Shown here: piece by piece, positions 1 through 64,000 of the stretch | How the letters are laid out: the number at the start of each line of letters is the position of its first letter | Position numbering within the stretch: position 1 is the first letter of the stretch | Origin: Verrucomicrobiota bacterium | Lineage (GTDB): Bacteria > Verrucomicrobiota > Verrucomicrobiia > Limisphaerales > JACRJY01 | Assembly (NCBI GenBank): GCA_016235585.1 | Contig: JACRJY010000023.1 | Span: 30,560 to 94,559 of the forward strand | Direction of reading: 5' to 3' | Length of the DNA: 64,000 nucleotides | Position numbers and translations under genes: made by a program | The notes under the pieces: model-generated | Told to the model about the DNA's origin: nothing | The model's database searches: none | Seen by the model: only the letters and a program-made list of their open reading frames with translations

Positions 1-2776
1 CGCCTTCGAGTTGATGACACTGCGCGCAGGTCTTGGTGAAGATGGCGTGGCCGCTGGCGGAATTCCCCTTGAGCGCGAGGATGGATTTGTATTCTTGATA
101 AACCTTCATCCGGTCGCCGCCGGTGAGGTTCTTGAACAGCTCCTCCGCCTTGGCCGCGACGGTTTTGTCGCGGTGCTTCAAGAGCTGGTTGCGCCGCGTG
201 GTGTCAATGGTCGTCGGCGCAATCGCGCCCGCCTCGATGGCAGCGAGCAGCGCCTTCACGCCCGCCGGCTGCGCGAGCAGCGACGCCAGCGCGGTCTCGC
301 GCACGGGCGGGGTGAGGCTTTTCCAGCGCACGGCGTCGAGCAGGAATCGCGGCGCGTCGAAGCCGGGCAGCAGGGCGAGCGCCTTCATGGCGGCGGTTTG
401 AATCTCCGTCGGCTGCTGCGGATTGAGCAGGCTCTGGAGCGGCTGGCCCGCCGTGGCAAAATCGGAGAAGGCGAGCAAGCCGATGGCCGCCTGCCGCGCG
501 GGCAGGGTTTGCCTGCCGTCGGTGGCAAGCTGCACGGCGCTCTTGGTGAGCTGTGCGAGGCCGTCGCGCGCCTCCGCGTTGCTCTCGGCGAGTTTTTGCA
601 GCGAGAGCTTGCGCGGGCGCAGCGCCTCGCCGAGTCCGGTGACGGCGGCGGATTTCGCGGCGTAATCGAGCGACTTGGCGGAAGCAAGTTTCGCGAGCAA
701 CGGCGGCAAAGTCTCCGGCGGCTGGCCCGCGCCGACGACGCGGCACGTTTCGGCGAGGAGTTGGGAGAGTCCGCCCGTTTCTGTTCGTTCGCCCGCTTTC
801 CCCTCACCCTGGCCCTCTCCCCTGGGGAGAGGGGACAGCGAATCGCGCGCGGCGACGTTCGATTTCGCGCTGGAATTATCCCGCGCTGCCGGTGCTTTCT
901 CCCTCTCCCCCGGGGAGAGGGCCGGGGTGAGGGGAAAACGCGCCTGCGACAAAACCGCGTCGAGAAAATCCCCGGCACGCTTGCCCACGGAACTCAACGA
1001 GGCGGCGCGCGTCCACTTGTCGCCCGCGTCGCGCACGGCGATGCGGGCGAGCAAATTCACCACCTCGGTGTCGCCGAGTTCGCCAAGCGTGAGCGCGGCT
1101 TGGACACGGACGCGGGCGTCGTTGTCCTTGGCAAGAAATTTGACCTTGGCCGCGAAGTCAGCAGATTTATTGAGACGCGGCTCGGCAAGTTGCAGCGCGT
1201 TCTCGCGCACGCCGGAATGCTTGTCCGCGAGCGCGGTGAAGACCGTGGCGTCATCCAGCCCGCCGAGGTTTTCCATCAGCCGCAGCGCAAGCACGCGGGC
1301 TTGGGCGGAATTGCCAGACCAGGCAATTGTTTTCAAAATGGGGAGCGACGCCTTGTCCGCGCGGTCGAGCAACAAGCGGAAGGCCGTTTCGCGCCACCAG
1401 ACTTTTGGGTTCTCCAGTTCTGCGACGAGTTGCTTGGTGCTGGCCTTGCCCAAATCAAACTTTTGCCTTTTACCTTTTTCCTTCTGACTTGCCGCCGTCA
1501 GGCGGTAGATGCGCCCCTGGTTGCGGCCCGAAACGAAGTCCAGTCTGTCGCGCATCTCGGCGGGCACATACTGCGGATGGTCAATGAACTTGCGATACAT
1601 GGACGCGACGTAGAGCGCACCGTCGGGGGCGTTGGCGGCGAACACGGGCCGGAACCAACTGTCCGCCGTGACCAGCACCTCGGTGCCGGGACGCGGGTGC
1701 GCGCCCTTGAGCATCGCGCCATTCGGCGAAATCACCTGCCGCTGCACGAGCGACTGCGCCGGTTCGCACGTGAAGCCATTGCCCGCAAACTCCGGCGGCA
1801 GCGCGTCGCCGTCGTAGATGCGGATGCCGCACGACGAGGTGAAGGTGCCCGCGTGCGGCGTGTGCAGCAGGCCGGGGTGCATCGAGGCGGTGGTCTGGTC
1901 GCGCGTGAGCGGATAGACGAAGCCGAGCTTGTCCGAGGCCGCCACGTCGGTGACGGTTTCGCTGAAGGCGAGGTTGGGGTTGCGCCGTAGGTAGCGCGGC
2001 GGAATCGCAATCATCTGGAGCGGATGGCGGTTGTCCACGGTGAACTTGCGCCCGAAGCTGTCGAAGCACTGGCCGAACTGCGCGACGCCCGCGACGACCT
2101 CGAACTCCAGCGTGTCGGGCCGGAAGCGCGTGTCGTTCTTCGTGAACTCGACGGCCTTGCGCTCCGGATGGTCGGGGCACGTCACCTTGCCGCCAGTCAG
2201 CCCGCTCGTGAGGTAAATCCAGCCGTCCATGCCAAGCGTCGGATGCGCGACGCGGATTTGCGTGGTCTTGCCCATTTCAAACCCGGTCAGCAAAACTTTC
2301 CGCACGTCGGCCTTGCCGTCGCCGTCGGTGTCCTTCAGATAAAAAATTTCCGGCGCGCAGGTGACGATGATTCCGCCGCGCCAGCACATGAGTCCGTTTG
2401 GATACGTGAGGCCGGTGGCGAACTCCGTGCGCTTTTCGTAAGCCCCGTCGCCATCGGTGTCCTCCAGCATCGCGATGATGCCGAGCGGTGTGCCGTCCTT
2501 CGCGCCTTCGGGATAGCCGCGATTTTCCGCGACGAAGAGGCGGCCGCGCTCATCCCATGCGAGCGCGACGGGGTCGCCGGTGAGCGGTTCGGCGGCGGCC
2601 AGCTCGACCCGCAGGCCCGGCTCGGTGCGCATCGCGGCGAGCGCCTGCGCGGGCGAGAGCGGCTTCTCGGCGGCGGTGAGCGCGGCGAGGTCGGGCGGCA
2701 GCGGCGCGGACTTGGATTGCGCGTGCGTGTCGAGGGCGAGCGCGAGGACGAGAACGATTGGGACGAAGCGCGTCAT
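1..2776 (-). CDS. PVC-type membrane-bound dehydrogenase domain / HEAT-repeat / cytochrome c (CxxCH) heme-binding protein; 3' end runs off the window
   Basis: Absent from the ORF track because it has no stop inside the window. Manual minus-strand translation from the ATG at 2776 is open all the way to position 1, and it is the only minus frame with no listed ORFs here. Landmarks: MTRFVPIVLVLALALDTHAQ (signal peptide), WDERGRLFVAENRGYPEG, EDTDGDG / KDTDGDGKAD, HEAT-like DARVRVQAALTLGELGD, ending at the edge in FTKTCAQCHQLEG (CxxCH). The architecture matches the Pirellula/Verrucomicrobium-type dehydrogenase plus heme-binding domain families. Confidence 0.8.
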   Translation of the reverse strand, partial: MTRFVPIVLVLALALDTHAQSKSAPLPPDLAALTAAEKPLSPAQALAAMRTEPGLRVELAAAEPLTGDPVALAWDERGRLFVAENRGYPEGAKDGTPLGIIAMLEDTDGDGAYEKRTEFATGLTYPNGLMCWRGGIIVTCAPEIFYLKDTDGDGKADVRKVLLTGFEMGKTTQIRVAHPTLGMDGWIYLTSGLTGGKVTCPDHPERKAVEFTKNDTRFRPDTLEFEVVAGVAQFGQCFDSFGRKFTVDNRHPLQMIAIPPRYLRRNPNLAFSETVTDVAASDKLGFVYPLTRDQTTASMHPGLLHTPHAGTFTSSCGIRIYDGDALPPEFAGNGFTCEPAQSLVQRQVISPNGAMLKGAHPRPGTEVLVTADSWFRPVFAANAPDGALYVASMYRKFIDHPQYVPAEMRDRLDFVSGRNQGRIYRLTAASQKEKGKRQKFDLGKASTKQLVAELENPKVWWRETAFRLLLDRADKASLPILKTIAWSGNSAQARVLALRLMENLGGLDDATVFTALADKHSGVRENALQLAEPRLNKSADFAAKVKFLAKDNDARVRVQAALTLGELGDTEVVNLLARIAVRDAGDKWTRAASLSSVGKRAGDFLDAVLSQARFPLTPALSPGEREKAPAARDNSSAKSNVAARDSLSPLPRGEGQGEGKAGERTETGGLSQLLAETCRVVGAGQPPETLPPLLAKLASAKSLDYAAKSAAVTGLGEALRPRKLSLQKLAESNAEARDGLAQLTKSAVQLATDGRQTLPARQAAIGLLAFSDFATAGQPLQSLLNPQQPTEIQTAAMKALALLPGFDAPRFLLDAVRWKSLTPPVRETALASLLAQPAGVKALLAAIEAGAIAPTTIDTTRRNQLLKHRDKTVAAKAEELFKNLTGGDRMKVYQEYKSILALKGNSASGHAIFTKTCAQCHQLEG
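797..938. repeat. 142-bp inverted-repeat (MITE/REP-like) element lying inside a CDS
   Basis: Arm 1 (797-836) is tttcccctcaccctggccctctcccctggggagagggga. The reverse complement of arm 2 (898-938) is ttttcccctcaccccggccctctccccgggggagagggaga, which is nearly identical. Each arm holds its own palindrome (ctctcccc/ggggagag). The spacer is 61 bp. Confidence 0.8.
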
Positions 2777-2953
2777 AAGTGTGGGGCGAGAATCATTCAT
2801 GCGAACAACACTGGCAAGCCTTCCGTCACGATGACGGACGGCAACGGGTCTGTTTCTGACGCGACGACGGCGGCGGGGATTCACACGCGGAAAGAGCCTT
2901 GCCTGCATCGGGGCGCTTCCCTACTGTGGCCGCAGATTCACAGAAGGCCGCTT

Positions 2954-3469
2954 ATGGACATTGTTTTTAACTGCCCGAACTGCAAACAGGAACTCGCCGT
3001 GGAGGACTCCGCCATCGGCCAGGAAATCGAGTGCCCGTCCTGCCGGGAGGTGCAGCTCGTGCCCGACCCCAAGGCCCTGCCCAAGCCCAAGGACGCCGCG
3101 CCCGCCGCGCCCCTGACGGCGAGCGAGGCCACCGCCGCCGCGCTGGGCCTGGACACCACGGCGGCGCACTCCGCGCACAAGCCGCGCGGCCTCTCCGTGC
3201 CGCAGCACAGCGCGCCCTCGGAAGTTCTGATAAAAAAGGCGGCGGCCCGGGAAGTGGATCCGGCGAAGCGCCAGCTTCGCATCAAGTGCATCAAGCGCAT
3301 CTCCTGCACGTCGGTCGGCAATGACCGCTTCGACGAAGTGGTGGCGGAGTTCATCGCGGGGATTGGCGACGCCGACATCGTGAGCATCAACCCGATCAGC
3401 TACGGGTTTGTGGACGGCACCGGACGGGTGCTGCCTGACTACGGCGTGATGATCGTCTACAAGGGCTGA
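2954..3469 (+). CDS. zinc-ribbon domain protein, function unknown
   Basis: Lies in ORF-track frame 2024..3469, but the upstream part looks like shadow sequence. The first plausible ATG at 2954 gives MDIVFNCPNCKQELAVEDSAIGQEIECPSCREV (two CxxC pairs), then a Pro/Ala-rich linker and a ~70-aa C-terminal globular segment. Confidence 0.6.
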   Translation: MDIVFNCPNCKQELAVEDSAIGQEIECPSCREVQLVPDPKALPKPKDAAPAAPLTASEATAAALGLDTTAAHSAHKPRGLSVPQHSAPSEVLIKKAAAREVDPAKRQLRIKCIKRISCTSVGNDRFDEVVAEFIAGIGDADIVSINPISYGFVDGTGRVLPDYGVMIVYKG

Positions 3470-3491
3470 AGAAAGCTTTCCCCGTCCGCGC

Positions 3492-4298
3492 TCACTTTCT
3501 CCGCAGGACAAACAGGATGCTGGAGAAGACGCGCGCATCGTCGGCCACCCGCGCCGTCGGCACGAGGGGCCATTCGGACGAGGCGTAACGCAGCAGCGGC
3601 TGCGCCCGAAGAATTTCAAAACCGTGCTCCTCAAATAATTTCCGCCAGCTCGCCGGCTTGAAGGCACGGTGGCACGCGAGAAATCCGCCGTTCACGCCGT
3701 GGCCGTTCGGGAGAATCCAGCTCGCGAGCTTCTGCGCGAAGCTGCGCCTCGGCGCCTGCGCCTTGCCGTAGATTTCATCCTCCTTCGCCGCGCTGCGGGC
3801 GGGCGGTTTCCTGTTCACGAATTTTCCCAGCAGCGCCCGCGCCTTGTTGTAATACTGCGAGGGCACGTCGAACAGCAGCCAGTGGTGCGTCGGCACCGAA
3901 AAGGCGTAGAGGCAGCCGGGCGCGCCGATGCGCCGCAGCTCCGCGCACGCCGCCGCCATGTCCTCGATGTGCTCCATCACGTGGTTCGAGTAAATCACGT
4001 CGAACTGCCCGTCGCGAAACGGCGTGCGCGTGATGCTCGTCTCGTGGAACTCAATGTCCGGCCGGCGGCGGATGTCCTCGCTCGTGTAGACGTCCGAGGC
4101 CACGGCGGGGCCGAGCTTCTGGAGGAAGGGGATTTGAAAGCCGTCGCCGCTGCCGAACTCGAGCACGTTCAGCCGGCCCAGCTTTTCGGCGGGTGCCAGG
4201 CCCGAAAGGGTTTCAATCGCCAGCGAGATTTCCAGTTCGCGCTTCTGGCGGCGGTGCTCTTTCTCGCCGGCCTTTGACTGGGGCAGAATGTTCGCCAT
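3492..4298 (-). CDS. class I SAM-dependent methyltransferase
   Basis: 268-aa ORF. LNVLEFGSGDGFQIPFL is the GxGxG SAM motif I. DVIYSNHVMEHIED is Methyltransf_11-like. Confidence 0.75.
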   Translation of the reverse strand: MANILPQSKAGEKEHRRQKRELEISLAIETLSGLAPAEKLGRLNVLEFGSGDGFQIPFLQKLGPAVASDVYTSEDIRRRPDIEFHETSITRTPFRDGQFDVIYSNHVMEHIEDMAAACAELRRIGAPGCLYAFSVPTHHWLLFDVPSQYYNKARALLGKFVNRKPPARSAAKEDEIYGKAQAPRRSFAQKLASWILPNGHGVNGGFLACHRAFKPASWRKLFEEHGFEILRAQPLLRYASSEWPLVPTARVADDARVFSSILFVLRRK

Positions 4299-4367
4299 GT
4301 TCGGGCGGGAGAATCTTTGGGCGGAGCCGGGGCCGTCAAGCGCGAACCCCGGCGCGCCGGTTTGAAA

Positions 4368-4811
4368 TCACTCCGGCCGCGTGGCGGTCTGCTCCTGCCA
4401 CCGGCGCCCCAGCTCCTCGAGGGTCCTGGATTTCAACAGCCGTTTCGCCAGCGGGAAAATAATCCGCTCCTCCCGGTCGAAGTGCCGCCGCGAGGCCGCG
4501 ACCGCCTTCAACAAGCTCTCCCGCGCAGCGGACACCTGCCGGGCGTGCTGGACGGCGTGGAGGTGCCGATCAATCTCGTCATGCTCGTCGTGAAAGTTTT
4601 CGCCCTGCCCAAGCTGGAGCAGGGTCGGCTCCAGCGGCTCGACGAGCAGTTGATCCTCCACTGCCGCGTGGCGCTCCAGCAGCATTTCCAGCAGCGCGGA
4701 CAGCGCCTTGATCTCGGCCAGCGTCTTGAGCCGGGGCGCGCGCTCCTGCAAATGGTCGAAGACATTGTGGAACACCACGTGTTCGGCGGCGAGGGCTTGA
4801 ATGATGGTCAT
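4368..4811 (-). CDS. hemerythrin (HHE cation-binding) domain protein
   Basis: 147-aa ORF with spaced His/Glu/Asp motifs: EHVVFHNVFDHL, HDEHDEIDRHLH, RRHFDREERIIFP. Confidence 0.7.
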   Translation of the reverse strand: MTIIQALAAEHVVFHNVFDHLQERAPRLKTLAEIKALSALLEMLLERHAAVEDQLLVEPLEPTLLQLGQGENFHDEHDEIDRHLHAVQHARQVSAARESLLKAVAASRRHFDREERIIFPLAKRLLKSRTLEELGRRWQEQTATRPE

Positions 4812-4931
4812 GCGCTGATTCTCAAAAAATTCAGATGTGTTGCGTGTGTCGTAACTAGCACCCGCGCCGGCGAAAGTCCATCTTCAGTTGCGAATCGCTT
4901 TCAGCTCGAAGACTTTTCAGGATCATCATAA

Positions 4932-5438
4932 TTACAGCTTCCGCGCGAAGTGAACCTGCCGCGCCACTTCGACGAAGCCGCACGACGGATAGAGATGATT
5001 GCCGATGGCGTTCTGCGCCATCGTTTCGATCATCGCGTATTCCAGCCCCTGTTCGCGGAAATAATCCAGCGCCCGCTCGATCAGCCGCCGGCCCAGCCCC
5101 TGCCCGCGCGCCGCCGCCGCCACCGCCATGTTCGGAATGCGCCCCTTGCCCGTCTCGTGATCCACCCGCGTCGTGATGTAGCCGAGGATTTTCCCGCCCG
5201 CCTCCGCGACGAAAATGCCCGCCGGATTCGCCGCCGCGTCCTCGTCCATGTGCCGGGCCTTGCGCCAGCGCCAGTCGCGGCCTTTGATGAGGCCGAACTG
5301 CTGCTCGACGTTGTGCTCCAGCGTCACGCCGGTGAAGGATTCGACGGTCAGGCGCTTGAGCGTGTCCAAATCTTCCGGGCGGTAAAGGCGAATCGCGATG
5401 TCCATCATGCGGCCATGGTTTGCAAGAAAACTGCTCAT
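4932..5438 (-). CDS. GNAT family N-acetyltransferase
   Basis: 168-aa ORF. The acetyl-CoA motif is ARGQGLGRRLIERALDYFREQG. The true start is probably MMDIAIRLYRPED at 5408. Confidence 0.8.
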   Translation of the reverse strand: MSSFLANHGRMMDIAIRLYRPEDLDTLKRLTVESFTGVTLEHNVEQQFGLIKGRDWRWRKARHMDEDAAANPAGIFVAEAGGKILGYITTRVDHETGKGRIPNMAVAAAARGQGLGRRLIERALDYFREQGLEYAMIETMAQNAIGNHLYPSCGFVEVARQVHFARKL

Positions 5439-5633
5439 CCATCAATACATAGGAACAAGGGAAGAATATCGCCCGCCGCCGGAAAGTCTCTCCGAAAATT
5501 GGCCGTGTCCTGATTTCAAATTGAGAGCCCGGCAAAATCCCGGTCAGGAAGGTGGAAAACCCGGAAACCGACGCGGCCGTTGGTGAATTCACGCTCGCCC
5601 GCCCGCGCCGGCTACTGCATGGTTCGCAGCGCA

Positions 5634-6503
5634 ATGAAGCCCGTCTTCGAGAAAACGCCGCAGCGCCAGTGGGAGTCCTTCCACTGCGAGGTCGTGCGCG
5701 GTTCGAGCTACAACGCGACGTGGCATTTTCATCCCGAATACCAGCTTACGCTCGTGCTCAAGAGCCACGGCCACCGGCTCGTGGGCGACAAAATCACGCC
5801 GTTGCAGGCCGGCGATCTCGTGCTGCTCGGCTCGAACCTGCCGCACGTCTGGCACCAGGAGGAGGCGCACGGGCAGTCTTCGCGCGCGGTTCACGCGATC
5901 ATTGTGCGGTTTCTGGAGACATTTTTGGGCGGCGACTTTCTGGAAATCCCCGAAGCCGAGCCGGTGCGCCGATTGTTAAAGCGCGCCGCGCGCGGGCTGC
6001 ACATCACCGGCAGGACGCGTGAAGTCGTCGCGGACAAAATGCAGCGGCTCGCCGCGAGCCAAGGTTTGGAGCGCGTCGCCCAACTGCTCTCCATTCTGGA
6101 GACGCTGGCCCGCTCGAAGGAAGTCCAGCCCATCGCGAGCGCCGGTTTCGTGCCGAACCTTTCCCGTGACGATCAGGGGCGGATGGAGCGCGTCTGCAAC
6201 TTCATCCACACCCGGCTGGGCGAACCGATTGACCGCGAGCAGGTCGCCGCCGAGGCGCACTTGAGCATCGGCGCGTTCAGCCGGTTCTTCAAGCTGCGGA
6301 CGGGCAAGACACTGCCGGAATACGTGAACGAACTGCGCGTGGGCCGCGCCTGCCGTCTGCTCGCCGAGGCGGACACGAAGGTGACAGACGTGGCGATGGA
6401 GTGCGGTTTTCAGAACCTGGCGAACTTCAACCGCCGCTTCCGCGAAATCACCAAAGTGACGCCGCGCGAATACCGGCGGCAGTTCAAGCAGAACGCGGGC
6501 TGA
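5634..6503 (+). CDS. AraC family transcriptional regulator (cupin sensor + HTH)
   Basis: The ORF opens at 5580; I chose the start at MKPVFEK (5634). The N-terminal half is cupin-like (WHFHPEYQLTLV). The C-terminal half is an AraC HTH (LSIGAFSRFFKLRTGKTLPEYVNELRVGRACRLL ... GFQNLANFNRRFREITKVTPREYR). Confidence 0.85.
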   Translation: MKPVFEKTPQRQWESFHCEVVRGSSYNATWHFHPEYQLTLVLKSHGHRLVGDKITPLQAGDLVLLGSNLPHVWHQEEAHGQSSRAVHAIIVRFLETFLGGDFLEIPEAEPVRRLLKRAARGLHITGRTREVVADKMQRLAASQGLERVAQLLSILETLARSKEVQPIASAGFVPNLSRDDQGRMERVCNFIHTRLGEPIDREQVAAEAHLSIGAFSRFFKLRTGKTLPEYVNELRVGRACRLLAEADTKVTDVAMECGFQNLANFNRRFREITKVTPREYRRQFKQNAG

Positions 6504-6539
6504 AGTTTCGCGGAATCAACGGGGCTCGAGCCTGGCGTT

Positions 6540-7910
6540 TCACTTGGCTTTGTTTTTCTTCTTTTTCTTGGCGCCGGCGGCGGGCGCGTCCTCCTTGCCG
6601 TCGCGCAAATGTGCGGGGCGGGCGTCCTTGAACTGGTCGAGCGCAGCTTGAAGCCGCTTCGCGGCGGCGGCGGCTTCACCGGTGAGCGCCGCGACCTTGA
6701 GCGGACTCTTTTCGCCCAGATCCGCACGAAGGTCGAAGAAGTCCCCGGTGCGGTAGAGTTTGAAATCGCGGTTGAAAGCGCATTCACGAACCACTTTGTC
6801 CGCTCCCTGGCGCGGCGAATACCACGAGTAAATCCATTCGCGCGGACTGCCCTTTTCGCCGCGGAGCTGCGGGAGGAAACTGCGGCCATCCATCTTCAAA
6901 TCCGCCGGCAGCTTCACGCCCGCCGCGTCGCAGATGGTCGGCAAAATATCCGTGCTGTCCACAAGGTCGGCGCTGACCTTGCCGTCCGTAATTTTGCCCG
7001 GCCAGCTCGCGATGAGCGGCACGCGCATCCCAAAGGAAGTCGTCGCCCCTTTGCCGCCGATGACCACCTTGTCGCCCATCATCGAGCGCGTGCCCTTGCC
7101 CGTGCCGTTGTCGCCGAGAAAAATAAGGAGCGTGCTCTCGCGGAGGCCAAGCTGGTCGAGGCGCGCGACGAGTTTGCCGATGAGCTTGTCCATGTATTCC
7201 ACCATGTCGCCGAAGTTCGCGTCGGCCTTGTTCACGTTTTCGCCTTTGGCTTTCGGATCCCAGGTCTTGCTGTCCGGCGTGGGCTGATAGGGCGAGTGAG
7301 TGAGCATCATCGGGTAGTAGAGGAAGAACGGCTTGTCCTTCTGCCGCGCCACAAACTTCAGCGCGTAGTCGTTCACGAGGTCGGGGCCGTATTCGCCGTT
7401 AGTGTAGTCCTTCTCGACGCCGTTGATTTCGAGGCCGGCATTGGCGTAGCGCGGCGGGCGGCGCGTGTGCTGCCAGAGACAATGCTCGTCAAAACCATAC
7501 TTCTTCGGCAGCTCCGGATCCTGCCCCAGTTGCCATTTGCCGGTGATGCACGTCGCATAGCCAGCCTGCTTGAACAAGTTGCCGAACGTGACGGCCTTCG
7601 GATCCATGTTCCCGAAGTTGATATAGTTTCTCACGTTGTATTGCCCGGTCATCAACTGCACTCGCGTCGGCGTGCAGAGCGGCTGCACATAGCAGTGCTC
7701 GAACCGCGCGCCCGCCGCCGCGAGTTTGTCCAGCACGGGCGTCTTGTAGGAGGTGCCGCCATTCGCGCCGATGGTTTCATAACCGAGGTCGTCGGCCATG
7801 ATGACGATGACATTGGGCTGGCGCGCCGCGGCGGCAAGCTGGCCGCAAAGAACGCACAACAGCGCAAAGACGAATACCAGTCGGGCGGGCCAGTTGGATT
7901 TTTTGCTCAT
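6540..7910 (-). CDS. sulfatase (formylglycine-dependent, arylsulfatase A family), secreted
   Basis: 456 aa. Signal peptide [21 protein letters not shown]. Also [11 protein letters not shown] and the CxPxR maturation motif [12 protein letters not shown]. The C-terminus ends in [12 protein letters not shown]. Confidence 0.9.
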
Positions 7911-7936
7911 AAAAATTTTGCTGCCTTCGAGGTGAA

Positions 7937-9637
7937 CTATTTTTCCAGCCGCGTCACTTTCACGAAAAATGCGCCGGATAAATCCCGCCCTTCGGCGTCC
8001 TGGAACCAGGCGTGGAACTGCGCGCGGCCCTTCGGCAGTTTCACGCGAAAGACGGCCTCCCTCGCCCCCGCGACGGCTTTGGCCGTGAGTTCCTGCCCGG
8101 CAATGGCAAGCTTCGCGGCGGCGATGGGCAGCGCCTTGCCGGGCGGAGTGATGTTGCCGTCGAGCGCGGCGTCCAAATCGAACGGCCAGCGGCGCAAAAC
8201 GATTTCATATTCGCCCGCGCGCTCGATGTTCACATTCCACGGCCCGCCGCGTGGGCCGCCGGCGGCGTTGCGGATGTGATTGGCGTTGTCAGCGTAGGCG
8301 TCCTGCCAGTCGCTGCTGGTGAGCATAACGGGGTTCTCCGCCGCCGCGCCAAGGCTGATGGGAACAAAATCACGCAGGCGCGGTTCGACGCCGCTCCACC
8401 ACGCCTCATAACGGCGGCGCAAGTCGGCAACAAGCTTCGGATTCGCCGCCGCAACGTCGCGCTCCTGCGCGCGGTCAGCGCGAACGTCGTAAAGTTCGGT
8501 GCCGTGAACCAGCCGCCACTGGTTCCACAGCACGGCGCACTCGAACTTCTTCGGCCCGCTGGTGTCCGTCTGGCCAAAGCCGGGGCCAAACTGCACCACC
8601 AGCGTGCGGTCGGGCAATGCGTCAGCTTTGCCACGCAGCAGCGGCGCGAGGCTCACACCGTCGAAGTCCGGCCCGGCGGATTTTTTTACGCCGCAAAAAT
8701 CGAGAAGCGTCGGCAGCACATCCTGCACCTGCGTCAGCGCCGCCACGTCGCCCGGTGCGCGCAAGCCACCCGCCGGCCAGCGGACGAAGCACGGCACGCG
8801 ATGGCCGCCGTCATAATAAGTCACCTTGCCGGCGCGCAGACCGGCATTAAAAGCTTTCACGCCCGCCGTGCCCCCGTTGTCGGTGAGAAACATCACGATG
8901 GTGTTTTCGCGCAGACCGGAGTCGCGCAGAAACGCATCGAGCCGCCCCATGTTCTCGTCAATGTTCGCCATCATGCCGAAAAAATTCGCGGCTCCCTTGC
9001 CGGTGTAGGGCGCGCTGTATTTCTCCGGCACGGTGTGCGGCGTGTGCGCGGCGTGCAGCGGCAGGTAGCAGAAGAACGGCTCGGCCTTTGTCTTCCGCTC
9101 GCGCATCCACGTCATCGCCTCGTCGAAGCAGAAGTCGGTGAGGTAGCCGGGAAATTTTTCCTCCTTGGTGCCGCGCAACATCGTGCCGTTGAGGAGCGTG
9201 TTGGAAAATTCCGGCGCGCTGGTGAAGCCCCAGCCACGCGCCCACACGGCGGTCTGGAAGCCCTTGTCCGTCGGGCGATGCGGGTAGTTGTCGCCGAGGT
9301 GCCACTTGCCAAAAATCCCGGTGCGATAACCCGCCGCGCCAAACATCTGCGGCGCGGTGCCGAACTCCGGGCGCAAAAACGTCCGCCCCGCCGTGACGGA
9401 GGTGACGCCCGTGCGCAGCCCGTGGCAGCCGGTCATCAATTGCCCGCGTGTCGGCGAGCACATCGGCGCAACATGAAAATCCGTGAGCCGGACGCTCTCG
9501 CCGTGGAGCCGGTCAATGTTCGGTGTCTTGAGAAACGGATGTCCGTGGCAGCTAAAGTCGCCGTAGCCCGCGTCGTCCACCAGCACGAGGAGGACGTTGG
9601 GCGGGGCGGCGATGCCGGAAGCGCACAGCGCGAACAC
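7937..9637 (-). CDS. sulfatase with extra C-terminal domain; start codon uncertain
   Basis: [14 protein letters not shown] and the CxPxR motif [12 protein letters not shown]. The track's ATG at 9922 overlaps the upstream gene by 143 nt and encodes Arg-rich junk. There is no in-frame ATG near the signal peptide ([18 protein letters not shown]). Candidate starts are GTG at 9637 or TTG at 9778. Confidence 0.8.
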
Positions 9638-9656
9638 CAGCAGAGTGTTGAGACAA

Positions 9657-9772
9657 ATTCCGAAAACCGAAGCGCGAAGGCCGAAGGAATGCCGAAGCCC
9701 GAAGCCCGAAATCCGCGCCTTCGGGTTTCGGGCTTCGGTTTTGGTTCGGAATTCGGAATTCGGAATTCGATG
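9657..9772. repeat. ccgaa/ttcgg-rich imperfect long palindrome followed by GGAATTC heptamer x3
   Basis: The inner perfect stem is gaagcccgaaa ... tttcgggcttc. The outer arms are attccgaaaaccgaagc / gcttcggttttggttcggaat. At 9748-9768, ggaattc occurs three times in tandem, creating three EcoRI sites. Confidence 0.75.
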
Positions 9773-9779
9773 TTTCAAC

Positions 9780-11357
9780 TCATTCCGCCTTTCCCTTCTT
9801 CCGCTTCTCGTTGCGCTCGCGCTTCGGCGTGCCGGTCTCCAGTTTTTTCTGGAGTTCGCCCAGCTTCTCCGCCTCCTGCGCCTTGAGCCAGGTCTCGTAG
9901 CCCTTGGTGCGCCCGCCGACATATTTCAGCGCCTCGAAATCATCACCTTTGCCGAGCGCGCGCGGGTCGCCCTCCTCCTTCAAAATGTTCATCATCTGGT
10001 AACGCAGGTTTTCCACGGTCTCCTTGTGCGCAAGGTCGTGGGCGAGATTGTTGACGCACTCCGGGTCGCGGCGCAGGTCATACAGTTCATCGGGCAGGCG
10101 TTTGCCGAAGCACAGCTCGTAAAAATGCCCGCCCAGCAGCTTGATGACTTCCTTCGTCGGGCCGGGGTCGCAGTTGCCGAAATCCGTTTCGGGATTTCCT
10201 GCCGGCCAGCGCTCCGGGTGGAAGTTGTGGACGTAGAGAAAATCCTTCGTGCGAATCGCGCGCACGGGATAGCCGAGATCGTTCGGGCGGCCAATGTCGT
10301 GCCGCTCCTTGCCCGCGAGCATCACGTCGCGGTTCTCGATGAAGCCGGATTTTTCCGAGCGCAGGATGTTCACGAGGCTTTTGCCGGTCATCTGCGCGTG
10401 CGGCTTGAGGCCGGCCAGTTCCAGGTAGGTCGGCGCAAAGTCGCGCACGTTCACAAAATCCTCGACCACGCGGCCCGGCTTGATTACCCTGCCCCACCGC
10501 ATCGCCAGCGGCAGGTGAAAGGCGTCCTCGTGAATCTGCCCCTTCACAAAGGGGAACGGCATCCCGTGGTCGGACGTGACGATGATCAGCGTGTTCTCCA
10601 GTTCGCCGGAATCTTCGAGCAGCTTCAGCGCGCGGCCAATCTGCGCGTCGCCCCACTCGACCTCGACGGAGTAGTCCAGCAGATCGCGCCGGACGATTTC
10701 CGTGTCGGGGAAAAACTTCGGCACCTTCACGTCCTCCAGCTTCTTGCCGAGGCGCACGCCGGAGTTCCACTCGTAGGCCCGGTGCGGTTCGAAAAGACCC
10801 ATCCAGAACGAGAACGGCCTGCTCTTGTCGCGCTGCTTGAGGAACTCGCCGAAGTTGCCGGGATAATCGTTGCCATTGATGCCGGTGGCGATGGGCTGCT
10901 GCTTGAGCGCGTCAAAACTCGGCCCCGCCGGGTTGCGCGTGAACTTGGCCAGCGTCTTGAAATCGCCCGGCCCCCAGCCTTTGCCGGTGAGGCCGATGGT
11001 GTAGCCGGATTTCTCCAGCAGATCGGGATACACCGCGAAGCCCGCCGGAAAATAGCCGCCGTGCGAGACGGCCTCGTTGAGCTGCCAGGTGTTGCGCCCG
11101 GTGAGGATGCTCGCGCGGCACGGGCTGCACTTGGGGTTCGACGTGAAGGCGTTCTTGAACAGCACGCCCTCGCGCGCGACGCGGTCGAAGTTCGGCGTCT
11201 TGATCCACGTGCAGCCGTAGGCGCCCGCGTGCGTGCTGCCGTTCCAGTCGTCGAAGATGATGAAGAGGACGTTGGGGCGGGCCGCCGCAAGCGCGGGCGT
11301 GCCGGTGAAAACAGCCAGCACGACAAGCGCGGCCAGCAGGTGGTCAATCAGTTTCAT
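9780..11357 (-). CDS. sulfatase, secreted
   Basis: The ORF opens at 11396; the likely start is MKLIDHLLAALVVLAVFTG at 11357. Also VLFIIFDDW and CxPxR KCSPCRASILTGR. Lys-rich tail KRERNEKRKKGKAE. Confidence 0.9.
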   Translation of the reverse strand: MKLIDHLLAALVVLAVFTGTPALAAARPNVLFIIFDDWNGSTHAGAYGCTWIKTPNFDRVAREGVLFKNAFTSNPKCSPCRASILTGRNTWQLNEAVSHGGYFPAGFAVYPDLLEKSGYTIGLTGKGWGPGDFKTLAKFTRNPAGPSFDALKQQPIATGINGNDYPGNFGEFLKQRDKSRPFSFWMGLFEPHRAYEWNSGVRLGKKLEDVKVPKFFPDTEIVRRDLLDYSVEVEWGDAQIGRALKLLEDSGELENTLIIVTSDHGMPFPFVKGQIHEDAFHLPLAMRWGRVIKPGRVVEDFVNVRDFAPTYLELAGLKPHAQMTGKSLVNILRSEKSGFIENRDVMLAGKERHDIGRPNDLGYPVRAIRTKDFLYVHNFHPERWPAGNPETDFGNCDPGPTKEVIKLLGGHFYELCFGKRLPDELYDLRRDPECVNNLAHDLAHKETVENLRYQMMNILKEEGDPRALGKGDDFEALKYVGGRTKGYETWLKAQEAEKLGELQKKLETGTPKRERNEKRKKGKAE

Positions 11358-11402
11358 GGTGGGAGGTTGGATTGGAAAACAGCGCGGCTTCTTCATTTCC
11401 GC

Positions 11403-12503
11403 TCACGGCGCGACGACTCGCAGGTGCTTGAACAAGAATTCGTGCAAGTCCTGCGGCCCGCCGGCGTCCGGCTTGATGCCCAGGCCGGGAATCTGCGCCA
11501 CGACGCCGACGCCCAGTTCGCGGCAGCGATCCAGCACGGCTTTCGCGTGCTTCGGGTGGTGCAGCAGGTGCCCGCGATCCGTGAGTTCGCCGCCGGGCTG
11601 CGAAGTGTTGAGGAACACCGGCGGGTCATCTTTGGAAATCAACCCATGCATGTCGCAATCCGCGCGCAGCTTCGCGCCCACCGGGCCGCGCAGTTCCGCG
11701 TCGGTTTTCAAACCATAGAAACCGGGCTGATCCTCGTCCTGGCGCTGGAACTTCTTCCCCGCCTCGCCGAAAAGTTGTTCCCACTTCACGATGTCGTAGC
11801 TGAACTGGGTCGAGTTCGCCCCCGCGCACGAAAGCCGCGTGGACTCGCGCAGCACCGGGTCGCTGTTCTTCGGATCGGCAAGGTCATCGTGGAACGCCAG
11901 CCACAACGACGTGCCCGCACCCGCCGAGCCGCCGTAGGACGCGACGCGCGTCTTGTCCAAGTTCCACTCGCCCGCCTTCGACCGGATGAACTGGATCGCC
12001 CGCGCGCAGTCGCGCAGCACGTCCTGGATTGGCGCGGTGGTGCGGTAGCGGTAGTTGATGGCGGCGAAGGACACGCCCGTGTCGAGGCACTGCTGAACCA
12101 TCTTGTCGTCGCGTGCCTTCGATTTGTCGCCCGCCGTGAACCCGCCGCCGTGGATGAACACCACCACGGGCGCGGGCTTGTCCGACTTCGCCCGCCAGAA
12201 ATCCAGCACGTTGCGCTCGTGCGGGCCGTAGTGGACATCGGCGAGGGTGGGCTGGCCGCCGGGGGCCGCGCCGCTCCTGGCCGGCGATTTCTTCCCCGGC
12301 CTGGCGTTTCGGTTCTCCTGCAAATAGGCGCGCGCCTCGGCCTCGGTCAGCACGCCGTCCTGGTTGGCGTCGGCGGCGGGAAACTGCTTGAGGGCGCGCT
12401 GGAGGCGGTCATCGGTTTCGGACGTGGCCTGCGCGCGGGCGGAAAGCGTGCCCAGCACGATGATCGCCAGGGCAAGGGAAAGATGGCGGGTGACGGTGAA
12501 CAT
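11403..12503 (-). CDS. secreted alpha/beta hydrolase (esterase/lipase, HGGG type) with N-terminal EF-hand-like Ca-binding loop
   Basis: 366 aa with a signal peptide. The EF-hand loop is DANQDGVLTEAE. VVFIHGGGF is the oxyanion HGGG motif. YGGSAGAG is the GxSxG nucleophile elbow. Confidence 0.8.
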   Translation of the reverse strand: MFTVTRHLSLALAIIVLGTLSARAQATSETDDRLQRALKQFPAADANQDGVLTEAEARAYLQENRNARPGKKSPARSGAAPGGQPTLADVHYGPHERNVLDFWRAKSDKPAPVVVFIHGGGFTAGDKSKARDDKMVQQCLDTGVSFAAINYRYRTTAPIQDVLRDCARAIQFIRSKAGEWNLDKTRVASYGGSAGAGTSLWLAFHDDLADPKNSDPVLRESTRLSCAGANSTQFSYDIVKWEQLFGEAGKKFQRQDEDQPGFYGLKTDAELRGPVGAKLRADCDMHGLISKDDPPVFLNTSQPGGELTDRGHLLHHPKHAKAVLDRCRELGVGVVAQIPGLGIKPDAGGPQDLHEFLFKHLRVVAP

Positions 12504-12558
12504 AGCTCAATGTTGCGGGTGCGGAGACGATGGGGCGGGGCGCGAAGTTACGCCAGCC

Positions 12559-13914
12559 TCAAACCTTGGCCTTCTTCTTGTTTTTCTTCTTCTCGTTCTT
12601 CGCTGCCTTGCGCTTCTCCTCGCCGTTCCAGCGCGCGTCCTCCCAGCGCGGGGGCTGCATCGAGGCGTTCCATTTGTCGAACAGCGACTGCAGTTCCTTT
12701 TTCTTCGCCGGGTTTTGCGCGGACAAATCCTTCCGCTCGCCGGGATCCTGCGCGAGGTTCACAAGCATCGGCTCCATGTCCTTGCCGGCCTTCACCAGTT
12801 TCCAGTCGCCGGAACGCACCGCGTGCTGCACGCCGAAGCGGAAGTAAAGTTCGCGCGGCGCGAGCTTGTCCACCTTGCCTTCGAGCAACGGGAGCAGATT
12901 CACGCCGTCAATCTGCCATTCGGGTTTCACCTCCGCGCCGGCCGCCGCGAGTGCGGTGGGCAGCACGTCGAGCTGAATGACCGGCTCGGTGGACACGCGC
13001 CCGCCGGGCACACGGCCTTTCCACGCGGCGATCCACGAGACGCGGATGCCGCCTTCCCAGCAAAACCACTTGCGCCCGCGCAGGCCGCCCACCTCGGCGG
13101 CGGCGGACGCGCCGCCGTTGTCGCTGATGAGGAAGAGGAGCGTGTTCTCCTCCTGCTTGCTCTCGCGCAGCTTTGCCAGCACCGCGCCGATGGCCTCGTC
13201 GGCCTCGGCCAGGTTCGCGGCGTAGTTTTGCAGCCCGCGGTCGAGGTGCTTGAACTTCTCCAGCCACTGCGGCGACGCGACGTGCGGCGTGTGGACGGCG
13301 TTGAACGACAGGTAAAGAAACCACGGCCTGCCTTTGCTCTGCTCGATGAAGTTCACCGACTCACGGGCGAACACTGGCGAGGTGATCGGCGCGCCGGGCA
13401 GTTCCTTCAACATCTCCTTGCCGCGATAGAACGACGACCCCTTGCCTTCGCCAAGATTGCCCACCGTGCCGACCGCGAAATCAAACCCGCGCGACGCCGG
13501 CATGAACTCCGGGCCCGTGTCGCCGAGGTGCCACTTGCCCACGATGCCCGTGGTGTAGCCGGCGGCCTTGAGCCGCTGCGCCATCGTCGTCTCGGTGAGG
13601 AGCAGCTCGCGCCCGGCCCGGGTCGGATTCGCGTCGTGGCCGGTGCGCGCCTGATAGCGGCCCGTCATCAAGCCCACGCGCCCCGGCGAGCACACGCAGC
13701 CCGACGAGTAGCCGTCGGTGAAGCGCACCCCGTTTTGCGCCAGCGAATCCATGTGCGGCGTGGGCGCGAGTTTGCCGCCATAGCAGCCCGGCTGCGCCCA
13801 GCCCATGTCGTCCACGTAGAAGATGAGGATGTTCGGCGGGGCTGGCTTCGCCGCGTGAAGCGCGGCCAGTGGAGCGAACAGAATCGAAATGATCAGTGCG
13901 AGGCTGTGCTTCAT
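12559..13914 (-). CDS. sulfatase, secreted
   Basis: The ORF opens at 14037; the likely start is MKHSLALIISILFAPLAALHA at 13914. Also ILIFYVDDMGW and CxPxR VCSPGRVGLMTGR. Tail EEKRKAAKNEKKKNKKKAKV. Confidence 0.9.
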   Translation of the reverse strand: MKHSLALIISILFAPLAALHAAKPAPPNILIFYVDDMGWAQPGCYGGKLAPTPHMDSLAQNGVRFTDGYSSGCVCSPGRVGLMTGRYQARTGHDANPTRAGRELLLTETTMAQRLKAAGYTTGIVGKWHLGDTGPEFMPASRGFDFAVGTVGNLGEGKGSSFYRGKEMLKELPGAPITSPVFARESVNFIEQSKGRPWFLYLSFNAVHTPHVASPQWLEKFKHLDRGLQNYAANLAEADEAIGAVLAKLRESKQEENTLLFLISDNGGASAAAEVGGLRGRKWFCWEGGIRVSWIAAWKGRVPGGRVSTEPVIQLDVLPTALAAAGAEVKPEWQIDGVNLLPLLEGKVDKLAPRELYFRFGVQHAVRSGDWKLVKAGKDMEPMLVNLAQDPGERKDLSAQNPAKKKELQSLFDKWNASMQPPRWEDARWNGEEKRKAAKNEKKKNKKKAKV

Positions 13915-14059
13915 GAATGTTTGGATAGCGGTTATTTCGCGCCGGGGCCAACAAATTCTTCGCGGGTCAGCTTGCCGCACTCGCGCGCATCTGAAAATGG
14001 CGCCGACAGCCTGCGGTTTCCCTCTTTGCCTTTCCATGGCGGGCGTTTACCATGGCCGC

Positions 14060-16402
14060 ATGATTTCCCGCTGGACACGGCTCGCGCTGGCACTGGCCGC
14101 GCTGGCTTTTGCCACACCTGCGGCCATCGCCGCACCGCAGAAGGAATACGGACGCGTTGAACTGATCCGCGACACCTGGGGCATCCCCCATGTGTTCTCG
14201 GCGACGGACGCGGGCGCGCTCTACGGGCTGGGCTGGGCGACTGCGGAAGAGCGCGGGTTTCAGATGACCTACAACCTGCGCATCATCCAAGGCCGGCTCG
14301 CGGAAATCATCGGCGATCGGCCGCGCGGCAGCCGCACGGAGACGACGGTGGATCACGACCGCAAGATGCGCACCTTCGGCTGGACGCCCGCCGCCGCGCG
14401 CACGGCGGCGCGGCTCGACGTTCCCACGCGCCAGCTGCTGGAGGCGTATTGCGAAGGCGTGAACGACAGTTTCGCGGCGCAGCGGGCGGCGGGCAGTTTG
14501 CATCCGTTGTTTCAATCGTTGAACGTCGCGCCGGAAAAGTGGACGCCCGCCGACTGCCTCTTGAGCTGGTGGCATCTCGCGCAATTCTTCGCGACCGACG
14601 GCACGCGCGATCTGCTCGCGGGGCGCAACCGCGCCAGTCCGCGCCCCGGCCAGCCGTCGCCGCCGCGCTCGACGGCGGCCTGGCTGGACGACGAAGCCGC
14701 GGTCGTGCAGCGCGCCGACGTGAACGATGCGTGGCTGCGGCGCGTGGAGGAGTTCCGCTCCACGCACGCGCTCGGTAAACCGGGCACCAGTGGTGCGGGG
14801 CCGAAATTCAGCCACGCCTGGGTGGTCGGCGGAAAAAAGACGACGACCGGTTCGGCGGTGCTGGTGAGCGACCCGCAGACGCCTGTGCGCAATCCGTCGC
14901 TGTGGATGGAATTCCACGTCAGCGGAAAAACCTTCGACGCGCGCGGCATCGGCGTGCCGGGCAGTCCGGCGTTGTTGATCGGATTCAACCGCCGCGTGGC
15001 GTGGGGACTGACGGCGCTGGGCGCAGATCAGGCGGACTTGTTCCGGCTGGAAACCGACCCGCAACGCCCGGACGAATACCGCTGGGACGGTCAGTGGCGG
15101 AAAATGGCGGCGCGCACCGAGCGCATCAAAGTGAAGGACGGCGCGGACGTGGAGTTGACAGTGCGGGAGACGCATCTGGGGCCGGTCACGTCGGCGTTTT
15201 GTTTCCGCCAATCCGGTGATCCAGAAGTGGCGCTCAAGCGCGTGCCGATGTGCGAGCCGGAGCGCGACACCATCACCGCCGGGCTGGCCATGATGCGCGC
15301 GCGTGACGCCGGGGAATTCACCGAGGCGCTCGCCGGCTGGCGGTTTCCCACCGCGAACTGCGTTTATGGCGACGTGGGCGGGCACATCGGCTACGCGGTC
15401 GTGGGCGCGATTCCGATCCGCTCAAAGCACGCGCCGGACGCGAACGGCAGCGAGGCGGCACCCGGCACGGGCCACGCGCATGACTGGCGGGGATTCGTGC
15501 CGGCGGAACTGCTGCCGCGCGCCTTCGATCCGAAGGCCGGCGTGCTGTTGAGCGCGAACCACCGTCCGGTCGCGTCCTTCTATCCGGTTCCGCTCGGCAT
15601 CAGCACCGGCTCGATGGGCGACACCATTCGCTCGTGGCGGCTGCGTGAGTTGCTGGGCGCGCGGCAGAAATTCACGCCGACGAATGTGCTGGAGGTTCAT
15701 TACGACACCGTCAATCCGGCGCGGCGCGAAATCGCGCGCCTCGGCCTGCACCTGCGCGACACGCAGCAGGGCGAATTTTCCAGGGAGGCCATGAACGCGC
15801 TCGTCGTGCTGGAGAAATGGCTCAAGGCCGGCGCGAGCAGTGACTTGCGGGCGGACGGCGCGGAACTGGCGGTGCGCGTCAGCACGTTCTTCCGCTTCGT
15901 CGCGACGCCGCTGGCCCTGAAATTCGGCGGCGGCGAATCCGGCCTCGCGCGCTTTCTCAAGGACAGCGCGAAACGGATTGCGGCTGATCCCAAGGCTGTC
16001 TTCGGCGAGGACGAACGCCGCTTCATCAACACGGTTCTCGGCGACGCCTGGCGCGAGCAGCAGGCGTCCGGGGCCACGCCGCGCGGGACGCTGGGCTGGT
16101 TTGACACGCTCGACGGCTTCGGCTCGCTGGACACGGCGCAAGACCTGCCGCCACCCGGCATCACCTGTCTCGACGGCCAGACGATCCACTCGCAGGCCGC
16201 GCAGTCCTACACGCAATGGGTGCCGCTGCACGACGTGGACGCCGCCCAGGCCCTCTGCCCCATCGGACACAGCGACCGCCCCGGCGGTCGTTACCGCACG
16301 AGCACGATGCCGCTGTGGGCCGGGGCGAAACTGCATTCCGCCCCGCTGGGCCGCAAGGCCGTGGAGAAAATAGCCGCTGAACGGATCGTGCTCTCGAAGT
16401 GA
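14060..16402 (+). CDS. penicillin acylase / acyl-homoserine-lactone acylase family Ntn hydrolase, secreted
   Basis: The ORF opens at 13889; the likely start is MISRWTRLALALAALAFATPAAIA at 14060. Also IRDTWGIPHVF and the putative autoproteolytic nucleophile FSHAWVVGGKKTTTGSAVLVSDPQ. Confidence 0.8.
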   Translation: MISRWTRLALALAALAFATPAAIAAPQKEYGRVELIRDTWGIPHVFSATDAGALYGLGWATAEERGFQMTYNLRIIQGRLAEIIGDRPRGSRTETTVDHDRKMRTFGWTPAAARTAARLDVPTRQLLEAYCEGVNDSFAAQRAAGSLHPLFQSLNVAPEKWTPADCLLSWWHLAQFFATDGTRDLLAGRNRASPRPGQPSPPRSTAAWLDDEAAVVQRADVNDAWLRRVEEFRSTHALGKPGTSGAGPKFSHAWVVGGKKTTTGSAVLVSDPQTPVRNPSLWMEFHVSGKTFDARGIGVPGSPALLIGFNRRVAWGLTALGADQADLFRLETDPQRPDEYRWDGQWRKMAARTERIKVKDGADVELTVRETHLGPVTSAFCFRQSGDPEVALKRVPMCEPERDTITAGLAMMRARDAGEFTEALAGWRFPTANCVYGDVGGHIGYAVVGAIPIRSKHAPDANGSEAAPGTGHAHDWRGFVPAELLPRAFDPKAGVLLSANHRPVASFYPVPLGISTGSMGDTIRSWRLRELLGARQKFTPTNVLEVHYDTVNPARREIARLGLHLRDTQQGEFSREAMNALVVLEKWLKAGASSDLRADGAELAVRVSTFFRFVATPLALKFGGGESGLARFLKDSAKRIAADPKAVFGEDERRFINTVLGDAWREQQASGATPRGTLGWFDTLDGFGSLDTAQDLPPPGITCLDGQTIHSQAAQSYTQWVPLHDVDAAQALCPIGHSDRPGGRYRTSTMPLWAGAKLHSAPLGRKAVEKIAAERIVLSK

Positions 16403-16428
16403 AAAGATGGCGTTGGTTGCCCGCCCCG

Positions 16429-16562
16429 GTAGCGCAGGATGGCATCCTGCTGTTTCGCCGGTTGGCAACCGGCCGGGGCCGTGAAATTGCGAAGAGATTT
16501 CGCTGGCCGGGGTGTTGGCCGACTGCCAGTCGGCGAAACAGCAGATTGCCAATCTGCGCTAC
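16429..16562. repeat. 134-nt dyad-symmetric element with four perfect 17-nt palindromes, between convergent genes
   Basis: The palindromes are gcaggatGgcatcctgc (16434-16450), gccggttGgcaaccggc (16457-16473), gccgactGccagtcggc (16518-16534) and gcagattGccaatctgc (16541-16557). The outer flanks are gtagcgc / gcgctac. Confidence 0.85.
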
Positions 16563-16602
16563 GCCGTCAGCCCGGTCATTTTGAAGACATGCCCTAACAA
16601 TG

Positions 16603-17988
16603 TTACTTCCCCGTCTTCGCCTTCTTGCGCTTCTGCTTTTTCCCCGGCGTGGCGGGATCGCCCTCGGTCGTGCCGGGCGCGATGTTGCGGGTGTTCCAGC
16701 GGTCCCACTGCGCCTGCAACTCCTTCACCTTGTCGGGCAGCGACGCGGCGAGGTCGCGCGTTTCGCCAAGGTCGTCGCGCAGGTTGTAGAGCTTGGCGGC
16801 GGTCGCGCCCTGGTTGCGCCCGCCGGTGAGCGTGTCGGCGTTCGTGTCGTAGCGGACAAGCTTGAAATCCCCGGCGCGGATGGCCGTCTGCTCGCCGAAG
16901 CGCCAGAAAAGCGCGTCGTGCGGCGCGCCGGATTTTTCGCCGGCGAGGAACGGAAGCAGATTCACTCCGTCGAGTTTCCAATCCGGTTTCACCTCAAGCC
17001 CGGCGGCGGCGAGCGCGGTCGCGGTGAGGTCGAGTTGAATTGCCGGCGGCGCGAAGACGCCGGGTTTTACTTTGCCGGGCCATGACACGACGAACGGCAC
17101 GCGCACACCGCCTTCGAGCGTGGTGCGCTTGCTGCCGCGCAACGGCTTGTTGACCGAGCCGTTGACGGTGACGCCGGGCATCGTCGGCCCGCCATTGTCG
17201 CTGATGAAGGTGACGAGCGTGTTCCGCTCCTGGCCGGTCTCGGCGAGTTTTTTCCGCACCGCGCCGATGGCCTCGTCCATCGCGAGCATCATCGCGGCAT
17301 AGGTGCGGCGGGTCTTGTCCGTGATGCTCGCAAACTTCTTGAGTCGCGCGTCGTCGGCATGCATCGGCGTGTGGACGGCGTTGAACGCAAGATAGAGAAA
17401 CCACGGCTGGCCCTGATGCTTCTCGATGAACGCCACCGCCTCGCGCCCGAACGCGTCGGTCAGATACTCCTTCTCGTTCGCCGGCTCGGTGCCGCGCAGG
17501 ATGCCGGACGACTCGAAATAACTGTGCGCGCCGCCGAGGAAGCCGAAGAACTCCTCGAAGCCGCGCTTCTGCGGATGCTGCTCCGGCTTCGCGCCAAGAT
17601 GCCACTTGCCGACCATGCCGGTCTTGTAACCCGCCGCCTTGAGCCGGTCGGGCAACGTGGTTTCCGTCAGCGGCAACCCGCCGCCCGCGCCGCCGGAGTT
17701 GAACTCGTGCCCGAAGCGTTGCTGATAGCGGCCCGTGAGCAGCCCCGCGCGCGTCGGCGAGCAATACGGCCCGCTCACGTAGCCGCTGGTGAAGCGCACG
17801 CCCGCCGCCGCGAGCGCATCAAGGTTCGGCGTGGGAATGTCCTTGCACCCATGGAAGCCCACGTCGGCATAGCCCATGTCGTCGCCGACGATGATGAGGA
17901 TGTTGGGCCGCTTCGCCCCGGCGGCGGAAGCGTGGTCGCAAAGAATGCAAAGCGACGCCAGAAAGCCGAAGATAAGTGATTTGCTCAT
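16603..17988 (-). CDS. sulfatase, secreted
   Basis: The ORF opens at 18309, but that upstream stretch is encoded by intergenic repeats. The likely start is MSKSLIFGFLASLCILCDHASA at 17988. Also ILIIVGDDMGYAD and CxPxR YCSPTRAGLLTGR. Tail PGKKQKRKKAKTGK. Confidence 0.9.
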   Translation of the reverse strand: MSKSLIFGFLASLCILCDHASAAGAKRPNILIIVGDDMGYADVGFHGCKDIPTPNLDALAAAGVRFTSGYVSGPYCSPTRAGLLTGRYQQRFGHEFNSGGAGGGLPLTETTLPDRLKAAGYKTGMVGKWHLGAKPEQHPQKRGFEEFFGFLGGAHSYFESSGILRGTEPANEKEYLTDAFGREAVAFIEKHQGQPWFLYLAFNAVHTPMHADDARLKKFASITDKTRRTYAAMMLAMDEAIGAVRKKLAETGQERNTLVTFISDNGGPTMPGVTVNGSVNKPLRGSKRTTLEGGVRVPFVVSWPGKVKPGVFAPPAIQLDLTATALAAAGLEVKPDWKLDGVNLLPFLAGEKSGAPHDALFWRFGEQTAIRAGDFKLVRYDTNADTLTGGRNQGATAAKLYNLRDDLGETRDLAASLPDKVKELQAQWDRWNTRNIAPGTTEGDPATPGKKQKRKKAKTGK

Positions 17989-18051
17989 ACGGTGCGCTGC
18001 TAGACCGGCATGGCTGGGGAAAGGTTTCAGATCGAATTCCGAAAACAGCGT

Positions 18052-18540
18052 GGGGAGCGCACGCGCCTCGCGTGCTGTTTTCCGCGCCCTCGCGGAAAAC
18101 CGGCGTGGCACGAAATCGTGCGACACCCTTAGCCGAATCCATGCGGTTGAAGCGGGGAGCGCGACCGTCCCGGTCGCCCCCGTCGGCGTCCCGCCGACGG
18201 GTTTGGGGCGAACCCATCGCTCACCCAACGGTGCGTCTGGCAGGCGCGGGGAAGTTTTCAGCGGGACGCCGAAAACCGCGGGCGAGACGCCACGCGCTCC
18301 CCATTCCACTGCATGGATTCGGCCTAAAGCCGGTCAGAAAATTAGGTTGTGAGTGGCAGAGGCCACTGGCCTGTCCCGGCGGGCTATCAATCCGCCGGAC
18401 TTTTCGGCGGCAAGTTGCCGTCGAAAACGGGCTGGTAGCCCGTGCCACCCATTTTTCAGACAGGCCTTTACGAACTTGTTCGCGCCACCGCGCGGGATGC
18501 GAGGGCGCATCCTGCCACACCCGAGGCGGGTGTGCTCCCC
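18052..18540. repeat. expanded copy of a GGGGAGCGC-TIR element, containing nested insertions
   Basis: It starts ggggagcgcacgcgcctcgcgtgctgttttccgcgccctcgcggaaaacc and ends ggatgcgagggcgcatcctgccacacccgaggcgggtgtgctcccc. Both ends match, in inverted orientation, the compact copy at 25081-25232. Confidence 0.75.
18154..18302. repeat. nested 149-bp element with perfect 10-bp TIRs (ggggagcgcg / cgcgctcccc)
   Basis: It is inserted between ccgaatccatgc (18133-18144) and gcatggattcgg (18311-18322), which are the two halves of a pre-existing hairpin. Confidence 0.7.
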
Positions 18541-18547
18541 AATTTCG

Positions 18548-21500
18548 CTACGGCCTGATCAACCGGAACAACCGGCGGCCACTGGCATCATTGGTGACGA
18601 CCCAGTTGCTGCCGGAGAGCGACGGCACGCTCGTGCTGTTGCTCCAGGGGAACGGTGCGGGAACCGTCAGGTTCGTCGTGGTTTGCAGCACAAAGTTGGA
18701 CGCGGCCTGCGGCCACGAAACCGCCACGCCGCCCGGCGCACGGTTGATGAGCAGCACCGGCGGCGCACTGCGCTCCACCGTGACGGTGAACGTGTTGGTC
18801 ACGGCATCCACTCCACCATCAGCCGTCCCGCCGTCGTCCTGCACCACGACGGAAATGGTGGCGACGCCGCTGGCACCCGGCACGGGAGCCAGCGCGAGAC
18901 TGCCGGTCGCGCCCGGACTGACGTGGCTGATGTTCGTGACGACAACGATGCCGGAGTCGCTCGAACTCGCCGTGATGCTGATGGCCTGCGCTTCATTCGC
19001 AGCCCCCGTCCCGATGCCGCCCAAGTTCACCGCCACCGTGCCCGCGTTGTCGGCGACGGTGAGGTTCGTGATTGGATCAAGCGTGGGCGCGTCGTTCACC
19101 GGCAGCACGGTGATCGTGAAGGTGTTGGTCAGCGCATCCACGCCGCCGCTGGCGGTTCCGCCATCGTCCTGAACCAGCACGGAGATCGTCACCGTGCCGC
19201 CGACGTTCGTGACCGTGGCAAACGTGAGCGACCCGAAATTGTCCGGGCTGGTGTAGGAAACGACCGGTGCGGTGAGGATGTTGGTGTCGCTGGAAAACGC
19301 TGCGAAGGTCAACCCCTGCGTTTCCCCAACGCCCGCGCTGATGTTCGTGAGGTTGATCGCCAGCACGCCGGAGTCCTCAAGGATGGTGAGGTTGGACGGC
19401 GCATCGAGGGTGGGCGCGTCGTTCACGGGAAGCACAGTCACCGTGAAAACCGAAGCGACCGTGTCCACGCCGCCGGCAGTGGTGCCGCCGTCGTCTTTCA
19501 CCGACACGGTGATAATGGCCGTGCCGGTGGCGTTGGGGGCGGGCGCGAACACAATCTGCCCGGTGGTGTTCGGGCTGGTGTAGTTCGTGGCGAGGAAGGT
19601 CACGAGGTTCGAGTCGCTGGACACGGCGCGGAGCGTGAGAATCTGGTTTTCCAGACCGGCGGTGATGTTGGTGACGGAAATCACCTGCGGCCCGGCATCC
19701 TCCAAAGTGGTCAGTGCGTTGGTTTCCAGTGCCAGCGTGGGCGTGGAATTGGTTGGAAGCACAGTGACGGTGAAGGTGTTGGTGCGGCTGTTTCTGCCAC
19801 CATTGACCGTGCCAGCACTATCCAAAATGGTCACAGTGATGGTGGCCGTGCCAACCTGATTGGCTGCTGGTTTAAAACTCAACATCCCGGTAGAGCGTGG
19901 GGCGATGTAAGTGTTGGTCACACCTGTAGTAGTCAAAAGTGCGGGGGGAGAAGCGCTGACGCTTCTATTGAATGCCAAAAACTGCGTTGACTCATTTGAC
20001 GGCCCCGGCGCGATGCCCGTCATCGGCACATATTGCACCGGCGCATTGATTGCCAGAATCAGATTGGAAAACGGGTTCATGGTGGGCGCGTCGTTCACGT
20101 TCGTAACCACCACACGAAACGTGTTCGTCAGCGTGTCCACGCCACCGCCGTCCGTGCCACCGTCGTCGCGCGCCAGCACCGTGATGGTGACGGTGCCAAA
20201 CGCATTCGTCAGCGGGGTCAGGGTGAGCGTGCCGGTGGCGGGATAGTTCGTGCCCGGCGTGAAATTCAGCACCGGCGGAGCCAGAACATTTGTATCCGTC
20301 ACAAACACCGGAACCACCGACTCACTGATGAACGCGGTCAGGGTGACGATTTGCGAACCTTCATCCGAACCGCCGCCGGGAGCGACAATGGTCAACGTCA
20401 GATTTGTCGGGGCGGCATCTTCCAAGATGGTCAGGTTCGTCACCGCCGCCAGCACCGGCACGTCGTTCACCGGCAGCACCACCACGGTGAGGTTCGTGGT
20501 GAACGTGTCCACGCCGCCGCCGTCCGTGCCGCCGTCGTCGCGCACGGTGACCGTGATTGTCGCCGTGCCGCTGGTGTTCGTGGCGGAGCGCAGGACAAGC
20601 TGGCCCGTCGAATCCGGGCTGGAATAAACCACCGTCGCCGACGCGACGATGTTCGTGTCACTCGACACGGCGGTGACGGTGAGCGGCTGGTTTTCCAATC
20701 CAGCAGAGATGTTGCCCAACACGATGGCCTGCGAAACATCTTCGAGGATGACGACCGGGTTCGCCGGAAACTCCAGCGTCGGCGCGGCGTTGGTCGCGCG
20801 GACGGTGACGGTGAAGGTGTTCGTCACGGCATTGACGCCGCCGTTGGTGGTCGCGCCGCTGTCCTGCGCCACGAGGGTGATGGTGGTGGCCGTCCCGAAC
20901 TGGCTGGCGGCGGGCGTGAAGACCAGTTGCGCCGTGGTGCCCGGCAGCGTGTAAGAAACCGTGACACTGGAAATCAAGTTCGTGTCGGAGACCACCTGAA
21001 GTTCAGGCGGGAAGGCGACGAACTGTCCCTCAAGAGTCACTTCGTTGGTCGGGCCGCCGGTGATTCCCGTCAGGACATTCGTCTGCGGGCGGGCGTTGAG
21101 AGCGAGCACCATGTTGGAAACCGCGTTCAACGTCGGCGGGTCGTTGACGGAACGAACGACGACGGAAAAAGTGTTCGTCAGCGCATCCAATCCGCCATTG
21201 GCCGTGCCGCCATCGTCGCGGACAATGACCGTGAGCGTGACGGTGCCGAAGGCGTTCGTCAGCGGCGTGAAGTTCAGCGTGCTGGTCGTGTCCGGACTGG
21301 CGTAGGCCACCACCGGCGCGGCGATGATGTTCGTGTCACTGGAAAACGCCGTGACGGTCAGCGTCTGTGTCTCGCCGCCGCCAGCGGTGATGCCGGTGAG
21401 GTTGAGGAGTTGCGGCCCGGCGTCTTCGTTGAGGGTGAGATTGGAAAGCAGCGTGAGGGTCGGGGCGTCATTGGTGGACAGCACCGTCACCATGAACGTC

Positions 21501-24500
21501 CGAATGAGCGTGTCCACGCCGCCGTTGTCCGTGCCGCCGTCATCCTGAACGGTGACGGTGATGGTCACGATGCCGCTCGCATCGGGCAGCGGCGCATAGC
21601 TCAATGAACCGTTCGTGGCCGGGCTGGTGTAGGAAACCGTGGGATTCGGGATGATCAACGGGTCGCTGGACGCCGCCGTCACGGTGAGGTTTTGCGTTTC
21701 CCCGCCGCCGGCAGCGATTGAAGTCAGAGGCACAGTTTGCAATGGCGCGTCTTCGAGGATGATCTGGTTGGTCAGCACGGCCAAAGTGGGGATGTCGTTC
21801 ACCGGAAGCACCACGACCTCGAAGGTGTTGGTGACGGCGTCCACGCCACCGTTGAACGTGCCGCCGTCGTCCGTGAGCACAACGGTGAACGTGGCGGTGC
21901 CGGATTGATTGGTGCGCGATGAAAACCGCAGCACGCCCGTGCCAGCGGGGTTGGTGTAGTTCACCGTTTGGTTGGTGAACAGCACTGGGTTGCCGGTCGT
22001 CACCGTGAACGCCAGCATTTGCGTGATGCCGCCGCCGGAGGAAATCCCCGTCAGCGTGATGTTCGTCAGCCCGGAATCCTCAAGCATTGTGAGGCTGACA
22101 ATCGGGTCAACTGCGGGAGGAAGATTGACGGCGATGACATTGATTGGCCGGGCCGCTGAATGGCCATCGGCGGTGAAACGCACCCGGCGCAGCCCCGGCG
22201 TGAACGCGGCGAGATTGGTGGTTGCGCTGTTCGTGTTGAAATATCGCACCGAGCGCAGCGCCTCGTCATACTGCGCGAGGCTGGCTGCACCGCTCAACGC
22301 CAGTTGCCCGCAGGCAGGATCGAAGGTTCCCGTAATGCCGTTGGTGAAATCAAATAGGAGGTAATCCTCGAACGACACGTAGAGGCTGGTGGCGTTGGAA
22401 TCGAAGCTGATCAAGGCATTCGTCAACAGCACCGGATCCGGATCACGGATGGTCACGCTGTCATCCACGACCAATGGCGGCTGCCCCACCGTGTAGGTGA
22501 GCGTGTTGGTGAAGACGAGCATTTCCGAAGTAATTTCAAAAACAGCGAATCGCCCGATGGAATTTGTTCCGATGGTGGCGAAGGAGCCGCCAGCGAACAG
22601 GCGGTTGGACGTGGCATAGAGCGCCCAGACAGTGTCACTCGCGTCGGGGTTCCAAGCGGTAGTGTAGTTTATGCTGACACTGATGTTGGTGCTGGTGTTG
22701 ATTTCTGCCAGCCGACCCCGTGCCCGATTGGCGATAATGATGAACTGACCACCGGCATACACGTTCGTGCTGCGCGTGGCCAGGGACATGACGTTGGGCG
22801 ACACACTCGGGGCCGAGATAATCGGGTTCCACGAGGTGACGATGCCATCCGCCAGACTTACAGCCGCAAGACGGTTGCGCGCGTTCGTAATCGCGTTCGT
22901 GCCGGAATAATTGGTCAGGCGCGTGAATTGCCCGGCGACAAACAGCGAGTTGCTGTGAACGGCGAGGGCGAACACGTTGGAATCGCCCACGTCGCACCGC
23001 CAGTTCGTGTTGACCACGCCGCTGGTGAAATTCACCGCCGCCAGCCCGTGGCGTTTCACGCCGTTGACGCTGGTGAACGGCCCGCCGAGATAAAGGTTTG
23101 TGCCAGAGAGCGCCAGCGAGCTGATGTTGTTCGTGGTGACAACCGCGCCCGCCATGCCGACGTGGGCGGTGAAATTGGTGTCAAACACTCCATTGCTCAA
23201 GCTCATCCGGGCGACATTGGTTCGGAGCAACGCAGTGGAGCCGTTGGTCACACGGAAGAAATCTCCACCGACAAACAGATTGGTTTCGCTAGGAATCAGG
23301 GCGCGCACGGTGTCATTCGCCCCGTTGGTGAAACTGGCAACCGGATTGCCGAGATTGGTGTCCAAAGCGGCCAGTCGCCCGCGCGGAACCGGCAGGTTGG
23401 AGGAATTGGTCAGGAAGGTGAAATCGCCGCCCGCCCAAATGTTTGAGCCGATGCCGACAAGGGCAACCACGTTGTTGTTCGCGCGTGGATTCCACGGCAG
23501 CAACTGGCCGGTTCGCGCGTTGAAGGCTGCCAGTCGGTGGCGCGGGGTGCCTTTGACAAATTGAAAGCCGCCTCCGATGAACATGGCCCCAGTTCCATCC
23601 GAGGCGATGGTGTTGACCGTGCCGCCAGCATCCACGTTAAACCCGTTCCAGACAAGCGAATCTGATGTCGTTGAACTGGTGATTGCGACCACTCTTTTTT
23701 TCGCATAAGCCGAGCCGAAATTATCATTTTCAGTGACACTATTGAAGGAACCCGCCACAAAAATATTGGTTCCTGCAAAAAAAAGGGTTTCAACCGTGGT
23801 GTCAGTTTGAGGTGTCCAGTGTGTGTTGACGGTGTCATCCGACAAGTTCAATGCCGCCAGACGGGTGCGGGAGAAAATTTGATTTGTGTAAGTGGAAGTG
23901 ATCTGGTCGAAAGCCCATTGGGTTACATTTAGAAAACCTCCGCCGATATAGAGCGCGTTGCTACCCACTGCAAGCGCTCTCGGACTGCTACTGAAATCCA
24001 GCCAGCCATTTGTCAGAGGAACGCCAGTGTCTTTGTCCACCGCTGCAAATAACCTGCGAGGGAAGACATAAGGTGCCACGGCGTTGTTTAGGATACTTGT
24101 GAAAGACCCTCCCATGAAAAGCCTGGCTCCATCGGTAGCCAACGAAGACACAACTGTCAAAGCTGGGAAGCCAAGAATGATATTGGTGCTGGCATCCGCT
24201 TGAAATGGAGTTGGCTGGCCTGTTGTCAAATCAACCGCTGTCATGGATACGCGACTCACCACGTTGGTTACGGATTCCGCCAAGACATTTGTAACCCGTA
24301 AGTAACCACCACCAACATAGAGCGTGTTTTCAATTGCCAACAACGCCAACACTTCGCCGCTGAATGCCAGAGCCGACGCCATCGGGCGCACCGTGCCGGA
24401 AGCTGGGTCAAGCACCACCAGCCGGTAGCAGGCATTGGTCAGCACGGGCGTGCCATTAACCGTATTGACGACACGGGTAAAATTGCCCCCGACAACAAGG

Positions 24501-25012
24501 TTGCCGCCGTTGAGGAGGAGTGCATTGACCCTGCTGTCGAAATCCGCCGAGAAATTCGGGTCGAGCGTCCGATCCGGCAGGATGTGGGCGAGACGAGATT
24601 TTGACACACCGTCCACGACGATGAAGTTGCCGCCGACAAACCAGCCGCCATTGCCGTCCGGGATGGCGGTGTTCACGTCGCCCACGAAGCGCGGGAAGTT
24701 CGGCAGCGGGCTGCCATTCGTCGCGTAGATGATGGCCGCGTGACCGGTGTTGGTGCCGACTTCCGTGAACGCGCCGCCGATATAGACCACGCCGCCCTGC
24801 TCGACAATGGCGCTGACCTGGCCGTTGGGAATCATGAAGTCGCCCCGGGGCACGCTCTGCAACGGCAACTGCCCAAACGCGGCGGACAGGAACAGGGATG
24901 AGGCCAGCACGCCCGCGAAAAACAGCCGCAGAGTCAAATACACCCCGGCGGATGCCAAACCACCCCGATGGTCATCCGGGACATTGTGCCGCGTCATGCT
25001 CGCCGCCTTCAT
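18548..25012 (-). CDS. giant surface protein: N-terminal signal/anchor, beta-propeller repeat region (delta-60/DUF5122-like), 10 tandem ~110-aa cadherin/Ig-like repeats, ~80-aa C-terminal tail domain
   Basis: 2154-aa uninterrupted ORF. The hydrophobic N-terminus is LTLRLFFAGVLASSLFLSAAFG. Blades of the form LFVGGxFTxVxNxxRxRLAAV recur over ~22.4-24.9 kb. Ten repeats end in VNDAPTL and contain DDGGTxNGGVDxxTNTF. The protein ends in ...RRLFRLIRP. Confidence 0.9.
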   Translation of the reverse strand: MKAASMTRHNVPDDHRGGLASAGVYLTLRLFFAGVLASSLFLSAAFGQLPLQSVPRGDFMIPNGQVSAIVEQGGVVYIGGAFTEVGTNTGHAAIIYATNGSPLPNFPRFVGDVNTAIPDGNGGWFVGGNFIVVDGVSKSRLAHILPDRTLDPNFSADFDSRVNALLLNGGNLVVGGNFTRVVNTVNGTPVLTNACYRLVVLDPASGTVRPMASALAFSGEVLALLAIENTLYVGGGYLRVTNVLAESVTNVVSRVSMTAVDLTTGQPTPFQADASTNIILGFPALTVVSSLATDGARLFMGGSFTSILNNAVAPYVFPRRLFAAVDKDTGVPLTNGWLDFSSSPRALAVGSNALYIGGGFLNVTQWAFDQITSTYTNQIFSRTRLAALNLSDDTVNTHWTPQTDTTVETLFFAGTNIFVAGSFNSVTENDNFGSAYAKKRVVAITSSTTSDSLVWNGFNVDAGGTVNTIASDGTGAMFIGGGFQFVKGTPRHRLAAFNARTGQLLPWNPRANNNVVALVGIGSNIWAGGDFTFLTNSSNLPVPRGRLAALDTNLGNPVASFTNGANDTVRALIPSETNLFVGGDFFRVTNGSTALLRTNVARMSLSNGVFDTNFTAHVGMAGAVVTTNNISSLALSGTNLYLGGPFTSVNGVKRHGLAAVNFTSGVVNTNWRCDVGDSNVFALAVHSNSLFVAGQFTRLTNYSGTNAITNARNRLAAVSLADGIVTSWNPIISAPSVSPNVMSLATRSTNVYAGGQFIIIANRARGRLAEINTSTNISVSINYTTAWNPDASDTVWALYATSNRLFAGGSFATIGTNSIGRFAVFEITSEMLVFTNTLTYTVGQPPLVVDDSVTIRDPDPVLLTNALISFDSNATSLYVSFEDYLLFDFTNGITGTFDPACGQLALSGAASLAQYDEALRSVRYFNTNSATTNLAAFTPGLRRVRFTADGHSAARPINVIAVNLPPAVDPIVSLTMLEDSGLTNITLTGISSGGGITQMLAFTVTTGNPVLFTNQTVNYTNPAGTGVLRFSSRTNQSGTATFTVVLTDDGGTFNGGVDAVTNTFEVVVLPVNDIPTLAVLTNQIILEDAPLQTVPLTSIAAGGGETQNLTVTAASSDPLIIPNPTVSYTSPATNGSLSYAPLPDASGIVTITVTVQDDGGTDNGGVDTLIRTFMVTVLSTNDAPTLTLLSNLTLNEDAGPQLLNLTGITAGGGETQTLTVTAFSSDTNIIAAPVVAYASPDTTSTLNFTPLTNAFGTVTLTVIVRDDGGTANGGLDALTNTFSVVVRSVNDPPTLNAVSNMVLALNARPQTNVLTGITGGPTNEVTLEGQFVAFPPELQVVSDTNLISSVTVSYTLPGTTAQLVFTPAASQFGTATTITLVAQDSGATTNGGVNAVTNTFTVTVRATNAAPTLEFPANPVVILEDVSQAIVLGNISAGLENQPLTVTAVSSDTNIVASATVVYSSPDSTGQLVLRSATNTSGTATITVTVRDDGGTDGGGVDTFTTNLTVVVLPVNDVPVLAAVTNLTILEDAAPTNLTLTIVAPGGGSDEGSQIVTLTAFISESVVPVFVTDTNVLAPPVLNFTPGTNYPATGTLTLTPLTNAFGTVTITVLARDDGGTDGGGVDTLTNTFRVVVTNVNDAPTMNPFSNLILAINAPVQYVPMTGIAPGPSNESTQFLAFNRSVSASPPALLTTTGVTNTYIAPRSTGMLSFKPAANQVGTATITVTILDSAGTVNGGRNSRTNTFTVTVLPTNSTPTLALETNALTTLEDAGPQVISVTNITAGLENQILTLRAVSSDSNLVTFLATNYTSPNTTGQIVFAPAPNATGTAIITVSVKDDGGTTAGGVDTVASVFTVTVLPVNDAPTLDAPSNLTILEDSGVLAINLTNISAGVGETQGLTFAAFSSDTNILTAPVVSYTSPDNFGSLTFATVTNVGGTVTISVLVQDDGGTASGGVDALTNTFTITVLPVNDAPTLDPITNLTVADNAGTVAVNLGGIGTGAANEAQAISITASSSDSGIVVVTNISHVSPGATGSLALAPVPGASGVATISVVVQDDGGTADGGVDAVTNTFTVTVERSAPPVLLINRAPGGVAVSWPQAASNFVLQTTTNLTVPAPFPWSNSTSVPSLSGSNWVVTNDASGRRLFRLIRP
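18784..22125 (-). repeat. 10 in-frame tandem coding repeats, ~330 bp (~110 aa) each
   Basis: I counted ten units by hand in the translation. Each has the form PTLxxxxNLTLxEDxxxxxxxLTGIxAGxxExQxLTxTAxSSDxxIxxxxxVxYxSPxxxGxLxFxPxxNxxGTxTITVxVxDDGGTxxGGVDxxTNTFxVxVxxVNDA. Confidence 0.85.
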
Positions 25013-25080
25013 TTTGAGGTGGGGTTCTCATAACAAATCCCCCGCCGGTGCGCCATTCATTTTTCGTCAGCCCCAAGTCG

Positions 25081-25232
25081 GGGGAGCACACCCGCCCCGG
25101 GTGTGGCGGGATGCGCCCTCGCATCCTGCCCCGTGGCGCGAACCATGGCCGTGAAAATTTTGTATGGTTTCGGGCCACGCCGGGTTTTCCGCGAGGGCGC
25201 GGAAAACTGCACGCGAGGCGCGTGCGCTCCCC
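25081..25232. repeat. compact 152-bp copy of the GGGGAGCGC-TIR element
   Basis: It runs ggggagcacacccgccccgggtgtggcgggatgcgccctcgcatcc ... ttttccgcgagggcgcggaaaactgcacgcgaggcgcgtgcgctcccc. Its reverse complement aligns to 18052-18115 (about 95% over 60 nt) and to 18495-18540 (2 mismatches in 46). Confidence 0.8.
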
Positions 25233-25246
25233 GCTCGGCTTCGGGT

Positions 25247-26851
25247 TCAGTTCTTCGCCGCCGCCTTTTTCTTCGCGCCTTTCGGTGCCGCCTTGTCGGC
25301 GGGCGCGCCGCTGGCAACCGGCACGTCGTTCGTCTGTGCCGGGCCGGGCGTGCTGCGACCATCGCGCTGGTATTTTTCCAGCAGCGCCTTCAGCTCGCGC
25401 ACCTTGCCGGGCTGGTCGGCGAAGTGATTATGCCGCTGGGCAACATCTTCACGCACGTTGAACAACTCGCCGGGCGCAGCGGACTTCGCGTAGCCGCGCT
25501 GCTCCTTGAGCCACGGCGGTTCGCCACGCGCGCCGTTGTCGTCGCCGGTCGGCGCGTCAATGAGCACCCAGTCGCCCTTGCGGATGGCGAACTTCCCCGA
25601 AGCCGCGTGATGCACGGTCGCCTCGCGCAATGGCTTCGGATACGGCTCGCCAAGAAAAACCGGCAGCAGGCTGTAGCTGTCCGGCGCGGCAGAGTCGGGA
25701 AGTTTCGCGCCGAGAATCGCCGCGACCGTCCGCATGAAATCCACGTGGCAGATGGTTTCGCCGCTCACCGCGCCCGCTTTGATTTTCCCCGGCCAGCGTG
25801 CGAGGAACGGCACGCGATGGCCGCCCTCCCAGAGGTCGCGCTTCGCGCCGCGCAGTTCGCCCATGCTCCAGTGCTGGAACTGCGTCACCCGGTCATACGC
25901 GCCGGGGTTCACTTCGCCGGTGATTTCCGGGCCGTTGTCGCTGGTGAAGATGACGAGCGTGTTGTCGGCAACCCCGCTGCGCTGGAGCGCGGCGAGCACC
26001 TGTCCTGCCGTCCAGTCGGTCTGAACGACAAAATCACCAAAATCCCCTGCCCCGCTCTTCCCCTTGAACTCCGGCGCGGGCACCACCGGAAAGTGCGGCG
26101 ACGTGAGCGGGAAATAGAGGAAGAACGGCTGGCCCGACTTCGCCGAATCCTCGACCCACTTCACCGCGCGCTTCGTCAACTCCGGCAGAATGTTCACCAG
26201 CTTCCAGCCGGGCAGCATCGGGCCGGGGATGTTGAACTGCTCATCGCGTCCGCCCTCGCGCACCGACGGGATGCCGACGGTGCGGTCGTTCTCGATAAAG
26301 CAATACGGCGGGTAGTTCGGCACTTCGGTGCCGAAGTAGTAATCGAAGCCGCGCGTGGTCGGGCCGTCGGTCACGGGCTTCGAGAAATCCACGTTGCTCA
26401 TTGGATTCGTCCGGCCCGAGGGCGGCTGGCCGTCCTTTGTCGCCCACGTCCAGCCGAGGTGCCACTTGCCGATGGCGGCGGTCGCGTAACCATGCTGCTT
26501 GAGCAGCGTCGCGACCGTGAGCCGGTCGGGTGCGATGAGCGGCGGGGAATACGGGCCGAGCACATTGCGCTGAAGCCGCGTGCGCCACGAGTAGCGGCCC
26601 GTGAGCAGCGCGTAGCGCGTCGGCGTGCAGACCGAGTCGGGCGAATGTGCGTCGGTGAAGCGCATTCCCTCGCGCGCGAGTTCGTCAAGATGCGGCGTGG
26701 GGATTTTGGAATCCTTGTTGTAGCAGCCGAGGTCGCCGTAGCCGAGGTCGTCGGCGAGGATGAAGACGATGTTCGGCTTCGCGGCGTCGGCCAACCACGG
26801 AAGACACAGAAGACACGGAAGGAGGAGGCGGAGAAATGATTTTGGGTTCAT
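25247..26851 (-). CDS. sulfatase, secreted
   Basis: 534 aa. Starts MNPKSFLRLLLPCLLCLPWLADA. Also IVFILADDLGYGD and CxPxR VCTPTRYALLTGR. Tail AAPKGAKKKAAAKN. Confidence 0.9.
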   Translation of the reverse strand: MNPKSFLRLLLPCLLCLPWLADAAKPNIVFILADDLGYGDLGCYNKDSKIPTPHLDELAREGMRFTDAHSPDSVCTPTRYALLTGRYSWRTRLQRNVLGPYSPPLIAPDRLTVATLLKQHGYATAAIGKWHLGWTWATKDGQPPSGRTNPMSNVDFSKPVTDGPTTRGFDYYFGTEVPNYPPYCFIENDRTVGIPSVREGGRDEQFNIPGPMLPGWKLVNILPELTKRAVKWVEDSAKSGQPFFLYFPLTSPHFPVVPAPEFKGKSGAGDFGDFVVQTDWTAGQVLAALQRSGVADNTLVIFTSDNGPEITGEVNPGAYDRVTQFQHWSMGELRGAKRDLWEGGHRVPFLARWPGKIKAGAVSGETICHVDFMRTVAAILGAKLPDSAAPDSYSLLPVFLGEPYPKPLREATVHHAASGKFAIRKGDWVLIDAPTGDDNGARGEPPWLKEQRGYAKSAAPGELFNVREDVAQRHNHFADQPGKVRELKALLEKYQRDGRSTPGPAQTNDVPVASGAPADKAAPKGAKKKAAAKN

Positions 26852-26866
26852 AGAGGGCAGAGGGTG

Positions 26867-28186
26867 CTATTCGGCGACGGCCACGGGCCGCGAGTTTTTG
26901 GCGAGGTCGGCGCGGAGGGAGTCGGCCAGCTTCAGCAGGCGGGCCACCACGTCGGGATTCTTCTCCGCGACATCGGCGGTTTCGCCGAGGTCAGCGTCGA
27001 GGTTGAATAGTTGCGGCGGCGGCTTGAGGTGAAGTTTCCACGGGCCCGAGCGGATGGATTCGAGGCGGTTGGTATTGTAGCCGTAAAGCGAGTAGAACGA
27101 TTCACGCGGCGAGCGCGCGCCCGGCACGCCGAGCAGCAGCGGCGAAAAATCTTTCCCGTCAATCACCCGGTCGGTGGGCGCATATCCGCCTGTGAGCCGC
27201 GCGAGCGTGGGCAGCACGTCGAGGCCGGTGACGAACTCGTGGCAGACCGCGCCCGCCGGCACGCGCCCCGGCCACCACGCGAGAAACGGCACGCGCAGGC
27301 CGCCCTCGAACACGGTGTGTTTCGTGCCGCGCAGCGGCCCCGCCGAGCCGGGCGTCTTGCGTTCCGGCCCGTTGTCGCTGGTGAACAGCACGAGCGTTTT
27401 CTTGTCGAGACCGAGCGTGCGGAGGCGGTCGAGGATTTGCCCCGTGCTCCAGTCCAGTTCCTCCACCACGTCGCCGTAAAGTCCGGCGGCGGACTTGCCC
27501 TTGAACGGCGGCGAGGCATCGAACGGCAGGTGCGGCATCTGGTGCGAGAGAAACAGGAAGAACGGCTCCGCCTGTTTCGCTTCGATGAACTTCAACGCCT
27601 CGGTGGTGTAGCTTTGCGTCATCTTCGCAGGATTTGCGGGCCGCTCGATGACCGTGTCGCCGCGCAGCACGGGCATTCCGCCCTCCTTCTCGAACACGAC
27701 CACTTCCGGCTTGTCCAGGTTGTGCAGCACGCCGAAGTAGCTGTCGAAGCCCTGCTCCATCGGTCGCATCCCACGCTGAAAGCCGAGATGCCATTTGCCA
27801 ATCATGCCCGTAGCGTAGCCGCGCGATTTGAACACCTCCGCCAGAGTAATTTCGTCCGGGTGCAACCCCTTCTTCGCATCGGGCCGCAGCACGCCTTCCG
27901 CCAGCCCCACGCGCCCCGGATAACACCCCGTCATCAGCGCCGCGCGCGACGGCGTGCAGAGCGCCGCCGCGACCGAGTAATCCGTGAAGCGCATCCCCTC
28001 GCGCGCCATGCCGTCGAGGTTGGGCGTTTTGATTTTTTCCGCGCCGTAACTGCCGAGGTCGCCGTAGCCCAAATCATCGCAGAGGATGAGAATGACGTTG
28101 GGGCGCGGCGCGGCAGGCGCGGCGGATGCCAGCCACGGCGAACATAGAAGGATAATTGTCAGGAGTCGTTTCATGTCAGTCATCAT
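26867..28186 (-). CDS. sulfatase, secreted
   Basis: 439 aa. Contains MKRLLTIILLCSPWLASAAP, VILILCDDLGYGD and CxPxR LCTPSRAALMTG. Confidence 0.9.
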   Translation of the reverse strand: MMTDMKRLLTIILLCSPWLASAAPAAPRPNVILILCDDLGYGDLGSYGAEKIKTPNLDGMAREGMRFTDYSVAAALCTPSRAALMTGCYPGRVGLAEGVLRPDAKKGLHPDEITLAEVFKSRGYATGMIGKWHLGFQRGMRPMEQGFDSYFGVLHNLDKPEVVVFEKEGGMPVLRGDTVIERPANPAKMTQSYTTEALKFIEAKQAEPFFLFLSHQMPHLPFDASPPFKGKSAAGLYGDVVEELDWSTGQILDRLRTLGLDKKTLVLFTSDNGPERKTPGSAGPLRGTKHTVFEGGLRVPFLAWWPGRVPAGAVCHEFVTGLDVLPTLARLTGGYAPTDRVIDGKDFSPLLLGVPGARSPRESFYSLYGYNTNRLESIRSGPWKLHLKPPPQLFNLDADLGETADVAEKNPDVVARLLKLADSLRADLAKNSRPVAVAE

Positions 28187-28240
28187 GGCGTGGCGTGAAC
28201 GCCCCGGCCAACCGCGCGCGCCATGCCGGGGGTTGCATCG

Positions 28241-29470
28241 TCAGCGGCTGTTCCATGTCGTGTTCGGCTTCTTCCAAAGAATGCGCGCGGCGAACACGGC
28301 GTTGTCCGATCCGTATTTCATGCACTGCGTGTAGTCGGCGTAGTTCGGCGGATTGGTCTGCATCCATTCCGCGTCGGTGACCCAGGTTTCGTTTTCATTC
28401 ACCTCGGTGACGCCGAAGTTGCCGAGCTTCGCGCCACGTTGCGGCATCAGCTCGCGCTCGGTGCTGCGAATCACGTGCAGTTTCTTGGCGTCAACTTGAG
28501 CGATGAACAACGGCGCGCGGTTCCGGGGAATATGATCATTGTTCGCGCCCCGCCGCGTGTAGCAGAGGAACAGCGCATCGTCGTGCGTGACCCAGTGCGC
28601 CTGCGTGTTGTAGCTGCCGAGGTCGGTGCCGTCGTCCCACGTCCACGATTTGAGCGGGCCGTAGTTCAAGCCGTCGGCGCTGGTGGTCACGAAGGCCTGT
28701 TGATCGTGGCGGATCGTGAGGTAGTAGCGCCCTTTGAACCGGGCGAGCGACGGCTCGTGCAGCCCGCGCTCCACGTCCACGCGCAGCTCGTTCCCGATTT
28801 CCTTCACCGACAGCCGCCGCCCGTCGAAGCCGCAGCGCAGCACCACCACGCGCGAGGTCGTCTCGCCCTTGGGGGTGAAGTAAATCGGCAGCAGAATGTC
28901 GCCATCCGGGAGATCAACGCGTTGCACGCTGCCTGCGCCGGCGTTGTGAAAACGGTTCGTGTCCGGCACCGCCAGCGTCTCCCACGCCGTCCAGTTACGC
29001 GCGCCAGGATCGTAGATGGAGAACACCGTCTCCCGCGCGCGCACGCGCATGACCTTGTTGTCCTGATAACGCACGTCGTGCCCGATGCCGAGCAGCTTGC
29101 CCGATTTCGCGTGCCACTTGGGCCAGAAGTCCGACGGCGTGACCGTGACGCGCCCCGGCTCCTCACGCGGCCCCAGCGTGCGCGCGTGCTCCACCGGCCC
29201 CGACCATGTCTTGCCGAAGTCGTCGGAGCGCATCTCGTTGAGCGGATCGAAAATGTCGCTGCCCACGAGCGCGGCCTTGTTCATCGTCAACACGATCTTC
29301 GGCACCGCGCCGGGAATCGCGCCCGCGCGCGGATGCACCCAGCAGGATTTTTTGTCGAAGCCGGTGCTGATCGTGTCGAGCTTGAGATCGAAGCCGGGTG
29401 GCTCGGCGGCGTGAAGCAACGCAACTGAACCAAACAACAGGGAGGCAAGGAGGAGTCGGGGTGTGTTCAT
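28241..29470 (-). CDS. secreted sialidase-superfamily (BNR/Asp-box) beta-propeller protein, paralog 1
   Basis: The ORF opens at 30181, but that upstream stretch is Arg-rich shadow. The likely start is MNTPRLLLASLLFGSVALLHA at 29470 (in frame, 409 aa). Asp-box SDDFGKTW, a second degenerate box SADGLNY, and the conserved block YTRRGANNDHIPRNRAPLFIAQV. Confidence 0.7.
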   Translation of the reverse strand: MNTPRLLLASLLFGSVALLHAAEPPGFDLKLDTISTGFDKKSCWVHPRAGAIPGAVPKIVLTMNKAALVGSDIFDPLNEMRSDDFGKTWSGPVEHARTLGPREEPGRVTVTPSDFWPKWHAKSGKLLGIGHDVRYQDNKVMRVRARETVFSIYDPGARNWTAWETLAVPDTNRFHNAGAGSVQRVDLPDGDILLPIYFTPKGETTSRVVVLRCGFDGRRLSVKEIGNELRVDVERGLHEPSLARFKGRYYLTIRHDQQAFVTTSADGLNYGPLKSWTWDDGTDLGSYNTQAHWVTHDDALFLCYTRRGANNDHIPRNRAPLFIAQVDAKKLHVIRSTERELMPQRGAKLGNFGVTEVNENETWVTDAEWMQTNPPNYADYTQCMKYGSDNAVFAARILWKKPNTTWNSR

Positions 29471-29499
29471 CAGTTCGTGGAGTGCAGTTTTGATTTCCG

Positions 29500-30747
29500 T
29501 CACCTCACCGGCGCGGAGGTCGCAGCGCCGGCCGGCCTGAGCTTGTTCGGCTTCGACCAAAGAACGCGGGCGACGAAGGTGGCGCCCTCGGCGCCGCGTT
29601 GCTTCGAGTCCTTCATGAACATGCCTTCGGAAACGGTGACCCACGATTCGCGTTCGCTGATCGCGCACGCGCCGAAGTTGCCCATCTCCGCGCCGCGCTC
29701 GGGCACGACGACCTTTTCGGTGGCGCGCATCACGCGCAGTGTCGTCGGGCTTACCTGCGCCATGAACAGCGGTGCGCGATGGCGCACGATGTGGTCGTTG
29801 TTCGCGCCGCGCCGGGTGTAGATGAGGAAGAGGCCGTCGCTGTGCGCGAGCCAATGCTGCTGCGTGTTGTAGCTGCCGAGTTCCGCGCCGTCGTCGAAAA
29901 GCCACGGCTGCGGCGCGGCGAACTGCAATCCATCCTCGCTTACGCTGACGTAGCCGCGCACATCGTTGCGCAGCGTGAGAAAATAGCGGCCGTGAAACGC
30001 GATCAGCGACGGCTCGTAAAATCCACGCGCCACGTCGAGCCGCAACACGTTTCCATTGCGCACGAAGGTGAGTTTCGCACCATCGAACCGGCACTCGGAG
30101 ACGGTGGTGCTGTAGCGATCCTTGGCGCTCCTGCCGATGTAGAGCGGCACGAGCAGTGTGCCGTCGGGCTTCACGAGCCACTGCGCGCAGGCGTTGCGGG
30201 CGAAATTGAACTGCTCGTCATCGGGCAGTTCCAGCACCTGCCACGGCGTCCAGCGTTCCGTCTTTGGATCGAAGATCGCATAGACTGTCTGATGCGCGCG
30301 CTTCACGTCGTCAAGTTGCTTCCCTTGCGGGCTGTAGCGGACCTGGCAACCGATAGCGAGGAGCTTGCCCGTCGGCGCGTGCCAGCCGGGCGTGACATCC
30401 GCCACGCTGATCGTCACGCCATCCGATTGCTGCCGCCAATCCAGTTCCGGCGGCAAAGTCGGCCCCGTCCACGGCGCCGTCGGCGACTTGCGCATCATCA
30501 CATGGAGGCCGGAGTAGTAGTCTGATATTTTGAGATGCTTCTGAATCGTCATCACGACGGTTGGCTCGCCGCCGGTGCGCGAAGGAATGGCGGCCGCGCG
30601 CGGATGAAACCACAGGAACTTCCCGTCATCGTGTTTCATCACCGTCTCCAGCTTGACGGTGAACTCGACCGGGGCGGGTGCGGCGGCAGCAAGGACGGCC
30701 AACGGAGCCAGCAGCAGCGCGGTGAGGGTGACGGTCGTGATTCTCAT
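29500..30747 (-). CDS. secreted sialidase-superfamily beta-propeller protein, paralog 2
   Basis: The likely start is MRITTVTLTALLLAPLAVLAAA at 30747. It is collinear with paralog 1 (GSYNTQQHWLAHSDGLFLIYTRRGANNDHIVRHRAPLFMAQV), but its Asp-boxes are degenerate (SEDGLQF). Confidence 0.7.
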   Translation of the reverse strand: MRITTVTLTALLLAPLAVLAAAAPAPVEFTVKLETVMKHDDGKFLWFHPRAAAIPSRTGGEPTVVMTIQKHLKISDYYSGLHVMMRKSPTAPWTGPTLPPELDWRQQSDGVTISVADVTPGWHAPTGKLLAIGCQVRYSPQGKQLDDVKRAHQTVYAIFDPKTERWTPWQVLELPDDEQFNFARNACAQWLVKPDGTLLVPLYIGRSAKDRYSTTVSECRFDGAKLTFVRNGNVLRLDVARGFYEPSLIAFHGRYFLTLRNDVRGYVSVSEDGLQFAAPQPWLFDDGAELGSYNTQQHWLAHSDGLFLIYTRRGANNDHIVRHRAPLFMAQVSPTTLRVMRATEKVVVPERGAEMGNFGACAISERESWVTVSEGMFMKDSKQRGAEGATFVARVLWSKPNKLRPAGAATSAPVR

Positions 30748-30889
30748 TCTCGGAACAAGCGTCAATTTCGTGGCATTTGGTTTCAGGACGGACGGGCCGG
30801 ACAATGACAGAAGCCTCCGCCCAAGGCCAGCCGCAGTTCACGTCACGAATGAATTTCCTTTTCCCGCGCCCGCGCTACAGTCTCCAAAA

Positions 30890-31633
30890 ATGTCCGGCGC
30901 ACTCGTCGTCAACGAAATCTATTTGAGCCTGCAAGGGGAAAGCACCTTGGCCGGAATGCCGTGCGTCTTCGTGCGGCTGACGGCGTGCAACCTCCGCTGC
31001 TCCTACTGCGACACGGCGTATGCCTTCACCGAGGGGAAGAAAATGCCTCTCGACGAAATTCTCGCCGAAGTGCGACGGCTGGCAGTGCCGTTCTCCAACC
31101 TCCAATCTCCAATCTCCAATCTCAAACTGCCCCTGGTCGAACTCACCGGCGGCGAGCCGCTGCTCCAGCCGAATTCGCTGCCACTGATGAAATCGCTCTG
31201 CGACGACGGCTTCACCGTGCTGCTCGAAACCAGCGGGGCACTGGACATCGCGCCCGTGGACCCGCGCGTGCGGCGCATCATGGATTTGAAATGCCCCAGC
31301 AGCGGCGAGTGCGAGCGCAACCGTTTGGAAAACCTCGCGCACCTCAAGGCCACGGATGAAATCAAGTTCGTCATCGGCACACGCGAGGACTACGACTGGG
31401 CGAAGCAGATGATTTCCACGCACCATCTCGCCGCCCTCTGTCCCCTGCTCTTCTCGTGGGTCGCCCCGCTCGCGCCGCACCAGCAGGACAAGTCGCTCAA
31501 GAAAGTTCCCGCCGGGCTGACGCCCATCTCCCGCCTCGAACTCGTCGAGCAAATCATCGCCGACGCGCTGCCCGTGCGCTTCCAGTTGCAGATGCACAAA
31601 GTCATCTGGCCATCGGAGCAAAGAGGAGTTTGA
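30890..31633 (+). CDS. queE: 7-carboxy-7-deazaguanine synthase (radical SAM)
   Basis: Start MSGALVVNEIYLSLQGEST at 30890. The radical-SAM cluster motif is CNLRCSYCDT. Also LVELTGGEPLLQ. Contains an atypical insert, FSNLQSPISNLKLP. Confidence 0.85.
   Translation: MSGALVVNEIYLSLQGESTLAGMPCVFVRLTACNLRCSYCDTAYAFTEGKKMPLDEILAEVRRLAVPFSNLQSPISNLKLPLVELTGGEPLLQPNSLPLMKSLCDDGFTVLLETSGALDIAPVDPRVRRIMDLKCPSSGECERNRLENLAHLKATDEIKFVIGTREDYDWAKQMISTHHLAALCPLLFSWVAPLAPHQQDKSLKKVPAGLTPISRLELVEQIIADALPVRFQLQMHKVIWPSEQRGV
31093..31127. repeat. heptanucleotide tandem repeat CTCCAAT x5 inside queE
   Basis: The tract is ctccaac ctccaat ctccaat ctccaat ctcaaac. It encodes SNLQSPISNLK. Confidence 0.9.
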
Positions 31634-31700
31634 GCCACAGATGAAACACAGATTGAACACCGATTTCATTCCGTGTTTCATCCGTGTTCAATCCGTGGCT
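31633..31700. repeat. CCACAGATGAA-family hairpin in the queE-aminotransferase spacer
   Basis: Arms agccacagatgaaacacagattgaacac and gtgtttcatccgtgttcaatccgtggct (imperfect), with loop cgatttcattcc. Confidence 0.8.
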
Positions 31701-31705
31701 GAAAA

Positions 31706-33037
31706 ATGACAACCAAACAAACCCTCGACCTGCTTCGCGCCCACGAGTCGCGCAACGTGCTCTTCCTGGAGCCGGACGGCTCATGGCCCATCGTCTGGGA
31801 GCGGGCGCGCGGCGTTCACGTCTGGGACGCCGAGGGGCGCAAGTATCTCGACCTCACGGCGGCCTTCGGCGTCGCCGCCGCCGGGCACGCAAACCCATGC
31901 GTCGTCCGCGCCGGCCAGCGGCAGATGGCCACGCTGCTCCACGCCATGGGCGACGTGCATCCACACGCGCTCAAGGCGCGGCTCGCGCGCGAATTAAGCC
32001 GAATTACGTTCGAGCGATGGGGGCGAGCGAGGGCAAAAGGCAAACGGCAAACGGCAAAAGTTGCGGCGGCAACGGGCAAAGTAATCTTCTGCAACTCCGG
32101 CTTCGAGGCAGTCGAGGCTGCGCTCAAGACCGCCGTGCTCGCCACCGGCAGGCGCGGCGTCATCGCCTTCGAGGGCGCGTATCACGGGCTTGGCTACGGC
32201 GCGCTCAACGCCACACACCGCGAGCATTTCCGCGGCCCGTTCCGCTCGCAGCTCGGTGAGTTTGGACATTTCGTCAGGTTTCCCGGCGAGCGGAGTGCTC
32301 TCAAAGAAGTGGCGCAGAACATTACCAAGCTTTTCCGCCGCCACAAAACCGGCGCGATTCTCGTCGAGCCAATCCAGGCGCGTGGTGGCTGCAACATTCT
32401 GCCGACGGGATTCCTCCCGCTGCTCCGCAAACTATGCGACCGGCACGGCGCGCTGCTGATTCTCGACGAGATTTACACCGGCTTTGGCCGCACGGGAAAA
32501 TGGTTCGCCTGCGAGCACAGCGGCGTGGTTCCCGATTTAATCTGCCTTGGCAAGGCGCTCACTGGCGGTTTCCCGCTCTCGGCCTGCGTGGGTCGCGCCG
32601 ACGTGATGGACGCCGCGTGGCCGCCGTCCTCTGGCGAGGCGATTCACACCAGCACCTTCCTCGGCCACCCCGTCGGCTGTGCGATGGCCCTGGCGCAGAT
32701 GGAGGAAATCAAGCGGTTGAAACTGTGCGCGCGCAGCGCGCGGCTGGGAAAGGTTCTGCTGGCCAAGCTTCGTTCAATTCAAAATTCAAAACTCAAAACT
32801 CAAAACTCCGCTCGCGCACTCGGCCTCATGGCCGGCCTCGAACTCCGCCGCGCCGACGGCTCGCCCGCGAGCGCCGAGACGATGCACGTCATCAAGGCCA
32901 TGCTCCATCGCGGCTTCATCCTGCTGCCGGAGGGCGCGCACGGCAACGTCATCAGCTTCACGCCGCCGCTGACCATCACGGAGGCGCAACTGCGCGCCAC
33001 GGTCAAAGCACTCGCCGAGGTTTTGGCCACAGATTGA
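31706..33037 (+). CDS. class III (PLP-dependent) aminotransferase, acetylornithine/GABA aminotransferase-like
   Basis: 443 aa. Contains NSGFEAVEAALK, LILDEIYTGFGRTGKWFACEH and the PLP-lysine context CLGKALTGGFPLSA. Confidence 0.85.
   Translation: MTTKQTLDLLRAHESRNVLFLEPDGSWPIVWERARGVHVWDAEGRKYLDLTAAFGVAAAGHANPCVVRAGQRQMATLLHAMGDVHPHALKARLARELSRITFERWGRARAKGKRQTAKVAAATGKVIFCNSGFEAVEAALKTAVLATGRRGVIAFEGAYHGLGYGALNATHREHFRGPFRSQLGEFGHFVRFPGERSALKEVAQNITKLFRRHKTGAILVEPIQARGGCNILPTGFLPLLRKLCDRHGALLILDEIYTGFGRTGKWFACEHSGVVPDLICLGKALTGGFPLSACVGRADVMDAAWPPSSGEAIHTSTFLGHPVGCAMALAQMEEIKRLKLCARSARLGKVLLAKLRSIQNSKLKTQNSARALGLMAGLELRRADGSPASAETMHVIKAMLHRGFILLPEGAHGNVISFTPPLTITEAQLRATVKALAEVLATD
32032..32059. 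repeat. heptanucleotide tandem repeat GGCAAAN x4 inside the aminotransferase gene
   Basis: The tract is ggcaaaa ggcaaac ggcaaac ggcaaaa. It encodes AKGKRQTAK. Confidence 0.85.
32774..32807. repeat. heptanucleotide tandem repeat CAAAAYT (~4.9 copies) inside the aminotransferase gene
   Basis: The tract is tcaatt caaaatt caaaact caaaact caaaact. It encodes IQNSKLKTQNS. Confidence 0.9.
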
Positions 33038-33241
33038 CACAGATGCTCACAGATATGATGAGACCTTTGCAAAAGCCACCATTCCGGCGGAGCGCCGGGC
33101 ATTGCTCGGCAAGCAACCCTCGAAAACCGGGCCGAGCGATGCTCGGCGTTCCGGTGATGCGGGAGTTTTGCGGAGATCTCAAGATTTCCCGCCGAGACAC
33201 CGGATGTTATTCATCTGTGCTTATCTGTGTTCATCTGTGGC
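33026..33241. repeat. 216-bp MITE-like element with CCACAGAT-type terminal inverted repeats and nested GC-rich hairpins
   Basis: The left arm is gccacagattgacacagatgctcacagatatga and the right arm is tcatctgtgcttatctgtgttcatctgtggc. Inside are the palindrome gccgagcgatgctcggc and its imperfect partner gccgggcattgctcggc. Confidence 0.8.
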
Positions 33242-33254
33242 TGCTTTTCTTCCC

Positions 33255-34106
33255 ATGACGCTCACGGAAATGCGACAGATACTCGGCACGCGCGGCATCC
33301 AGCTCACCAAGTCGCTCGGCCAGAATTTCCTCCATGACGGCAACCAGCTTCGTCGCATCGTCGCGGCGGCGGAACTGACCAAGGCCGACAAAGTGCTCGA
33401 AATCGGCCCCGGCCTCGGCCCGCTCACGGAACTGCTGCTGGCGCAGGCCGGCGAAGTGCTGGCGGTGGAGATGGACAGACGGTTGGTGGAGTTTCTGCGC
33501 GAGCACTTCAATTCAAAACTCAAAACTCAAAACTCAAACCTTCAACTGCACCACGCCGACGCGCTCAAATTCCTCCGCGACGAACCGCGCGACTGGTCGG
33601 ACTGGAAGCTCGTCGCCAACCTCCCCTACTCCGTCGCCTCGCCGATTCTTGTCGAACTGGCACAGGCCGAGCACAGCCCGAAACTCATCGTCGTCACGCT
33701 CCAGCTCGAAGTCGCCCGCCGCTTGATGGCCGGGGCCGACACCGACGACTACGGCGTGCTCACGCTGCTTGTGCAGCTCCGCTATCAGCCGCGCGAATGG
33801 TTCAAGATACCGGCGACGTGCTTCTTCCCCGCACCGGACGTGGAATCCGCGTGCGTCACGCTGGAACGGCGCGCGCAGCCGCTGTTGCGCCGCGCGCAGG
33901 AGACCGTGTTCACCCGGCTGGTGAAGCTCGCTTTCTCGCAACGGCGCAAGATGATGCTCAAGCTGCTCAAGCAACACTGGCCGGTGGAAAAACTGGCGGG
34001 CGCGTTTGCGGAGCTGAAGATTTCTCCGCAGGAGCGCGCGGAGAAACTCACGCTCGAACAATTCGCCCGGCTCACCCGACTGCTGAACACATCAAGTGAA
34101 ACCTGA
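33255..34106 (+). CDS. rsmA: 16S rRNA (adenine1518/1519-N6)-dimethyltransferase
   Basis: Start MTLTEMRQILGTRGIQLTKSLGQNFLHD at 33255. SAM motif VLEIGPGLGPLT, and ANLPYSVASPIL. Confidence 0.9.
   Translation: MTLTEMRQILGTRGIQLTKSLGQNFLHDGNQLRRIVAAAELTKADKVLEIGPGLGPLTELLLAQAGEVLAVEMDRRLVEFLREHFNSKLKTQNSNLQLHHADALKFLRDEPRDWSDWKLVANLPYSVASPILVELAQAEHSPKLIVVTLQLEVARRLMAGADTDDYGVLTLLVQLRYQPREWFKIPATCFFPAPDVESACVTLERRAQPLLRRAQETVFTRLVKLAFSQRRKMMLKLLKQHWPVEKLAGAFAELKISPQERAEKLTLEQFARLTRLLNTSSET
33508..33547. repeat. heptanucleotide tandem repeat CAAAACT (~5.5 copies) inside rsmA
   Basis: The tract is tcaatt caaaact caaaact caaaact caaacct tcaact. It encodes FNSKLKTQNSNLQL. Confidence 0.9.
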
Positions 34107-34484
34107 CTCCCAAGGGCGAATCCTCCTCCTCGCATCGGTTGCGGTTGCTGCCTTCGGAAGTTTTGGCTGTCTGAATATTCCCCGCAGCGCGAGAAGGAAG
34201 GTGCCCGGGTGGAGCATATTCGTGCCGCTCGCGAACACGCGGCGAGGTTCATGCTTTTGACTGCTGGCACTTCCCCTCGCTGGCCTGACAACAGCGGGTC
34301 GTGGCGAAGGCGGGCGAGCGAGTTGCTGCGCTGGTGCAATGCGCGGAAAGCCCGGCTCACCGCCACTCGCCTCCTCGACGCCACCTCCAACAAATCCTGG
34401 TCGCCGCCTGGCCAAACCGCCCCGTCCGCCGTGTCCTTCAAATCAGTTTGATGAAAAGTTCATTTTCAGCTTTCATCCCGCCGC

Positions 34485-35030
34485 ATGAAAATTGAACAGC
34501 TTCACCTCGGCATGGCCGTGCGCCATCCGCAATACGGCGCCGGCACCGTCAAGTCCATCGCCGAGCACACCGCCGATGTCCGCTTCAACGACGGCCCGCG
34601 CACGCTCGCGCCGGAGACCTGCGGCCTCGAACCCGCCGAGGCGCAGATGAGCGCCGCCGGACTCGAAGTGCCGCTGGCGCAGTTCGTCGAGCAGGTCGTC
34701 GCCGCCACCGTGGGGAAGCTGGGCTTCGAGAAGCCCGACGCCGTGGCCGAGCAGCTCGCCAACCGCTGGCGCGGCGGACGCGCCGTGCTGCACCCCACCG
34801 ACCCGGCGCTGGCGACGAAGGAAGTCTCGCTGGAGGTGTTCTTCCACAAGATCGTGATGATGCGCAACCAGCTCCGCGTGCTGGAGCAGAAGATCAATTC
34901 GCACCCGCAACTGGGCGAGGCCGACAAGGTGGAGTTGCAGCAATACATCACTCGCTGCTACGGCTCGATGACGACGTTCAACCTGCTGTTCAAGAGCAAG
35001 GAGGGCCAGTTCGCCGCAGGCGGGGAGTGA
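34485..35030 (+). CDS. hypothetical protein
   Basis: 181-aa ORF with coding-like composition. The N-terminal segment [18 protein letters not shown]...VRF resembles small Tudor/SH3-like folds. I recognised no family. Confidence 0.55.
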
Positions 35031-35501
35031 AGCCGGCTTTGAGCCACGGATGAAACTTGGCTGAAATTTTGTTCACCGCGAGCCGGGGCTTGCAGTGCGG
35101 CGGGGCGGCGGGCAGAACTCGCGGCCAGCCACCCATGAAATTAGCGCGGCAGAGATTATTTTCCGCCCCGCCCGCCCCGCCGGCGCGGTTTTCCGGACGG
35201 AGTTTGGGGAGCCAGCTTCCGCCCTGCACGTCCGCGAGGAAAATTGGCGGTTTCATATTCCCGTAATGTTCCCTCGCATAGGGTGTGGGCCTGAAAATTT
35301 GCCAGATCACCCTTGCTTTCAGAAGGAAACGGGAGGGCCAGACGGTCAGGGCAATATTTTCTCACAGTTTGCTTGCAAAATTGTCCCGACTGTGGCTTTT
35401 TTAGCGAAACCCGACTCATGTTGCGACAATTAAATAAACGATCCTCACAAATGGATCGTTCGTCACCGCGAGTGGGCTTTATTCCAGAAAACCATAAACT
35501 C

Positions 35502-38500
35502 ATGAAATCCGCATCAATCCGGCGATTTTTCCTCGCTGCTGCCCTGTGCCTCGCCGCGGCGGCCCCCGTTGCCGCCCAAGTGCTGAACCAGGCCTCGGTG
35601 ACGCGCTACAACAACGGCCTCGTCGTGCCCACGACGGACATCCCGGCGAAAATTGTCGTGGACAGTTCCGCCAACAGCTACGTCGCCGGCTCGTCCGGCG
35701 GCGACATCATCACGACGAAATACGACGCCAGCGGGAGCGGTGTCTGGACCAACCGCTACAACGGCCCGGCCAGCGGCAACGACGCGGCGACCTCGGTGGC
35801 GGTGGACGCCAGCGGCAACGCCTACACCGCCGGCTACTCGGAGGGGACGGGTTCCGCCAGCGATTTTGTGGTGATCAAATATGACAGCACAGGCACGCCG
35901 GTGTGGACAAACCGCTACAACGGCACGTTGAACGGCGACGATCAGGCCCGGGCGCTGGCCGTGGATGCCACGGGCAACGTATACGTCTCCGGCGGCGCGC
36001 AGAGCCTCGGTTCGTCGTATGATTTCGTGACCATCAAATATAATTCGAGCGGCACCCCGCAGTGGACGAATATTTACAACGGCCCCGCCAACAGTTCCGA
36101 CAAGGCCGCCGCGCTGGTGATCGATGCCACGGGCACCAACCTCATCGTGACGGGTGAATCCACCGGCAGCGGCACGGGCCTGGACTACGCCACCATCAAA
36201 TACCAGCCCAACGGCACGGCCATGTGGACCAACCGATTTTCCGGTGCCGGCAACCGTTCGGACATTCCCGTGGCGATCGCTTTTGACAACACGGTGAACA
36301 ACAATGTTTTCGTCACCGGCTCGTCCTCCGTCTCCGGCTCCGGCAATGACTACGTGTCCGTCAAATACAACGGCACCACGGGCGCCCCGGTCTGGACCAA
36401 CCGCTATAACGGCACGGGCAACAGCAGCGACCAGCCGGTGGCCATCGCCGTGGACAGCGCCCGCAATGTCTACGTCACCGGCTATTCCTACGACTCCGCC
36501 AGCTCCTACGACATCGCCACGGTCAAATACGATTCCGTCGGCAACGGCGTCTGGACCAACCGCTACAACGGCACGCAGAACGCGGACGACCAGGGCAAGT
36601 CAATCTTCCTCGACGGCGCGGGCAACGTCTACGTGGCCGGCACCTCGGACAATGCCGGCTCCTCCTACGACTTCACCGTCATCAAGGTGGACACCGCCCA
36701 GGGCACCAACGTCTGGAGCTTCAACTACAACGGCCCCGGTAACGGCCCGGACGTCGCCGCCTCCCTCGCGCTCGACAGCTCCGGCAACATCTACGTGACC
36801 GGTGCCTCCGAGGGCAGCGGCACGGGCGCGGACTTCGCCACGGTGAAGCTCGATTCCTCCGGCGCGCAGCAGTGGGCGGCCCGCTACAATGAATTCATCA
36901 ACGGCGCGGACGAACTCGTCGCCCTGGCCGTGGACAGCGAGCGGAATGTTTATCTCGCCGGGCGCTCCGTGGGCCTGGGTTCGGGCGTGGACTACGTCGT
37001 CGTCAAGCAGAATTACTCCGGCGCAACTGTCTGGATCAGCCGTTACAACGGCGACGCCAACGGCGACGACGCCCTCACCGCCCTGACCGTGGACGCCAGC
37101 GGCAACGTGTATGCCACCGGCACCTCGGACGGCGACTACGTCACCGTCAAGTATTCCGCCAACGGTGCGGCAATTTGGACCAACCGCTACAACGGTCCGG
37201 GCAATGCCAGCGATATTCCCGCCGCCATTGCGACCGATGCCGGCGGCAATGTCGTGGTGACCGGCTCCTCCGCCGGGAGCGCCGGCGACCGGGACTTCGC
37301 CACCATCAAATACAACTCCAGCGGCGCCGGAGTCTGGACCAACCGCTACAACGGCCCCGGCGCGAGCGACGACGAGGCGATCGCGCTCGGCCTTGACACC
37401 AGCGGCAACGCCTACGTCACCGGCAGTTCCCTCGGCACGAGCAGCGGCGCGGACTACGCCACGATCCGGATCAACGGCACGACCGGCGCGGGCGTGTGGA
37501 CGAACCGTTATGACGGCCCGGTGAACGACTACGACATCCCATCGGCGATCACGCTCGACGGCAGTGGCAATGTGATCGTGACCGGCCAATCGATTGGCGA
37601 CGCCTATTATGAGGACTACGCTACAGTGAAATACAACGGCAGCGGCGTGGCCCAGTGGACGAACCGTTATTCATACATCCTTACGAATATTACCGAAAGC
37701 CCGCCTCTCTCGGGCATTTTTTATACGAACCTCACTGAAGTGTCCGACATCGCCCGCGCCATTGCAGTCGATTCCAGCGGCAACGTCTACGTGACGGGTT
37801 ATTCTTACGGATCGGATCCGTTTAGCTTCGGTGGTGGCGGCAGCCTGAAAGACATCGCCACCATCAAATACAGTTCCGCCGGATCGCAGGTGTGGGTGAA
37901 ACGCTTCAACGGCCCGGCGGGCACCTTGAATGACGAGGGCACGGCGGTGGACGTGGATGCTGCGGGCAACGTGTATGTGACCGGCTCCGCGGAAAGCGCC
38001 GGCACCGGCAGGGACTTTGCCACCATCAAATACAACTCCGGCGGCGCGGCGGTCTCCACCAACTACTACGACGGCCCCGGCAGCCGGGCGGACGTGGCGA
38101 CGGCGGTGGACGCCCGGGGCGTGTATAACGTCATCGTGGCGGGCACCTCCCCCGGCAGCAGCGGCGAGGCCGACTTCGCGGCCATTCTCTACTACCACAC
38201 CAACGCCGCCAACGTGGCCCCCACGGCGGACGCGCAGTCCGTTTCCACCCTCGAGGACGCCGCCCTGCCCATCACCCTGACCGGCGGCGACGCGAACAGC
38301 GACGCCCTCTTCTACGTCATCATCACTCCGCCGGCCAACGGCACTTTGACCACCATCGCCCCCAACGTGACCTATCAGCCGAACGCGGGCTACGTCGGCG
38401 CGGACAGCTTCACCTTCAAGACCTCCGACGGCCTGCTGGAATCCGCCGCCACCACGATCAGCATCACCGTCAACGGCGTGAACGACGCCCCGGCCTTGAG

Positions 38501-41500
38501 CGCCTTCACCAACATGGTCTTCGTCGGCGTGGCGGGCGGATCCACCCTGCCCTTCACCATCACCCAGCCGGCGAATGAAAACACCCAGACCATCACCGTC
38601 ACGGCCACCTCCAGCAATCCCTCCCTCATCCCGTCGCCGCTCACGGTCAACTACACCAGCCCGAACTCCACCGGCAACATCACCTTCACGCCGGTCGCCA
38701 ACGCCAGCGGCTCCGCCCTCATCACCGTCACCTCCAGCGACAACGGCGGCACGGCCAACGGCGGCGTGGACTCCACCACGCAGACCTTCGTGGTGACCGT
38801 CTATCGCGCCCTCGTGAAGGATCCGCGCGTCAACTTCCCCGTGGCCAACGGCCCCATCTTCACGATGACCGAGACGAACAACACCCTCTTCATCGGCGGC
38901 GGCTTCACCGAGGTCGGCACCAACTCCGGCAAGGCGGACGCCTTCTACGCGACGAACGACGCGGCGGTGGGCACTTTCCCGCAGGTGGACCGGCAGGTCT
39001 TCGCCGTCATCCCCGACGGCGCGGGCGGCTGGTATCTCGGCGGCGACTTCACCACGGTCGGCGGCCTGCCGCGCTCGCGCCTCGCGCACGTGCTCGCGGG
39101 CGGCACGGTGGATCCGGGCTTCACCGCGCAGGTGGACAGCACGGTGAGCGCGCTCTACCTCAATGGCACGAACCTCTACGTCGGCGGTTTGTTCGTGCGT
39201 GTGACGAATGTCACCGGAACCGTGATCACCGGGATCAGCAACCGCGTGCGCTTCGCCGTGCTGGACAAGGATTCCGGCGCGGTTCGCGACCTCGGCTCCA
39301 ACCCGTCCTTCGACAACCAGGTGCTTGCGCTGCTCGCCACCAGCAACACCGTTTATGTCGGCGGCATCTTCACCAACATCACCAACATCATTGCGGGGCC
39401 GACGACCATCGTGAGCAACAGAAATCTTCTCGCGGCGATTGACCTCTCCAGCGGACAGTTGCTCTCGAGTTTTGCGGCACACTGCAATTCCAACAGCGGC
39501 AACGCGGTTCGCGCCCTTGCCTTGAGCGGCACCAATCTTTACTTCGGTGGTGACTTCAACACGGTTTCCAATGGCACGACCGCCTTCACCAACTTCCGTC
39601 TCGCCGCCGTCAACTACACCTCCGGCGTGCCCAAGGTGGGTTTCCGCGCCGACCTCCAGGCCCGCGCCCGCGCGCTGGTGGTGAACGGCAACGACCTCTT
39701 CGTCGGCGGTGATTTCACCAGCATCACCAACACGCTGGGCGGCACGCAGACGAACCGCAACCGCCTCGCGGCCGTCGCGCTGACCAACGGCCTCGTCCGG
39801 TTGTGGAATCCCAACGCCGGCAATGTCATCCGCTCCATGGTTCTCGCCGACACGAATCTTTATGTGGCCGGCGATTTCACAAACATCCTTGGCACGAATG
39901 CCCTTGGGTATTTCCGGCGCCGGCTGGCGGCGGTGAGCACCAACACCGCCAACACCAACCAGGTCATCAGCGCCTTCAACCCGGCCGCCAGCGATCTCGT
40001 CAACGCGGTCGCGGCCTCCGGCGGCGTGATCGCGGCGGGCGGCAACTTCAGCTTCCACCACGGCCTCATGCGCCAGCGCCTGGCGGCCATCGCCACGGAC
40101 ACGGGGGAGATCACAGACTGGGATCCCACTCCGAACAACACCGTCCTGGCCATGACCCTTTACGGCACCAACCTCATCATCGGCGGGCAGTTCACCGCCA
40201 CGCGGTATGGCACCGGCAACCGGCTGGCGGTGATCACCACGAATGACGGCAGCTTCGTCGCCGGCATCACCAACGGCCAGTTTGACAACACCGTCCGCGC
40301 CCTCGCGGTGTCGGGCACACGGGTGTTCGCCGGGGGTGACTTCACCATCGTGACCAACAAGGTGGGCGCGTTTGAGCGTTCCCGCGTCGGCCTCATGGCC
40401 CTCGACATGAACCTCAACGGGGCCACCGCCACGGACTTCATCGCGGACGCCCTCCTGACCGGCGGCAGCAACGTGCTCGCGCTCGCCGCCAGCGGCAGCA
40501 CGCTCTACGTGGGCGGCACCTTCACCAACATCAGCGGCCAGACCCGCTGGCGGCTGGCGGCGGTGGACGCCGCGAACGGCGACATCATCCCCGGCTTCTT
40601 CGTGGATGCCAACAACACCGTGCAGGCGCTCATGCTGCGCGGCAACGTGCTCTACGCGGGCGGTGCGTTCACCAGCCTCACCAACAGCCCCGGCGCGGCG
40701 GGCGGAACCCGCAACCGCATCGCCTCGCTGGCCCTGCCCAACGGCGGGATTACGTCGTGGAACCCGAGCGCGGGCGGCACGATTTACGCGCTGGACACGA
40801 TTGCCACCAATGTCTACGTCGGCGGCTCCCTCACGGGAACCACTGGCGGCCAGTCCCGCAACCGCATGGCGGAATTAAGCTCCACCTTGAACACCGCCAC
40901 GGCATGGAACCCGGACAGCGACAACACGGTGTTCGCCCTCGTCGCCCGCAATGGCAGCCTCTACGCCGGCGGCCAGTTCACCCAGTTGGGCGGCCTCACG
41001 TCCGGCACGGGCGTTTCCCGCCAAGGCCTCGTGTCCTTCGACACGAACAGCGCGCCGGTCAACATCTCGCCCACGATGAACACCCTCGCCAACCTCACCC
41101 TCAACGAGGACGCGAGCCAGACCACGGTCAACCTCTCCGGCATCAGCGCCGGCCCGCCCTCCGAGAGCAGCCAGATCCTCACGCTCACCGCCACCTCCGG
41201 GAACACCGCCTTGATTCCCAACCCGCTGACCGTCACCTACACCGACCCGGACACCACCGGCAGCATCAGTTTCACGCCCACCGCCAACGCCAGCGGCTCG
41301 GCCACCATCTCGGTCGTGCTGACAGATGATGGCGGCACGGCCAACGGCGGCCTGAACAAGACCACGAACACCTTCCGCGTCACCGTCTTCTCCGTGAACG
41401 ACGTGCCGACCCTCAACGCCCTCGCCAGCGTGACCTGGAACGAGGATCCCGGCGCCAAAAGCGTCACCCTCTCCGGCATCGGCAGCGGCGCGGCCAACGA

Positions 41501-44500
41501 GAGCCAGGTGATCACCATCACCGCGACCAACAACAACCCCGCCCTCTTCAGCGCCATGAGCGTCACCTACACCAGCCCGACGAGCACCGGCACGCTGAAC
41601 TACACCCCTGCGGCCAACGCCTTCGGCACCGCCACTGTTTCCGTCGTCGTCACGGACAACGGCAGCACCACCAACGGCGGCATTGATTCGGTGACGAACA
41701 CCTTCTCCGTCGTCGTGAACTCGGTCAACGACACCCCGACCCTCGACGCGCTGGGCAACCTCACGGTGAACGAGAATGGCAACCTGCAGACCATCAACCT
41801 CACGGGCATCTCCTCGGGCGCGGCCAATGAAAGCGCCCAGGTGCTCACCGTCACCGCCACGTCCAGCACCCCCGGCCTCATTCCGAACCCCAATGTCAGC
41901 TACGCCAGCCCGGACGCCACCGGCACGATCACCTTCACCCCCGTGCCCAACGCCTCGGGCACGGCGACCGTCTCCGTCACGGTGAACGACGGCGGCGGCA
42001 CGGCCAACGGCGGGGTGGAATTCCTCACCCGCAGCTTCACCGTCGCCGTCACCGGCGTGAACAACGCGCCGACCCTCAATGCCATCGCCAGCCTCACCCT
42101 CAACGAGGACATCAGCACCAACATCACCCTCACCGGCATCAGCGCGGGCCCGGGCGAGAACCAGACCATTTCCGTCGCGGCCACTTCCAGCAACCCGGGC
42201 GTGGTGCCCAACCCGGTCGTGACCTACACCAGCGCCTTGAGCACCGGCTCGCTGGCCATCACCCCGGCGGCCGACGCCAGCGGCTCGGCGGTCATCACCG
42301 TCGTCGTGAGCGACAACGGCGGCACCGGCAACGGCGGCGTCAACGCCGTCACCAACGCCTTCACCGTGACGGTCAATTCCGTGAACGACGCGCCGGTGAT
42401 TGACGCCGTCGCCAACCTCACGCTCAACGAGGACGCGGGCGGCCAGTCCTTGAACCTCACAGGCATCAATGCCGGCGGCGGCGAGAGCCAGACACTCTCC
42501 CTCACCGCCAGCAGCAGCAACACGGCAGTCATTGACGGCGTCAGCCCGACCTACACTAGCCCGAACAGCACCGGCACGCTCGCCTTCTCCACGGTGCCCG
42601 ACGCCTACGGCACGGCCACCATCACCATCATCATCACCGACACCGGCGGCACGGCCAACGGCGGCGTCAGCGCCGTCACGAACACGTTCAGCGTGGTGGT
42701 CAATTCGGTGAACGACACGCCCGCGATGACCCCGCTGGGCACGCAGTTCCTCGGCTACAATTCCGGCGCGAATGTCCGCAGCCTGGCCGGCATCTCCGCC
42801 GGCCCGGCAAACGAAAGCGGGCAGACGATCTCCATCACGGCCACCTCCGGCAACCCGACGCTGCTGCCCGATCCCGTGGTCGGCTACACCAGCCCGAACG
42901 GCACCGGCACACTGACCATGACCGTCAACGCGGCGCAGAGCGGCACATCGCTAATCACGGTCGTCGTGAGCGACACGGGCGGCACGGCCAACGGCGGCGT
43001 GGACGCCTACACCAACACCTTCGTGGTGAATGTGAACGCGGGAAACACCGCGCCGGTGATCAACGACCAGTCCCTCACGACCGCCGAGGACACGGCCTTG
43101 AACTTCATCCTCGACGCGACCGATCCCGACCCCGGCAACACGGTCACGGTGACGATCCTCACCAACACCCTGCACGGCACGCTGTTCATCGCCAGCCAGA
43201 CAAACGTCACCTACTACCCGGCGCGCAACTACGCCGGCCTGGACAGCTTCCACTATCAGGCGACCGACGGTTTGCTGACCGCCACGGGCACCGTGACCAT
43301 CACGATCACCAACGTGTCCGACCTCTATCCGTTCGTCTTCTCGAACGCCCTGACCCTCCCCGCCGGGGCCAATCCCTCGGCCATCGTGGCGGCGAAGTTC
43401 TACAAGAAGATTGACCTGGCGGTGGCCAACTATGCGGACAACACCGTCAGCATCTTCTTGGGCACCGGCGGCGGGATTTCCACCACCAATCCCGCGTTCC
43501 AGGCGGGCGGTCTTTTCACCAACGCCATTCCCGCCACCGTGGCCGTGGGCCAGGGCCCGGTCGCGCTGGCGGTGACGGACATCACCAAGGACAAGTCCAA
43601 CGATCTCGTCGTGGTGAACCGGCTCGGTGGCAGCGTCCAGCTCCTCCAGGGCAACGGCGGCGGCGGGTTCACCGTCGTGTCCACCACTTCGCTGGGAGCC
43701 GGCTCCGCACCCAGCGGGGTGGCCGTCGGCGACTTCAACAAGGACACGCACCTCGACCTGGCCGTCATCTGCGAGTCCAACAACACCGTGGTCATCTTGA
43801 ACGGCAACAGCACCGGGACTTTCACACCGTTCCGCACCAACGCCGTCAGCGGCCGCCCGATGGCCATTGTCGCCGGGGACTTCAACAAGGACATGAAGAT
43901 TGATCTCGCGGTGGCGAACTACGACAGCAACACGGTCAGCGTCCTCTTCGGCGGCGGCACGGGCCTCTTCAGCAACAAGAATGACTTCGCCGTGGGCCAG
44001 GGCCCGACCGCGCTGGTGGCCTTCGACTTCAACAAGGACGGCCGCGTGGACATCGCCGCGGCCAATTACCAGGACGACACCGTCAGCATCCTGCGGAGCG
44101 TGCTCGTCACCAACGCCTTCATCGCCGGCAAGCCGGTGACGAGCAACACCTTCACGCTGACCAACTATCCGGTGGCCGTCAACCCGAGCGCGCTGGCCGC
44201 CGTCAACGTCAACAAGGATCTCTACACCGACCTGGTCATTGCGAGCCACTTTGAAAACACCGCCAGCGTGATGCTGGGCAAGGCCAACGGGCAGTTTGAT
44301 GATTTCTACTTCCTCGACCCCTCGGCGTCGCAGACGGTGGGGACGAACCCCATCTCGCTCGCCTCCGGCATCCTGAACGCCGACACGGATCCGGACGTGG
44401 TGGTGGCCAACTGGGGTTCGGGCAACGTCTCGGTGCTGCTGAACAACTACACGCCGCTGGCCTACAAGCTCAAGCTGAACGTGCTGGAAAACACCACGAC

Positions 44501-45797
44501 GCTGCCGGAGGGCAGCCGCTCGACCATCATCAAGCTGCAGGGCACCTACGGGCCGTTGAACTACGTCTTCGTCACCCTGCCCACCAACGGCACCTTCACC
44601 AGCACCAACGGCTCGCTGACCCGCGCGCTGACCGGGCCGGAGCTGCGCTACGAGACCTTCCCCAACTCCAACGGCAAGGATCTGTTCAGCTACTACGTGC
44701 AGGAATACAACACCAACGGCGGCGGCAAGGTCTCCGCCGTGGCCAAGGTGGAGATCGTGGTCCTCGCGGTGAACGATCCGCCGGACTTCGATTTCGCCAG
44801 CAACAGCGTCACCGTGCTGGAGGACGCGCCGAAACAGGCCGTCACCAACTTCGCGGTGAACCTGGATCGCGGCGCAAGCTTCCATCCGACCGAAGCCAAG
44901 CAGACCATTTTATTCGTCGTGACCAACAGTTCCTCGAACCTCTTCAAGGTTCAGCCGGCCATCACGGACAAGGGGCTGCTCACCTTCCAGTCGCTGCCCA
45001 ACGCCCACGGCGTGGTGGACGTGGGCGTCGTGATGAAGGACAAGGGCGGCACGCTCAACGGCGGCGACGACACCGGGGACTTGAAGATGTTCACCATCAC
45101 CATCGTGCAGTCCAACGACAAGCCCGCCCTCAAACTGCTCTCCGCGCCAAAATCCATCAACGAGGACACCACCGGCCAGGCCGTGTTCACCGTCTATGAC
45201 GTGGAAACGCCGCGGGAAAACCTGATCTACCGTGTGGCGAACGTGACCAACACCACCCTCTTCCCCGACGTGAACGGCAACACCTTCACCGTCGTGGGCG
45301 ACACCTCGACCAACTTCGTCTGGGGCTGGACCAACGCGACCAACCGCACGCTGACGATTGTCCCGGCGACCAACCAGTTCGGCACCAACGTCGTCTGGAT
45401 CCAGGTGGATGACGGGACCAACACCACGACCATCACCCAGACCGTCGCCATCGCCTCGATCAACGACGCGCCCTCCTTCACCGTCGGCACCAACGTCATC
45501 GTCACGGGCACCGCCCAAATCACCCGCCTGCTTCCCGGCTGGGCCAGCAGCATGAGCCGCGGCCCGGCCAACGAAAACTCGCAGACGCTGACCTTCGTGC
45601 TGAAGGCGGCAAGCACCACGATGTTCTTCGTCAGCCCGGCGGTGGATTCCGCCAACGGCACGCTCACCTTCACGCCCAAGACCGGCGTCACCGGCTCCAC
45701 GACCGTGAGCATTTACCTGAAGGACAACGGCTCAAGCACGGCGCCCAACAAGGCCTACTCCACCACCAACACGTTCACCATCCAGATCAACCCGTAG
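35502..45797 (+). CDS. giant (3431 aa) multi-module surface protein: SBBP beta-propeller repeats, cadherin/Ig-like domains, delta-60/DUF5122-like propeller, 110-aa tandem repeats, FG-GAP/VCBS propeller, further Ig-like domains
   Basis: The ORF opens at 35313; the signal-peptide start MKSASIRRFFLAAALCLAAAAPVAAQ is at 35502. The frame is uninterrupted to the TAG at 45795-45797. A canonical terminator follows. Confidence 0.9.
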   Translation: MKSASIRRFFLAAALCLAAAAPVAAQVLNQASVTRYNNGLVVPTTDIPAKIVVDSSANSYVAGSSGGDIITTKYDASGSGVWTNRYNGPASGNDAATSVAVDASGNAYTAGYSEGTGSASDFVVIKYDSTGTPVWTNRYNGTLNGDDQARALAVDATGNVYVSGGAQSLGSSYDFVTIKYNSSGTPQWTNIYNGPANSSDKAAALVIDATGTNLIVTGESTGSGTGLDYATIKYQPNGTAMWTNRFSGAGNRSDIPVAIAFDNTVNNNVFVTGSSSVSGSGNDYVSVKYNGTTGAPVWTNRYNGTGNSSDQPVAIAVDSARNVYVTGYSYDSASSYDIATVKYDSVGNGVWTNRYNGTQNADDQGKSIFLDGAGNVYVAGTSDNAGSSYDFTVIKVDTAQGTNVWSFNYNGPGNGPDVAASLALDSSGNIYVTGASEGSGTGADFATVKLDSSGAQQWAARYNEFINGADELVALAVDSERNVYLAGRSVGLGSGVDYVVVKQNYSGATVWISRYNGDANGDDALTALTVDASGNVYATGTSDGDYVTVKYSANGAAIWTNRYNGPGNASDIPAAIATDAGGNVVVTGSSAGSAGDRDFATIKYNSSGAGVWTNRYNGPGASDDEAIALGLDTSGNAYVTGSSLGTSSGADYATIRINGTTGAGVWTNRYDGPVNDYDIPSAITLDGSGNVIVTGQSIGDAYYEDYATVKYNGSGVAQWTNRYSYILTNITESPPLSGIFYTNLTEVSDIARAIAVDSSGNVYVTGYSYGSDPFSFGGGGSLKDIATIKYSSAGSQVWVKRFNGPAGTLNDEGTAVDVDAAGNVYVTGSAESAGTGRDFATIKYNSGGAAVSTNYYDGPGSRADVATAVDARGVYNVIVAGTSPGSSGEADFAAILYYHTNAANVAPTADAQSVSTLEDAALPITLTGGDANSDALFYVIITPPANGTLTTIAPNVTYQPNAGYVGADSFTFKTSDGLLESAATTISITVNGVNDAPALSAFTNMVFVGVAGGSTLPFTITQPANENTQTITVTATSSNPSLIPSPLTVNYTSPNSTGNITFTPVANASGSALITVTSSDNGGTANGGVDSTTQTFVVTVYRALVKDPRVNFPVANGPIFTMTETNNTLFIGGGFTEVGTNSGKADAFYATNDAAVGTFPQVDRQVFAVIPDGAGGWYLGGDFTTVGGLPRSRLAHVLAGGTVDPGFTAQVDSTVSALYLNGTNLYVGGLFVRVTNVTGTVITGISNRVRFAVLDKDSGAVRDLGSNPSFDNQVLALLATSNTVYVGGIFTNITNIIAGPTTIVSNRNLLAAIDLSSGQLLSSFAAHCNSNSGNAVRALALSGTNLYFGGDFNTVSNGTTAFTNFRLAAVNYTSGVPKVGFRADLQARARALVVNGNDLFVGGDFTSITNTLGGTQTNRNRLAAVALTNGLVRLWNPNAGNVIRSMVLADTNLYVAGDFTNILGTNALGYFRRRLAAVSTNTANTNQVISAFNPAASDLVNAVAASGGVIAAGGNFSFHHGLMRQRLAAIATDTGEITDWDPTPNNTVLAMTLYGTNLIIGGQFTATRYGTGNRLAVITTNDGSFVAGITNGQFDNTVRALAVSGTRVFAGGDFTIVTNKVGAFERSRVGLMALDMNLNGATATDFIADALLTGGSNVLALAASGSTLYVGGTFTNISGQTRWRLAAVDAANGDIIPGFFVDANNTVQALMLRGNVLYAGGAFTSLTNSPGAAGGTRNRIASLALPNGGITSWNPSAGGTIYALDTIATNVYVGGSLTGTTGGQSRNRMAELSSTLNTATAWNPDSDNTVFALVARNGSLYAGGQFTQLGGLTSGTGVSRQGLVSFDTNSAPVNISPTMNTLANLTLNEDASQTTVNLSGISAGPPSESSQILTLTATSGNTALIPNPLTVTYTDPDTTGSISFTPTANASGSATISVVLTDDGGTANGGLNKTTNTFRVTVFSVNDVPTLNALASVTWNEDPGAKSVTLSGIGSGAANESQVITITATNNNPALFSAMSVTYTSPTSTGTLNYTPAANAFGTATVSVVVTDNGSTTNGGIDSVTNTFSVVVNSVNDTPTLDALGNLTVNENGNLQTINLTGISSGAANESAQVLTVTATSSTPGLIPNPNVSYASPDATGTITFTPVPNASGTATVSVTVNDGGGTANGGVEFLTRSFTVAVTGVNNAPTLNAIASLTLNEDISTNITLTGISAGPGENQTISVAATSSNPGVVPNPVVTYTSALSTGSLAITPAADASGSAVITVVVSDNGGTGNGGVNAVTNAFTVTVNSVNDAPVIDAVANLTLNEDAGGQSLNLTGINAGGGESQTLSLTASSSNTAVIDGVSPTYTSPNSTGTLAFSTVPDAYGTATITIIITDTGGTANGGVSAVTNTFSVVVNSVNDTPAMTPLGTQFLGYNSGANVRSLAGISAGPANESGQTISITATSGNPTLLPDPVVGYTSPNGTGTLTMTVNAAQSGTSLITVVVSDTGGTANGGVDAYTNTFVVNVNAGNTAPVINDQSLTTAEDTALNFILDATDPDPGNTVTVTILTNTLHGTLFIASQTNVTYYPARNYAGLDSFHYQATDGLLTATGTVTITITNVSDLYPFVFSNALTLPAGANPSAIVAAKFYKKIDLAVANYADNTVSIFLGTGGGISTTNPAFQAGGLFTNAIPATVAVGQGPVALAVTDITKDKSNDLVVVNRLGGSVQLLQGNGGGGFTVVSTTSLGAGSAPSGVAVGDFNKDTHLDLAVICESNNTVVILNGNSTGTFTPFRTNAVSGRPMAIVAGDFNKDMKIDLAVANYDSNTVSVLFGGGTGLFSNKNDFAVGQGPTALVAFDFNKDGRVDIAAANYQDDTVSILRSVLVTNAFIAGKPVTSNTFTLTNYPVAVNPSALAAVNVNKDLYTDLVIASHFENTASVMLGKANGQFDDFYFLDPSASQTVGTNPISLASGILNADTDPDVVVANWGSGNVSVLLNNYTPLAYKLKLNVLENTTTLPEGSRSTIIKLQGTYGPLNYVFVTLPTNGTFTSTNGSLTRALTGPELRYETFPNSNGKDLFSYYVQEYNTNGGGKVSAVAKVEIVVLAVNDPPDFDFASNSVTVLEDAPKQAVTNFAVNLDRGASFHPTEAKQTILFVVTNSSSNLFKVQPAITDKGLLTFQSLPNAHGVVDVGVVMKDKGGTLNGGDDTGDLKMFTITIVQSNDKPALKLLSAPKSINEDTTGQAVFTVYDVETPRENLIYRVANVTNTTLFPDVNGNTFTVVGDTSTNFVWGWTNATNRTLTIVPATNQFGTNVVWIQVDDGTNTTTITQTVAIASINDAPSFTVGTNVIVTGTAQITRLLPGWASSMSRGPANENSQTLTFVLKAASTTMFFVSPAVDSANGTLTFTPKTGVTGSTTVSIYLKDNGSSTAPNKAYSTTNTFTIQINP
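35640..38190 (+). repeat. ~15 SBBP-type beta-propeller coding repeats (~55-60 aa each)
   Basis: The recurring pattern is W[TV]NRYNGxxNxxDxAxA[IV]AVDxxGNVYVTGxSxxxxxxxDYATIKY. I counted 15 occurrences of the RYNG-type core. Confidence 0.8.
41070..43322 (+). repeat. ~7 in-frame tandem coding repeats of ~330 bp (110 aa)
   Basis: The units begin PT(L/M)N... and end ...VNSVND(A/T). The 21-nt core ggcggcacggccaacggcggc (GGTANGG) recurs at about 38750, 41330, 41996, 42650 and 42978. Confidence 0.85.
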
Positions 45798-45823
45798 CGG
45801 TGGCTTCAGTCACCACGTCTGGC

Positions 45824-45857
45824 AAAGCGCGCCGGCCAGTCCCGGCGCGCTTTTTTT
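45824..45857 (+). terminator. rho-independent terminator after the giant gene
   Basis: Stem gcgcgccgg (45827-45835), loop ccagtc, stem ccggcgcgc (45842-45850), then ttttttt (45851-45857). Confidence 0.8.
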
Positions 45858-45915
45858 CTAAATTTCACGAACCATCCTTGCCAAGGGCGGGGATGAAATT
45901 AAGCTTCCGGGGCTT

Positions 45916-46845
45916 ATGGAAAAAGTCGTCATCATCGGAACCGGCTGCGCCGGGCTTACGGCGGCGCTCTACACCGCGCGCGCAAACCTCTCCCCGCTCG
46001 TCCTCACCGGCATCATGCCCGGCGGGCTGCTCACCACCACGAGCATCGTCGAGAATTTCCCCGGCTTCCCCGAGGGCGTGGACGGCTACGAGCTGATGAC
46101 GCGGATGCAGAAGCAGGCCGAGCGCTTCGGCGCGCGCGTGCAGTTCGCCACGGTCGAGGCGGTGGATTTTTCGCGGCGCCCGTTCACGCTGGCCGTGGAC
46201 GGCGAGCCGGTGCAGGCGCAGACCGTCATCATCGCCACCGGCGCGGGGCACCGGCACCTCGGCGTGCCGGGCGAGGACATTCTGGAGAAGAAGGGAGTGA
46301 CCTATTGCGCGACGTGCGACGGCGCGCTGCCGATGTTCCGCAACCAGCCGCTCGTCGTCGTCGGCGGCGGGGACTCGGCCTGCGAGGAGGCGACGTATCT
46401 GACGCGCTTCGCCTCGGTGGTGCATCTTATTCACCGGCGCGACAGCCTGCGCGCCTCAAAAATCATGGCGGAGCGCACGCTGGCAAATCCTAAAATCAAG
46501 CCGGTGTGGGACTCGGTGGTGACGGAAGTGCTCGACCCGAAGCTGGACAAGGTGACGGGCGTGAAATTGAAAAACTTGAAGACCGGCGCGGAGAGCACCC
46601 TGGATTGCGCGGGCGTGTTCGTCGCCATCGGCCATGTCCCAAACACGCAGCTTTTCACGGGCAAGCTTGATCTGGATGAAGCCGGCTACGTGATTCCCCG
46701 GCAGGGCGCGCAGACCAATGTGGAAGGCGTGTTCGTCGCGGGCGACTGCTCGGATCACATCTACCGGCAGGCGATCACGGCGGCGGGCATGGGCTGCGCG
46801 GCGGCGATTGAGGCGGAGCGCCATCTCGCCGGTTTGAGCCAGTGA
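45916..46845 (+). CDS. trxB: thioredoxin-disulfide reductase
   Basis: 309 aa. Contains IIGTGCAGLTAALY (FAD GxGxxG), the redox-active CATCDG, and VVGGGDSACEEA (NADPH site). Confidence 0.9.
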   Translation: MEKVVIIGTGCAGLTAALYTARANLSPLVLTGIMPGGLLTTTSIVENFPGFPEGVDGYELMTRMQKQAERFGARVQFATVEAVDFSRRPFTLAVDGEPVQAQTVIIATGAGHRHLGVPGEDILEKKGVTYCATCDGALPMFRNQPLVVVGGGDSACEEATYLTRFASVVHLIHRRDSLRASKIMAERTLANPKIKPVWDSVVTEVLDPKLDKVTGVKLKNLKTGAESTLDCAGVFVAIGHVPNTQLFTGKLDLDEAGYVIPRQGAQTNVEGVFVAGDCSDHIYRQAITAAGMGCAAAIEAERHLAGLSQ

Positions 46846-46959
46846 CGCGGGCGACGTTGTGCGGCGAGCTTCCGCCGCCCCGCACGGCACAGGTTTCCGG
46901 GCAATTTTGCGGCGCGATTTCATTTATCATTCCTGTAAAATGATGTTTAATCCACCGGC

Positions 46960-47622
46960 ATGAAACAACGACGGTCGCAAATCAGCCGCGTCACGAAGGA
47001 GACTTCCATCCGCGTGCGATTGAATCTCGACGGCACGGGCAAGTCATCGGTGAACACCGGCATCCCCTTCTTCGATCATATGCTCACGCTGCTCGCCAGA
47101 CACGCGGTCGTGGACTTGTCGCTCCGTTGCAAAGGCGATCTGGAGGTGGACGCGCACCACACGGTGGAGGACTGCGGCATCGCGCTCGGCCAGGCGGTGC
47201 TCCGCGCGCTGGGCGACAAGCGCGGCATCCGGCGCTATGGCGCGGGGTTTGACCCGCGCAACCCGTTCACCGGCGAGGCCTACGTGCCGATGGATGAAAC
47301 CCTCGCGCGCGCCGTGGTGGATTTTTGCGGGCGGCCAACCCTTGTCTGGCGCGGGCTGGAGAATTTTTCCCACAAGCGCATCAGTCCGGCGGAAAAAAGG
47401 CAGGACGCTTCGTCGGCGTTCCGCTTCGGACTGGCGCGGGAGTTTTTCCAGGGCTTCGCGAACGAGGCCCGTTGCGCGCTGCATCTGGAGCTGCTTTACG
47501 GCAGCGAGCCGCATCACGTCGTCGAGGCGCTGTTCAAGGCCTTCGCCCGGGCGATGGACGCCGCCGGCCAGCGCGATCCGCGCATCGCCGGTGAACTGCC
47601 CAGCACCAAGGGCAAATTGTGA
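46960..47622 (+). CDS. hisB: imidazoleglycerol-phosphate dehydratase
   Basis: 220 aa. Contains TKETSIRVRLNLDG, DAHHTVEDCGIALGQA and SEPHHVVEALFKAFARA. Confidence 0.9.
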   Translation: MKQRRSQISRVTKETSIRVRLNLDGTGKSSVNTGIPFFDHMLTLLARHAVVDLSLRCKGDLEVDAHHTVEDCGIALGQAVLRALGDKRGIRRYGAGFDPRNPFTGEAYVPMDETLARAVVDFCGRPTLVWRGLENFSHKRISPAEKRQDASSAFRFGLAREFFQGFANEARCALHLELLYGSEPHHVVEALFKAFARAMDAAGQRDPRIAGELPSTKGKL

Positions 47623-47660
47623 AGCGTTGAATAAGCCCGCCCACCACCCCGTCGAAACCC

Positions 47661-48257
47661 ATGCCGAAAGCGACTGACTACAGCGGCCACGAGGACAAGG
47701 CTCTGGTAAGCGCAGCGCAGCGGGGGCGGATGCCGGCATTTGAAGAGCTGGTCGCCCGGCACCGGGACAAGATATATGCCCGCGCGTTCAGCATGGTTCG
47801 CAACGAGGACGAGGCTGTTGACCTCTCCCAGGAAGCATGGGTGAAGGGCTGGCAGCGGATAAAGCAGTTCCACGGCGACGCCAGCTTTGCGACGTGGATG
47901 ACGCGGATTGTCATTAATCTCTGTCTGGATCATCTGCGGAAGCAGAAGCGCCAGCGTGCGGAGTCCATTGAGCAGTTGTCCGAAGAGATGGGCGGAGTCG
48001 AGCGGCAGATGCCGGTCGTCAATGTTAATCCAACCGAGCGGTTGGAACGTTCGGAACTGCGGGCGCGAATCGACCGGGCGATGCAGCAGTTGTCCACGGA
48101 GCACCGGGTGGCGCTGGTGCTGCACGAATTCGAAGGCTTGGAATACAAAGAGATTGCCAAGCGTATGGACTGCTCGATCGGCACGGTGATGTCGCGGTTG
48201 TTTTACGCGCGCCGCAAGATGGCGGTGCTGCTGGCGGGATTGAAAAAAGATTTTTAA
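47661..48257 (+). CDS. ECF-type RNA polymerase sigma-70 factor
   Basis: 198 aa. Region 2 is FEELVARHRDKIYARAF...DLSQEAWVKGW. Region 4 is VLHEFEGLEYKEIAKRMDCSIGTVMSRLFYARRKM. Confidence 0.9.
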   Translation: MPKATDYSGHEDKALVSAAQRGRMPAFEELVARHRDKIYARAFSMVRNEDEAVDLSQEAWVKGWQRIKQFHGDASFATWMTRIVINLCLDHLRKQKRQRAESIEQLSEEMGGVERQMPVVNVNPTERLERSELRARIDRAMQQLSTEHRVALVLHEFEGLEYKEIAKRMDCSIGTVMSRLFYARRKMAVLLAGLKKDF

Positions 48258-48260
48258 CTT

Positions 48261-48767
48261 ATGAACTACGAGACACAACTGAAAATCCAGGCCGGCTTGG
48301 ACGGAGAAATTTCCGCCGCCGAGCAGCGTGATTTGGAACGCCTGCTCGCCACGGACGAACAAGCAACGGCGCTGTTCACGGAACTGCGGCAAACCTCCGC
48401 CGCCCTCGCCGGCAACGAGCTCGCACCGACGGTTCCGCTCACTCGCGAGTTTTACTGGAGCCGGATTGAGCGCAACATCGAACGGCTGGAGAAGGAGGCC
48501 GCCTCCGCCCCGTCGCGCCTGGCCCAATGGCTCCGCTGGCTGGCTCCCGCCGGCGCCTTGAGCGCCCTGGCCATCGTGGCGTTCCTTTCCCTGCGCGAGG
48601 CTACTCCCGGCATGGATGAGATTGAAACGCCGCTGGAACAGGCCAGCGTCTATTCCTTCCGTTCGCCGTCGGAAAAAATGTCCGTCGTCTGGGTGCAAAG
48701 CGATGTCAACTACGAGTTCACCTCGCCGGATCTGGAAGGCAAGGCGCAGCCCGATGAGGAGAAATAA
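48261..48767 (+). CDS. putative anti-sigma factor (single-pass membrane protein)
   Basis: Starts 4 nt after the sigma gene stop. N-terminal helical segment LDGEISAAEQRDLERLL, and a TM helix WLRWLAPAGALSALAIVAFLSL. Confidence 0.65.
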   Translation: MNYETQLKIQAGLDGEISAAEQRDLERLLATDEQATALFTELRQTSAALAGNELAPTVPLTREFYWSRIERNIERLEKEAASAPSRLAQWLRWLAPAGALSALAIVAFLSLREATPGMDEIETPLEQASVYSFRSPSEKMSVVWVQSDVNYEFTSPDLEGKAQPDEEK

Positions 48768-49218
48768 GCCGGGCCGGTTTTTCCTGCGCCTCTCGCTTTG
48801 GCTTCTCGTTGGGGCCGCGATTTTGGGGAGTGTTTCTGCAGGTGCATCCGAACTCCAGTTGCAGGCACAACTCATTTGGGGCAGCAACGGCGGCGTGCCC
48901 TCCAAGCCGTCGCATAAGGAAGTGGACGCCCAACTGCGCGACAAGCTGCGGAACATCTTCAAGTGGAACAAGTATTTCGAGGTGGAGCGCAAGGCTTTCA
49001 CCGTCCCTCCGGTGCGGGAGGTCAAATTGAGCGAGGATTGCACGATCCAAGTGAAGCATCTGGGCGAGAACAAGGTTGAGGTTCGCCTCTTCGGCAAGAA
49101 TCGCCACATGGTAACCAAGCGCCAGTCCATCACTCGCGACGAGTCAATCGTCCTGGCGGGCGACGGCAAGGACGGCACTGCCTGGTTCGTTGTCGTGACG
49201 TTGGCTGGAAAGAAATAA
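48754..49218 (+). CDS. small secreted protein of unknown function, translationally coupled to the anti-sigma gene
   Basis: The ATG at 48754 overlaps the anti-sigma stop by 14 nt. The N-terminus MRRNKPGRFFLRLSLWLLVGAAILGSVSAGA is a signal peptide. 154 aa. Confidence 0.6.
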   Translation: MRRNKPGRFFLRLSLWLLVGAAILGSVSAGASELQLQAQLIWGSNGGVPSKPSHKEVDAQLRDKLRNIFKWNKYFEVERKAFTVPPVREVKLSEDCTIQVKHLGENKVEVRLFGKNRHMVTKRQSITRDESIVLAGDGKDGTAWFVVVTLAGKK

Positions 49219-49441
49219 CTCCGGCCTCCCGGTTCGGCGGCCCCGCGATTTTTCGGGTTTGGTTCCCTCTCCCCGCCTGCAATCAGCCCGTGGTGCGACA
49301 CCCAATCTGTCCAGTCCCGCCATTCCGGAGCACACAACTAATAGATTTTTAAGCCCAAATATCACCAGATTGGTGTTGTCATCCATCGGCTTAAAAAGTA
49401 GGATTTTCCGTGTAAAATATGCGCCTTGAAACGCGCCTTGA

Positions 49442-51970
<2,529 letters not shown>

Positions 51971-52003
51971 CCGCGCCCCGGCAATTTTTCCCGAACCCGC
52001 ATC

Positions 52004-54703
52004 ATGCCAGACGAAAACGACTCCAATCAAACGCCCCGGCCACCGCAGTCGCCGGAGCAGAGGCCCAGCGGCGGTGCTTACACGCAGGGCGAGAAGATTT
52101 CCAAGATCAACGTCGCGGACGAGATCAAGAACTCGTTCCTTGACTACTCGATGTCCGTGATCATTTCGCGCGCGCTGCCCGACGTGCGCGACGGACTCAA
52201 GCCCTCGCAGCGACGCATCCTTTACGCGATGGAGAACCTGTCGCTGTTTCCGGGGCGCAAGCACATCAAGTGCGCGAAAATCTGCGGCGACACTTCCGGC
52301 AACTACCACCCGCACGGCGAAGCGGTGATCTACCCGACGCTCGTCCACATGGCGCAGCCGTGGGCGATGCGCGAGAAGCTCGTGGACGGCAAGGGCAACT
52401 TTGGCTCGGTTGAAAACGATCCGCCGGCAGCGATGCGTTACACCGAGGCGCGGCTCACGCATCTCGGCGCGTTGCTGATGTCCGACATGGAGAAGGACAC
52501 GGTGGACTTCGTCCCGAACTACGACGAACGCCTCACCGAGCCGACGGTGTTTCCCGCCGCGTTTCCGAACCTGCTCGTCAACGGCGGCACGGGCATCGCC
52601 GTCGGCATGGCGACGAATATGCCGCCGCACAATCTCGGCGAAGTCATTGACGGCATCTGCGCGCAGATTGACAAGCCGGCGATCACGATTCCCGAACTGA
52701 TGAAGTTCATCAAAGGCCCGGATTTTCCGACGGGCGGTTTCATCTGCGGCGTCGAGGGCATCAAGAATTATTTCACGACCGGCAAGGGCAGCATCAAGCT
52801 GCGCGGACGCATCGGCGTGGAGGAGATGAAGGGCAACCGCGAGCAGCTCGTCATCACCGAGATTCCTTTCAACGTCAACCGCGCCGGCCTGGAGGAGCAG
52901 ATTGCCGCGCTGGTCAACGACAAGGTCATCACGGAAATCTCCGCGATGCGCAACGAGTCGGACGAGCATTGCCGGCTCGTGATCGAGCTGAAACGCGACG
53001 GCGCGCCGAAGGTCGTCATCGCCAACCTGTTCAAGCACACGCAACTGGAGATTTCGTTCAGTGTCAACTCGCTGGCCATCGATCATGGCCGCCCGAAAAC
53101 GCTCAACCTCAAGGAAATCATCCAGTGCTACATCGAGCACCGCCGCGAAGTCATCCTGCGCCGCACGCGCTTCGAGTTGAAGAAGGCGGAAGAACGCGCC
53201 GAACTGCTCGAAGGCTACATCATCGCGCTGTCGAACCTCGACGAGTTCATCCACATCATCCGATCCAGCAAGACGCGCGACGAGGCGAAGGTCAAGCTGC
53301 TGGCGTTCGAGTGGTCACGCGCACAGGTGGAGAAGTGGGGCGTGCTGATCCGCAGCGAGGCTCGCTTGCAGGCGGGCCGTTACGCGCTGACCGAGCGGCA
53401 GGTGGATGCAATTCTGGACTTGCGCCTGTATCAGCTGACCGGCCTGGAAATCGACAAGATTGACAAGGAATACAAGGCGTTGCTCGAAATCATCAAGGAT
53501 CTGCTCGACATTCTCGCGAAGGAATCGCGCGTGATGGCGATTATCAAAGCCGAACTTCAGGCGATCAAAGAGAAGCACGCCACGCCGCGCAAGACCGAGA
53601 TTGTCCCCGACGAGGGCGAGATCGCCATCGAGGATCTCATCGCCAACGAGGGCGTCATCATCACGCTCACGCACGCGGGCCTGCTCAAGCGCACCAACGT
53701 CAGCCAATACCGCGCGCAGCGGCGCGGCGGCAAGGGCGTCATCGGCATGACCACGCGCGAGGGCGAGACGGCGGACGACACGGATTTCGTCGAGCATCTC
53801 TTCACCGCCAGCACGCACGACTATCTGATGTTCTTCACGAACAAGGGCCGCGTGTATGTGGAGCGCGTGCATGAGATTCCCGACATGGGCCGCGCCGCGA
53901 AGGGCCGCAGCATCGCGAACCTGCTTGAATTGAAGGCTGATGAAAAAATCGCGGCCCTCATCCGCATCCTTTCCAAGACTGACGCAAACAAGGAGGACGT
54001 GACGTGGCAGCAGGCTGGCGAACTGTTCTTCGCCACGCAGCAGGGCACGGTGAAGAAAACTTCCTTGAGCGATTTCGCCAACGTCCGCAAGGGCGGCATC
54101 ATCGCCATCACGATTGATCCGGGCGACACGCTGATTGACGTGAAGCAGACGCGCGGCAGCGTGGAGGGCGGCGACGAGGGCGACGACGTGGTGCTCATCA
54201 CACGCGACGGCATGAGCATCCGCTTCGGCGAGTCCGACGTGCGCTCGATGGGCCGTTCCGCCGGCGGCGTGAAGGGCATCACCTTGGAAAAGGGCGACGC
54301 CGTGGTGGCGCTCGCCGTGGTCGTTCCCGACGCGGCGCTGCTGGTTGCCGGCGAGAACGGCATCGGCAAGCGCACTTCGTTCGACGAATATCTTGTCCAG
54401 TCGGAAAGCGGCGCGCGCAAGCAGTCGCGCGGCGGCAAGGGCCGCATCACGATGAAGGTCGGCGAGAAAACCGGCGGCGTCATCGGCGCGCTTCCGGTTC
54501 GCGACACCGACGAAATCATGCTCATCACCGTCGGCGGCCAGATGGTGCGGACGTCCGTGAAGGACATCCGCGAGGCGGGCCGCAACACGATGGGCGTGAA
54601 GCTCGTGAACCTCGAACCGGGCGACAAGCTCCAAGCCATCGCGCCCGTCGTCAGCGAGGACGGCGGCGAGGAGCGGGCGGTCGCGGAGGCGGCGCAGGTT
54701 TAG
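52004..54703 (+). CDS. gyrA: DNA gyrase subunit A
   Basis: 899 aa. Contains [14 protein letters not shown], the catalytic-Tyr context [10 protein letters not shown], and the GyrA box QRRGGKG. Confidence 0.95.
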
Positions 54704-55758
54704 GCCTGCGCTTTTCCGGCCTGGATTTCGATTCCTTGGGCGACTGGCGTGGCACGTGCCTTCCCGTTGGCACGGGGCAGCACCAGCCAGCGCATTTTCT
54801 CCCGGCGGATAATCCCGCCGCCCTGCCCTGCCCCGCCCGCGATGAGCAGCGCCGTGGACAACGCATCCGTCTCGGTCGCCGACGGCAGAATCACGGCGGC
54901 CAAGTCCGCGCGCTCCGCCGGCTGGCCGGTGCGTGGATCGATAATATGCCCGTATTCACGCCCCTGAATGCGGAACAGCCTTCCCCACACGGCGGACACC
55001 GAGAGCGATTCTTCGCGCAGGGAAACCGTCGCGATAATTCCGCCGGGACTTGAGCCGTCTTCTTCCGATGGCCCTTCAATGGCGACCTTCCAAGGGTTGC
55101 CGTCCGGCTGATGTCCCAGGGCGCACACGGTGCTGGTGCCGCCGTGGAGCAGGGCGTGGATGACCCCGGCCTCGCGGAGAATTCCCCCGGCCCGCTCCAG
55201 GGCGAACCCTTTGCCGATGGCCCCCACGTCCAGCCGCACACCGGAGCGGGCAAAGCGAACCTCGAAATTCGTTTCATTCAGAAGAGCGTGGCGCATTCCG
55301 ACGCTGGCGCGCGCGATCTCCAGCTCGGGTGGCGTCGGAATCCTTCCGTTGCCTGCGGCCGTCTTCCAACAGTGCATCAACGGCCCGACTGTGAGATCGA
55401 ATGCCCCGTCGGTTTCCGCGCTCAATGTTTTTGCCCGCCGCAAGAGCTGAAACAACACCGGGGAAACTCGCACCGCCCGTTCCGCCGCCAGCTCGTTCAC
55501 CTGGCAAATTTCACTCGTCACCCGGTAGGGGCTTAACATCGCGTCAAGCCGCTCGATCTCGTCCAGTGCCTCTTCCGCTGCCGCGCGCAGCCGGGCGGGA
55601 TCATCGCCATGCAGGATGATTTCAAAGCGCGTCGCCATCGCGTGGCGCGCGACGCGGATCAGATCTTCAAATTGGGAGGCCATTTCCTCAATGAAAAGCG
55701 GGCTTTGCCCTTCGGCAAAGCCCGCCTCGGATTTCAGAGCATCGCGGATGCTGCTCAA
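54700..55758 (-). CDS. apbE: FAD:protein FMN transferase (ApbE family)
   Basis: 352 aa. Contains AMATRFEIILHG, DGAFDLTVGPL and GAIGKGFALERA. I see no signal peptide or lipobox at the N-terminus. Confidence 0.8.
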   Translation of the reverse strand: MSSIRDALKSEAGFAEGQSPLFIEEMASQFEDLIRVARHAMATRFEIILHGDDPARLRAAAEEALDEIERLDAMLSPYRVTSEICQVNELAAERAVRVSPVLFQLLRRAKTLSAETDGAFDLTVGPLMHCWKTAAGNGRIPTPPELEIARASVGMRHALLNETNFEVRFARSGVRLDVGAIGKGFALERAGGILREAGVIHALLHGGTSTVCALGHQPDGNPWKVAIEGPSEEDGSSPGGIIATVSLREESLSVSAVWGRLFRIQGREYGHIIDPRTGQPAERADLAAVILPSATETDALSTALLIAGGAGQGGGIIRREKMRWLVLPRANGKARATPVAQGIEIQAGKAQA

Positions 55759-57161
55759 GACTTCGGCAGCGAGCCGTAGGTCAGCGGCTTGAGCTCCTTG
55801 CCGCTGCCGTCGGTGATCTTGCGCGTCTTCTCGTCAAAGAGGCAGACGGTTTGCAGGCGGTCGGACATTTCGGCGAGCGAAATGACGCATTGCACGCGCA
55901 CGGCGAGGTTGATGCCGGCGTTCGGCTCCTTGTTCGCGCGGATGCAGTCGAACCAGTTCTTCTCGTGCGGCGGCAGAGCCTCGACCGGCTTCAAGTTGTC
56001 GAACACCTGCGGGTCGAGTTCCTCGGAGTAGGGCCGCTCCGGCTTGATTTCCACGCGGCCGCTGCCGCCCATTTCGATGCGGCCCTTGTGCCCGCGGATC
56101 ACCTCCTGCAAACCGAACTCGCTGACGGTCGCGCTGGCGATGACCGCCGTCAGCCCGCTGGGAAACTCCGCGAGCATCTGCACGCTCTCGGCCACGTCGC
56201 GCTCCGGCGTGCCGGGCGTGTTGCGGTCGGTGTGGATGGCCTTGGTGCCGATGGCCGCGACGCGCTTGGGAAACTCCGGGTTGCCGGTCGCGAGCATATA
56301 GGGATGCAGGCGGTGCGGAAACAAATCGCCCAGCAGGCCGGCGCAGTAGGGATAATATTTGCGCCAGCGGAAATAATGATCCGCGCTGAAGGAAACCTTG
56401 CTCCGCACCGGGCCGAGCCAGCGCTGCCAGTCAATGTCCGTCTCGGTCGCAAAATCCTTGATGGCGTAATTCCATTCGCCCTTCGGGCTGTTCCGCATAT
56501 AGGAGCCTTCCAGCATGACGAGCTGGCCGATCTTGCCCGCCTTGATCAGCTCGGCGGCCTTGTGCCACTTGGCGTCGGAACAGCCCTGCGAGCCGACCTG
56601 AAGAATCTTGCCGGTCTTCTTGACCGTGTCGTAAATCTCGAACGCCTCGCCCAAGTAACGGGTCATCGGCTTTTCCACATAAACGTGCTTGCCCGCGTTC
56701 ATCGCATCCACGGAACACGCCGTGTGCCAGTGGTCCACCGTGCCGACGACGACAGCGTCAATGTCCTTTCGTTCGAGCAGCTTTTTGTGATCCTCGTAGG
56801 TCTTCACATCCTTGGTGGCGCGGCCCGGTTTCTTGGCGTCCTCGCTCGTGATCCAGTCCCTGGCCTCGGCGGCGCGCGTCTTCGACACGTCGCAGGTGGC
56901 GACCTGCACGATGTTGTTGTCGGCGGCGTTGGCCTTCATGCTGCGGACGTGCGCCATCCCCTGCCCGCCCACGCCGATGTGCGCGACGGCAATGCGGTTG
57001 TTCGCGCCGGCGGCGCCGACGGAGGGAGCTTGGTTCTGGCCGTAGACCGGCGTCTTGAAGAGATTCACCGTGGCCGCGGCGGCGGAGGCCGTGGAGGCCT
57101 TCTTGATGAAATCCCGGCGGGAATCGGAACTGGCGATGGAGTCGTTTGGTTTGTTGTTCAT
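55755..57161 (-). CDS. Gfo/Idh/MocA family oxidoreductase with twin-arginine (TAT) signal
   Basis: The ORF opens at 57257; the likely start is MNNKPNDSIASSDSRRDFIKKASTASAAAATV at 57161 (RRxF TAT motif). The Rossmann motif is IAVAHIGVGGQGMAH. Confidence 0.85.
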   Translation of the reverse strand: MNNKPNDSIASSDSRRDFIKKASTASAAAATVNLFKTPVYGQNQAPSVGAAGANNRIAVAHIGVGGQGMAHVRSMKANAADNNIVQVATCDVSKTRAAEARDWITSEDAKKPGRATKDVKTYEDHKKLLERKDIDAVVVGTVDHWHTACSVDAMNAGKHVYVEKPMTRYLGEAFEIYDTVKKTGKILQVGSQGCSDAKWHKAAELIKAGKIGQLVMLEGSYMRNSPKGEWNYAIKDFATETDIDWQRWLGPVRSKVSFSADHYFRWRKYYPYCAGLLGDLFPHRLHPYMLATGNPEFPKRVAAIGTKAIHTDRNTPGTPERDVAESVQMLAEFPSGLTAVIASATVSEFGLQEVIRGHKGRIEMGGSGRVEIKPERPYSEELDPQVFDNLKPVEALPPHEKNWFDCIRANKEPNAGINLAVRVQCVISLAEMSDRLQTVCLFDEKTRKITDGSGKELKPLTYGSLPKS

Positions 57162-57224
57162 AAATTTGTGCGATGAATTGTGCTGAACAATATATTCCCC
57201 GCCGCCGAGGTCAACCCCGAAGGA

Positions 57225-57392
57225 GCGCGCCTCCACAATAAGGGCGTATCCGGACACTGCCCCCGCTCCGTCAGGCCGGGCGGAACGCCGATCTCCGAAT
57301 CGGCGCGCGGCGGGAGATTTTTCACCCCTGCCGGATCGGAGTCCGGCGCTCCGGGGGCAGTGTCAGGATGCGCCCCCACAATAAGCCCGCCA
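57225..57392. repeat. intergenic inverted-repeat element upstream of the TAT oxidoreductase gene
   Basis: An 18-bp inverted repeat, atccggacactgcccccg (57248-57265) and cgggggcagtgtcaggat (57352-57369), with 1 mismatch. Internal hairpins are gccgatctccgaatcggc and ccggatcggagtccgg. A direct repeat cc(t/c)ccacaataag flanks it on both sides. Confidence 0.7.
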
Positions 57393-57439
57393 AACCGGGG
57401 CTAGGCCACGGCGCAGTTTCACCTGCGGGCTGACTCGCT

Positions 57440-57919
57440 TCAGCCCACGGACACCACGCGGTAATCCTGCGGCACGCCGCCGAGCGTGAGCCGCAGCCGC
57501 TCGCCCTGTTTTCGCCCCACAATCTGACGGCCCAGCGGCGACGATGGCGTGATGACGAGCACTTCCTGCTTTCCGTGGACAATCTCCGTGCCGCCCGCGC
57601 CGGGGCCGAGAAAATAGAAAGTGCGCGTTCCTTTCGTCTCCAGTTCCACCAGCGCGCCGAGGTCAATCGCCTCCCCTGCCTCGAACGCCCGCACCGTCAG
57701 CTTCTCGAACAGCTCCAGCGTCCGCTCCGTCTCCGCCGCCTGCCGGGACTGGCCGCGCGCGAGATACGAGGCCTCCAGCCCGCGCGTGTCGTATTTGTTC
57801 TCGGCCTTGCTCTGCTCGTCGGTGGCGTCGGCGCGCGCCGTGAGGGCGGCCCGGTGGTAAAGGGCCAGTTCGTCTTCGAGCCGGGCGAGGATTTCCTTGA
57901 TGAGTGCGCGCTTGTTCAT
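57440..57919 (-). CDS. GreA/GreB family transcription elongation factor-like protein
   Basis: 159 aa. N-terminal coiled coil, and a C-terminal FKBP-like GreA/B domain (LVITPSSPLGRQIVGRKQGERL). Confidence 0.75.
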   Translation of the reverse strand: MNKRALIKEILARLEDELALYHRAALTARADATDEQSKAENKYDTRGLEASYLARGQSRQAAETERTLELFEKLTVRAFEAGEAIDLGALVELETKGTRTFYFLGPGAGGTEIVHGKQEVLVITPSSPLGRQIVGRKQGERLRLTLGGVPQDYRVVSVG

Positions 57920-57931
57920 GCCGCCAGCCCG

Positions 57932-59884
57932 TCAAAGTTCCGCCTCGCGCTCCGCCAGCTTCGTCGCGGCGGCCTCCCACTCGCGCTGCAAGCGCTGCAA
58001 GTCATCCATCACCACGTTCAATTCGCGGTTGAGGTGCATTGCCGAGCCGGCCTTGGCGTAGGTCGCGGGATTTTCCATCTCCAAGGTCAGTTCTGCCTGC
58101 TTGGTTTCGCAGTCGGCAATCTGCTTCTCCAGATCCGCCACGCGTTTCCGCTCGGTTTTGGTCTTGTCCGCACGCGCCTGGCGTTGCTGGGCTTCGAGGC
58201 GCTTCTGCTCCTTGCGCGAAGCCCCGTCGAGTTTCGGCTCCACTTGTCCGGCGCGTCCGCTGGACACCGCCGGCTTCTGCCCCGCCGTCAGCCCGATGCG
58301 CGCCGACGCCGCCCTGGTCTTGTCGAGGTAGTATTGATAGTCGCCGGGATAATTCGTCAGCAAGCCGGCGTTCACGTGCAGCACGCGGTTGGCGAGCGCG
58401 CGGATGAAATACACGTCGTGGCTGATGAAGAGAATCGTGCCGGTGAACTCCTTCATCGCCCCCAGCAGCGCGTCAATGCTCGCCATGTCCAGGTGCGTCG
58501 TCGGCTCGTCCATCAGCAGGAGGTTCGGCGGATCGAGGAGAATCTTCACCAGCGCCAGCCGGCTCTTCTCGCCGCCGCTCAACACGCTCACTTTCTTGAA
58601 AACATCGTCACCGCGAAAGAGAAACGCGCCGAGCAGCGTGCGGACGGACTGCTCCGTCACGCGCGACGGCGTGTCGAGCGCCTCCTGCAAGACCGTGCGG
58701 CTCACGTTGAGCATCTCGGTGCGATACTGCGAGTAGTAGCCCTCCTTCACGTTGTGGCCGAGGATGCGCTCGCCCCGCTGCACCGGCAGTGCGCCCGCCG
58801 CGAGCTTGAGCAGCGTGGATTTGCCCGCGCCGTTCGGCCCGACGAGCACCACGCGCTGGCCGCGCTCCACCTCGAAGTCCACGCCGCGATACACGACATT
58901 CTCGCCGTAGGCGTGATGAATGCCCTTGAGATTCAGCGCGCGCTGGCCACTGCGAACGGGCTGCGGAAAGGAAAAGCCCACCACCGGCCCGGACGATTCC
59001 GGAGCCTCGATTTTCTCCATGCGCTCGATCTGCTTGAGCTTGCTCTGCGCCTGCGACGCTTTGCTGGCCTTCGCGCGGAAGCGGTCGGCGAACTCCTGCA
59101 GCCGCGCGATGTCGCGCTGCTGGTTCTTGTAGGCCGCGAGCTGCTGCAGCTCGGCGGCGGCGCGCTGTTCAAGGTAATTGTCGAAGTTGCCGGTGTATTT
59201 GAACAGTTGCGACTGGCGGATTTCAATGATGCCCGTGACCAGCGAGTTCAGGAACTCGCGGTCGTGCGAAATGATCACGACGCCGCCGGGATACGCGCCG
59301 AGATAATCCTGGAACCACAGCAGCGTTTCGAGATCGAGATGGTTCGTCGGCTCGTCGAGCATCAGCAGGTCCGGCTCCTGCACCAGCAGCCGGGCGAGGT
59401 GCGCGCGCATCACCCAGCCGCCGCTCAATTCACGCGCGGGCCGCTCGAAATCCCGCTCGCGAAAGGCGAGGCCCGCGAGAATCTGCTTGGCCTTCGCGTC
59501 GAGCTGCCAGCCGCCGAACTCGTCGTAGCGCGCGTGGAGATTGTCGTGCGGATCAACGTCGTCGGGATGCGCGGCGTCCCATGCCTTGATTTTGCGGCGC
59601 AGCTCGACGAACTCCGGCGAGATGGCCGTCGCCAGTTCCAGCACCGTTTCGTTACCGGCGGGCGCGCTCTCCTGCGGCAGGAAGCCGACCGTCGCCCCGC
59701 GCTGGCAGGTGATTTCGCCGTGGTCGCACTCCTCCTGGCGGAGGATGAGCTTGAAGAGCGTGGACTTCCCCGCGCCGTTCGGCCCGACCAGGCCGAGGCG
59801 GTCGTCGCGGTTGATCTGGAGCGTCACGTCTTCAAACAACGTGCGCCCGCCGTAACTCTTGCCAACTTCTGAAAGCGTGAACAT
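57932..59884 (-). CDS. ABC-F family ATP-binding cassette protein (no TM domain)
   Basis: The ORF opens at 60067; the likely start is MFTLSEVGKSYGG at 59884 (650 aa). Two Walker A motifs (GPNGAGKST twice), signature motifs LSGGW and LSGGEKSR, and a C-terminal coiled coil. Confidence 0.9.
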   Translation of the reverse strand: MFTLSEVGKSYGGRTLFEDVTLQINRDDRLGLVGPNGAGKSTLFKLILRQEECDHGEITCQRGATVGFLPQESAPAGNETVLELATAISPEFVELRRKIKAWDAAHPDDVDPHDNLHARYDEFGGWQLDAKAKQILAGLAFRERDFERPARELSGGWVMRAHLARLLVQEPDLLMLDEPTNHLDLETLLWFQDYLGAYPGGVVIISHDREFLNSLVTGIIEIRQSQLFKYTGNFDNYLEQRAAAELQQLAAYKNQQRDIARLQEFADRFRAKASKASQAQSKLKQIERMEKIEAPESSGPVVGFSFPQPVRSGQRALNLKGIHHAYGENVVYRGVDFEVERGQRVVLVGPNGAGKSTLLKLAAGALPVQRGERILGHNVKEGYYSQYRTEMLNVSRTVLQEALDTPSRVTEQSVRTLLGAFLFRGDDVFKKVSVLSGGEKSRLALVKILLDPPNLLLMDEPTTHLDMASIDALLGAMKEFTGTILFISHDVYFIRALANRVLHVNAGLLTNYPGDYQYYLDKTRAASARIGLTAGQKPAVSSGRAGQVEPKLDGASRKEQKRLEAQQRQARADKTKTERKRVADLEKQIADCETKQAELTLEMENPATYAKAGSAMHLNRELNVVMDDLQRLQREWEAAATKLAEREAEL

Positions 59885-59960
59885 TCGAGCCGGGCAGGAT
59901 GCCGGAAACGGAACCAAATGAGAACAGGGAAATGTGAAAAATGTGGCGTGATGCGAGTTG

Positions 59961-60063
59961 GCGTCTGGGAGCGCGGCCTTCAGGCCGCAGACGCACGAAC
60001 AAGCCAGGAACGTGCGAGCGCACTTTTGCGGTCGCACCCTCTGCGGCGTGAACGCCGCGCTCC
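59961..60063. repeat. intergenic element with inverted hairpin-containing arms (GGAGCGCGGC...GCCGCAG type)
   Basis: The left arm is gggagcgcggccttcaggccgcag (59967-59990). The reverse complement of the right arm (60041-60063) is ggagcgcggcgttcacgccgcag. Confidence 0.7.
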
Positions 60064-60071
60064 ACAAAAGT

Positions 60072-62843
60072 TCAGGTCGAGACCCCCAGCCAGCCGCGCG
60101 TCACCTGGAAATCCGCGTTGCCATCGGCCTGCGCGCGCGGCTGGTGTTTGCCGGCCAGCGTGTCGGCCAGCAATTGAACGAGCGCGCGGGCCGTCGCGAT
60201 TTCATCCGGCTGGTCGAGCACCAGGTCCACTTCGGAGGAAACCGCCGCCACGCTCACCTGCAAGGTCGGCACGAAGGGATGCGCCTGCGCCGGGGCGTCG
60301 CCCACAAAGGCGAGCAGCAGTTCCACGCCGCACGCGCCCAGCCCGGTGAACGCCTCGACGAGGTGCGTGCCCGCCGATTCCATGACGTGAAAGCCGGGCT
60401 TCGCCGCGATGCCGCCGTAAGCCAGCGTGGGCGCGGGCGGCGAATCAAACAGTTCGCGGGCGAAGGCGGGCGTCGCCAGCAACGGCGAAGTTTGCGGCAC
60501 GACGACCGTGCCGCCGTTCTCCACGAGTGCGCGGGTGAGGAGCGCAAGCGCCGCCGCGATTTTGTCCGGCACTTCGCCGTTCGCAGCGAGACCAAGGCGG
60601 AAGTTTTTTCCAGATGCACGGGGAGCGCACGCGTCTCGCGTGCCGTGTTCGGCGTCCCGCCGAACACTTTCCCGCGCGGAGTCCGCAGCGGGGACGCTGC
60701 GGACAGCAGCCGGGACGGCTGCGCTCCCCTGTTCAAACCACTTCACCACTTTTTCCGTCACGTTCTCGATGCCGCCGTCGAGCTGGATGCTCGCGAAGCC
60801 CATCCGCGAATAGTCCATGTCGTGCGCGGCGAGGAAGTTGCGGATGGCGTCGTTGTGCGTCTTCTCGCAGCCGTGCTCGACGAGGCACACGCGCTCGGCC
60901 AGCGGATGCGCGGCGTAACCGGCGATGGTCTGCTCCAGAATCTCCACCGCCTCGCCGGAGACGCCGCAGCCCTCGGTGTGCGGCAGCGCGACGTAGCGCG
61001 GCGTGGCGTCGCCGCGCGTGGCGTTGAGTTTGTCGGCAATCATCCGGCTGATTTGCCCGGCGCAAAGACTCGTGGGAATGATGAGGCGGGTGCGCCACGC
61101 TTCGGAAGGACAAGCTGCGCGAGTCCCCAACTGGGCCAGGAAATTTGTGGGACTCGCGTAGCTCGTCCCTCCGACGGCAAGCTTCAGCTTCACCGGTTCG
61201 CCAGCGGGCTTCGGACGGCTGGCGAACTGCGGCAGCGACTTCACCGAGGTCTGCCGCCACTCGCGCCAGAGCTGCGCCTGCGAGTGGCCGGCCTTTTCAC
61301 CGACGCTCTTCATTCCCGACACGACGCGCATCGTGTAGTCGAACGCCTCCGCGCCGAGCCGCTCCATCGGCTCGCCGTCGAGGTAGCGGCCCGCGTTGAA
61401 ATCCATGTCGCGGCTCAAGAGATTGAAGCGCGGCGTGTTGGTCATCAGCTTGATGGTCGGCACGAAGGGATGGTTCGTGATGGAGCCGTTGCCTGTGCTG
61501 AACAAAATCAAGTTGCAGCCCGCCGCGACCTGGCCGGCGATGCTTTCGAGGTCGTTGCCGGGGCTGTTCATGAAGCAGAAGCCCGGCTCGCGCATCGGCT
61601 CGCCGTAGCCGATGACGTAGTCCAGCCGCACCGCCGGGTCTTTCTTGCGCGCCGCGCCGATGGATTTGATGGCGATGTTGTAGAGGCCGCGAAAGATGTT
61701 GCCGCCGCTGGGATTCGTCTGCCCGCTGACGCCGTGCCACGAGAGCTTCTCCTCGAACTCCTTGAGCGTGTCCAAAAACTTCCGCGCCGTGGCGAGGTCG
61801 CGGACTTTGGCGAGCACATACGGCTCCGCGCCCATCAGTTCGTCCGTCTCCGCGAGATTCGCCGAGCCGCCGTGGCGGACGGTCTCGCGCGCGATGATGC
61901 CGACGACGGGATTGCCGGACACGCCGCTAAAGGCGTCCGAGCCGCCGCACTGCAAACCAATCTTCAGGTGGCGCAACGGCTGTTCGGTGCGCGGCGTGGA
62001 ACTGGCCTGGAGCAAAAGTTCCTCCACGAGTTTCGCGCCTGCCGCGACGTTCGCCGCGAAATCCTTTCCGAGCCGGAAGAAGTGGTGCGGCACGGCGTCG
62101 AGCGGATAATGGTTCGCGCGCATCCAGTCGCGGAGCGCGTCGTTGTTAATCGGCTCGTGGCCGTAATCCACCGCGAGCACCGCGCCGACGTTGGGATTCG
62201 TCACCCAGCCCGCGAGCGTGCGGAGCGAGAGTTCGAGATTGTTGGGCCGGCCCGCTTCGCCGCCCTCGGTGTGCGCGACGGCAACCACGCCGTCGAGGTT
62301 TGGAAATTTTTCCGGCGCATCCTTGAACTTCGAGGCCAGCACACGCGCGAAACTGCCCGTGAGCGAGCTAGTGCCGAGCACGACGACATAGTTGCGCGTG
62401 CCCGCGCCGCGCCCGCCGTTGCGGGCAAATCCAAGGAAAGTGCGCGGGCTGGCGTAGAGCGGCACTTGCTCGGCGGGCAGGAAGTTTTTCTCGTCGAGCG
62501 TGCAGGGCTGGAAATAGTCCGTGAAGTTCGGCTCCGCCGGAATTTCAAAACCCACGTGCCGCGAGTGCAGCGCCTCGATCATCGTCGCGTTGCACACGTA
62601 GTCACCCGGCGCGAGCGGACGCAGCGCGCGACCAAACGGCTGTCCCCACGACGTGAGCATTTGTCCTGCGGCGACCGGGGCGACGACGAAGCGATGCGCC
62701 TCCAGCACCGTGTGCGACAGCGCGAAACTCCGCTCCGGCATCACGACGACCGTGCCCGCGTCGAGGCGGCGGATGGCGATGGCGCAATTGTCACCAGCGG
62801 CGGGGAGGCGGCCAGCCTGGGCAAAATTCAGTGCTTCACTCAC
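60072..62843 (-). CDS. UxaA (altronate/galactarate dehydratase) family protein with a second, divergent UxaA-like module
   Basis: 923 aa. Module 1 has an N-terminal SAF-like segment NCAIAIRRLDAGTVV, then VVAVAHTEGG, GLQCGGSDAFSG and NLILFSTGNGSITNHPFVPTIKL. Module 2 has YVALPHTEGCG, LGLAANG and ELLLAFVGDAPAQAHPFVPTLQV. Confidence 0.8.
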   Translation of the reverse strand: MSEALNFAQAGRLPAAGDNCAIAIRRLDAGTVVVMPERSFALSHTVLEAHRFVVAPVAAGQMLTSWGQPFGRALRPLAPGDYVCNATMIEALHSRHVGFEIPAEPNFTDYFQPCTLDEKNFLPAEQVPLYASPRTFLGFARNGGRGAGTRNYVVVLGTSSLTGSFARVLASKFKDAPEKFPNLDGVVAVAHTEGGEAGRPNNLELSLRTLAGWVTNPNVGAVLAVDYGHEPINNDALRDWMRANHYPLDAVPHHFFRLGKDFAANVAAGAKLVEELLLQASSTPRTEQPLRHLKIGLQCGGSDAFSGVSGNPVVGIIARETVRHGGSANLAETDELMGAEPYVLAKVRDLATARKFLDTLKEFEEKLSWHGVSGQTNPSGGNIFRGLYNIAIKSIGAARKKDPAVRLDYVIGYGEPMREPGFCFMNSPGNDLESIAGQVAAGCNLILFSTGNGSITNHPFVPTIKLMTNTPRFNLLSRDMDFNAGRYLDGEPMERLGAEAFDYTMRVVSGMKSVGEKAGHSQAQLWREWRQTSVKSLPQFASRPKPAGEPVKLKLAVGGTSYASPTNFLAQLGTRAACPSEAWRTRLIIPTSLCAGQISRMIADKLNATRGDATPRYVALPHTEGCGVSGEAVEILEQTIAGYAAHPLAERVCLVEHGCEKTHNDAIRNFLAAHDMDYSRMGFASIQLDGGIENVTEKVVKWFEQGSAAVPAAVRSVPAADSARESVRRDAEHGTRDACAPRASGKNFRLGLAANGEVPDKIAAALALLTRALVENGGTVVVPQTSPLLATPAFARELFDSPPAPTLAYGGIAAKPGFHVMESAGTHLVEAFTGLGACGVELLLAFVGDAPAQAHPFVPTLQVSVAAVSSEVDLVLDQPDEIATARALVQLLADTLAGKHQPRAQADGNADFQVTRGWLGVST
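60620..60729. repeat. 110-bp GGGGAGCGC-TIR hairpin-chain element lying inside the UxaA-like CDS
   Basis: It is bounded by ggggagcgca ... tgcgctcccc. It contains four consecutive hairpins: gcacgcg/cgcgtgc, gtgttcggcg/cgccgaacac, gtccgcagcg/cgctgcggac and gcagcc/ggctgc. The first 24 nt differ by 1 nt from the start of the 18052 copy. Confidence 0.8.
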
Positions 62844-62966
62844 GGTATTGAAAATTTAGGCGAAGCTCCCGCCGGGACAAGCCCGATGTTTCCGTGAACA
62901 AATCCGCGCGGCCTCGGTCGAAGGATTGACAGTCCGGCTTGAGCAAGATACTTCTGCGCCATCGTT

Positions 62967-64000
62967 ATGAATTTGCCCCGCCTATTATTGTCCGCCTGCG
63001 CCGGACTGCTCGTTGGATTCACGCTGTCCACTTCCGCCGCCGACTGGCCGGGCTGGCGCGGCCCGGATCACAACGGCATTTCCACCGAGAGCGGCTGGAC
63101 GACGGACTGGCCGAAGGCGGGGCCGAAGCAGCTTTGGCGCGCCTCGGTGGGCACGGGCTTCGCGTCCATCGCCGTCAGCGGCGGACGCGCCTTCACCACC
63201 GGCAACGAGAAAGATACCGACACGCTTTTCTGCCTCGACGCGAACACGGGCCGGGTGCTGTGGAAGCATTCGTATCCGTGCCCGCTCGCGCCGAACTATT
63301 ACGAGGGTGGCACGAGCGCGACGCCCACGGTTTCCGGCAGCGATGTGTTTCATCTGGGGAAGCGTGGACAGCTTTTCTGCCTTGACGCCGCAAGCGGAAA
63401 GTTGGTCTGGGAGCTGAACCTCGTCGAAGAACTCGGCGTGGAGGTCAACGAGTGGGGCTTCGCCAGCTCGCCGGTGATTGAGGGGAATCTGCTGCTGCTC
63501 AACGTCGGCACCGCCGGCACCGCCGTGCACCGCACGACGGGCAAGGTCGTGTGGACTTCCGGCAAGGAGGCGACGGGTTATTCCTCGATGGTGCCGTTCA
63601 CCGCCGACGGCGTGCGCTATGTCGCGTTCATGGCGAAGAAGGCGCTGGTCCTTGTCGAGGCCAAGACCGGCAAGGAGGTGGCCCGGCACTCGTGGGAGAC
63701 GAACTACGACACCAACTGCGCCGATCCGATTGTCAGCGCCGGCCAGATTTTCATTTCATCCTACACCCGCGGCGGCGCGCTGGTGAGTTTCTCCGCAGGC
63801 AAGCTCACATCCGGCTGGAAAAATGAGACGATGCACAATCACATCAACAGCTCCGTGCTGCTCAAGGGCCGCCTCTACGGCATCAACGGCAAGGCGGGCA
63901 AGCCCGGCGATTTGCGCTGTGTGGACTTCAAGACCGGTGAAGTCAAGTGGGTGCAGCCCGGCATCGGCATCGGCTCGCTCATCGCGGCGGACGGCAAGCT
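62967..64000 (+). CDS. PQQ-like (BamB-like) beta-propeller repeat protein, secreted; 3' end runs off the window
   Basis: Absent from the ORF track because it has no stop inside the window. Manual translation from the ATG at 62967 gives MNLPRLLLSACAGLLVGFTLSTSAADWPGWRGPDHNGIS..., then LFCLDANTGRVLWKH and LFCLDAASGKLVWEL. The frame is open to 64000. Confidence 0.8.
   Translation, partial: MNLPRLLLSACAGLLVGFTLSTSAADWPGWRGPDHNGISTESGWTTDWPKAGPKQLWRASVGTGFASIAVSGGRAFTTGNEKDTDTLFCLDANTGRVLWKHSYPCPLAPNYYEGGTSATPTVSGSDVFHLGKRGQLFCLDAASGKLVWELNLVEELGVEVNEWGFASSPVIEGNLLLLNVGTAGTAVHRTTGKVVWTSGKEATGYSSMVPFTADGVRYVAFMAKKALVLVEAKTGKEVARHSWETNYDTNCADPIVSAGQIFISSYTRGGALVSFSAGKLTSGWKNETMHNHINSSVLLKGRLYGINGKAGKPGDLRCVDFKTGEVKWVQPGIGIGSLIAADGK

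Follow-up and report, generated by a model that had tools for sequence, protein, structure and literature searches.

The 24-kb sulfatase-rich region analyzed here lies in a 64-kb stretch of Verrucomicrobiota DNA (the window). We read it, with moderate confidence, as a loosely assembled, lineage-specific group of genes for secreted enzymes that would strip a sulfated, probably O-acetylated, acidic glycan, and not as one conserved island. Such sulfatase clusters are routine in the phylum, and the present one would be an ordinary sulfated-glycan degradation cluster.

Results

The clustering of the sulfatases is real, with seven genes packed into 24 kb and no further sulfatase gene in the window's other 40 kb (Table 1). 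The initial annotation had treated these 24 kb and the adjacent AraC gene as a unit. That view is not supported: the region, with genes on both strands, appears to comprise four or more transcription units, is interrupted by an adhesin-like gene, and has a layout and composition that are not conserved around orthologues. The acylase lies on the + strand, which had gone unmentioned, and all else in the island on the - strand. P2 heads the P2-P1-S7-S6 run, whose genes follow each other at only 29, 54 and 15 bp; in this module and in S4-Est-S3 the gaps range from 6 to 55 bp, which argues for co-transcription, and both are likely true operons. The second possibly extends into S2-S1 through an intergenic hairpin, the sole long-stem site in the terminator scan, which might be a terminator, an attenuator or a REP-like element. 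S5 stands alone.

Table 1. Features of the region in their order along the window
Feature	Position	Strand	Product	Domain match (E-value)	Closest solved structure (E-value)	Remarks
AraC	5619..6503	+	AraC-family regulator	HTH_18 3.7e-23; HTH_AraC 1e-14; Cupin_2 1e-4 (weak)		cupin-like N-terminus
S1	6540..7910	-	sulfatase, 456 aa	PF00884 2.6e-50	9fo1, kappa-carrageenan sulfatase S1_16 (1e-51)	CTPTR; signal-like N-terminus
S2	7937..9640	-	sulfatase	PF00884 1.5e-46	6prm, exo-4S-kappa-carrageenan S1 sulfatase (3e-50)	CSPTR; extra C-terminal domain of ~190 aa
Hairpin	9699..9738		perfect 17-bp stem			S3-S2 intergenic
Tandem repeat	9745-9769		(TTCGGAA)x3.6			flanks the hairpin
S3	9780..11396	-	sulfatase, 538 aa	PF00884 8.5e-34; SGSH_C 4e-17	9bb9, S1_8A (1e-37)	CSPCR
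Est	11403..12503	-	esterase, alpha/beta-hydrolase, 366 aa	BD-FAE 2.2e-23; Abhydrolase_3 6e-11		predicted secreted
S4	12559..13914	-	sulfatase, 451 aa from M42 of ORF	PF00884 1.3e-54	6prm (4e-72)	CSPGR
Acylase	14060..16402	+	penicillin-amidase-family Ntn hydrolase, ~780 aa	PF01804 5.7e-141		full profile
S5	16603..17988	-	sulfatase, 461 aa from M108 of ORF	PF00884 8.9e-67	6prm (2e-101); 9hh3, 'family S1-19' (3e-88)	CSPTR
Adhesin-like	18548..25012	-	repeat protein, 2154 aa	Big_9 6.8e-11		predicted secreted
S6	25247..26851	-	sulfatase, 534 aa	PF00884 3e-57	6s20, GalNAc-6-O-sulfatase (1e-77); also 9bas, S1_15A (1e-66)	CTPTR
S7	26867..28186	-	sulfatase, 439 aa	PF00884 8.3e-62	human arylsulfatase A (2e-75)	CTPSR
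P1	28241..29470	-	sialidase-fold six-bladed propeller, 409 aa			MBI5772509.1 (NCBI 'exo-alpha-sialidase')
P2	29500..30747	-	sialidase-fold six-bladed propeller, 415 aa			MBI5772510.1

The seven sulfatases were correctly recognized as carrying intact CxPxR motifs: all match PF00884 (Pfam, E 1e-34 to 1e-67), and in all seven a single canonical C-x-P-x-R precedes L/M-TG. They are Cys-type S1 enzymes, and every translation shows an N-terminal DD metal motif. Their description as secreted is partly supported: visual inspection shows signal-like N-termini in six, and S2 lacks a convincing start. No ATG, GTG or TTG lies directly upstream of its hydrophobic segment, the sole in-frame ATG (9922) would place the start inside S3 and the hairpin within the reading frame, and the start codon is uncertain. 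Pairwise identities of 25-36%, with the one exception of S4/S5 (48%), indicate anciently diverged subfamilies and not recent duplicates. The sulfatases are spread over at least four clades and represent several different subfamilies. The nearest solved relatives are Gal/GalNAc sulfatases acting at O2, O3, O4 or O6, and subfamily and substrate are proposed from relatives roughly 30-45% identical. The best subfamily assignment among the seven is that of S5. The S1_8A enzyme 9bb9 is a galactose-2-sulfate sulfohydrolase, S1_15 enzymes are Gal/GalNAc-6-sulfatases, and 6s20 is BT3333 of B. thetaiotaomicron (PMC12549532).

As the initial annotation had stated, the window encodes neither FGE nor anSME: no large ORF has a Pfam match to either, a six-frame scan found no FGE motif, and the only radical-SAM CxxxCxxC belongs to QueE (TIGR04349, 9e-78). 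The puzzle that had been made of this dissolves, as a genome usually has its sulfatase maturase gene in a single copy away from the sulfatases, and in B. thetaiotaomicron one anSME serves all sulfatases; a maturase unlinked to its sulfatases is the normal arrangement. No glycoside hydrolase or transporter Pfam domain was found in the island, nor any classical glycoside hydrolase or transporter within the 64 kb, and no classical glycoside hydrolase, lyase or transporter is present that could complete a pathway. The reported lack of a transporter thus stands; that of a canonical glycoside hydrolase is literally true, though the region's two sialidase-fold proteins make obvious candidates for a glycosidase.

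P1 and P2 are paralogues (44% identity, E 4e-110). Their assignment to the sialidase superfamily holds at the level of fold and profile only, as neither has a sequence match in Pfam, where BNR_2 is not reached, NCBIfam or the PDB. The AF2 model of P2 (pLDDT 91.3, pTM 0.88) retrieved GH33 sialidases for nearly all Foldseek top matches (TM ~0.6, identity 10-14%), the family profile hit hardly anything but sialidases when run against the PDB (best 4.7e-6), and hhalign against NanH gave a probability of 95%. P1 has an intact Asp-box (SDDFGKTW) and all family-invariant residues. In profile alignments, family residues D95, E264 and R279 align with the acid/base Asp, the Glu and the second Arg of sialidases, and the equivalents are widely kept (first Arg in 39/51 members, Asp in 45/51, Glu in 50/51, second Arg in 51/51). 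The nucleophilic Tyr is missing: its position reads G-N-F-G (N in 50/51, F in 47/51), and the three residues to either side include no Tyr. Blades 5-6 could not be matched to GH33 with confidence. The family has invariants of its own (Y329, T330, R331, R341, R343 and Q315-Q316-H317-W318). The catalytic residues of a sialidase are therefore only partly present, and without the GH33 nucleophile the glycosidase activity of P1 and P2 is not assured.

These propellers belong to a large, uncharacterized Verrucomicrobiota family of >3,300 proteins (3526 P1 homologues at E<=1e-50, some with a precomputed BNR_2), and the best 80 orthologue loci are all from Verrucomicrobiota-type MAGs, some under other names. 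Family proteins occur as fusions with SGNH or BD-FAE esterases, and AXE1 esterases, Kelch/NanM-like proteins, HpcH aldolase, SDR and GFO/IDH/MocA genes lie near the orthologues, which suggests a context of sugar-acid release and catabolism. A sulfatase occurs within 10 kb at 17 of the 86 P2-orthologue loci, roughly the chance level for a sulfatase-dense genome, and is almost never orthologous, save for a single S1 orthologue (81% identical) lying 4 kb from a P2 orthologue in L013. In the closest lineages, sulfatase runs follow or flank the P1/P2 orthologues (L015, L020, L022, L037, L146/147).

The esterase has a GGSAG serine motif, and its PDB relatives are HSL-family esterases (~1e-10) and the GH43-CE bifunctional enzyme 6mly. 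It had been called an EF-hand esterase; the esterase part is sound, and the EF-hand amounts to one N-terminal 12-residue EF-hand-like loop, DANQDGVLTEAE, sub-threshold in Pfam (EF-hand_5, E 0.15). Of the six orthologues most similar to it (52-74% identity, metagenome contigs), four lie beside sulfatases.

These neighbourhoods bear on whether the region might simply juxtapose independent units with different substrates in a genome of very high sulfatase density. Mixed strands, the 6.5-kb adhesin-like gene and a 559-bp gap inside the region would fit such a chance arrangement, as would the spread over at least four sulfatase clades, the location of most P1/P2 orthologues in sulfatase-free sugar-acid clusters, and the lack of conserved synteny, given that acylase, AraC, adhesin-like gene and QueE never lie near P2 orthologues and sulfatases do so at 17 of 86. 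We nevertheless find it rather doubtful in view of the concentration of sulfatases in 24 of 64 kb, the short spacing within both modules, the recurrence of sulfatases beside esterase orthologues and the sulfatase runs after P2 orthologues in the closest lineages.

Three genes appear to be outsiders. The acylase, rightly placed in the penicillin/AHL-acylase (penicillin-amidase) family, has a signal-like N-terminus and only a weak match to PvdQ (6e-22, far under the NCBIfam cutoff). It is divergent from S4 and convergent with S5, has no homologue at any of the 86 P2-orthologue or 57 esterase-related loci, and is probably a bystander. The adhesin-like gene, absent from the initial annotation, occupies 27% of the 24-kb interval between wide gaps (234 and 559 bp); its product has ~850 N-terminal residues of propeller-like repeats, then ~12 Big_9/cadherin-like repeats of ~100 aa ('VNDAPTL'), with weak DUF5122 and Cadherin_5 matches, and no homologue lies within the 86 P2-orthologue loci. 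The AraC regulator is indeed present at the edge, with no equivalog-level match in NCBIfam. It is convergent with S1, not divergent, a point previously overlooked. Like the adhesin-like protein, it is most likely a neighbour and not a component.

Carbohydrate catabolic operons are commonly under AraC-type regulators, and this AraC/cupin gene directly adjoins S1. It might, as the initial annotation implied, sense a breakdown product and activate the whole 24 kb for one polysaccharide. We consider this improbable: the convergent genes, whose stop codons are 36 bp apart, share no promoter region, no AraC homologue was found at the 86 P2-orthologue or 57 esterase-related loci, and a single regulon would have to cover four or more transcription units, on both strands.

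Discussion

Under the explanation that we favor, a glycan-stripping cluster, the P2-P1-S7-S6 module would bring an arylsulfatase-A-like enzyme and an S1_15-like 6-O-sulfatase together with two sialidase-fold proteins that are candidate exo-glycosidases. S4-Est-S3, possibly with S2-S1, would add an esterase of the carbohydrate type to S1_19/S1_16-like and S1_8-like sulfatases. The seven Cys-type sulfatases would acquire formylglycine through an FGE or anSME whose gene lies in another part of the genome. The esterase may take off O-acyl groups, each sulfatase may desulfate a different position of terminal galactose/GalNAc-type residues, and P1 and P2 may split off an anionic sugar from the chain end, be it sulfated or of the 2-keto-3-deoxy/ulosonic type.

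Another substrate has been weighed. A neutral/alkaline-ceramidase-like gene (PF04734, 52-61 bits) is the commonest specific neighbour of P2 orthologues, found at 31 of 82 loci and immediately adjacent in 16; the window has another fatty-acyl-amide hydrolase family, PF01804, in its stead, and S7 is closest to human arylsulfatase A. The sialidase-fold proteins, the cerebroside-sulfatase-like S7, the esterase and the acylase as an N-acyl amidase might together dismantle sulfated or acidic glycosphingolipid-like molecules. This is very unlikely in our opinion. The ceramidase-like gene is absent from the window, the acylase and the propellers are 12 kb apart on opposite strands and never co-occur elsewhere, ceramide is only a putative substrate of bacterial ceramidase-like proteins here, and the remaining six sulfatases suggest a substrate of the galactan or GAG type.

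The proposed glycan-stripping cluster resembles the CAZyme/sulfatase clusters of Verrucomicrobiota and Planctomycetota, e.g. those of sulfated methyl-pentose and fucoidan specialists (PMC8857213), in its phylum, in the number and divergence of its secreted Cys-type S1 sulfatases, which are clustered with esterases and candidate glycosidases, in its lack of SusC/SusD and in a maturase presumably encoded elsewhere. It differs in having no classical GH family (GH29, GH95, GH141, GH107 etc.), with sialidase-fold proteins as the only glycosidase candidates, and in habitat, the source MAG coming from groundwater and not from the sea. The carrageenan/sulfated-galactan desulfation cascades of Pseudoalteromonas (S1_19, S1_16, S1_8, S1_15; PMC12549532; PDB 6prm, 9fo1, 9bb9, 9bas) supply the nearest solved relatives of S1-S6 (a close second for S6), with similarity at family or subfamily level only (E 1e-37 to 1e-101). 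By analogy, position-specific exo-sulfatases may work in sequence in both. The region lacks the GH16, GH82, GH150, GH110, GH2 and GH127 partners, its S7 is arylsulfatase-A-like, and organism and habitat are different. Sulfatases together with a sialidase-like enzyme and an esterase also recall mucin O-glycan degradation and the polysaccharide utilization loci with which Bacteroidetes attack sulfated host glycans, as does the proximity of S6 to 6s20 among the mucin/GAG sulfatases of B. thetaiotaomicron (6s20, 7oze, 7p26). Bacteroidetes are, however, a different phylum with a different envelope organization, and the SusC/D pair, hybrid two-component/ECF regulator and GH families of their loci are missing here.

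With GH33 exo-alpha-sialidases (NanH of C. perfringens and S. typhimurium, and the M. viridifaciens enzyme), the propellers share the six-bladed fold, the Asp-box and the Arg, Asp, Glu and second Arg equivalents, and the family's partners, O-acetyl-esterase-type domains and NanM-like Kelch proteins, are in keeping with this likeness. They are set apart by their low identity, their own invariants and the missing nucleophile. The sialidase-fold propeller family, the sole unusual part of the region in that it lacks the usual catalytic tyrosine, merits a biochemical look.

Organization of the sulfatase region

The initial annotation had described the interval 6540-30747 as a single 24-kb sulfatase island. 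This description was not supported, given that the acylase gene lies on the other strand, that the AraC gene is convergent with S1 and that synteny is not conserved; the region, in a window of about 64% G+C, is more plausibly two operon-level modules with bystanders than one conserved island (table below). The two sialidase-fold propellers P2 and P1 and the sulfatases S7 and S6 are separated, in this order, by 29, 54 and 15 bp, and these short gaps support P2-P1-S7-S6 as one unit. Gaps of 55 and 6 bp likewise support S4-Est-S3 as one unit, Est being an alpha/beta-hydrolase esterase. Since a sigma-70 promoter scan gave nothing exceeding shuffled expectation, the operon boundaries are drawn from spacing and strand only. 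Between S3 and S2 lies a perfect, GC-rich hairpin with a 17-bp stem, the sole long-stem site in a terminator scan, and no conventional start codon of S2 was found between this hairpin and the signal-like segment. The AraC regulator that had been placed at the island edge was confirmed by a domain match. The adhesin-like gene, which the initial annotation had left out, as it had the strand of the acylase and the orientation of AraC, is bordered by gaps of 234 and 559 bp and its 6.5 kb make up 27% of the interval. Its product, encoded amid the sulfatase genes, combines an N-terminal propeller-like repeat region with about 12 Big_9/cadherin-like repeats.

Features of the window, with sulfatase motifs and nearest solved structures (E-values in brackets)
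Feature	Position	Strand	Description	Motif	Nearest solved structure
P2	30747-29500	-	sialidase-fold propeller		
P1	29470-28241	-	sialidase-fold propeller		
S7	28186-26867	-	sulfatase	CTPSR	human arylsulfatase A (2e-75)
S6	26851-25247	-	sulfatase	CTPTR	6s20, GalNAc-6-O-sulfatase (1e-77); 9bas, S1_15A (1e-66)
Adhesin-like	25012-18548	-	2154-aa secreted repeat protein, Big_9 repeats		
S5	17988-16603	-	sulfatase	CSPTR	6prm, exo-4S-kappa-carrageenan sulfatase (2e-101); 9hh3, 'family S1-19' (3e-88)
Acylase	~14060-16402	+	PF01804		
S4	13914-12559	-	sulfatase	CSPGR	6prm (4e-72)
Est	12503-11403	-	BD-FAE/Abhydrolase_3		
S3	11396-9780	-	sulfatase	CSPCR	9bb9, S1_8A (1e-37)
(TTCGGAA)x3.6	9745-9769		tandem repeat		
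Hairpin	9699-9738		between S3 and S2		
S2	~9640-7937	-	sulfatase	CSPTR	6prm (3e-50)
S1	7910-6540	-	sulfatase	CTPTR	9fo1, S1_16 (1e-51)
AraC	5619-6503	+	regulator, outside 6540-30747, convergent with S1		
(TCTCCAA)x4.6	31092-31123	+	tandem repeat inside queE		
(TCAAAAC)x4.3	32779-32808	+	tandem repeat inside class-III aminotransferase gene		
(TCAAAAC)x3.7	33513-33538	+	tandem repeat inside ksgA		
3494-aa ORF	35313-45797	+	propeller-repeat protein		
First ORF of 1-3469	11-1990	+	probable shadow ORF		
Second ORF of 1-3469	2024-3469	+	probable shadow ORF		

Heptamer tandem repeats occur inside queE, the aminotransferase gene and ksgA, which are consecutive housekeeping genes, and a further one adjoins the S3-S2 hairpin; occurrences of the AAACTCAAAACTCAAAA pattern numbered 5, for an expectation of 0.01. 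The repeats, which encode for example 'NSKLKTQNS', do not interrupt the ORFs, and because seven is not divisible by three, slippage would cause a frameshift. SBBP beta-propeller repeats occur in the 3494-aa ORF together with Big_9, cadherin-like and FG-GAP domains; over this ORF the GC skew is strongly negative (-0.15 to -0.18) and the AT skew positive. Two ORFs at the start of the window are probably shadow ORFs because they are Arg/Gly/Ala/Leu-rich and have no family matches; in the second, a real gene is suggested only by the zinc-ribbon-like C-terminal part (CPNC...CPSC).

Sulfatases and their probable substrates

All seven sulfatases (S1-S7) matched PF00884 (E 1e-34 to 1e-67; 118-226 bits for a cutoff of 25), and their best PDB matches were many solved S1 sulfatases. 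Each carries one canonical C-x-P-x-R motif followed by (L/M/I)-(L)-T-G, and in the translations a metal-binding DD pair is located 30-45 residues upstream in 7/7. These data bear out the seven sulfatases with intact CxPxR motifs reported initially, all of which are of the Cys type. Their pairwise identity is 25-36%, with the exception of S4 and S5 (48%), and given this range of 25-48%, recent tandem duplication was rejected as the source of the cluster.

The subfamily hints obtained here (S1_19, S1_16, S1_8 and S1_15) express similarity to the nearest solved structure and not phylogenetic placement in SulfAtlas; read in this way, the likeness of S5 to S1_19 and of S6 to S1_15 appears convincing, and the structure matches of S1, S2, S3, S4 and S7 (1e-37 to 2e-75) are weaker. 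Arylsulfatase A takes off galactose-3-sulfate. S1_8A is a galactose-2-sulfate sulfohydrolase, and S1_15A/B are galactose-6-sulfate sulfohydrolases (PMC12549532). From the structure matches and these known activities, the nearest characterised relatives of S1-S7 are thus all Gal- or GalNAc-acting, with the sulfate at O2, O3, O4 or O6. This shared specificity suggests, but does not prove, a galactan- or GalNAc-containing glycan with heavy sulfation as the substrate.

Maturation, uptake and accessory hydrolases

In accordance with what had been noted from the sequence, no domain of the formylglycine-making sulfatase maturases FGE or anSME was present in any large ORF of the 64-kb window, and the FGE motif was not found in its six-frame translation. 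The sole radical-SAM motif in the window is that of QueE (TIGR04349, 9e-78); this gene, which adjoins P2, was rejected as an anSME since it matches the QueE models and has no SPASM motif. Domain scans of the large ORFs of the window also agreed with the reported lack of a canonical glycoside hydrolase or transporter, and neither a TonB-dependent receptor nor a Plug or SusD domain was found in them. The cluster differs in this respect from a Bacteroidetes-type PUL, which has an adjacent SusC-like and SusD-like pair. Sulfatase-dense clusters lacking both SusC/D and a linked maturase are typical of Verrucomicrobiota and Planctomycetota (e.g. PMC8857213), and the present cluster shares both absences, so that the missing FGE is no anomaly; the absence of a transporter is usual for clusters of Verrucomicrobiota.

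The EF-hand esterase of the initial annotation was retained as an esterase but not as an EF-hand protein. Est is a BD-FAE/Abhydrolase_3 protein with hormone-sensitive-lipase-type esterases as PDB relatives. One loop, DANQDGVLTEAE, conforms to the 12-residue EF-hand consensus, the sole Pfam EF-hand match is EF-hand_5 (E 0.15, 12 bits for a cutoff of 25.9), and Est contains no second motif that would complete a paired helix-loop-helix. Four of its six closest orthologues (metagenome contigs, 52-74% identity) adjoin sulfatases, which are non-orthologous. The penicillin/AHL-acylase-family Ntn hydrolase was recovered end to end by PF01804 (472 bits, 6e-141, profile positions 2-675 of 675), on the strand opposite to the other island genes. 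Read off the translation, its 'FSHAWVVGG' segment sits where acylases, whose Ser nucleophile starts the beta chain, carry G-S-N-x-W, a putative equivalence; against PvdQ it scored 77 bits, for an equivalog cutoff of 950.

Fold and family of the propellers P1 and P2

P1 and P2, which are 44% identical paralogues, correspond at 100% identity to MBI5772509.1 and MBI5772510.1, both entitled 'MAG: exo-alpha-sialidase [Verrucomicrobia bacterium]'. Their assignment to the sialidase superfamily held at the level of fold and family profile, but not of direct sequence matching, as searches of Pfam (E<=0.01), NCBIfam and PDB sequences gave no match for either. GH33 sialidases share with this family the six-bladed propeller and the Asp-box, whereas they are recognised by Pfam BNR_2/BNR_3 and P1 and P2 are not; relatives of P1 and P2 reach BNR_2 below the gathering score only (21-31 bits vs 31.4), and some P1 orthologues carry precomputed BNR_2 matches. 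AlphaFold (AF2), run on an alignment of 51 sequences, gave a confident model of P2 as a six-bladed beta-propeller (pLDDT 91.3, pTM 0.88). Nearly all of the model's Foldseek PDB top 50 were sialidases, trans-sialidases, KDNase, pseudaminidase and sialidase fusion or design constructs, the best being almost exclusively GH33 sialidases and relatives (TM ~0.6, identity 10-14%); one further match was 5hx0, an uncharacterised Dyadobacter protein. The family profile likewise retrieved almost only sialidases from PDB (best 4.7e-6), and hhalign aligned family residues 82-300 to a NanH GH33 alignment with 95% probability. With a BNR_2 neighbour from an orthologue locus (L002), hhalign aligned the Asp-box region only (probability 50%); neither that protein nor its BNR_2+GDSL neighbour is canonical, and both lack a RIP motif. 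The family conserves the Asp-box S-x-D-x-G-x-T-W (columns 105-112), of which P1 has an intact and P2 a degenerate copy. Predicted fold, Foldseek, profile and hhalign matches thus support the superfamily claim.

The family is large, with more than 3,300 proteins at E<=0.001 (90% clusters) and about 850 representatives at 50% identity and the same threshold; P1 homologues at E<=1e-50 numbered 3,526. Orthologues 70-90% identical occur across many MAGs and families of Verrucomicrobiota, and the best 80 orthologue loci are all from freshwater/groundwater Verrucomicrobiota-type MAGs. A literature search gave nothing relevant on Dfer_1899 or on a characterised propeller family of the P1/P2 type.

Catalytic residues of the propellers

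On alignment, candidate equivalents of the sialidase Arg, Asp and Glu residues were found and the nucleophilic Tyr was not, with low confidence in the C-terminal alignment. Counts refer to a set of 51 sequences, in family numbering. R69 (R in 39/51) adjoins the RIP Arg in HMMER alignments, D95 (45/51) aligns to the acid/base Asp, E264 (50/51) to the conserved Glu and R279 (51/51) to the second Arg. The third Arg of the triad, which in sialidases binds the C1 carboxylate, corresponds to R341 in a low-confidence forced global alignment only, R331 and R343 being alternatives, and in the same alignment the 'GYS' nucleophile segment falls on G378-A379. Conservation within the family is highest in the C-terminal third (blades 5-6; SYNTQQHW, YTRRGANNDH, RHRAPLF and PERGAxLGNFG motifs), whose alignment to sialidases is not confident. 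Judged by predicted secondary structure, G375-N376-F377-G378 open the first strand of blade 6 (N376 in 50/51, F377 in 47/51), with V, A or I at 379. Among the 51 sequences, Tyr is absent from every column up to three residues away from G375-G378 and in every register, which is why we consider the GH33 nucleophile as not found. A nucleophilic Tyr defines retaining GH33 catalysis, where it is paired with Glu, whereas in the alignments of the P1/P2 family the Glu and the Asp appear without it. The family invariants Y329, T330, R331, R341, R343, R260, H317 and E363, all kept in both P1 and P2, indicate a putative well-defined, strongly cationic site.

Genomic context of the propeller family

Synteny was surveyed within ±10 kb of 86 P2-orthologue loci. 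Any sulfatase was present in 17/86, a second propeller in 1/86 and an esterase homologue in 2/86; the acylase, AraC, QueE and adhesin were found in 0/86. The sulfatases concerned are non-orthologous, with the exception of one S1 orthologue (81%) and one S6-like gene (55%). In the closest lineages (L015, L020, L022 and L037), co-directional runs of 2-4 sulfatases follow the P2 orthologue, and at L146/L147 two sulfatases and a TonB-dependent receptor flank a P1 orthologue. Several MAG records with clearly verrucomicrobial orthologues (77-82%; e.g. L013, L019, L020, L037) bear the title Akkermansia muciniphila, Klebsiella pneumoniae, Bifidobacterium sp. or Proteobacteria, and are probably mislabelled bins in public records.

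Neighbours were counted in 82 non-redundant P2-orthologue loci (L006-L086; separate family representatives, Pfam-checked). The commonest specific one encodes a neutral/alkaline-ceramidase-like protein (PF04734, 52-61 bits) and was found in 31/82 loci and directly adjacent to the P2 orthologue in 16, mostly co-directionally; no such gene is present in the window. DUF1501 (27 loci), GFO/IDH/MocA (18) and BD-FAE (12) come next, and lactonase (11), AXE1-like (9) and BNR_2 (8) genes are rarer. Fusion partners of the propeller are SGNH/GDSL esterases in many cases, a BD-FAE esterase and, occasionally, M23+PKD or GH18-like segments. One P2 orthologue (84%) lies among GH20, BNR_2, AXE1, Kelch/NanM-like and BNR_2+GDSL genes, and one P1 orthologue (89%) among BNR_2, HpcH/HpaI aldolase, AXE1, SDR and a Kelch gene with a faint NANM match. 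P1 and P2 orthologues occur together at a further locus, which also has an aldolase, AXE1, GFO/IDH/MocA, an enolase-superfamily protein and an aldo-keto reductase; Prosthecobacter has an MFS transporter, an aldolase and oxidoreductases in the neighbourhood. Such surroundings are consistent with the release and breakdown of an acidic, O-acylated sugar and not with a dedicated sulfatase partnership. A recurrent Verrucomicrobiota cluster (L010/L002, L144, L145) unites a BNR_2 sialidase-like gene, HpcH/HpaI aldolase, AXE1, a P1-/P2-type propeller, SDR, a Kelch/NanM-like gene and two small ORFs of ~170-190 aa, and looks like an uncharacterised locus for acidic-sugar release and catabolism.

Discussion

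As a whole, the cluster is conceptually not new; it is another sulfatase-rich Verrucomicrobiota degradation cluster, here from groundwater. Such sulfatase-rich machinery makes Verrucomicrobiota sulfated-glycan specialists, and the cluster is relevant to carbon and sulfur cycling. P1 and P2 are its only glycosidase candidates, and they are publicly annotated as 'exo-alpha-sialidase', yet the catalytic tyrosine was not found in them. On the present alignments, their family is a candidate for a lyase, for a glycosidase whose mechanism is modified, or for another kind of protein. O-acyl esterases, NanM-like mutarotases, aldolases and ceramidase-like amidases recur as its partners. On the reading that the anion-binding Arg, the Asp and the Glu of GH33 are kept and the Tyr is replaced, we consider it possible, although on the unlikely side, that this large, uncharacterised, Verrucomicrobiota-centred sialidase-fold family could represent a new GH family or mechanism (e.g. 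inverting or Tyr329-dependent) or a lyase, with environmental glycans or glycolipids as substrates and a terminal acidic sugar, ulosonic or sulfated, as the residue acted upon.

If P1 and P2 are not sialidases, thousands of database annotations would be misleading. If they are active, they would bring an unrecognised acidic-sugar activity into freshwater and groundwater carbon turnover.

Follow-up and report, generated by a model that had tools for sequence, protein, structure and literature searches.

What keeps the hairpins of a single intergenic element perfectly paired while their sequences diverge, and is that pairing read in RNA or in DNA? The question is raised by a 134-nt element in the window, by which we mean the whole 64-kb stretch of DNA analysed here. 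The element sits between two stop codons: that of a penicillin-amidase family gene, encoding an acylase, lies 26 nt before it, and that of a convergent sulfatase gene lies 40 nt past it. Each half of the element carries, from the outside inwards, a short 5′ tag, a hairpin, a linker and a second hairpin, and the two halves face each other across a spacer. The features of the locus are as follows.

13889–16402, plus strand: penicillin-amidase family gene (acylase; Pfam PF01804, E = 5.7e-141)
16429–16562, no strand assigned: complete element, 134 nt, read below as a head-to-head heterodimer of two compound REPs (REPIN) with the GTAG tags outermost
16429–16433, plus strand: 5′ tag of the left half, GTAGC
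16434–16450, plus strand: hairpin P1, GCAGGATGGCATCCTGC, with a 7-bp stem (GCAGGAT/ATCCTGC) and a 3-nt loop (GGC)
16451–16456, plus strand: linker TGTTTC, which is fixed by the search pattern described below
16457–16473, plus strand: hairpin P2, GCCGGTTGGCAACCGGC, with a 7-bp stem (GCCGGTT/AACCGGC) and loop GGC
16474–16517, no strand assigned: 44-nt spacer, with a small hairpin (GCGAA-GAGAT-TTCGC) inside it at 16489–16503
16518–16534, minus strand: hairpin P3, the inner hairpin of the right half, GCCGACTGCCAGTCGGC, GCCGACT-GGC-AGTCGGC on the minus strand
16535–16540, minus strand: linker of the right half, GAAACA on the plus strand and TGTTTC on the minus strand
16541–16557, minus strand: hairpin P4, the outer hairpin of the right half, GCAGATTGCCAATCTGC, GCAGATT-GGC-AATCTGC on the minus strand
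16558–16562, minus strand: 5′ tag of the right half, GTAGC (GCTAC on the plus strand)
16603–18309, minus strand: sulfatase gene, convergent with the acylase gene (Pfam PF00884, E = 8.9e-67)

The initial annotation, made from the letters of this stretch, had described four perfect 17-nt palindromes in two inverted halves between convergent acylase and sulfatase genes, and the sequence, the Pfam matches and the positions of the stop codons all agree with that description. In an exhaustive scan, the 64-kb window contains only 7 perfect palindromes of the 8+1+8 format, 4 of which are P1–P4. The dyad arms (16429–16474 and 16517–16562) are 46 nt each and 83% complementary. Within them the stems differ in a compensatory way, as had also been noted: P1 and P4 differ by GA/TC versus AT/AT and P2 and P3 by GT/AC versus AC/GT, and every palindrome stays self-complementary. 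The acylase protein is 100% identical to NCBI MBI5772504.1, from a Verrucomicrobiota metagenome-assembled genome (MAG). Its closest orthologues, at about 74% identity, have a β-lactamase or acetyltransferase gene downstream rather than a sulfatase gene, and are without the element.

Searches for known classes of functional element at this site returned little. Rfam 15 gave no match at its gathering scores, the only hits being microRNA precursors at 24–30 bits against cut-offs of 63–100; such sub-threshold matches to microRNA precursors are usual for any long hairpin. A scan for promoters and terminators found no site inside the element. A CRISPR locus was considered separately and ruled out, as there is no regularly spaced array of direct repeats.

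Turning to other genomes, we searched a single genome from each species for the pattern GTAGCGC-N13-GCTGTTTCGC, which leaves the interior of P1 and most of P2 free (P2 is constrained only in its first GC). The scan returned at least 116 loci. Among the matches listed, 61 of 120 form all 7 Watson–Crick pairs in both hairpins, compared with 0–5 pairs in chance matches, and Verrucomicrobiota MAGs account for the great majority of true members, a single MAG often contributing many contigs. One MAG, BP_782, carries at least 32 half-elements on 16 contigs. A few member bins are labelled Bifidobacterium, Klebsiella or ‘Proteobacteria’, and we suspect that these contigs are mis-binned or mislabelled. 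The family is thus dispersed, as had been proposed, but between genomes rather than within this stretch: a covariance model, R1, scores the two halves of the element at 70.5 and 71.6 bits and scores nothing else in the 64-kb window highly, and no second GTAGCGC-plus-hairpin copy was found there.

To measure selection on pairing we assembled an alignment, A1, of 45 distinct half-elements, comprising 43 chosen by taxon label and the two halves from the window, with two indel-containing sequences dropped; taxon label rather than pairing was used as the criterion because selection by pairing would have made the analysis circular. Paired bases occupy 97.6% of stem cells in A1, compared with 81.8% in shuffles, and both sides of a pair have changed in 106 cells, compared with 29 in shuffles; none of 500 shuffles reached either value. 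The covariation score, 0.453 against 0.135 in shuffles, was likewise reached by 0 of 500. Sliding the 3′ partner by one to three columns reduced pairing to 16–52%. Both helices contribute, with 98.7% of cells paired in helix 1 and 96.5% in helix 2. The two hairpins share a common frame, GC-n-G-nn-T[nnn]A-nn-C-n-GC, in which pairs 3, 5 and 6 of the stem show strong covariation, their two sides changing only together. The constancy of GTAGCGC in A1 is not independent evidence, because the search pattern fixed it. These results bear out the earlier proposal that selection acts on pairing rather than on sequence, and the check suggested for it, covariation in other genomic copies, yielded stems that are paired and covarying rather than mismatched. 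They also refine what is conserved. At the centre, three bases change between copies (GGC, TGC, TCC, TTC, GGT and further variants) and frequently lack self-complementarity; the conserved structure is therefore a 7-bp stem with a 3-nt loop and not a 17-nt palindrome as such.

The half-elements are organized into doublets. Among the loci listed, a relaxed scan counted 203 half-elements and resolved 74 unique doublets, inverted and with the tags on the outside. Doublet length ranges from 98 to 163 nt, clustering near 98–117, 132–138 and 148–163 nt, and the mode over the 74 doublets is 134 nt, the length of the window copy. Some doublets form tandem arrays (loci L059, L077 and L099), and most singleton half-elements lie at the ends of loci or beside a degenerate partner. 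Across this broader collection, the linker follows the consensus YGTDTC. The spacer sequence differs between genomes and is not conserved, and the small central hairpin to which the initial annotation had drawn attention, although present in the window copy, does not recur in the other copies.

Comparing the two halves of each doublet reveals a pattern that differs between stems and loops. Four distinct stems occur in 56 of the 74 doublets; the two outer hairpins match exactly in 9, and the two inner ones never do. Overall, the two halves agree at 44% of variable stem positions. At the variable positions of the inner hairpins, agreement between halves is 0.24, compared with 0.40 expected from other loci. 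Loops follow the opposite trend, agreeing in 47% of within-doublet comparisons and in 20% of comparisons between loci.

The doublets are extragenic, with 44 of 48 free of any spanning coding-like open reading frame as judged by a simple GC3-based gene caller, and they show no target-site duplication: 59 of the 74 doublets lack a flanking direct repeat altogether, and in the others it spans 1 nt (12 doublets), 2 nt (2) or 3 nt (1). The base preceding GTAG (position −1) is a pyrimidine at 83% of ends. We also searched for empty sites by BLAST of flank pairs over the family loci fetched, which returned only repeat-to-repeat and RAYT-to-RAYT matches, RAYT denoting a REP-associated tyrosine transposase.

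The reference to RAYT genes points to the feature that, in our analysis, accounts for the element. REP elements (repetitive extragenic palindromes) are recognized by a GTAG tag with a hairpin after it, and the initial annotation had missed that the 5′ GTAG tag and hairpin of this element make up such a signature. Because of it, we searched the DNA of the family loci, together with the window, for a Y1 transposase. There was one match, in locus L001, from a Verrucomicrobiales MAG; no RAYT was found within the 64-kb window. The L001 open reading frame (906–1694) lies between two complete doublets, at 789–922 and 1691–1824. It matches Pfam Y1_Tnp at 28.9 bits, above the gathering score, and the NCBIfam model REP_Tyr_transpos (NF047646) with E = 3.9e-22 and 78.7 bits, just below the cut-off of 80, the match to the latter being confined to its C-terminal part, residues 143–252. 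Its best match in the PDB is 4ER8, E. coli TnpA-REP. It has 4340 homologues, of about 245 amino acids, many of them named ‘REP element-mobilizing transposase RayT’ by JGI. Among 20 aligned sequences the HUH motif NHVH and the tyrosine motif Y-x3-NP are invariant, and all 20 match REP_Tyr_transpos, with a best E value of 6.6e-30.

RAYT genes of this type are associated with the same repeats in related genomes. Scanning metagenome contigs with the 20-sequence RAYT alignment gave 80 independent RAYT loci. On one or both sides of the gene, at least 20 loci have the same two-hairpin half-element, which is present at many of the closer relatives (at least 54% identity). A generic detector, requiring a tag G[TG][AG]G and a perfect 7-bp hairpin within 400 nt of the RAYT gene, found tagged perfect hairpins near the gene at 75 of the 80 loci, compared with 6 in 274 kb of unrelated control loci. 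Since these loci had been found by protein similarity, the tag did not follow from the way in which they were chosen. The tag shifts with RAYT divergence, being mostly GTAGC and in some cases GTAGG, and GGAGC at the most distant RAYTs (43–49% identity); GTAAC also occurs beside hairpins at some loci. Gene and repeat can overlap: the downstream tag supplies the stop codon of the RAYT gene, through its TAG (TAA in one case), in 25 of 73 evaluable loci as well as in L001. The metagenome contigs carrying RAYT genes are mostly very short, which we infer to reflect assemblies broken by the flanking repeats.

Taking these observations together, we regard the element as a copy of a REP/REPIN family, that is, a short non-coding repeat probably spread non-autonomously by a RAYT (Y1/HUH transposase) encoded elsewhere in the genome, and give this reading a probability of roughly 0.85. 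The family is presumably mobile, and the source genome presumably encodes the cognate RAYT. Each half-element would be a compound REP, consisting of the 5′ GTAGC tag, a hairpin with a 7-bp stem and a 3-nt loop, the YGTDTC linker and a second hairpin of like format, and two such halves, inverted with their tags outermost, would make up the doublet. By analogy with the TnpA-REP proteins of E. coli, Stenotrophomonas maltophilia and Marinomonas, the hairpins are most likely read by a RAYT as folded single-stranded DNA, recognition on one strand depending on the tag, the loop and the form of a perfectly paired stem. A stem position whose base identity goes unread could then vary as long as its partner varied with it. 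We propose that the compensatory pattern arises because the enzyme needs perfection of the stem and not particular stem bases; this account invokes no RNA. Binding and cleavage of the REP by the RAYT would be expected from homology to E. coli TnpA-REP (4ER8) and from published assays on three systems.

All of the main features of the element have already been described for REPs, and this known class explains it. A survey by Di Nocera, De Gregorio & Rocco (2013, PMC3733652) found GTAG REPs in eight phyla, the verrucomicrobium Opitutus terrae being among the carriers; our comparison with the O. terrae families GTAG-17 to GTAG-20 is one of descriptions rather than of consensus sequences. As here, the published repeats place a 5′ GTAG tag beside a stem, with stems of 6–9 bp and loops of 2–3 nt, and include sub-families with alternative complementary stem residues. 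They form head-to-head (HH) dimers, often heterodimers, with spacers of 20–100 bp, and these dimers share with the present doublets the outward position of the tags, differing partner stems, a spacer that sometimes contains a small stem-loop and a mostly extragenic location. RAYT genes are flanked by REPs in the same survey, sometimes overlapping them (PMC3733652). The present family also resembles the REPIN–RAYT systems, in which an inverted REP doublet was identified as the replicative unit and compensatory changes were noted (Bertels & Rainey 2011, PMC3116915): doublets of around 100–130 nt are extragenic, occur singly or in tandem clusters, show compensatory changes, and the same repeats flank the RAYT gene.

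Biochemical work on three TnpA-REP/REP pairs (Corneloup et al. 2021, PMC8266576) offers a close match to the conservation that we observe. TnpA-REP acts strand-specifically on folded single-stranded DNA, requires the GTAG tag for cleavage and reads specific loop bases in REPs that are perfect palindromes; a mismatch in the stem disables it, and complementary swaps are largely tolerated (PMC8266576). In the present family, correspondingly, loops are shared within doublets more than between loci and stems covary. Similar in format are the group 3 pairs from Stenotrophomonas maltophilia and Marinomonas, which likewise combine GTAG, a perfect palindrome and a 3-nt loop (PMC8266576). The RAYT considered here, known from its sequence, is longer, at about 245 amino acids compared with 165 for the E. 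coli TnpA-REP chain in 4ER8. IS200/IS605 elements and their miniature derivatives share a Y1/HUH transposase, subterminal single-stranded DNA hairpins and the lack of target-site duplication; however, their two ends lack both an inverted-repeat relationship and a GTAG tag, and the L001 protein scores 23.6 bits against the NCBIfam IS200 model (cut-off 55), far from its 78.7 bits against REP_Tyr_transpos.

Two differences from known REPs stand out. One is that the half-element, which is regular across many Verrucomicrobiota, consists of two hairpins joined by a conserved YGTDTC linker. A comparable unit is described in PMC3733652 only for P. putida and P. fluorescens, in which hundreds of compound units join a degenerate GTAG-1 unit to an unrelated stem-loop. 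The other is that local rather than long hairpins are conserved: in the REPINs of P. fluorescens the compensatory changes keep the long hairpin between the halves (PMC3116915), whereas here they keep the local hairpins, in which 97.6% of cells are paired. Keeping the four stems of a doublet mutually different would weaken the long inter-half hairpin and favour the four local ones. With DNA parameters, the long hairpin of the window copy is calculated at −51.5 kcal/mol and is more stable than the four local hairpins at −31.8 kcal/mol, the stem differences costing it about 24 kcal/mol relative to a hypothetical homodimer.

These differences leave room for a more ambitious interpretation, which we put forward tentatively and consider less likely to be right than wrong. 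The two-hairpin REP unit could be a distinct design in which selection actively prevents the long hairpin from forming and so presents a four-leaf ‘clover’ of single-stranded DNA to the longer, roughly 245-amino-acid RAYT, in a RAYT clade that might have co-diversified with its tag (GTAGC, GTAGG and GGAGC) across Verrucomicrobiota and that often takes its stop codon from the TAG of the downstream REP. A ‘clover’ fold has been discussed as the form recognized by RAYT (PMC3116915). The interpretation draws on the prevalence of four distinct stems among the doublets (56 of 74), on inner hairpins that are never identical and agree between halves less often than expected (0.24 versus 0.40), and on loops that agree more within a doublet than between loci.

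Could the pairing instead serve RNA? The initial annotation had suggested a bidirectional terminator or mRNA stabilizer, and an element that follows one stop codon by 26 nt and the convergent one by 40 nt is well placed to terminate both transcripts or, as a 3′-untranslated-region hairpin, to shield both mRNAs from exonucleases. RNA folding of the two strands gives −101.7 and −90.9 kcal/mol, with z-scores against dinucleotide shuffles of −8.6 on the plus strand and −6.7 on the minus strand, several family copies begin within 40 nt of a stop codon, and E. coli REPs are reported to affect mRNA turnover (PMC3479197, PMC3733652). Termination as the main role does not, however, fit the sequence that follows the hairpins, which reads CGGGGCC, GAAACA and GCTACGCC on the plus strand and GCTACCGGGG on the minus strand and contains no T or U run, in line with the empty terminator scan. 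Nor does it fit the distribution of the doublets, which occupy tandem (20), convergent (10) and divergent (6) gene contexts alike, close to random expectation by a crude GC3 caller. Copies also flank RAYT genes, and the spacer is not conserved. G–U pairs, which RNA would accommodate, are no commoner than A–C mismatches when members are defined by their other hairpin (about 15 G–T versus about 13 A–C, counts too few and too even to decide the matter). A main role at the RNA level is accordingly improbable. A secondary effect is possible, in that a transcript running through the element would carry a very stable hairpin in the 3′ untranslated region of either convergent gene.

Two further explanations, each very unlikely in our estimation, keep the function in DNA. 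A dimeric regulatory or nucleoid protein might bind the palindromes as duplex DNA, or they might extrude cruciforms, as the initial annotation had also envisaged; their perfect symmetry with conserved positions (GC.G..T...A..C.GC) would suit such a protein, and several proteins are reported to bind E. coli REPs and BIMEs (PMC2817692). A dimer, though, needs no complementarity at the non-conserved positions of its half-sites, and it is precisely there, at pairs 3, 5 and 6, that covariation is strict. The freely varying central 3 nt, often not self-complementary (TGC, TCC, TTC), and the asymmetric 5′ tag argue against a duplex site as well. Alternatively, the element could have arisen as a MITE from a classical insertion sequence with a DDE transposase and be recognized through its 46-nt terminal inverted repeats, a description that suits a dispersed, non-coding unit of about 134 nt with inverted ends. 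Against this, flanking direct repeats are absent from 59 of the 74 doublets and never exceed 3 nt; the only transposase found beside copies is the Y1/HUH RAYT; and within a copy the terminal repeats differ systematically from each other.

On the REP/REPIN reading, a striking sequence is explained without a new mechanism. REP/REPIN–RAYT systems have been studied mainly in Gammaproteobacteria, and the family described here extends the same logic, in which perfect hairpins carry a tag, doublets are heterodimers and the transposase lies between repeats of its own, to many uncultured Verrucomicrobiota. It also provides a clean natural mutagenesis series, with three covarying stem pairs in a fixed frame and loops shared more within doublets, which could guide experiments on the substrate features that a RAYT reads. 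Annotation should mask these doublets as repeats and avoid calling them terminators or small-RNA genes.

Finally, the remaining hairpin repeats of the window, at least eight half-elements, carry the tag GGGGAGC and form a sister family. One type of GGGGAGC doublet is found there both with its usual 24-nt spacer and, by local alignment, with 362 nt inserted, a stretch that includes another doublet.

The window holds a second repeat family, in three regions, that is related to the GTAGC-tagged one. Its half-elements carry GGGGAGC in place of GTAGC and otherwise follow the same layout, in which the tag is succeeded by a hairpin of 7 bp with a 3-nt loop, a linker and a second hairpin. They are paired as inverted doublets with the tags outermost, and every one of them in the window is intergenic.

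GGGGAGC half-elements in the window, by region (start and strand)
18052–18540: 18053 (+), 18155 (+), 18301 (−), 18539 (−)
25081–25232: 25082 (+), 25231 (−)
60620–60729: 60621 (+), 60728 (−)

The doublet at 25081–25232 has arms of 65 and 63 nt around a 24-nt spacer, and both arms are found again, in reversed orientation, at 18052–18115 and 18478–18540, where 362 nt rather than 24 nt lie between them. This interval contains a second complete GGGGAGC doublet (18154–18302) together with additional small hairpins. The arrangement at 18052–18540 looks like a nested insertion into the spacer of a doublet, providing indirect evidence that GGGGAGC elements move. Hairpins tagged GGAGC also occur beside more distant homologues of the REP-associated tyrosine transposase (RAYT), for example at loci L183, L188, L189 and L191–L196.

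RAYT genes often share sequence with the REP downstream of them. At locus L001, the TAG within the GTAG of the downstream REP tag (1691–1694) is the stop codon of the RAYT, and the hairpin lies directly 3′ of the tag that supplies this stop. The RAYT frame closes in the downstream REP tag at 25 of the 73 evaluable RAYT loci (for example, L117, L118, L120, L121 and L122), including a variant, L121, with the tag GTAAC and the stop TAA.

In L001 and L130, the whole doublet–RAYT–doublet unit is bracketed by a direct repeat of 94–108 nt.

Direct repeats bracketing the unit
L001: 699–792 and 1834–1927, 85% identical
L130: 822–929 and 2029–2136, 94% identical

Judged from its sequence, the repeat in L001 appears to correspond to the 5′ end of an adjoining gene on the minus strand. 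Because the same flank adjoins RAYT loci on several contigs, the RAYT may occupy a conserved chromosomal position.

Most contigs carrying the RAYT homologues P0001–P0120 are only 1–3 kb long, as would be expected if flanking repeats break metagenome assemblies. Some contigs with the Verrucomicrobiota-type repeat belong to MAGs with other taxon labels, namely Bifidobacterium, Bifidobacteriaceae, Klebsiella and ‘Proteobacteria bacterium WB4_2_1501’, and look like mis-binned contigs or members of mislabelled bins.

Repeat loci with other taxon labels
First group: L005, L006, L021, L023, L076, L086, L095, L103, L112, L113, L115
Further group: L039, L056, L074, L078, L082, L092, L106

Another inverted-repeat element, CCCTCACCCTGGCCCTCTCCCCTGGGGAGAGGGG ... 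CCCTCTCCCCCGGGGAGAGGGCCGGGGTGAGGGG, lies at 795–935 and holds two of the seven perfect 17-nt palindromes of the window (815–831 and 903–919); its motif presumably resembles the GGGAGAGGG/GGGTGAGGG-type repeats of other bacteria.

Follow-up and report, generated by a model that had tools for sequence, protein, structure and literature searches.

Among the long simple repeats (LSSRs) of many bacteria, those with heptanucleotide units are the most frequent, and an origin by 7-nt polymerase slippage has been proposed for them (Mrazek, Guo and Shah 2007, as relayed in PMC4692102 and PMC4679880). In Geobacter metallireducens, multicopy elements are built from tandem heptanucleotides, four in the GGACCGG family and five in the MTYCTGA family, each family having a single genome-wide consensus unit, GC-rich, and dispersed copies found by BLAST (PMC2700814). 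The GGGAATC and GGGGAYT repeats of Xanthomonas and Nostoc show a clear preference for about four units, include some inverted pairs and are found at the same intergenic sites in related species, with varying sequence (PMC4692102). The TAACTGA repeats of Beggiatoaceae and cyanobacteria and the cyanobacterial STRR, as summarized in PMC4679880 (Calothrix repeats cited in PMC4692102), are tandem heptamers of 2-6 copies, mostly intergenic, with one fixed unit per lineage; some lie directly upstream of start codons, and within ORFs, stop codons in the three frames restrict their orientation. Phase-variable loci, such as the tetra- and heptanucleotide repeats of Haemophilus influenzae, carry non-triplet repeats within coding sequences, so that a unit gained or lost causes a frameshift, and these tracts are long, highly polymorphic and located in surface or restriction-modification genes (PMC2651432, PMC8262952).

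Here we describe heptamer arrays in Limisphaerales, an order of soil Verrucomicrobia, taking as reference a 64,000-nt stretch of one genome (the window). Like the LSSRs, these arrays consist of tandem 7-nt units, with an excess of period 7 and alleles differing by one unit. Unlike them, they occupy orthologous slots kept across the order, their copy number is fixed and each species has its own unit; moreover, LSSRs with non-triplet units are described, in the relayed account, as rare in coding regions, whereas most of the arrays here lie in frame within housekeeping genes. The Geobacter pattern of four to five heptamers, both in and between genes, is present, with a ceiling of ~33 nt, but the rule of one consensus unit per genome is not: units differ by slot and by species (CTCCAAT x3 has a single occurrence in the window and none in 91 related loci), and they are A/C-rich. 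The Xanthomonas/Nostoc repeats share with our arrays the preference for about four units, the occasional inverted pair and the retention of intergenic sites with changing sequence; however, our arrays are G-poor on the coding strand, and no G4 structure is possible. Stop-limited orientation and positions directly before start codons are shared with the TAACTGA/STRR repeats, the accounts of which describe no position-locked, unit-variable arrays in conserved enzymes. In contrast to phase-variable tracts, the arrays are short, nearly length-invariant and hosted by housekeeping genes. Finally, as in the concerted evolution of minisatellites and rDNA, the units of one array resemble each other more closely than orthologous units of different species do, yet here this occurs in a 33-nt array under reading-frame lock in a bacterial enzyme gene. 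In the library searched, no paper ties Pedosphaera or Verrucomicrobia to heptamer repeats.

The features of the window that bear on this comparison are collected in Table 1. The gene hosting the reference tract is queE, judging by its radical SAM motif, its homology to solved QueE proteins and a confident predicted fold. A CxxxCxxC motif lies near the N-terminus (C33-x3-C37-x2-C40, CNLRCSYC), its three cysteines being invariant in an alignment of 93 homologues; Pfam Radical_SAM (PF04055) matched at 6.4e-10, the QueE chains 6nhl, 4njg and 5tgs matched at 2e-12, 7e-9 and 5e-6, respectively, and the AF2 model has a pLDDT of 95.7 and a pTM of 0.92. All top NCBIfam matches were QueE models, the best being TIGR04349 (2e-78). 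Its score of 262.8 bits falls short of the curated cut-off of 300 bits and was probably lowered by clade-specific inserts, the heptamer tract included (the protein has 247 aa, the profile 210 positions).

Table 1. Coordinates of queE, its neighbors and the heptamer arrays within the window.
Feature	Position	Strand	Evidence
queE CDS (7-carboxy-7-deazaguanine synthase, radical SAM)	30890..31633	+	247 aa ORF; profile and PDB matches; AF2 model
Heptamer tract CTCCAAC, CTCCAAT x3, CTCAAAC	31093..31127	+	Direct reading, TRF, single-site pattern search
Intergenic hairpin, queE stop to aminotransferase start; arms internally repetitive (period 11)	31634..31700	+	TRF rows 31636-31665, 31664-31697
Class-III aminotransferase gene, two in-frame heptamer arrays	31706..33037	+	Pfam Aminotran_3 1.8e-95; PDB alignments
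GGCAAAA x4.1 array, peptide AKGKRQTAKV, aminotransferase N-terminal slot	32032..32060	+	TRF
TCAAAAC x4.3 array, peptide IQNSKLKTQNS, aminotransferase C-terminal slot	32779..32808	+	TRF
rsmA/ksgA (16S rRNA dimethyladenosine transferase) gene, one array	33252..34106	+	Pfam RrnaAD 3e-53; PDB RsmA chains
TCAAAAC x3.7 array, peptide NSKLKTQNS, RsmA loop	33513..33538	+	TRF
CTTTTAC x3.4 array (GTAAAAG on coding strand; QKEKGKRQK), in frame in DUF7133/HEAT-repeat gene	1460..1483	-	TRF, Pfam, translation
Intergenic inverted heptamer pair, (CCGAAGN)n then (TTCGGNN)n	9660..9775	.	TRF rows 9667-9710, 9720-9742, 9745-9769

The initial annotation had reported five heptamers in queE encoding SNLQSPISNLK just before the LVELTGGEP strand, and letters, frame and position were exactly as claimed. 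Eleven codons (31094-31126) encode S69-K79, and the last unit reaches one base into the Leu codon of LPLVEL. In the AF2 model, the tract falls in a coil (70-81) that lies between a helix (54-69) and the strand (82-86) and is the lowest internal pLDDT block of the model (80); the array fills a permissive surface loop between helix 1 and strand 2. TRF recovered the tract at 31092-31123 with period 7 (4.6 copies, 92% matches, score 57) and, alternatively, with a 14-nt period (score 58), which together with one period-18 array are the top scores in the window. A 21-mer of three units had a single site in the window (both strands, up to 3 mismatches) and no match in 100 dinucleotide-preserving shuffles. 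Requiring 22 or more self-matches out of 24, a lag test identified three period-7 arrays in the window but no array of period 4-6 or 8-12; when the window was resampled 200 times with an order-1 Markov model, which preserves dinucleotides approximately, no array arose at any period. The tract is therefore a heptanucleotide simple repeat, with at least three head-to-tail copies (4.6-5), far above chance.

Several other classes of element were considered and rejected. As RNA, the tract is unstructured (z = 0.09), and no Rfam family matched the window, which dismisses an RNA structure or known RNA family. CTCCAAT occurs nowhere in the rest of the window or in 91 related loci, where we likewise found no complementary partner array or dispersed identical copies, and the tract has neither terminal inverted repeats nor target duplications; with no fold, partner or second copy, the tract is not a MITE or REP-like mobile element. 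Nor is it a G-quadruplex heptamer repeat, as neither strand has a run of three G or C.

We compared the queE slot across the order. Four to five heptamers occupy the identical 33-nt slot and register in ~55-60 of 80 Limisphaerales species; the register, C-N-M-A-A-Y-Y, is common to the species, yet the unit itself differs, and slot and register are identical in 40 array-bearing species despite differing units (AACTCAA, AACTCTC, AATCCGC, AATCCGA, CACTCGT and AATCTCA are among those confirmed in DNA from the 80 species). The reading frame was intact in all 80. The 120 best protein homologues are mostly exactly 247 aa long, carrying the 11-aa insert as different heptamers would encode it. Consistent with the claim that QueE proteins normally have a short turn here, the segment from CxxC(D/N) to TGGEP spans 34 aa in 76 of ~135 QueE representatives (50% identity), compared with 48 aa in the present protein and in its clade. 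Several species have no array (an 8-aa loop), and others have a version three units shorter or unrelated inserts in this loop. Unit types are scattered over the tree, and an array is present in nearly every species of a large clade. The tract is an inherited array at an orthologous slot rather than a private insertion, and it did not arise in this genome. For the insert as such, length and position are kept, the sequence is not, and the repeat structure of the DNA is kept, a third outcome next to a private array and an insert conserved in sequence and length without any repeat.

Within the slot, lag-7 identity is 0.76, as opposed to 0.23-0.25 in the flanks, while slot identity between species is 0.56. 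Counts of A/C/G/T at the variable unit position are nearly the same in successive units (12/4/14/10, 12/4/14/10, 11/4/15/10 and 11/4/14/11). The units of the queE array thus evolve in concert, each species having its own heptamer. The Leu codon after the slot is TTG behind AAT-type units and CTG or CTT behind AAC-type units, and because this synonymous site tracks the unit type, homogenization acts at the level of DNA. These observations bear on the idea that the peptide, of the form S-N-x-K/Q-x-x-I/T-x-N-x-K/Q, is selected for a function in the protein and that the DNA periodicity is incidental. Its 11-aa length is indeed conserved, and N and K/Q recur at fixed positions. However, the peptides range from SNPQSAIRNPQ to KNSSLVTRHSS and FQCSVFSVQK with period 7 constant in the DNA, homogenization reaches the synonymous site, unrelated proteins and intergenic regions show the same behavior, and the loop is the least confident part of the AF2 model; we give this idea almost no credence.

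Changes of array length were rare. Over 358 nt, two loci from different samples (L081 and L082) differ solely in that one of them lacks an AATTTCA unit; this allele, known from a single assembled contig, truncates QueE at 82 aa. Another species (L029) is exactly three units (21 nt) shorter than the L034 type. Unit-length indels, a trait of LSSRs, thus occur in orthologous arrays (-7 and -21 nt), and since one natural allele is off by exactly one unit, slippage is real but rare. The AACTCAA allele had the standard copy number in 9 of 9 metagenome copies by pattern search. Ten 90% clusters searched for slippage alleles gave the one -7 allele and showed no slot length difference among full-length members, which are mostly 247 aa (longer members differ in called length only, and shorter ones are fragments). 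In one protein (P0127), we observed an apparent compensated frameshift around the slot.

A one-unit slip that turns queE on and off would make the tract a contingency switch. The truncating allele of a non-triplet repeat within a coding sequence fits such phase variation, and queuosine is dispensable in many bacteria. Against it stand the mere ~4.6 units and a nearly invariant copy number (80 species, 9 metagenome copies and the full-length members of ten clusters), where phase-variable loci show frequent, reversible polymorphism and the queE slot a single off-frame allele. Moreover, the hosts (queE, rsmA and a class-III aminotransferase) are housekeeping genes, not surface, virulence or restriction-modification genes. 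The only other disrupted gene, the aminotransferase of L005, has a 1-nt indel beside its array on a long contig, possibly an assembly error, and not a unit slip. A switch is therefore very improbable.

Arrays were in some cases replaced together with their flanks. The species L018 and L034 are ~97.5% identical in queE outside an island of ~65 nt, which comprises a different array and six synonymous changes in the next 18 nt. More generally, in close species pairs, the adjacent 47 nt diverge 2.8-fold in excess if the array was replaced and 1.3-fold if it was conserved. Sister species may carry unrelated units and lengths (GGTCAGC, TTCAGTG, AGCTTTC), and palindromic inserts occur in the queE loop as well (L022, L024, L067), as does a small hairpin within the array (L049, L055).

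The neighboring genes, in which the CAAAACT tracts mentioned in the initial annotation were recovered by TRF (the two TCAAAAC arrays of Table 1), show a similar variety of slots. The N-terminal aminotransferase peptide is an insertion relative to solved homologues (a gap lies opposite in 6wop and 4uox); its slot is empty ('WGKKTGK') in 8 species and holds arrays or palindromic inserts in others. In contrast, the C-terminal peptide aligns gaplessly to 'IQQATGDVVTD' of 6wop, and the array therefore takes the place of an equally long native segment; nearly all of 68 orthologues have this slot encoded by heptamers, with varied units. The RsmA slot is empty, array-bearing or filled with other small inserts, depending on the orthologue. 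Such variety, with the replaced flanks, the unrelated units of sister species, the palindromes in the queE loop and the MITE-like palindromic inserts at the aminotransferase N-terminal and rsmA slots, could reflect repeated, independent insertion of ~33-nt mobile or break-repair cassettes into a few permissive hot-spot loops, and not one ancestral array. Yet register and length are constant in the 40 species with different units, the C-terminal aminotransferase array came without a change in length, the net gain differs by slot (0, ~+5, or +11 to +14 aa) so that there is no constant insert, the hallmarks of mobile elements listed above are lacking, and sharing of units between slots of one genome is marginal (5.5% vs 2.3% identical, p ~0.06). 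We consider independent cassettes improbable. Given the same marginal sharing, we do not claim genome-wide homogenization between slots by ectopic conversion.

Period 7 dominates well beyond the window. In 1.33 Mb of the clade, TRF (minimum 3 copies and 85% matches) returned 135 period-7 arrays, compared with 19 at all other periods from 1 to 24 combined, and the lag test returned 84, compared with 1-2 for every other period between 4 and 12. By count, most arrays lie in frame within housekeeping genes; per base, however, intergenic DNA carries ~4 times as many (47 arrays in ~0.17 Mb non-coding vs 74 outside queE in ~1.15 Mb coding). Coding status was assigned by a per-array frame test with per-locus models, as a pooled codon-usage gene caller had miscalled queE as its antisense ORF and was dropped. 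The proposal of a general mechanism that generates heptamer arrays within genes thus held as regards a period-7 process, which both the census and the -7-nt allele support, but not as regards genes being its particular target. Copy number was 4.35 +/- 0.43 in genes and 4.34 +/- 0.46 outside them, and perfect lag-7 runs are most frequent at 23-26 and stop at 26 (33 nt), only two being longer. No array has a stop on the coding strand; inversion would introduce stops into 76 of 160. The coding strand is composed of A 0.375, C 0.30, G 0.116 and T 0.21. Arrays in unrelated genes fit C-N-M-A-A-Y-Y with a score of 6.13, compared with 5.40 +/- 0.07 for stop-free permutations of their own letters (0 of 1000), a control that excludes stop-codon avoidance alone as the source of the unit order. 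A motif shared beyond composition hints at a sequence-specific process or constraint.

Such a constraint could mean that the arrays are functional cis-elements under selection, i.e., ~33-nt periodic, A/C-rich, unstructured DNA or mRNA platforms (for a multimeric binding protein, Rho/S1-type loading or pausing) that overlay a nucleic-acid code on tolerant loops of core genes. The size fixed at ~4.4 units in and out of genes, the shared motif, the retention of arrays at the same slots across the order, the unstructured, G-poor RNA of the tract and the reports that repeats of Xanthomonas and Geobacter favor four or five heptamers would all fit. So would the intergenic AAATCGT arrays, whose unit is constant across species and which lie directly 5' of start codons or in a hairpin ending at the aminotransferase start: in ~25 related species, an (ATTTACG)4-loop-(CGTAAAT)4 hairpin stands at the position of the intergenic hairpin of the window (-32.5 kcal/mol, z = -4.9). 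Nevertheless, units vary so freely among species and among slots of one genome that no single sequence-specific reader fits, CTCCAAT is confined to this tract, several species do with an 8-aa loop, a three-unit-shorter array or unrelated inserts, and no Rfam family matched. We therefore regard selected platforms as doubtful. In a broader form, Limisphaerales would possess an active, lineage-specific system that writes, re-homogenizes or exchanges ~33-nt heptamer cassettes at fixed sites, core enzyme genes included, or would keep them as nucleic-acid signals, in the form of unstructured, periodic A/C-rich platforms akin to the conserved (AAATCGT)4 arrays found at start codons. This is a tentative proposal that we hold to be unlikely; if true, loops of housekeeping proteins carry an overlapping non-protein code, and the "four to five heptamers" recurring in several phyla would gain a mechanistic cause.

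Taken together, the data point, with a probability that we put at roughly 55%, to a lineage-wide heptanucleotide microsatellite process in Limisphaerales (Pedosphaera-like) that is limited by reading frame and loop length, keeps each array uniform and is sometimes overlaid by swaps through short recombination tracts. A replication or repair process favoring 7-nt misalignment would create and re-homogenize arrays throughout these genomes. Those surviving within genes would be the ones that are in frame, stop-free in all three frames, hydrophilic (the A/C-rich strand being the coding strand) and placed in tolerant loops, the peptide being a by-product without a function of its own. Purifying selection on frame and loop length would then lock the copy number, and homogenization should therefore be mostly length-neutral, by misaligned intra-array conversion or by rare pairs of -7 and +7 events; conversion of this kind is an assumption, since every single step of 7 nt shifts the frame. 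Short recombination tracts would occasionally exchange whole arrays between lineages. Several observations speak against this microsatellite process: the ~33-nt ceiling is not predicted by simple slippage and holds, with the same copy number, outside genes, where no frame applies; the unit motif is shared by arrays in unrelated genes; and unit-length variation is rare, with one -7 allele. In addition, selection for the array would explain just as well why arrays have lasted in nearly every species of the clade.

Essential coding sequences would be expected to lose non-triplet microsatellites; here, such repeats are kept in frame at core-gene slots across a bacterial order, and their units turn over in concert. 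The arrays thus offer a system for studying tandem-array homogenization under reading-frame lock, the tolerance of enzyme surface loops for arbitrary sequence, and why long simple repeats of bacteria favor 7-nt units and about four copies, a question standing since 2007. In practice, the tracts probably lower family-model scores, QueE here falling below its cut-off, yield frameshift alleles that resemble pseudogenes in MAGs, and mark hot spots of short recombination.

Of note, the intergenic inverted heptamer pair of the window (Table 1) lies directly 3' of a sulfatase gene (9780..11396, minus strand; Pfam Sulfatase).

The tract embedded in queE consists of ctccaac, three ctccaat units and ctcaaac, and TRF resolves it at period 7 with 4.6 copies, 92% matches and a score of 57; together with its 14-nt reading (58) and one period-18 array, it holds the window's top TRF scores. 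Sequence, TRF and frame thus all agree with the initial annotation that a heptamer tract lies in this gene. We found no second match to its three-unit 21-mer in the window on either strand with up to 3 mismatches, and none in 100 shuffles. A lag test counting arrays with at least 22/24 self-matches returned three period-7 arrays for the window and none at periods 4-6 and 8-12; 200 order-1 Markov resamplings of its sequence yielded no array, whatever the period.

By its sequence matches, the host ORF is assigned to QueE. TIGR04349 leads its NCBIfam hits (2e-78) with 262.8 bits, short of the curated cut-off of 300; in Pfam it hits Radical_SAM, and among solved structures it matches QueE chains 6nhl, 4njg and 5tgs. 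The cysteines of the cluster, C33, C37 and C40, do not vary among aligned homologues. The tract codes for S69-K79 (SNLQSPISNLK). The segment from CxxC(D/N) to TGGEP spans 34 aa in 76 of ~135 representatives at 50% identity (e.g., AYAFYEGKEMTIDEILECVRAYRCKLVEVTGGEP) vs 48 aa in the window's protein, so the earlier statement that QueE normally has a short turn here was right; of the 14 aa added in this clade, the tract accounts for 11. An AlphaFold2 model (pLDDT 95.7, pTM 0.92) places helix at 54-69, coil at 70-81 and strand at 82-86, its least confident internal block being 71-80, at 80.

The tract is not private to the window's genome. Among the 120 best QueE homologues (77-85% identity), the majority are exactly 247 aa long and carry an 11-aa insert at the identical place, including SNSKLKTQNSK, SNLKSQISNFK, SNPQSAIRNPQ, RNSALRTPHSA and SNSQPSTLNSQ, which match the expected three-frame readings of differing heptamers. 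At the DNA level, in most of 80 species-level genomes (Limisphaerales MAGs nearly throughout), the PF and LPLVEL codons are separated by a slot of 33 nt holding 4-5 heptamer copies, with units AACTCAA, AATTCAA, AACTCTC, AACCCTC, AATCCGC, AATCCGA, AACTCCG, CACTCCG, CACTCGT, AATCTCA, AACCATC and others; none of these genomes shares the unit found in the window. Lag-7 identity within the slot is 0.76 in the 62 species whose segment has the standard length, vs 0.23-0.25 in the flanking 33 nt, and slot identity between species is just 0.56. The 40 clearest arrays share one register, with unit C-N-M-A-A-Y-Y, and the free position is occupied by A/C/G/T 12/4/14/10, 12/4/14/10, 11/4/15/10 and 11/4/14/11 times in successive units. 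Homogenisation extends to a synonymous site, as the Leu codon 3' of the array is TTG after AAT-type units and CTG or CTT after AAC-type units. It is thus position, length and DNA periodicity that are conserved, and not the peptide.

Unit turnover is seen among close relatives. In one 90% cluster, the slot reads SNSKLKTQNSK, SNSQLSTLNSQ, SNLKSQISNSK or RNSSLITHHSS in members that are otherwise 89-95% identical. Two related loci, L018 and L034, are ~97.5% identical over queE and ~96-97% over several kb, and differ in a ~65-nt island in which one has (AACTCAA)4 and the other (AATCCGC)4, with 6 synonymous differences within the following 18 nt. Across 17 close pairs, a small and non-independent sample, the 47 nt adjoining replaced arrays diverge by 27.7% vs 9.9% farther out, and those adjoining conserved arrays by 10.6% vs 8.1%, a pattern that fits either short recombination imports or error-prone rewriting. 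By a rough argument, neutral homogenisation would let units diverge at roughly the neutral rate per site: three unit changes between L005 and L037, at 7% flank divergence, fit this rate, and four between L018 and L034, at 2.5-3%, do not, import being more likely there. The correlation of slot distance with flank distance is only weak (rho 0.085). On a rough NJ tree the unit types lie scattered; a basal grade holds the species of the window, those with the odd units GGTCAGC, TTCAGTG and AGCTTTC, and the array-free ones, whose loop has 8 aa. Unit sharing among slots within one genome is marginal (p ~0.06). The L018 and L034 loci also differ by two indels, the second directly 3' of queE, and L018 is without the usual aminotransferase neighbour.

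Slippage at the queE array is real but rare. The homologous protein P0319, only 82 aa long, falls in a 90% cluster and comes from a contig (ENA ERZ27248494) identical over 358 nt to an intact JGI-sample allele save for exactly one absent AATTTCA unit, a loss that shifts the frame; the L029 array has exactly three units fewer than the L034 type. No copy-number variants of the AACTCAA allele were found (9/9 metagenome contigs were standard), full-length members of ten 90% clusters showed no slot length difference, and the reading frame is intact in 80/80 species. With copy number stable and frames intact, the arrays are not hypervariable contingency tracts.

Arrays of the same period occupy neighbouring genes. 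In nearly every one of 68 species, heptamers of varying unit encode the C-terminal slot of the class-III aminotransferase. This slot aligns gap-free with solved structures; the array therefore replaces a native segment of the same length. The N-terminal slot, by comparison with solved structures, is inserted sequence: 8 species have it empty (WGKKTGK), many have an array there and others palindromic inserts, and the rsmA slot shows the same kind of variation. Net gain hence varies (0, ~+5, +11 to +14 aa) while array size is constant. In L005, a long-contig MAG, the aminotransferase gene is broken by a 1-nt indel just past an (AATTCAA)4.7 array, either an assembly error at A-runs or a genuine frameshift.

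A census took in the window and 80 loci, 1.33 Mb in all. Among TRF arrays of three or more copies and 85% matches or better, 135 had period 7 and 19 any of the remaining periods from 1 to 24; the lag test gave 84 at period 7 and 1-2 at every other period from 4 to 12. A per-array frame test placed 129 period-7 arrays in coding and 47 in non-coding sequence, or 74 vs 47 once the queE arrays, which are the ascertainment, are left out. With a coding fraction of ~0.86, density is therefore ~4x higher between genes, the majority by count still lying within them. Copy number is 4.35 +/- 0.43 within genes, and 4.34 +/- 0.46 for arrays outside them. Coding-strand composition of the arrays is A 0.375, C 0.30, G 0.116 and T 0.21 (the genome is even); no array has a stop in any of the three frames, and inversion would bring stops in 76/160. 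The general mechanism for heptamer arrays within genes proposed at the outset is supported in part, and can be sharpened. We favour, at a probability of roughly 0.55, a heptanucleotide microsatellite process acting lineage-wide, in which translation would filter the arrays, frame and loop length would lock them, and arrays would evolve in concert with occasional cassette exchange. As every +/-7 step inactivates the gene under frame lock, the purity seen in many arrays would need length-neutral conversion.

The lengths of perfect lag-7 runs show a local maximum at 23-26 and stop at 26 (33 nt), with only two exceeding this, and the ~33-nt ceiling, which also holds outside genes, is contrary to a simple slippage prediction. 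Moreover, arrays from unrelated genes fit one ordered motif at 6.13, vs 5.40 +/- 0.07 for stop-free permutations of their own letters (0/1000). The main rival, that the arrays function at the nucleic-acid level, we consider improbable.

In many bacteria, long simple repeats are most often built of heptanucleotide units, for which a polymerase register of 7 nt has been suggested as the cause (Mrazek et al. 2007, via the summaries in PMC4692102 and PMC4679880). The GGGAATC-type repeats of Xanthomonas and Nostoc favour arrays of four, but are rich in G and avoid coding sequence (PMC4692102); Geobacter metallireducens families have four or five tandem heptamers in and between genes, but a single consensus each (PMC2700814); Beggiatoaceae TAACTGA repeats are for the most part intergenic, stop codons restricting their orientation in ORFs (PMC4679880). 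The literature searched held nothing tying Verrucomicrobia or Pedosphaera to heptamer repeats. The repeat class is thus already known; order-wide, position- and length-locked, unit-variable arrays in core enzymes are, as far as we have checked, undescribed.

Other repeats were observed as well (see table). In ~25 loci the spacer that separates the queE stop from the aminotransferase start holds a heptamer-armed hairpin, (ATTTACG)4-loop-(CGTAAAT)4, whose 3' arm runs up to the GTG/ATG start; unlike the in-gene arrays, its unit is kept across species, variant third unit CGAAAAT included. In other species the spacer is absent or holds another hairpin, and in several, the window's among them, it contains a REP-like, hairpin-forming second dispersed family, CCACAGATGAA(A/C)ACAGAT...ATCTGTGTTCATCTGTGG. 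A conserved gene beginning MARP(N/T)N has arrays of AAATCGT (3.5-4.6 copies) 3-10 nt 5' of its ATG; the unit holds TAA in one frame and is therefore barred from genes, and in-gene units such as AAATCGC, AAATCGG and AAATCCG look like its stop-free relatives. In other species, the array-hosting loops carry in-frame palindromic MITE-like inserts: in queE, arms GACGTAAGGAGGCTC/GAGCCTCCTTACGTC code for ...ADVRRL...EPPYVGCY...; at many loci the aminotransferase has 'RRDELHES...SGTR' and 'AANVSSR...LTSAATGK', and rsmA 'LTPALSPGERE...PLLGERAGVR'. Two loci have a 15-nt hairpin (tcccgcaaagcggga) within the queE array, giving SNPQSSRKAGRTPK; they resemble cyanobacterial heptamer arrays, in which small dispersed repeats are embedded.

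Repeat features and their host genes in the window and in loci from related genomes (L-numbers)
Feature	Position	Strand	Detail
queE	window 30890..31633	+	247-aa ORF; contains tract in frame
Tract	window 31093-31127		
Spacer hairpin	window 31634-31700		period-11 arms; -32.5 kcal/mol, z = -4.9
CCACAGATGAA/ATCTGTGTTCATCTGTGG family	window 31636-31700; just past queE in L012, L014, L020, L026, L030, L049, L067, L076		
Class-III aminotransferase gene	window 31706..33037		GGCAAAA x4.1 at 32032; TCAAAAC x4.3 at 32779
rsmA gene	window 33252..34106		TCAAAAC x3.7 at 33513
Inverted arrays	window 9660-9775		(CCGAAGN)n then (TTCGGNN)n
Sulfatase gene	window 9780..11396	-	
Paralogous adjacent ORF pair	window 28241-30804	-	434 aa and ~400 aa of a 646-aa ORF
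Heptamer-armed hairpin	L003:10745-10825; also L005, L010, L016, L027, L029, L037, L066, L075		
AAATCGT arrays	L013:15067-15097, L031:14450-14481, L052:15126-15156, L058:14525-14548, L066:15248-15271, L078:16566-16597, L028:15446-15472		
queE loop palindromic inserts	L022:10001-10792, L024:1741-2538, L067:5691-6482		
Hairpin within queE array	L049:10001-10750, L055:10001-10750		
Broken aminotransferase gene	L005:11860-11960		
L018/L034 indels	L018:1072, 5212; L034 ~5967-6800		~1.4 kb and ~0.8 kb; ~97% identity

Elsewhere in the window, the inverted heptamer arrays directly 3' of the sulfatase gene look like a terminator-type hairpin. The products of the paralogous ORF pair resemble, by eye, BNR/sialidase-type proteins; one of the two was searched against Pfam and gave no match.

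Follow-up and report, generated by a model that had tools for sequence, protein, structure and literature searches.

The stretch analysed here, 64,000 nt in length and referred to as the window, carries a conserved queE–aminotransferase–rsmA cluster on its forward strand. The cluster comprises queE, which encodes 7-carboxy-7-deazaguanine synthase (30890..31633), a gene for a class-III (Aminotran_3) aminotransferase (31706..33037) and, as the neighbour of the latter, rsmA/ksgA (33255..34106), whose identity is given by TIGR00755 ksgA at 240.9 bits (cutoff 171). Within 3.2 kb these genes hold four tandem heptanucleotide arrays, all on the forward strand, compared with approximately one array per 30 kb in the flanks. 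The queE array consists of about four units of (A)TCTCCA (31093..31126) and encodes SNLQSPISNLK, just before the LVELTGGEP strand. The aminotransferase gene is host to two arrays. At the first site (AT1, 32032..32060), four GGCAAA(A/C) units encode RAKGKRQTAK within an insertion of approximately 17 aa relative to solved homologues. At the second site (AT2, 32776..32809), two AATTCAA units are followed by two AACTCAA units and a partial unit (letters cgTTCAATTCAAAATTCAAAACTCAAAACTCAAAACTCcgc at 32773-32809), and the product, (S)IQNSKLKTQNS, occupies residues ~357-368 in a loop that links a helix to the strand ahead of GLMAGLEL. The rsmA array (33510..33541; letters caCTTCAATTCAAAACTCAAAACTCAAAACTCAAACCTTCAACTGc at 33506-33549) contains one AATTCAA unit, three AACTCAA units and a decayed tail, ACCTTCA; it starts directly after TTC, the codon of the conserved Phe85, and is translated as NSKLKTQNSN (residues 86-95).

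The AT2 and rsmA tracts had been described in an earlier note on this DNA as CAAAACT repeats that lie in frame within two genes and are AT-rich in GC-rich DNA, and the description was confirmed on both counts. The 14-mer CAAAACTCAAAACT, searched with at most one mismatch, has six matches in the window, all within these two tracts, against a chance expectation of 0.00 (100 shuffles), and with TRF the period is 7, the copy numbers are 4.3 and 3.7 and the match is 95–100 %. Both tracts are contained in long ORFs, with the translations SIQNSKLKTQNSAR and FNSKLKTQNSNLQL, and the GC content of the CAAAACT unit is 29 % versus 63.8 % for the window. As the note had also stated, the gain or loss of a single 7-nt unit inside these ORFs would shift the reading frame. 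The near-identical peptide NSKLKTQNS, which it had presented as evidence, has proved uninformative. The two genes use different frames of the common TTCAATTC, with offset 2 for the aminotransferase and offset 0 for rsmA. As 7 and 3 have no common factor, three 7-nt units amount to seven codons, and the cyclic heptapeptide, here NSKLKTQ, comes out the same whichever frame is used. Any heptamer array would behave in this way, and the likeness is neither a coincidence nor a sign of constraint. In the opposite strand, (AGTTTTG)n, TGA occurs in every frame, and only the stop-free strand can code. Both tracts are pure direct repeats whose ends grade into degenerate units, and neither inverted ends, palindromic structure nor target duplication was found at them. 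An Rfam scan of positions 30000-35000 (E ≤1) returned nothing on the tracts and only chance miRNA-like matches on intergenic palindromes.

In the window as a whole, period 7 is enriched (five arrays vs 0.06 expected), whereas other periods remain at chance level (five arrays vs 3.5 expected for period 5, and none for periods 8, 10 and 11). A weaker GGNAAAA-type array on the reverse strand (GGAAAAA GGTAAAA GGCAAAA; 1460..1483) encodes SQKEKGKRQKF in the frame of a gene whose sequence extends beyond the start of the window. An intergenic palindromic pair of heptamer arrays (9667..9769), composed of six CCGAAGC-like units followed by seven TTCGGGT/TTCGGAA units, separates two sulfatase genes of the same direction and is a non-coding, hairpin-forming representative of the class of repeat to which the coding arrays belong. 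The existence of one ‘master’ heptamer per genome was ruled out, as the window holds ATCTCCA, GGCAAAM, AAYTCAA, TTCGGAA and CCGAAGC arrays. An assembly artefact was likewise ruled out, since 28 bp is less than the k-mer length of assemblers and such arrays turn up repeatedly in independent assemblies from ENA, JGI and NCBI.

The suggestion that the tracts fall in variable surface loops was supported by PDB alignments and an AF2 model. The AT2 tract adds no residues in comparison with the solved GABA aminotransferase 6wop, and its length is unchanged with respect to the non-repeat orthologues of two related loci, L122 and L129. It is modelled as a loop at residues 357-364; the AF2 model of the aminotransferase was poor overall (pLDDT 52), with the C-terminal domain alone confident, and was used for that domain only. 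The rsmA tract is 5 aa longer than the corresponding segment of B. subtilis KsgA and of short-form orthologues, a difference that does not equal a whole number of 7-nt units. In the AF2 model it covers the end of a helix and a loop, with a pLDDT of ~77 compared with at least 90 in the flanks.

The same sites were compared in relatives, using ~250 orthologues listed at 70–80 % protein identity and 17 related DNA loci. Arrays were read at the loop sites in 16 of the 17 loci; they occupy the same four sites in a common register and nearly always comprise about four units, while the unit differs by genome. The queE–aminotransferase–rsmA synteny is retained in eight of the first nine rsmA-anchored loci (L121-L129), the exception being L127, which has other upstream genes, and it is found again in L130 and L137. 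An alignment of rsmA places four units in register in five genomes, with unit positions 1, 2 and 5 (AAnnCnn) invariant. At the orthologous queE site, relatives carry AAATTCA, AACTCAA, ACTCTCA or ACCCTCA arrays, and the AT1 tracts of orthologues read KSKVQSPKSKV, SNRQSAIGNRQS, GKRKAESGKRK or ELKTQNSKLKT, among others. The composition AATTCAA-then-AACTCAA is widespread among orthologues, where it is read as SIQNSKLKTQNS. A comparable four-unit array is present in IleRS, an essential gene, of the relative L125. Since the same four sites are occupied in the same register at 70–80 % protein identity, the arrays predate the sampled species. The proposal that a common short sequence had been inserted, with the shared flanks as its sign, was not upheld: orthologous sites are occupied, inverted ends and target duplication are lacking, and the rsmA flank TTC is a conserved Phe codon that is also present in array-free orthologues. 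Alignment of the orthologues, in which absence of the tract was to mark an insertion, revealed arrays at the same sites; rsmA also has short forms, 5 aa shorter.

The heptad signature is also apparent in the proteins. Identity of at least three residues at lag 7 was observed in 58 of 120 rsmA loops, 78 of 120 AT2 loops and 64 of 120 AT1 loops, compared with at most eight loops at lags 6, 8 and 9; at lag 5 the count is at most four for rsmA and AT2, but 30 for AT1. An NSKLKTQ-type peptide encoded by non-repetitive codons was not observed in orthologues wherever the peptide is periodic. Arrays can degrade to ordinary loops through point mutation, as seen in L131/L135, L134, L137 and the TAQLAGETDPQLE clade, where decayed arrays have kept their length. 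The AT1 loop of L137 additionally contains a genuine RPE-like palindromic insert. In an NJ tree of 120 RsmA orthologues, the loop types do not separate (short forms occur among NSKFKIQ, and NPQSAIR among NSKLKTQ); because 265 columns at ~72 % identity are too weak for the purpose, no gain, loss or recombination is claimed from this tree.

Units change in concert within one array. Unit identity amounts to 0.92 within a genome, whereas orthologous units of different genomes score 0.72 (minimum 0.43); for example, L123 has (AATCCGC)4 where L129 has (AATCCGA)4. Most arrays are perfect while their flanks have diverged by 20–30 %, and perfect DNA periodicity is kept although successive units fall in different codon phases, which points to maintenance at the level of the DNA rather than of the peptide. 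In one 90 % identity cluster, a clean swap between very different units was found, which suggests allele exchange or replacement beyond simple slippage. Array length, on the other hand, is constant. Among the ~250 orthologues and the ~70 members of clusters of at least 90 % identity, neither out-of-frame nor ±7 bp alleles were detected; all 240 orthologues listed are full-length proteins through the tract, and lengths within the clusters are constant as represented by consensus assemblies. A metagenome scan with degenerate flanks recovered six loci, all with a 74-nt gap where 58–88 nt were allowed, and an exact-allele metagenome scan for length variants of the source genome's rsmA tract returned nothing, the source species being a single entry in the protein database. 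Frame-preserving lengths of about four units alone were seen at these sites. Of the two options that the earlier note had offered, tight constraint or a slippage-prone ON/OFF switch, the former agrees with the constant length and frame of the sampled alleles; the latter does not, given that out-of-frame and ±7 bp alleles were not encountered among them.

The CAAAACT tract was also sought elsewhere, and more than 120 stretches were found across many phyla, including many filamentous cyanobacteria, within unrelated genes. In other phyla (CAAAACT)3–4 lies in frame in genes for topoisomerase I, a GT4 glycosyltransferase, TatD and an ArsA-like ATPase, and among the cross-phylum matches three to four units are far commoner than five or more. 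Heptanucleotides have been described as the most abundant class of long simple sequence repeats (LSSRs) in most bacterial genomes, with polymerase slippage proposed as their cause (Mrazek 2007, as cited in PMC4679880). According to the accounts of Mrazek et al. 2007 in PMC4679880 and PMC4692102, bacterial LSSRs resemble the present arrays in their head-to-tail 7-nt units and excess of period 7, in their occurrence in large GC-rich genomes of free-living bacteria and in the proposed origin by slippage. These surveys stress intergenic LSSRs and the dominance of multiples of three in coding regions, whereas the arrays considered here are in frame in conserved enzymes, with about four copies fixed, sites orthologous across the clade and concerted units.

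Particular heptamers can also be compared. TTCAAAA repeats of at least three units are known in Nostoc (10.1101/2022.06.06.494920), and TTCAAAA is a rotation of AATTCAA; the Nostoc TTCAAAA/TTTTGAA repeats are found upstream of start codons or promoters, with regulatory roles proposed, whereas those described here are intragenic, translated and in a different phylum. The TAACTGA repeats of Beggiatoaceae (MacGregor 2015, PMC4679880) share with them arrays of two to six copies, a patchy cross-phylum distribution, a single stop-free orientation, a cyclic heptapeptide if translated and a position at the protein periphery. However, TAACTGA is located mostly just upstream of start codons and is one dominant unit, in contrast to the many units and internal enzyme loops of the present case; regulatory roles have been proposed for the intergenic heptamers of Beggiatoa as well. 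[quoted passage not shown] Since the units described here are G-poor and unable to form G4, their four-unit preference is not explicable by quadruplexes. Nothing specific was found in the literature on heptanucleotide repeats in Verrucomicrobia or on in-frame concerted heptamer arrays.

We consider it probable that the arrays are heptanucleotide microsatellites, homogenised by slippage and constrained in frame, which are present lineage-wide, throughout a clade of Verrucomicrobia, in tolerant surface loops of ordinary enzymes. The orthology of the sites, their register and copy number, the concerted change of units, the independence of frame and the lack of frameshifted alleles were all observed directly. 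Each array may have arisen at its own site in the distant past, from a presumably single origin older than the split of the sampled relatives. Its units would then be homogenised by slipped-strand mispairing or short-tract conversion, in which nearby arrays would occasionally take part as well, and because an array subject to such turnover would be kept internally homogeneous, its unit sequence would drift in concert. Purifying selection is the likely cause of the frame-preserving length, while the heptapeptide NSKLKTQ would be a passenger of the DNA repeat rather than a selected motif. Several features fit this reading less well. Four units, combined with the frameshift penalty for ±1 unit, would make homogenisation by simple slippage slow, and a copy number fixed at about four is not predicted by neutral microsatellite dynamics. 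The clustering of four arrays in 3.2 kb also counts against it, as does the clean unit swap, for which simple slippage does not account.

Neither a recent insertion nor an ON/OFF switch found any support here. Surface regions of housekeeping proteins likewise tolerate the in-frame presence of Rickettsia palindromic elements, mobile palindromes of ~100–150 bp, whereas the present arrays are 28-bp direct tandem repeats without inverted ends. A small cassette, mobile or copied, that recently entered both genes is a very unlikely source of the AT2 and rsmA tracts, although these are identical at 33 of 34 nt, including TTCAATTCAAAA. Some sharing of units between sites also speaks for a cassette: AT1 and AT2 have the same unit in one genome in 14 of 120 cases versus 5.8 expected (maximum 13 in 2000 permutations that ignore phylogeny), and in L122 and L126 one unit is common to queE and rsmA. 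Against a cassette stand the occupied orthologous sites in distant relatives, the missing inverted ends and target duplication, the lack of a length gain at AT2 relative to solved homologues, the conserved Phe codon flanking the rsmA array and the wide distribution of the two-unit composition among orthologues. Phase-variable contingency loci of Haemophilus, Neisseria and Campylobacter, whose hosts are surface, restriction-modification and virulence genes, similarly contain an intragenic repeat with a unit that is not a multiple of 3. Stochastic slippage could turn rsmA, queE and the aminotransferase gene OFF and ON at low frequency, creating translational heterogeneity, such as kasugamycin tolerance via KsgA loss. 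Model bacteria can do without KsgA and QueE, and concerted evolution implies appreciable gain, loss or conversion of units. Nevertheless, such switching is highly improbable: the arrays are short, with only about four units, the hosts are housekeeping genes rather than surface or restriction-modification genes, comparable arrays occur in IleRS and, in other phyla, in topoisomerase I and other genes, and neither copy-number nor frame polymorphism was seen among the orthologues listed, the cluster members or the metagenome matches. Selection of NSKLKTQ itself as a polar, Lys-rich loop, with an incidental DNA repeat, would agree with the conserved loop length and hydrophilic peptides. However, it would permit synonymous differences between units, whereas the DNA periodicity is perfect or nearly so, and the same loop accommodates chemically very different peptides (NPQSAIR, SILHPPS, SRITHHA, GKRKAES), which renders this explanation extremely improbable.

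Selection may instead act on the nucleic acid in these coding loops, on periodicity and copy number, with the peptide as a by-product; this alternative is unlikely. As a G-poor, unstructured block rich in A and C, the four 7-nt units might act at the level of mRNA or DNA, for instance as a place where Rho or RNase E enters or cleaves, or as an array bound by a heptad-reading protein. The fixation of about four units at four sites across the clade despite unit turnover, the preference for three to four copies across phyla and in unrelated G-rich heptamers, the invariant AAnnCnn positions in rsmA, the clustering of the arrays in one operon and the regulatory roles proposed for intergenic heptamers are consistent with it. 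Yet units vary between sites within a genome and between genomes at one site, so that no single sequence-specific reader fits. Moreover, arrays are decayed or absent in several relatives that retain the loop and the gene, the AT1 units (GGCAAAA, GGAAAGC) are purine-rich, unlike the others, and Rfam has no match on the tracts. A broader proposition, that arrays of about four units are actively maintained in queE–aminotransferase–rsmA and in other enzymes across phyla, either by a dedicated homogenising or rewriting process or as a selected heptad-periodic RNA or DNA site, appears unlikely. If it were true, the preference of G-rich repeats for four heptamers would hold generally and would not depend on G-quadruplexes.

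Bacterial heptanucleotide repeats have so far been discussed mostly as intergenic sequences of unknown function. The arrays described here indicate that such repeats can persist for long evolutionary times inside conserved enzymes, owing to a frame-independent peptide and tolerant loops, and that they evolve in concert with their length locked. The recurrence of about four copies for units that are not G-rich undercuts the G-quadruplex explanation of the four-copy preference. Annotators and users of alignments should expect low-complexity inserts of the NSKLKTQ, SKVQSPK or NPKSEIR kind in Verrucomicrobia and other phyla, which derive from a DNA repeat and are not functional motifs. The queE–aminotransferase–rsmA cluster constitutes a natural comparative system for slippage and conversion under frame constraint.

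The two heptamer tracts reported in the earlier note are present with exactly the sequence described, in a window of 63.8 % GC. Both CAAAACT-type arrays lie inside long ORFs, which encode a class-III aminotransferase (tract AT2, 32776–32809) and RsmA/KsgA (33510–33541); these identities are backed by PDB homologues and, for the rsmA product, by a TIGR00755 score of 240.9 bits (cutoff 171). TRF assigned the tracts a period of 7, with 4.3 and 3.7 copies, and all six matches to CAAAACTCAAAACT in the window (at most one mismatch; none expected) fall inside them. Period-7 arrays are specifically enriched in the window (5 versus 0.06 expected), and periods 5, 8, 10 and 11 occur at chance level. In-frame arrays are found in queE (31093–31126, unit TCTCCAA, peptide SNLQSPISNLK), in another loop of the class-III aminotransferase (AT1, 32032–32060, unit GGCAAAM, peptide RAKGKRQTAK) and in a minus-strand gene (1460–1483, peptide SQKEKGKRQKF). 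A palindromic pair of arrays (9667–9769; CCGAAGC-like units six times, then TTCGGGT/TTCGGAA seven times) forms an intergenic hairpin at 9660–9775 between two co-directional sulfatase genes, which could act as a terminator or attenuator with pairing possible in several registers.

The alignment of orthologues proposed in the earlier note (120 per protein, 70–81 % identity) was combined with 17 related DNA loci, the loop sites being read in 16 of them. The queE–aminotransferase–rsmA order is kept in eight of the first nine rsmA-anchored loci (all but L127, where the upstream genes differ) and also in L130 and L137. In three of these relatives (L123, L126 and L130) the cluster lies only ~3–5 kb from dnaA, unlike in the window, and may therefore be near the replication origin. 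Heptapeptide-periodic tracts occupy the same four loops (queE, AT1, AT2 and rsmA) in relatives. An identity of at least three residues at lag 7 was observed in 58/120 rsmA, 78/120 AT2 and 64/120 AT1 loops, compared with at most eight loops at lags 6, 8 and 9 and at most four at lag 5 for rsmA and AT2, AT1 being exceptional at that lag with 30. The underlying DNA consists of true heptamer arrays, nearly always of about four units and in a common register, with a genome-dependent unit: AACTCAA, AATTCAA, AATCCGC, AATCCGA or AATTCGC in rsmA; ATCTCCA, AAATTCA, AACTCAA, ACTCTCA or ACCCTCA in queE; and AAYTCAA, AAATCGC, AGTCCAA or AAATTSA at AT2. A comparable four-unit array lies in the IleRS gene of L125. 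At some sites relatives have no array, such as L122 and L129 at AT2, where they carry the canonical SIKPPQGFEIEVRG, and those with the short rsmA form ASAKNLNL, equal in length to B. subtilis KsgA; others have decayed, point-mutated arrays of unchanged length.

The peptide NSKLKTQNS, reported in the earlier note as near-identical in two unrelated genes, follows from the arithmetic of the repeat. The shared TTCAATTC begins at 32773 in the aminotransferase gene (offset 2 from the start at 31706) and at 33507 in rsmA (offset 0 from the start at 33255), so that the frames differ; three 7-nt units make seven codons, and any frame of a heptamer array therefore yields the same cyclic heptapeptide. 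In the opposite orientation, (AGTTTTG)n, every frame is interrupted by TGA, and thus only the CAAAACT orientation can survive within a gene. As consecutive units fall into different codon phases, the perfect DNA periodicity cannot come from selection on the peptide, which is probably a by-product of the DNA repeat.

Two units of the rsmA array share 0.92 identity when they come from one genome and 0.72 (minimum 0.43) when they are orthologous units of different genomes; a pair of close relatives, for instance, carries (AATCCGC)4 versus (AATCCGA)4. This is a textbook pattern of concerted evolution. The same unit occupies AT1 and AT2 in 14 of 120 aminotransferases, as against 5.8 ± 2.2 (maximum 13) in 2000 permutations that ignore kinship, and these matches span at least 5–6 unit classes, including SKVQSPK, SRITHHA, KFQIPNS, NSKLKTQ and PHSALR. 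A genome-specific unit preference, or copying between the two arrays, ~750 bp apart, may lie behind this excess. One unit is also common to queE and rsmA in L122 and L126. It is plausible that nearby arrays are sometimes copied into one another or that genomes are biased towards particular units. Within one cluster at 90 % identity, the RsmA orthologues P0029/P0272 and P0273 (loci L123 and L130) have nearly identical N-terminal halves and tracts of equal length, (AATCCGC)4 versus AATTTAC(AACTCAA)3, which indicates a clean tract replacement or allele import.

The placement of the tracts in loops, suggested in the earlier note, agrees with structural comparison. The rsmA tract adds five residues relative to solved homologues, in the loop that connects the helix following β2 with the DAL-motif strand. 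In the AF2 model of RsmA (pLDDT 90) it covers a helix end and a loop, and confidence is lower in the tract. AT1 adds about 17 residues relative to the GABA aminotransferase 6wop. In the AT1 loop of L137 (about 3300–3400), an in-frame insert of ~85 nt with inverted ends CCGTGGCTGCGCTCGT...ACGAGTGCAGCCACGG, read as SVAA..V...R...LTSAAT, replaces the heptamer array; this RPE-like palindromic element, translated within the enzyme, also occurs in P0129, P0137, P0141, P0143, P0151 and other aminotransferases.

The spacers of the operon are palindromic as well. The strongly palindromic 212 bp that separate the aminotransferase stop codon from rsmA (33028–33239; MFE −116 kcal/mol, z-score −9) are bounded by inverted triplets of CACAGATNNN, enclose nested hairpins and hold six of the eight CACAGAT copies in the window, the remaining two lying at 31636–31653. 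Since the two genes abut or overlap in L121, L122, L125 and L126, this spacer resembles a MITE- or REP-like insertion. The palindrome between queE and the aminotransferase gene (31629–31704) comprises 11-nt repeats, CACAGATTGAA 2.7 times and then TTTCATCCGTG three times, whose arms pair on the plus strand except for an A·C mismatch in each unit, which in minus-strand RNA would be G·U. Downstream of rsmA, a giant 3494-aa ORF (35313–45797) combines numerous beta-propeller-type repeats of the form 'YNG(P/T)...D' with repeated Ig/cadherin-like modules and FG-GAP/VCBS-like repeats.

Heptamer arrays are not confined to this lineage. More than 120 (CAAAACT)3 stretches were found in cyanobacteria, Chloroflexia, Bacteroidota, Deltaproteobacteria, Planctomycetes and Verrucomicrobia, mostly with 3–4 copies (at least five in few), and the unit lies in frame within DNA topoisomerase I, GT4 glycosyltransferase, TatD and an ArsA-like ATPase. 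According to Mrazek 2007, as cited in PMC4679880, long SSRs with a heptanucleotide unit outnumber every other class in most bacteria, with polymerase slippage put forward as the rationale. The TAACTGA repeats of Beggiatoa lie mostly upstream of start codons, their stop-free orientation being tolerated at protein peripheries (PMC4679880); G-rich heptamers favour four units, ascribed to G4 formation (PMC4692102); and Nostoc has contiguous repeats of TTCAAAA (10.1101/2022.06.06.494920), a rotation of the AATTCAA unit observed here. In three loci of other phyla (L007, L049 and L078), (CAAAACT)3–4 directly precedes the apparent start codons of AcrB-like, Der/EngA-like and MotA/ExbB-like genes, recognized by eye from translations. 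This is reminiscent of Beggiatoa and Nostoc, where heptamer repeats lie close to start codons. Our literature search brought up no account of four-unit arrays that are in frame, orthologous and evolve in concert, and none in Verrucomicrobia.

The observation made in the earlier note therefore stands, its interpretation only in part. Insertion of a common short sequence had been proposed from the shared flanks, yet the rsmA 'flank' TTC is the codon of the conserved Phe85, also present in array-less orthologues. The two tracts have neither inverted ends nor a target duplication, AT2 adds no residues relative to solved homologues, standing in place of iqqatgdvvtd of 6wop, and the mix of AATTCAA followed by AACTCAA units, read as SIQNSKLKTQNS, is widespread in aminotransferase orthologues; the idea of a common cassette that inserted recently is thus unsupported. 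Phase variation, put forward as one of two possibilities in the form of an ON/OFF switch, is unlikely: the tract is read through in all listed orthologues, clusters of at least 90 % identity keep the tract length and differ by substitutions alone, save for one clean swap from FNPQSAIRNPQFE to VNLQLKTQNSKFD between proteins otherwise nearly identical in that half, and a metagenome scan allowing 58–88 nt between the conserved flanks returned six loci of exactly 74 nt each. Rare frameshifted cells would escape notice in consensus assemblies.

A functional role of the arrays themselves, which we consider rather improbable, is kept alive by the copy number fixed at about four, the persistence of perfect arrays and the clustering of four of them in one 3.2-kb operon. 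The best explanation, favoured with moderate confidence, is that the arrays are frame-constrained heptanucleotide microsatellites that would sit in tolerant loops and be homogenized by slippage or conversion. The absent and decayed arrays in relatives suggest that they are born, homogenized and lost like microsatellites.
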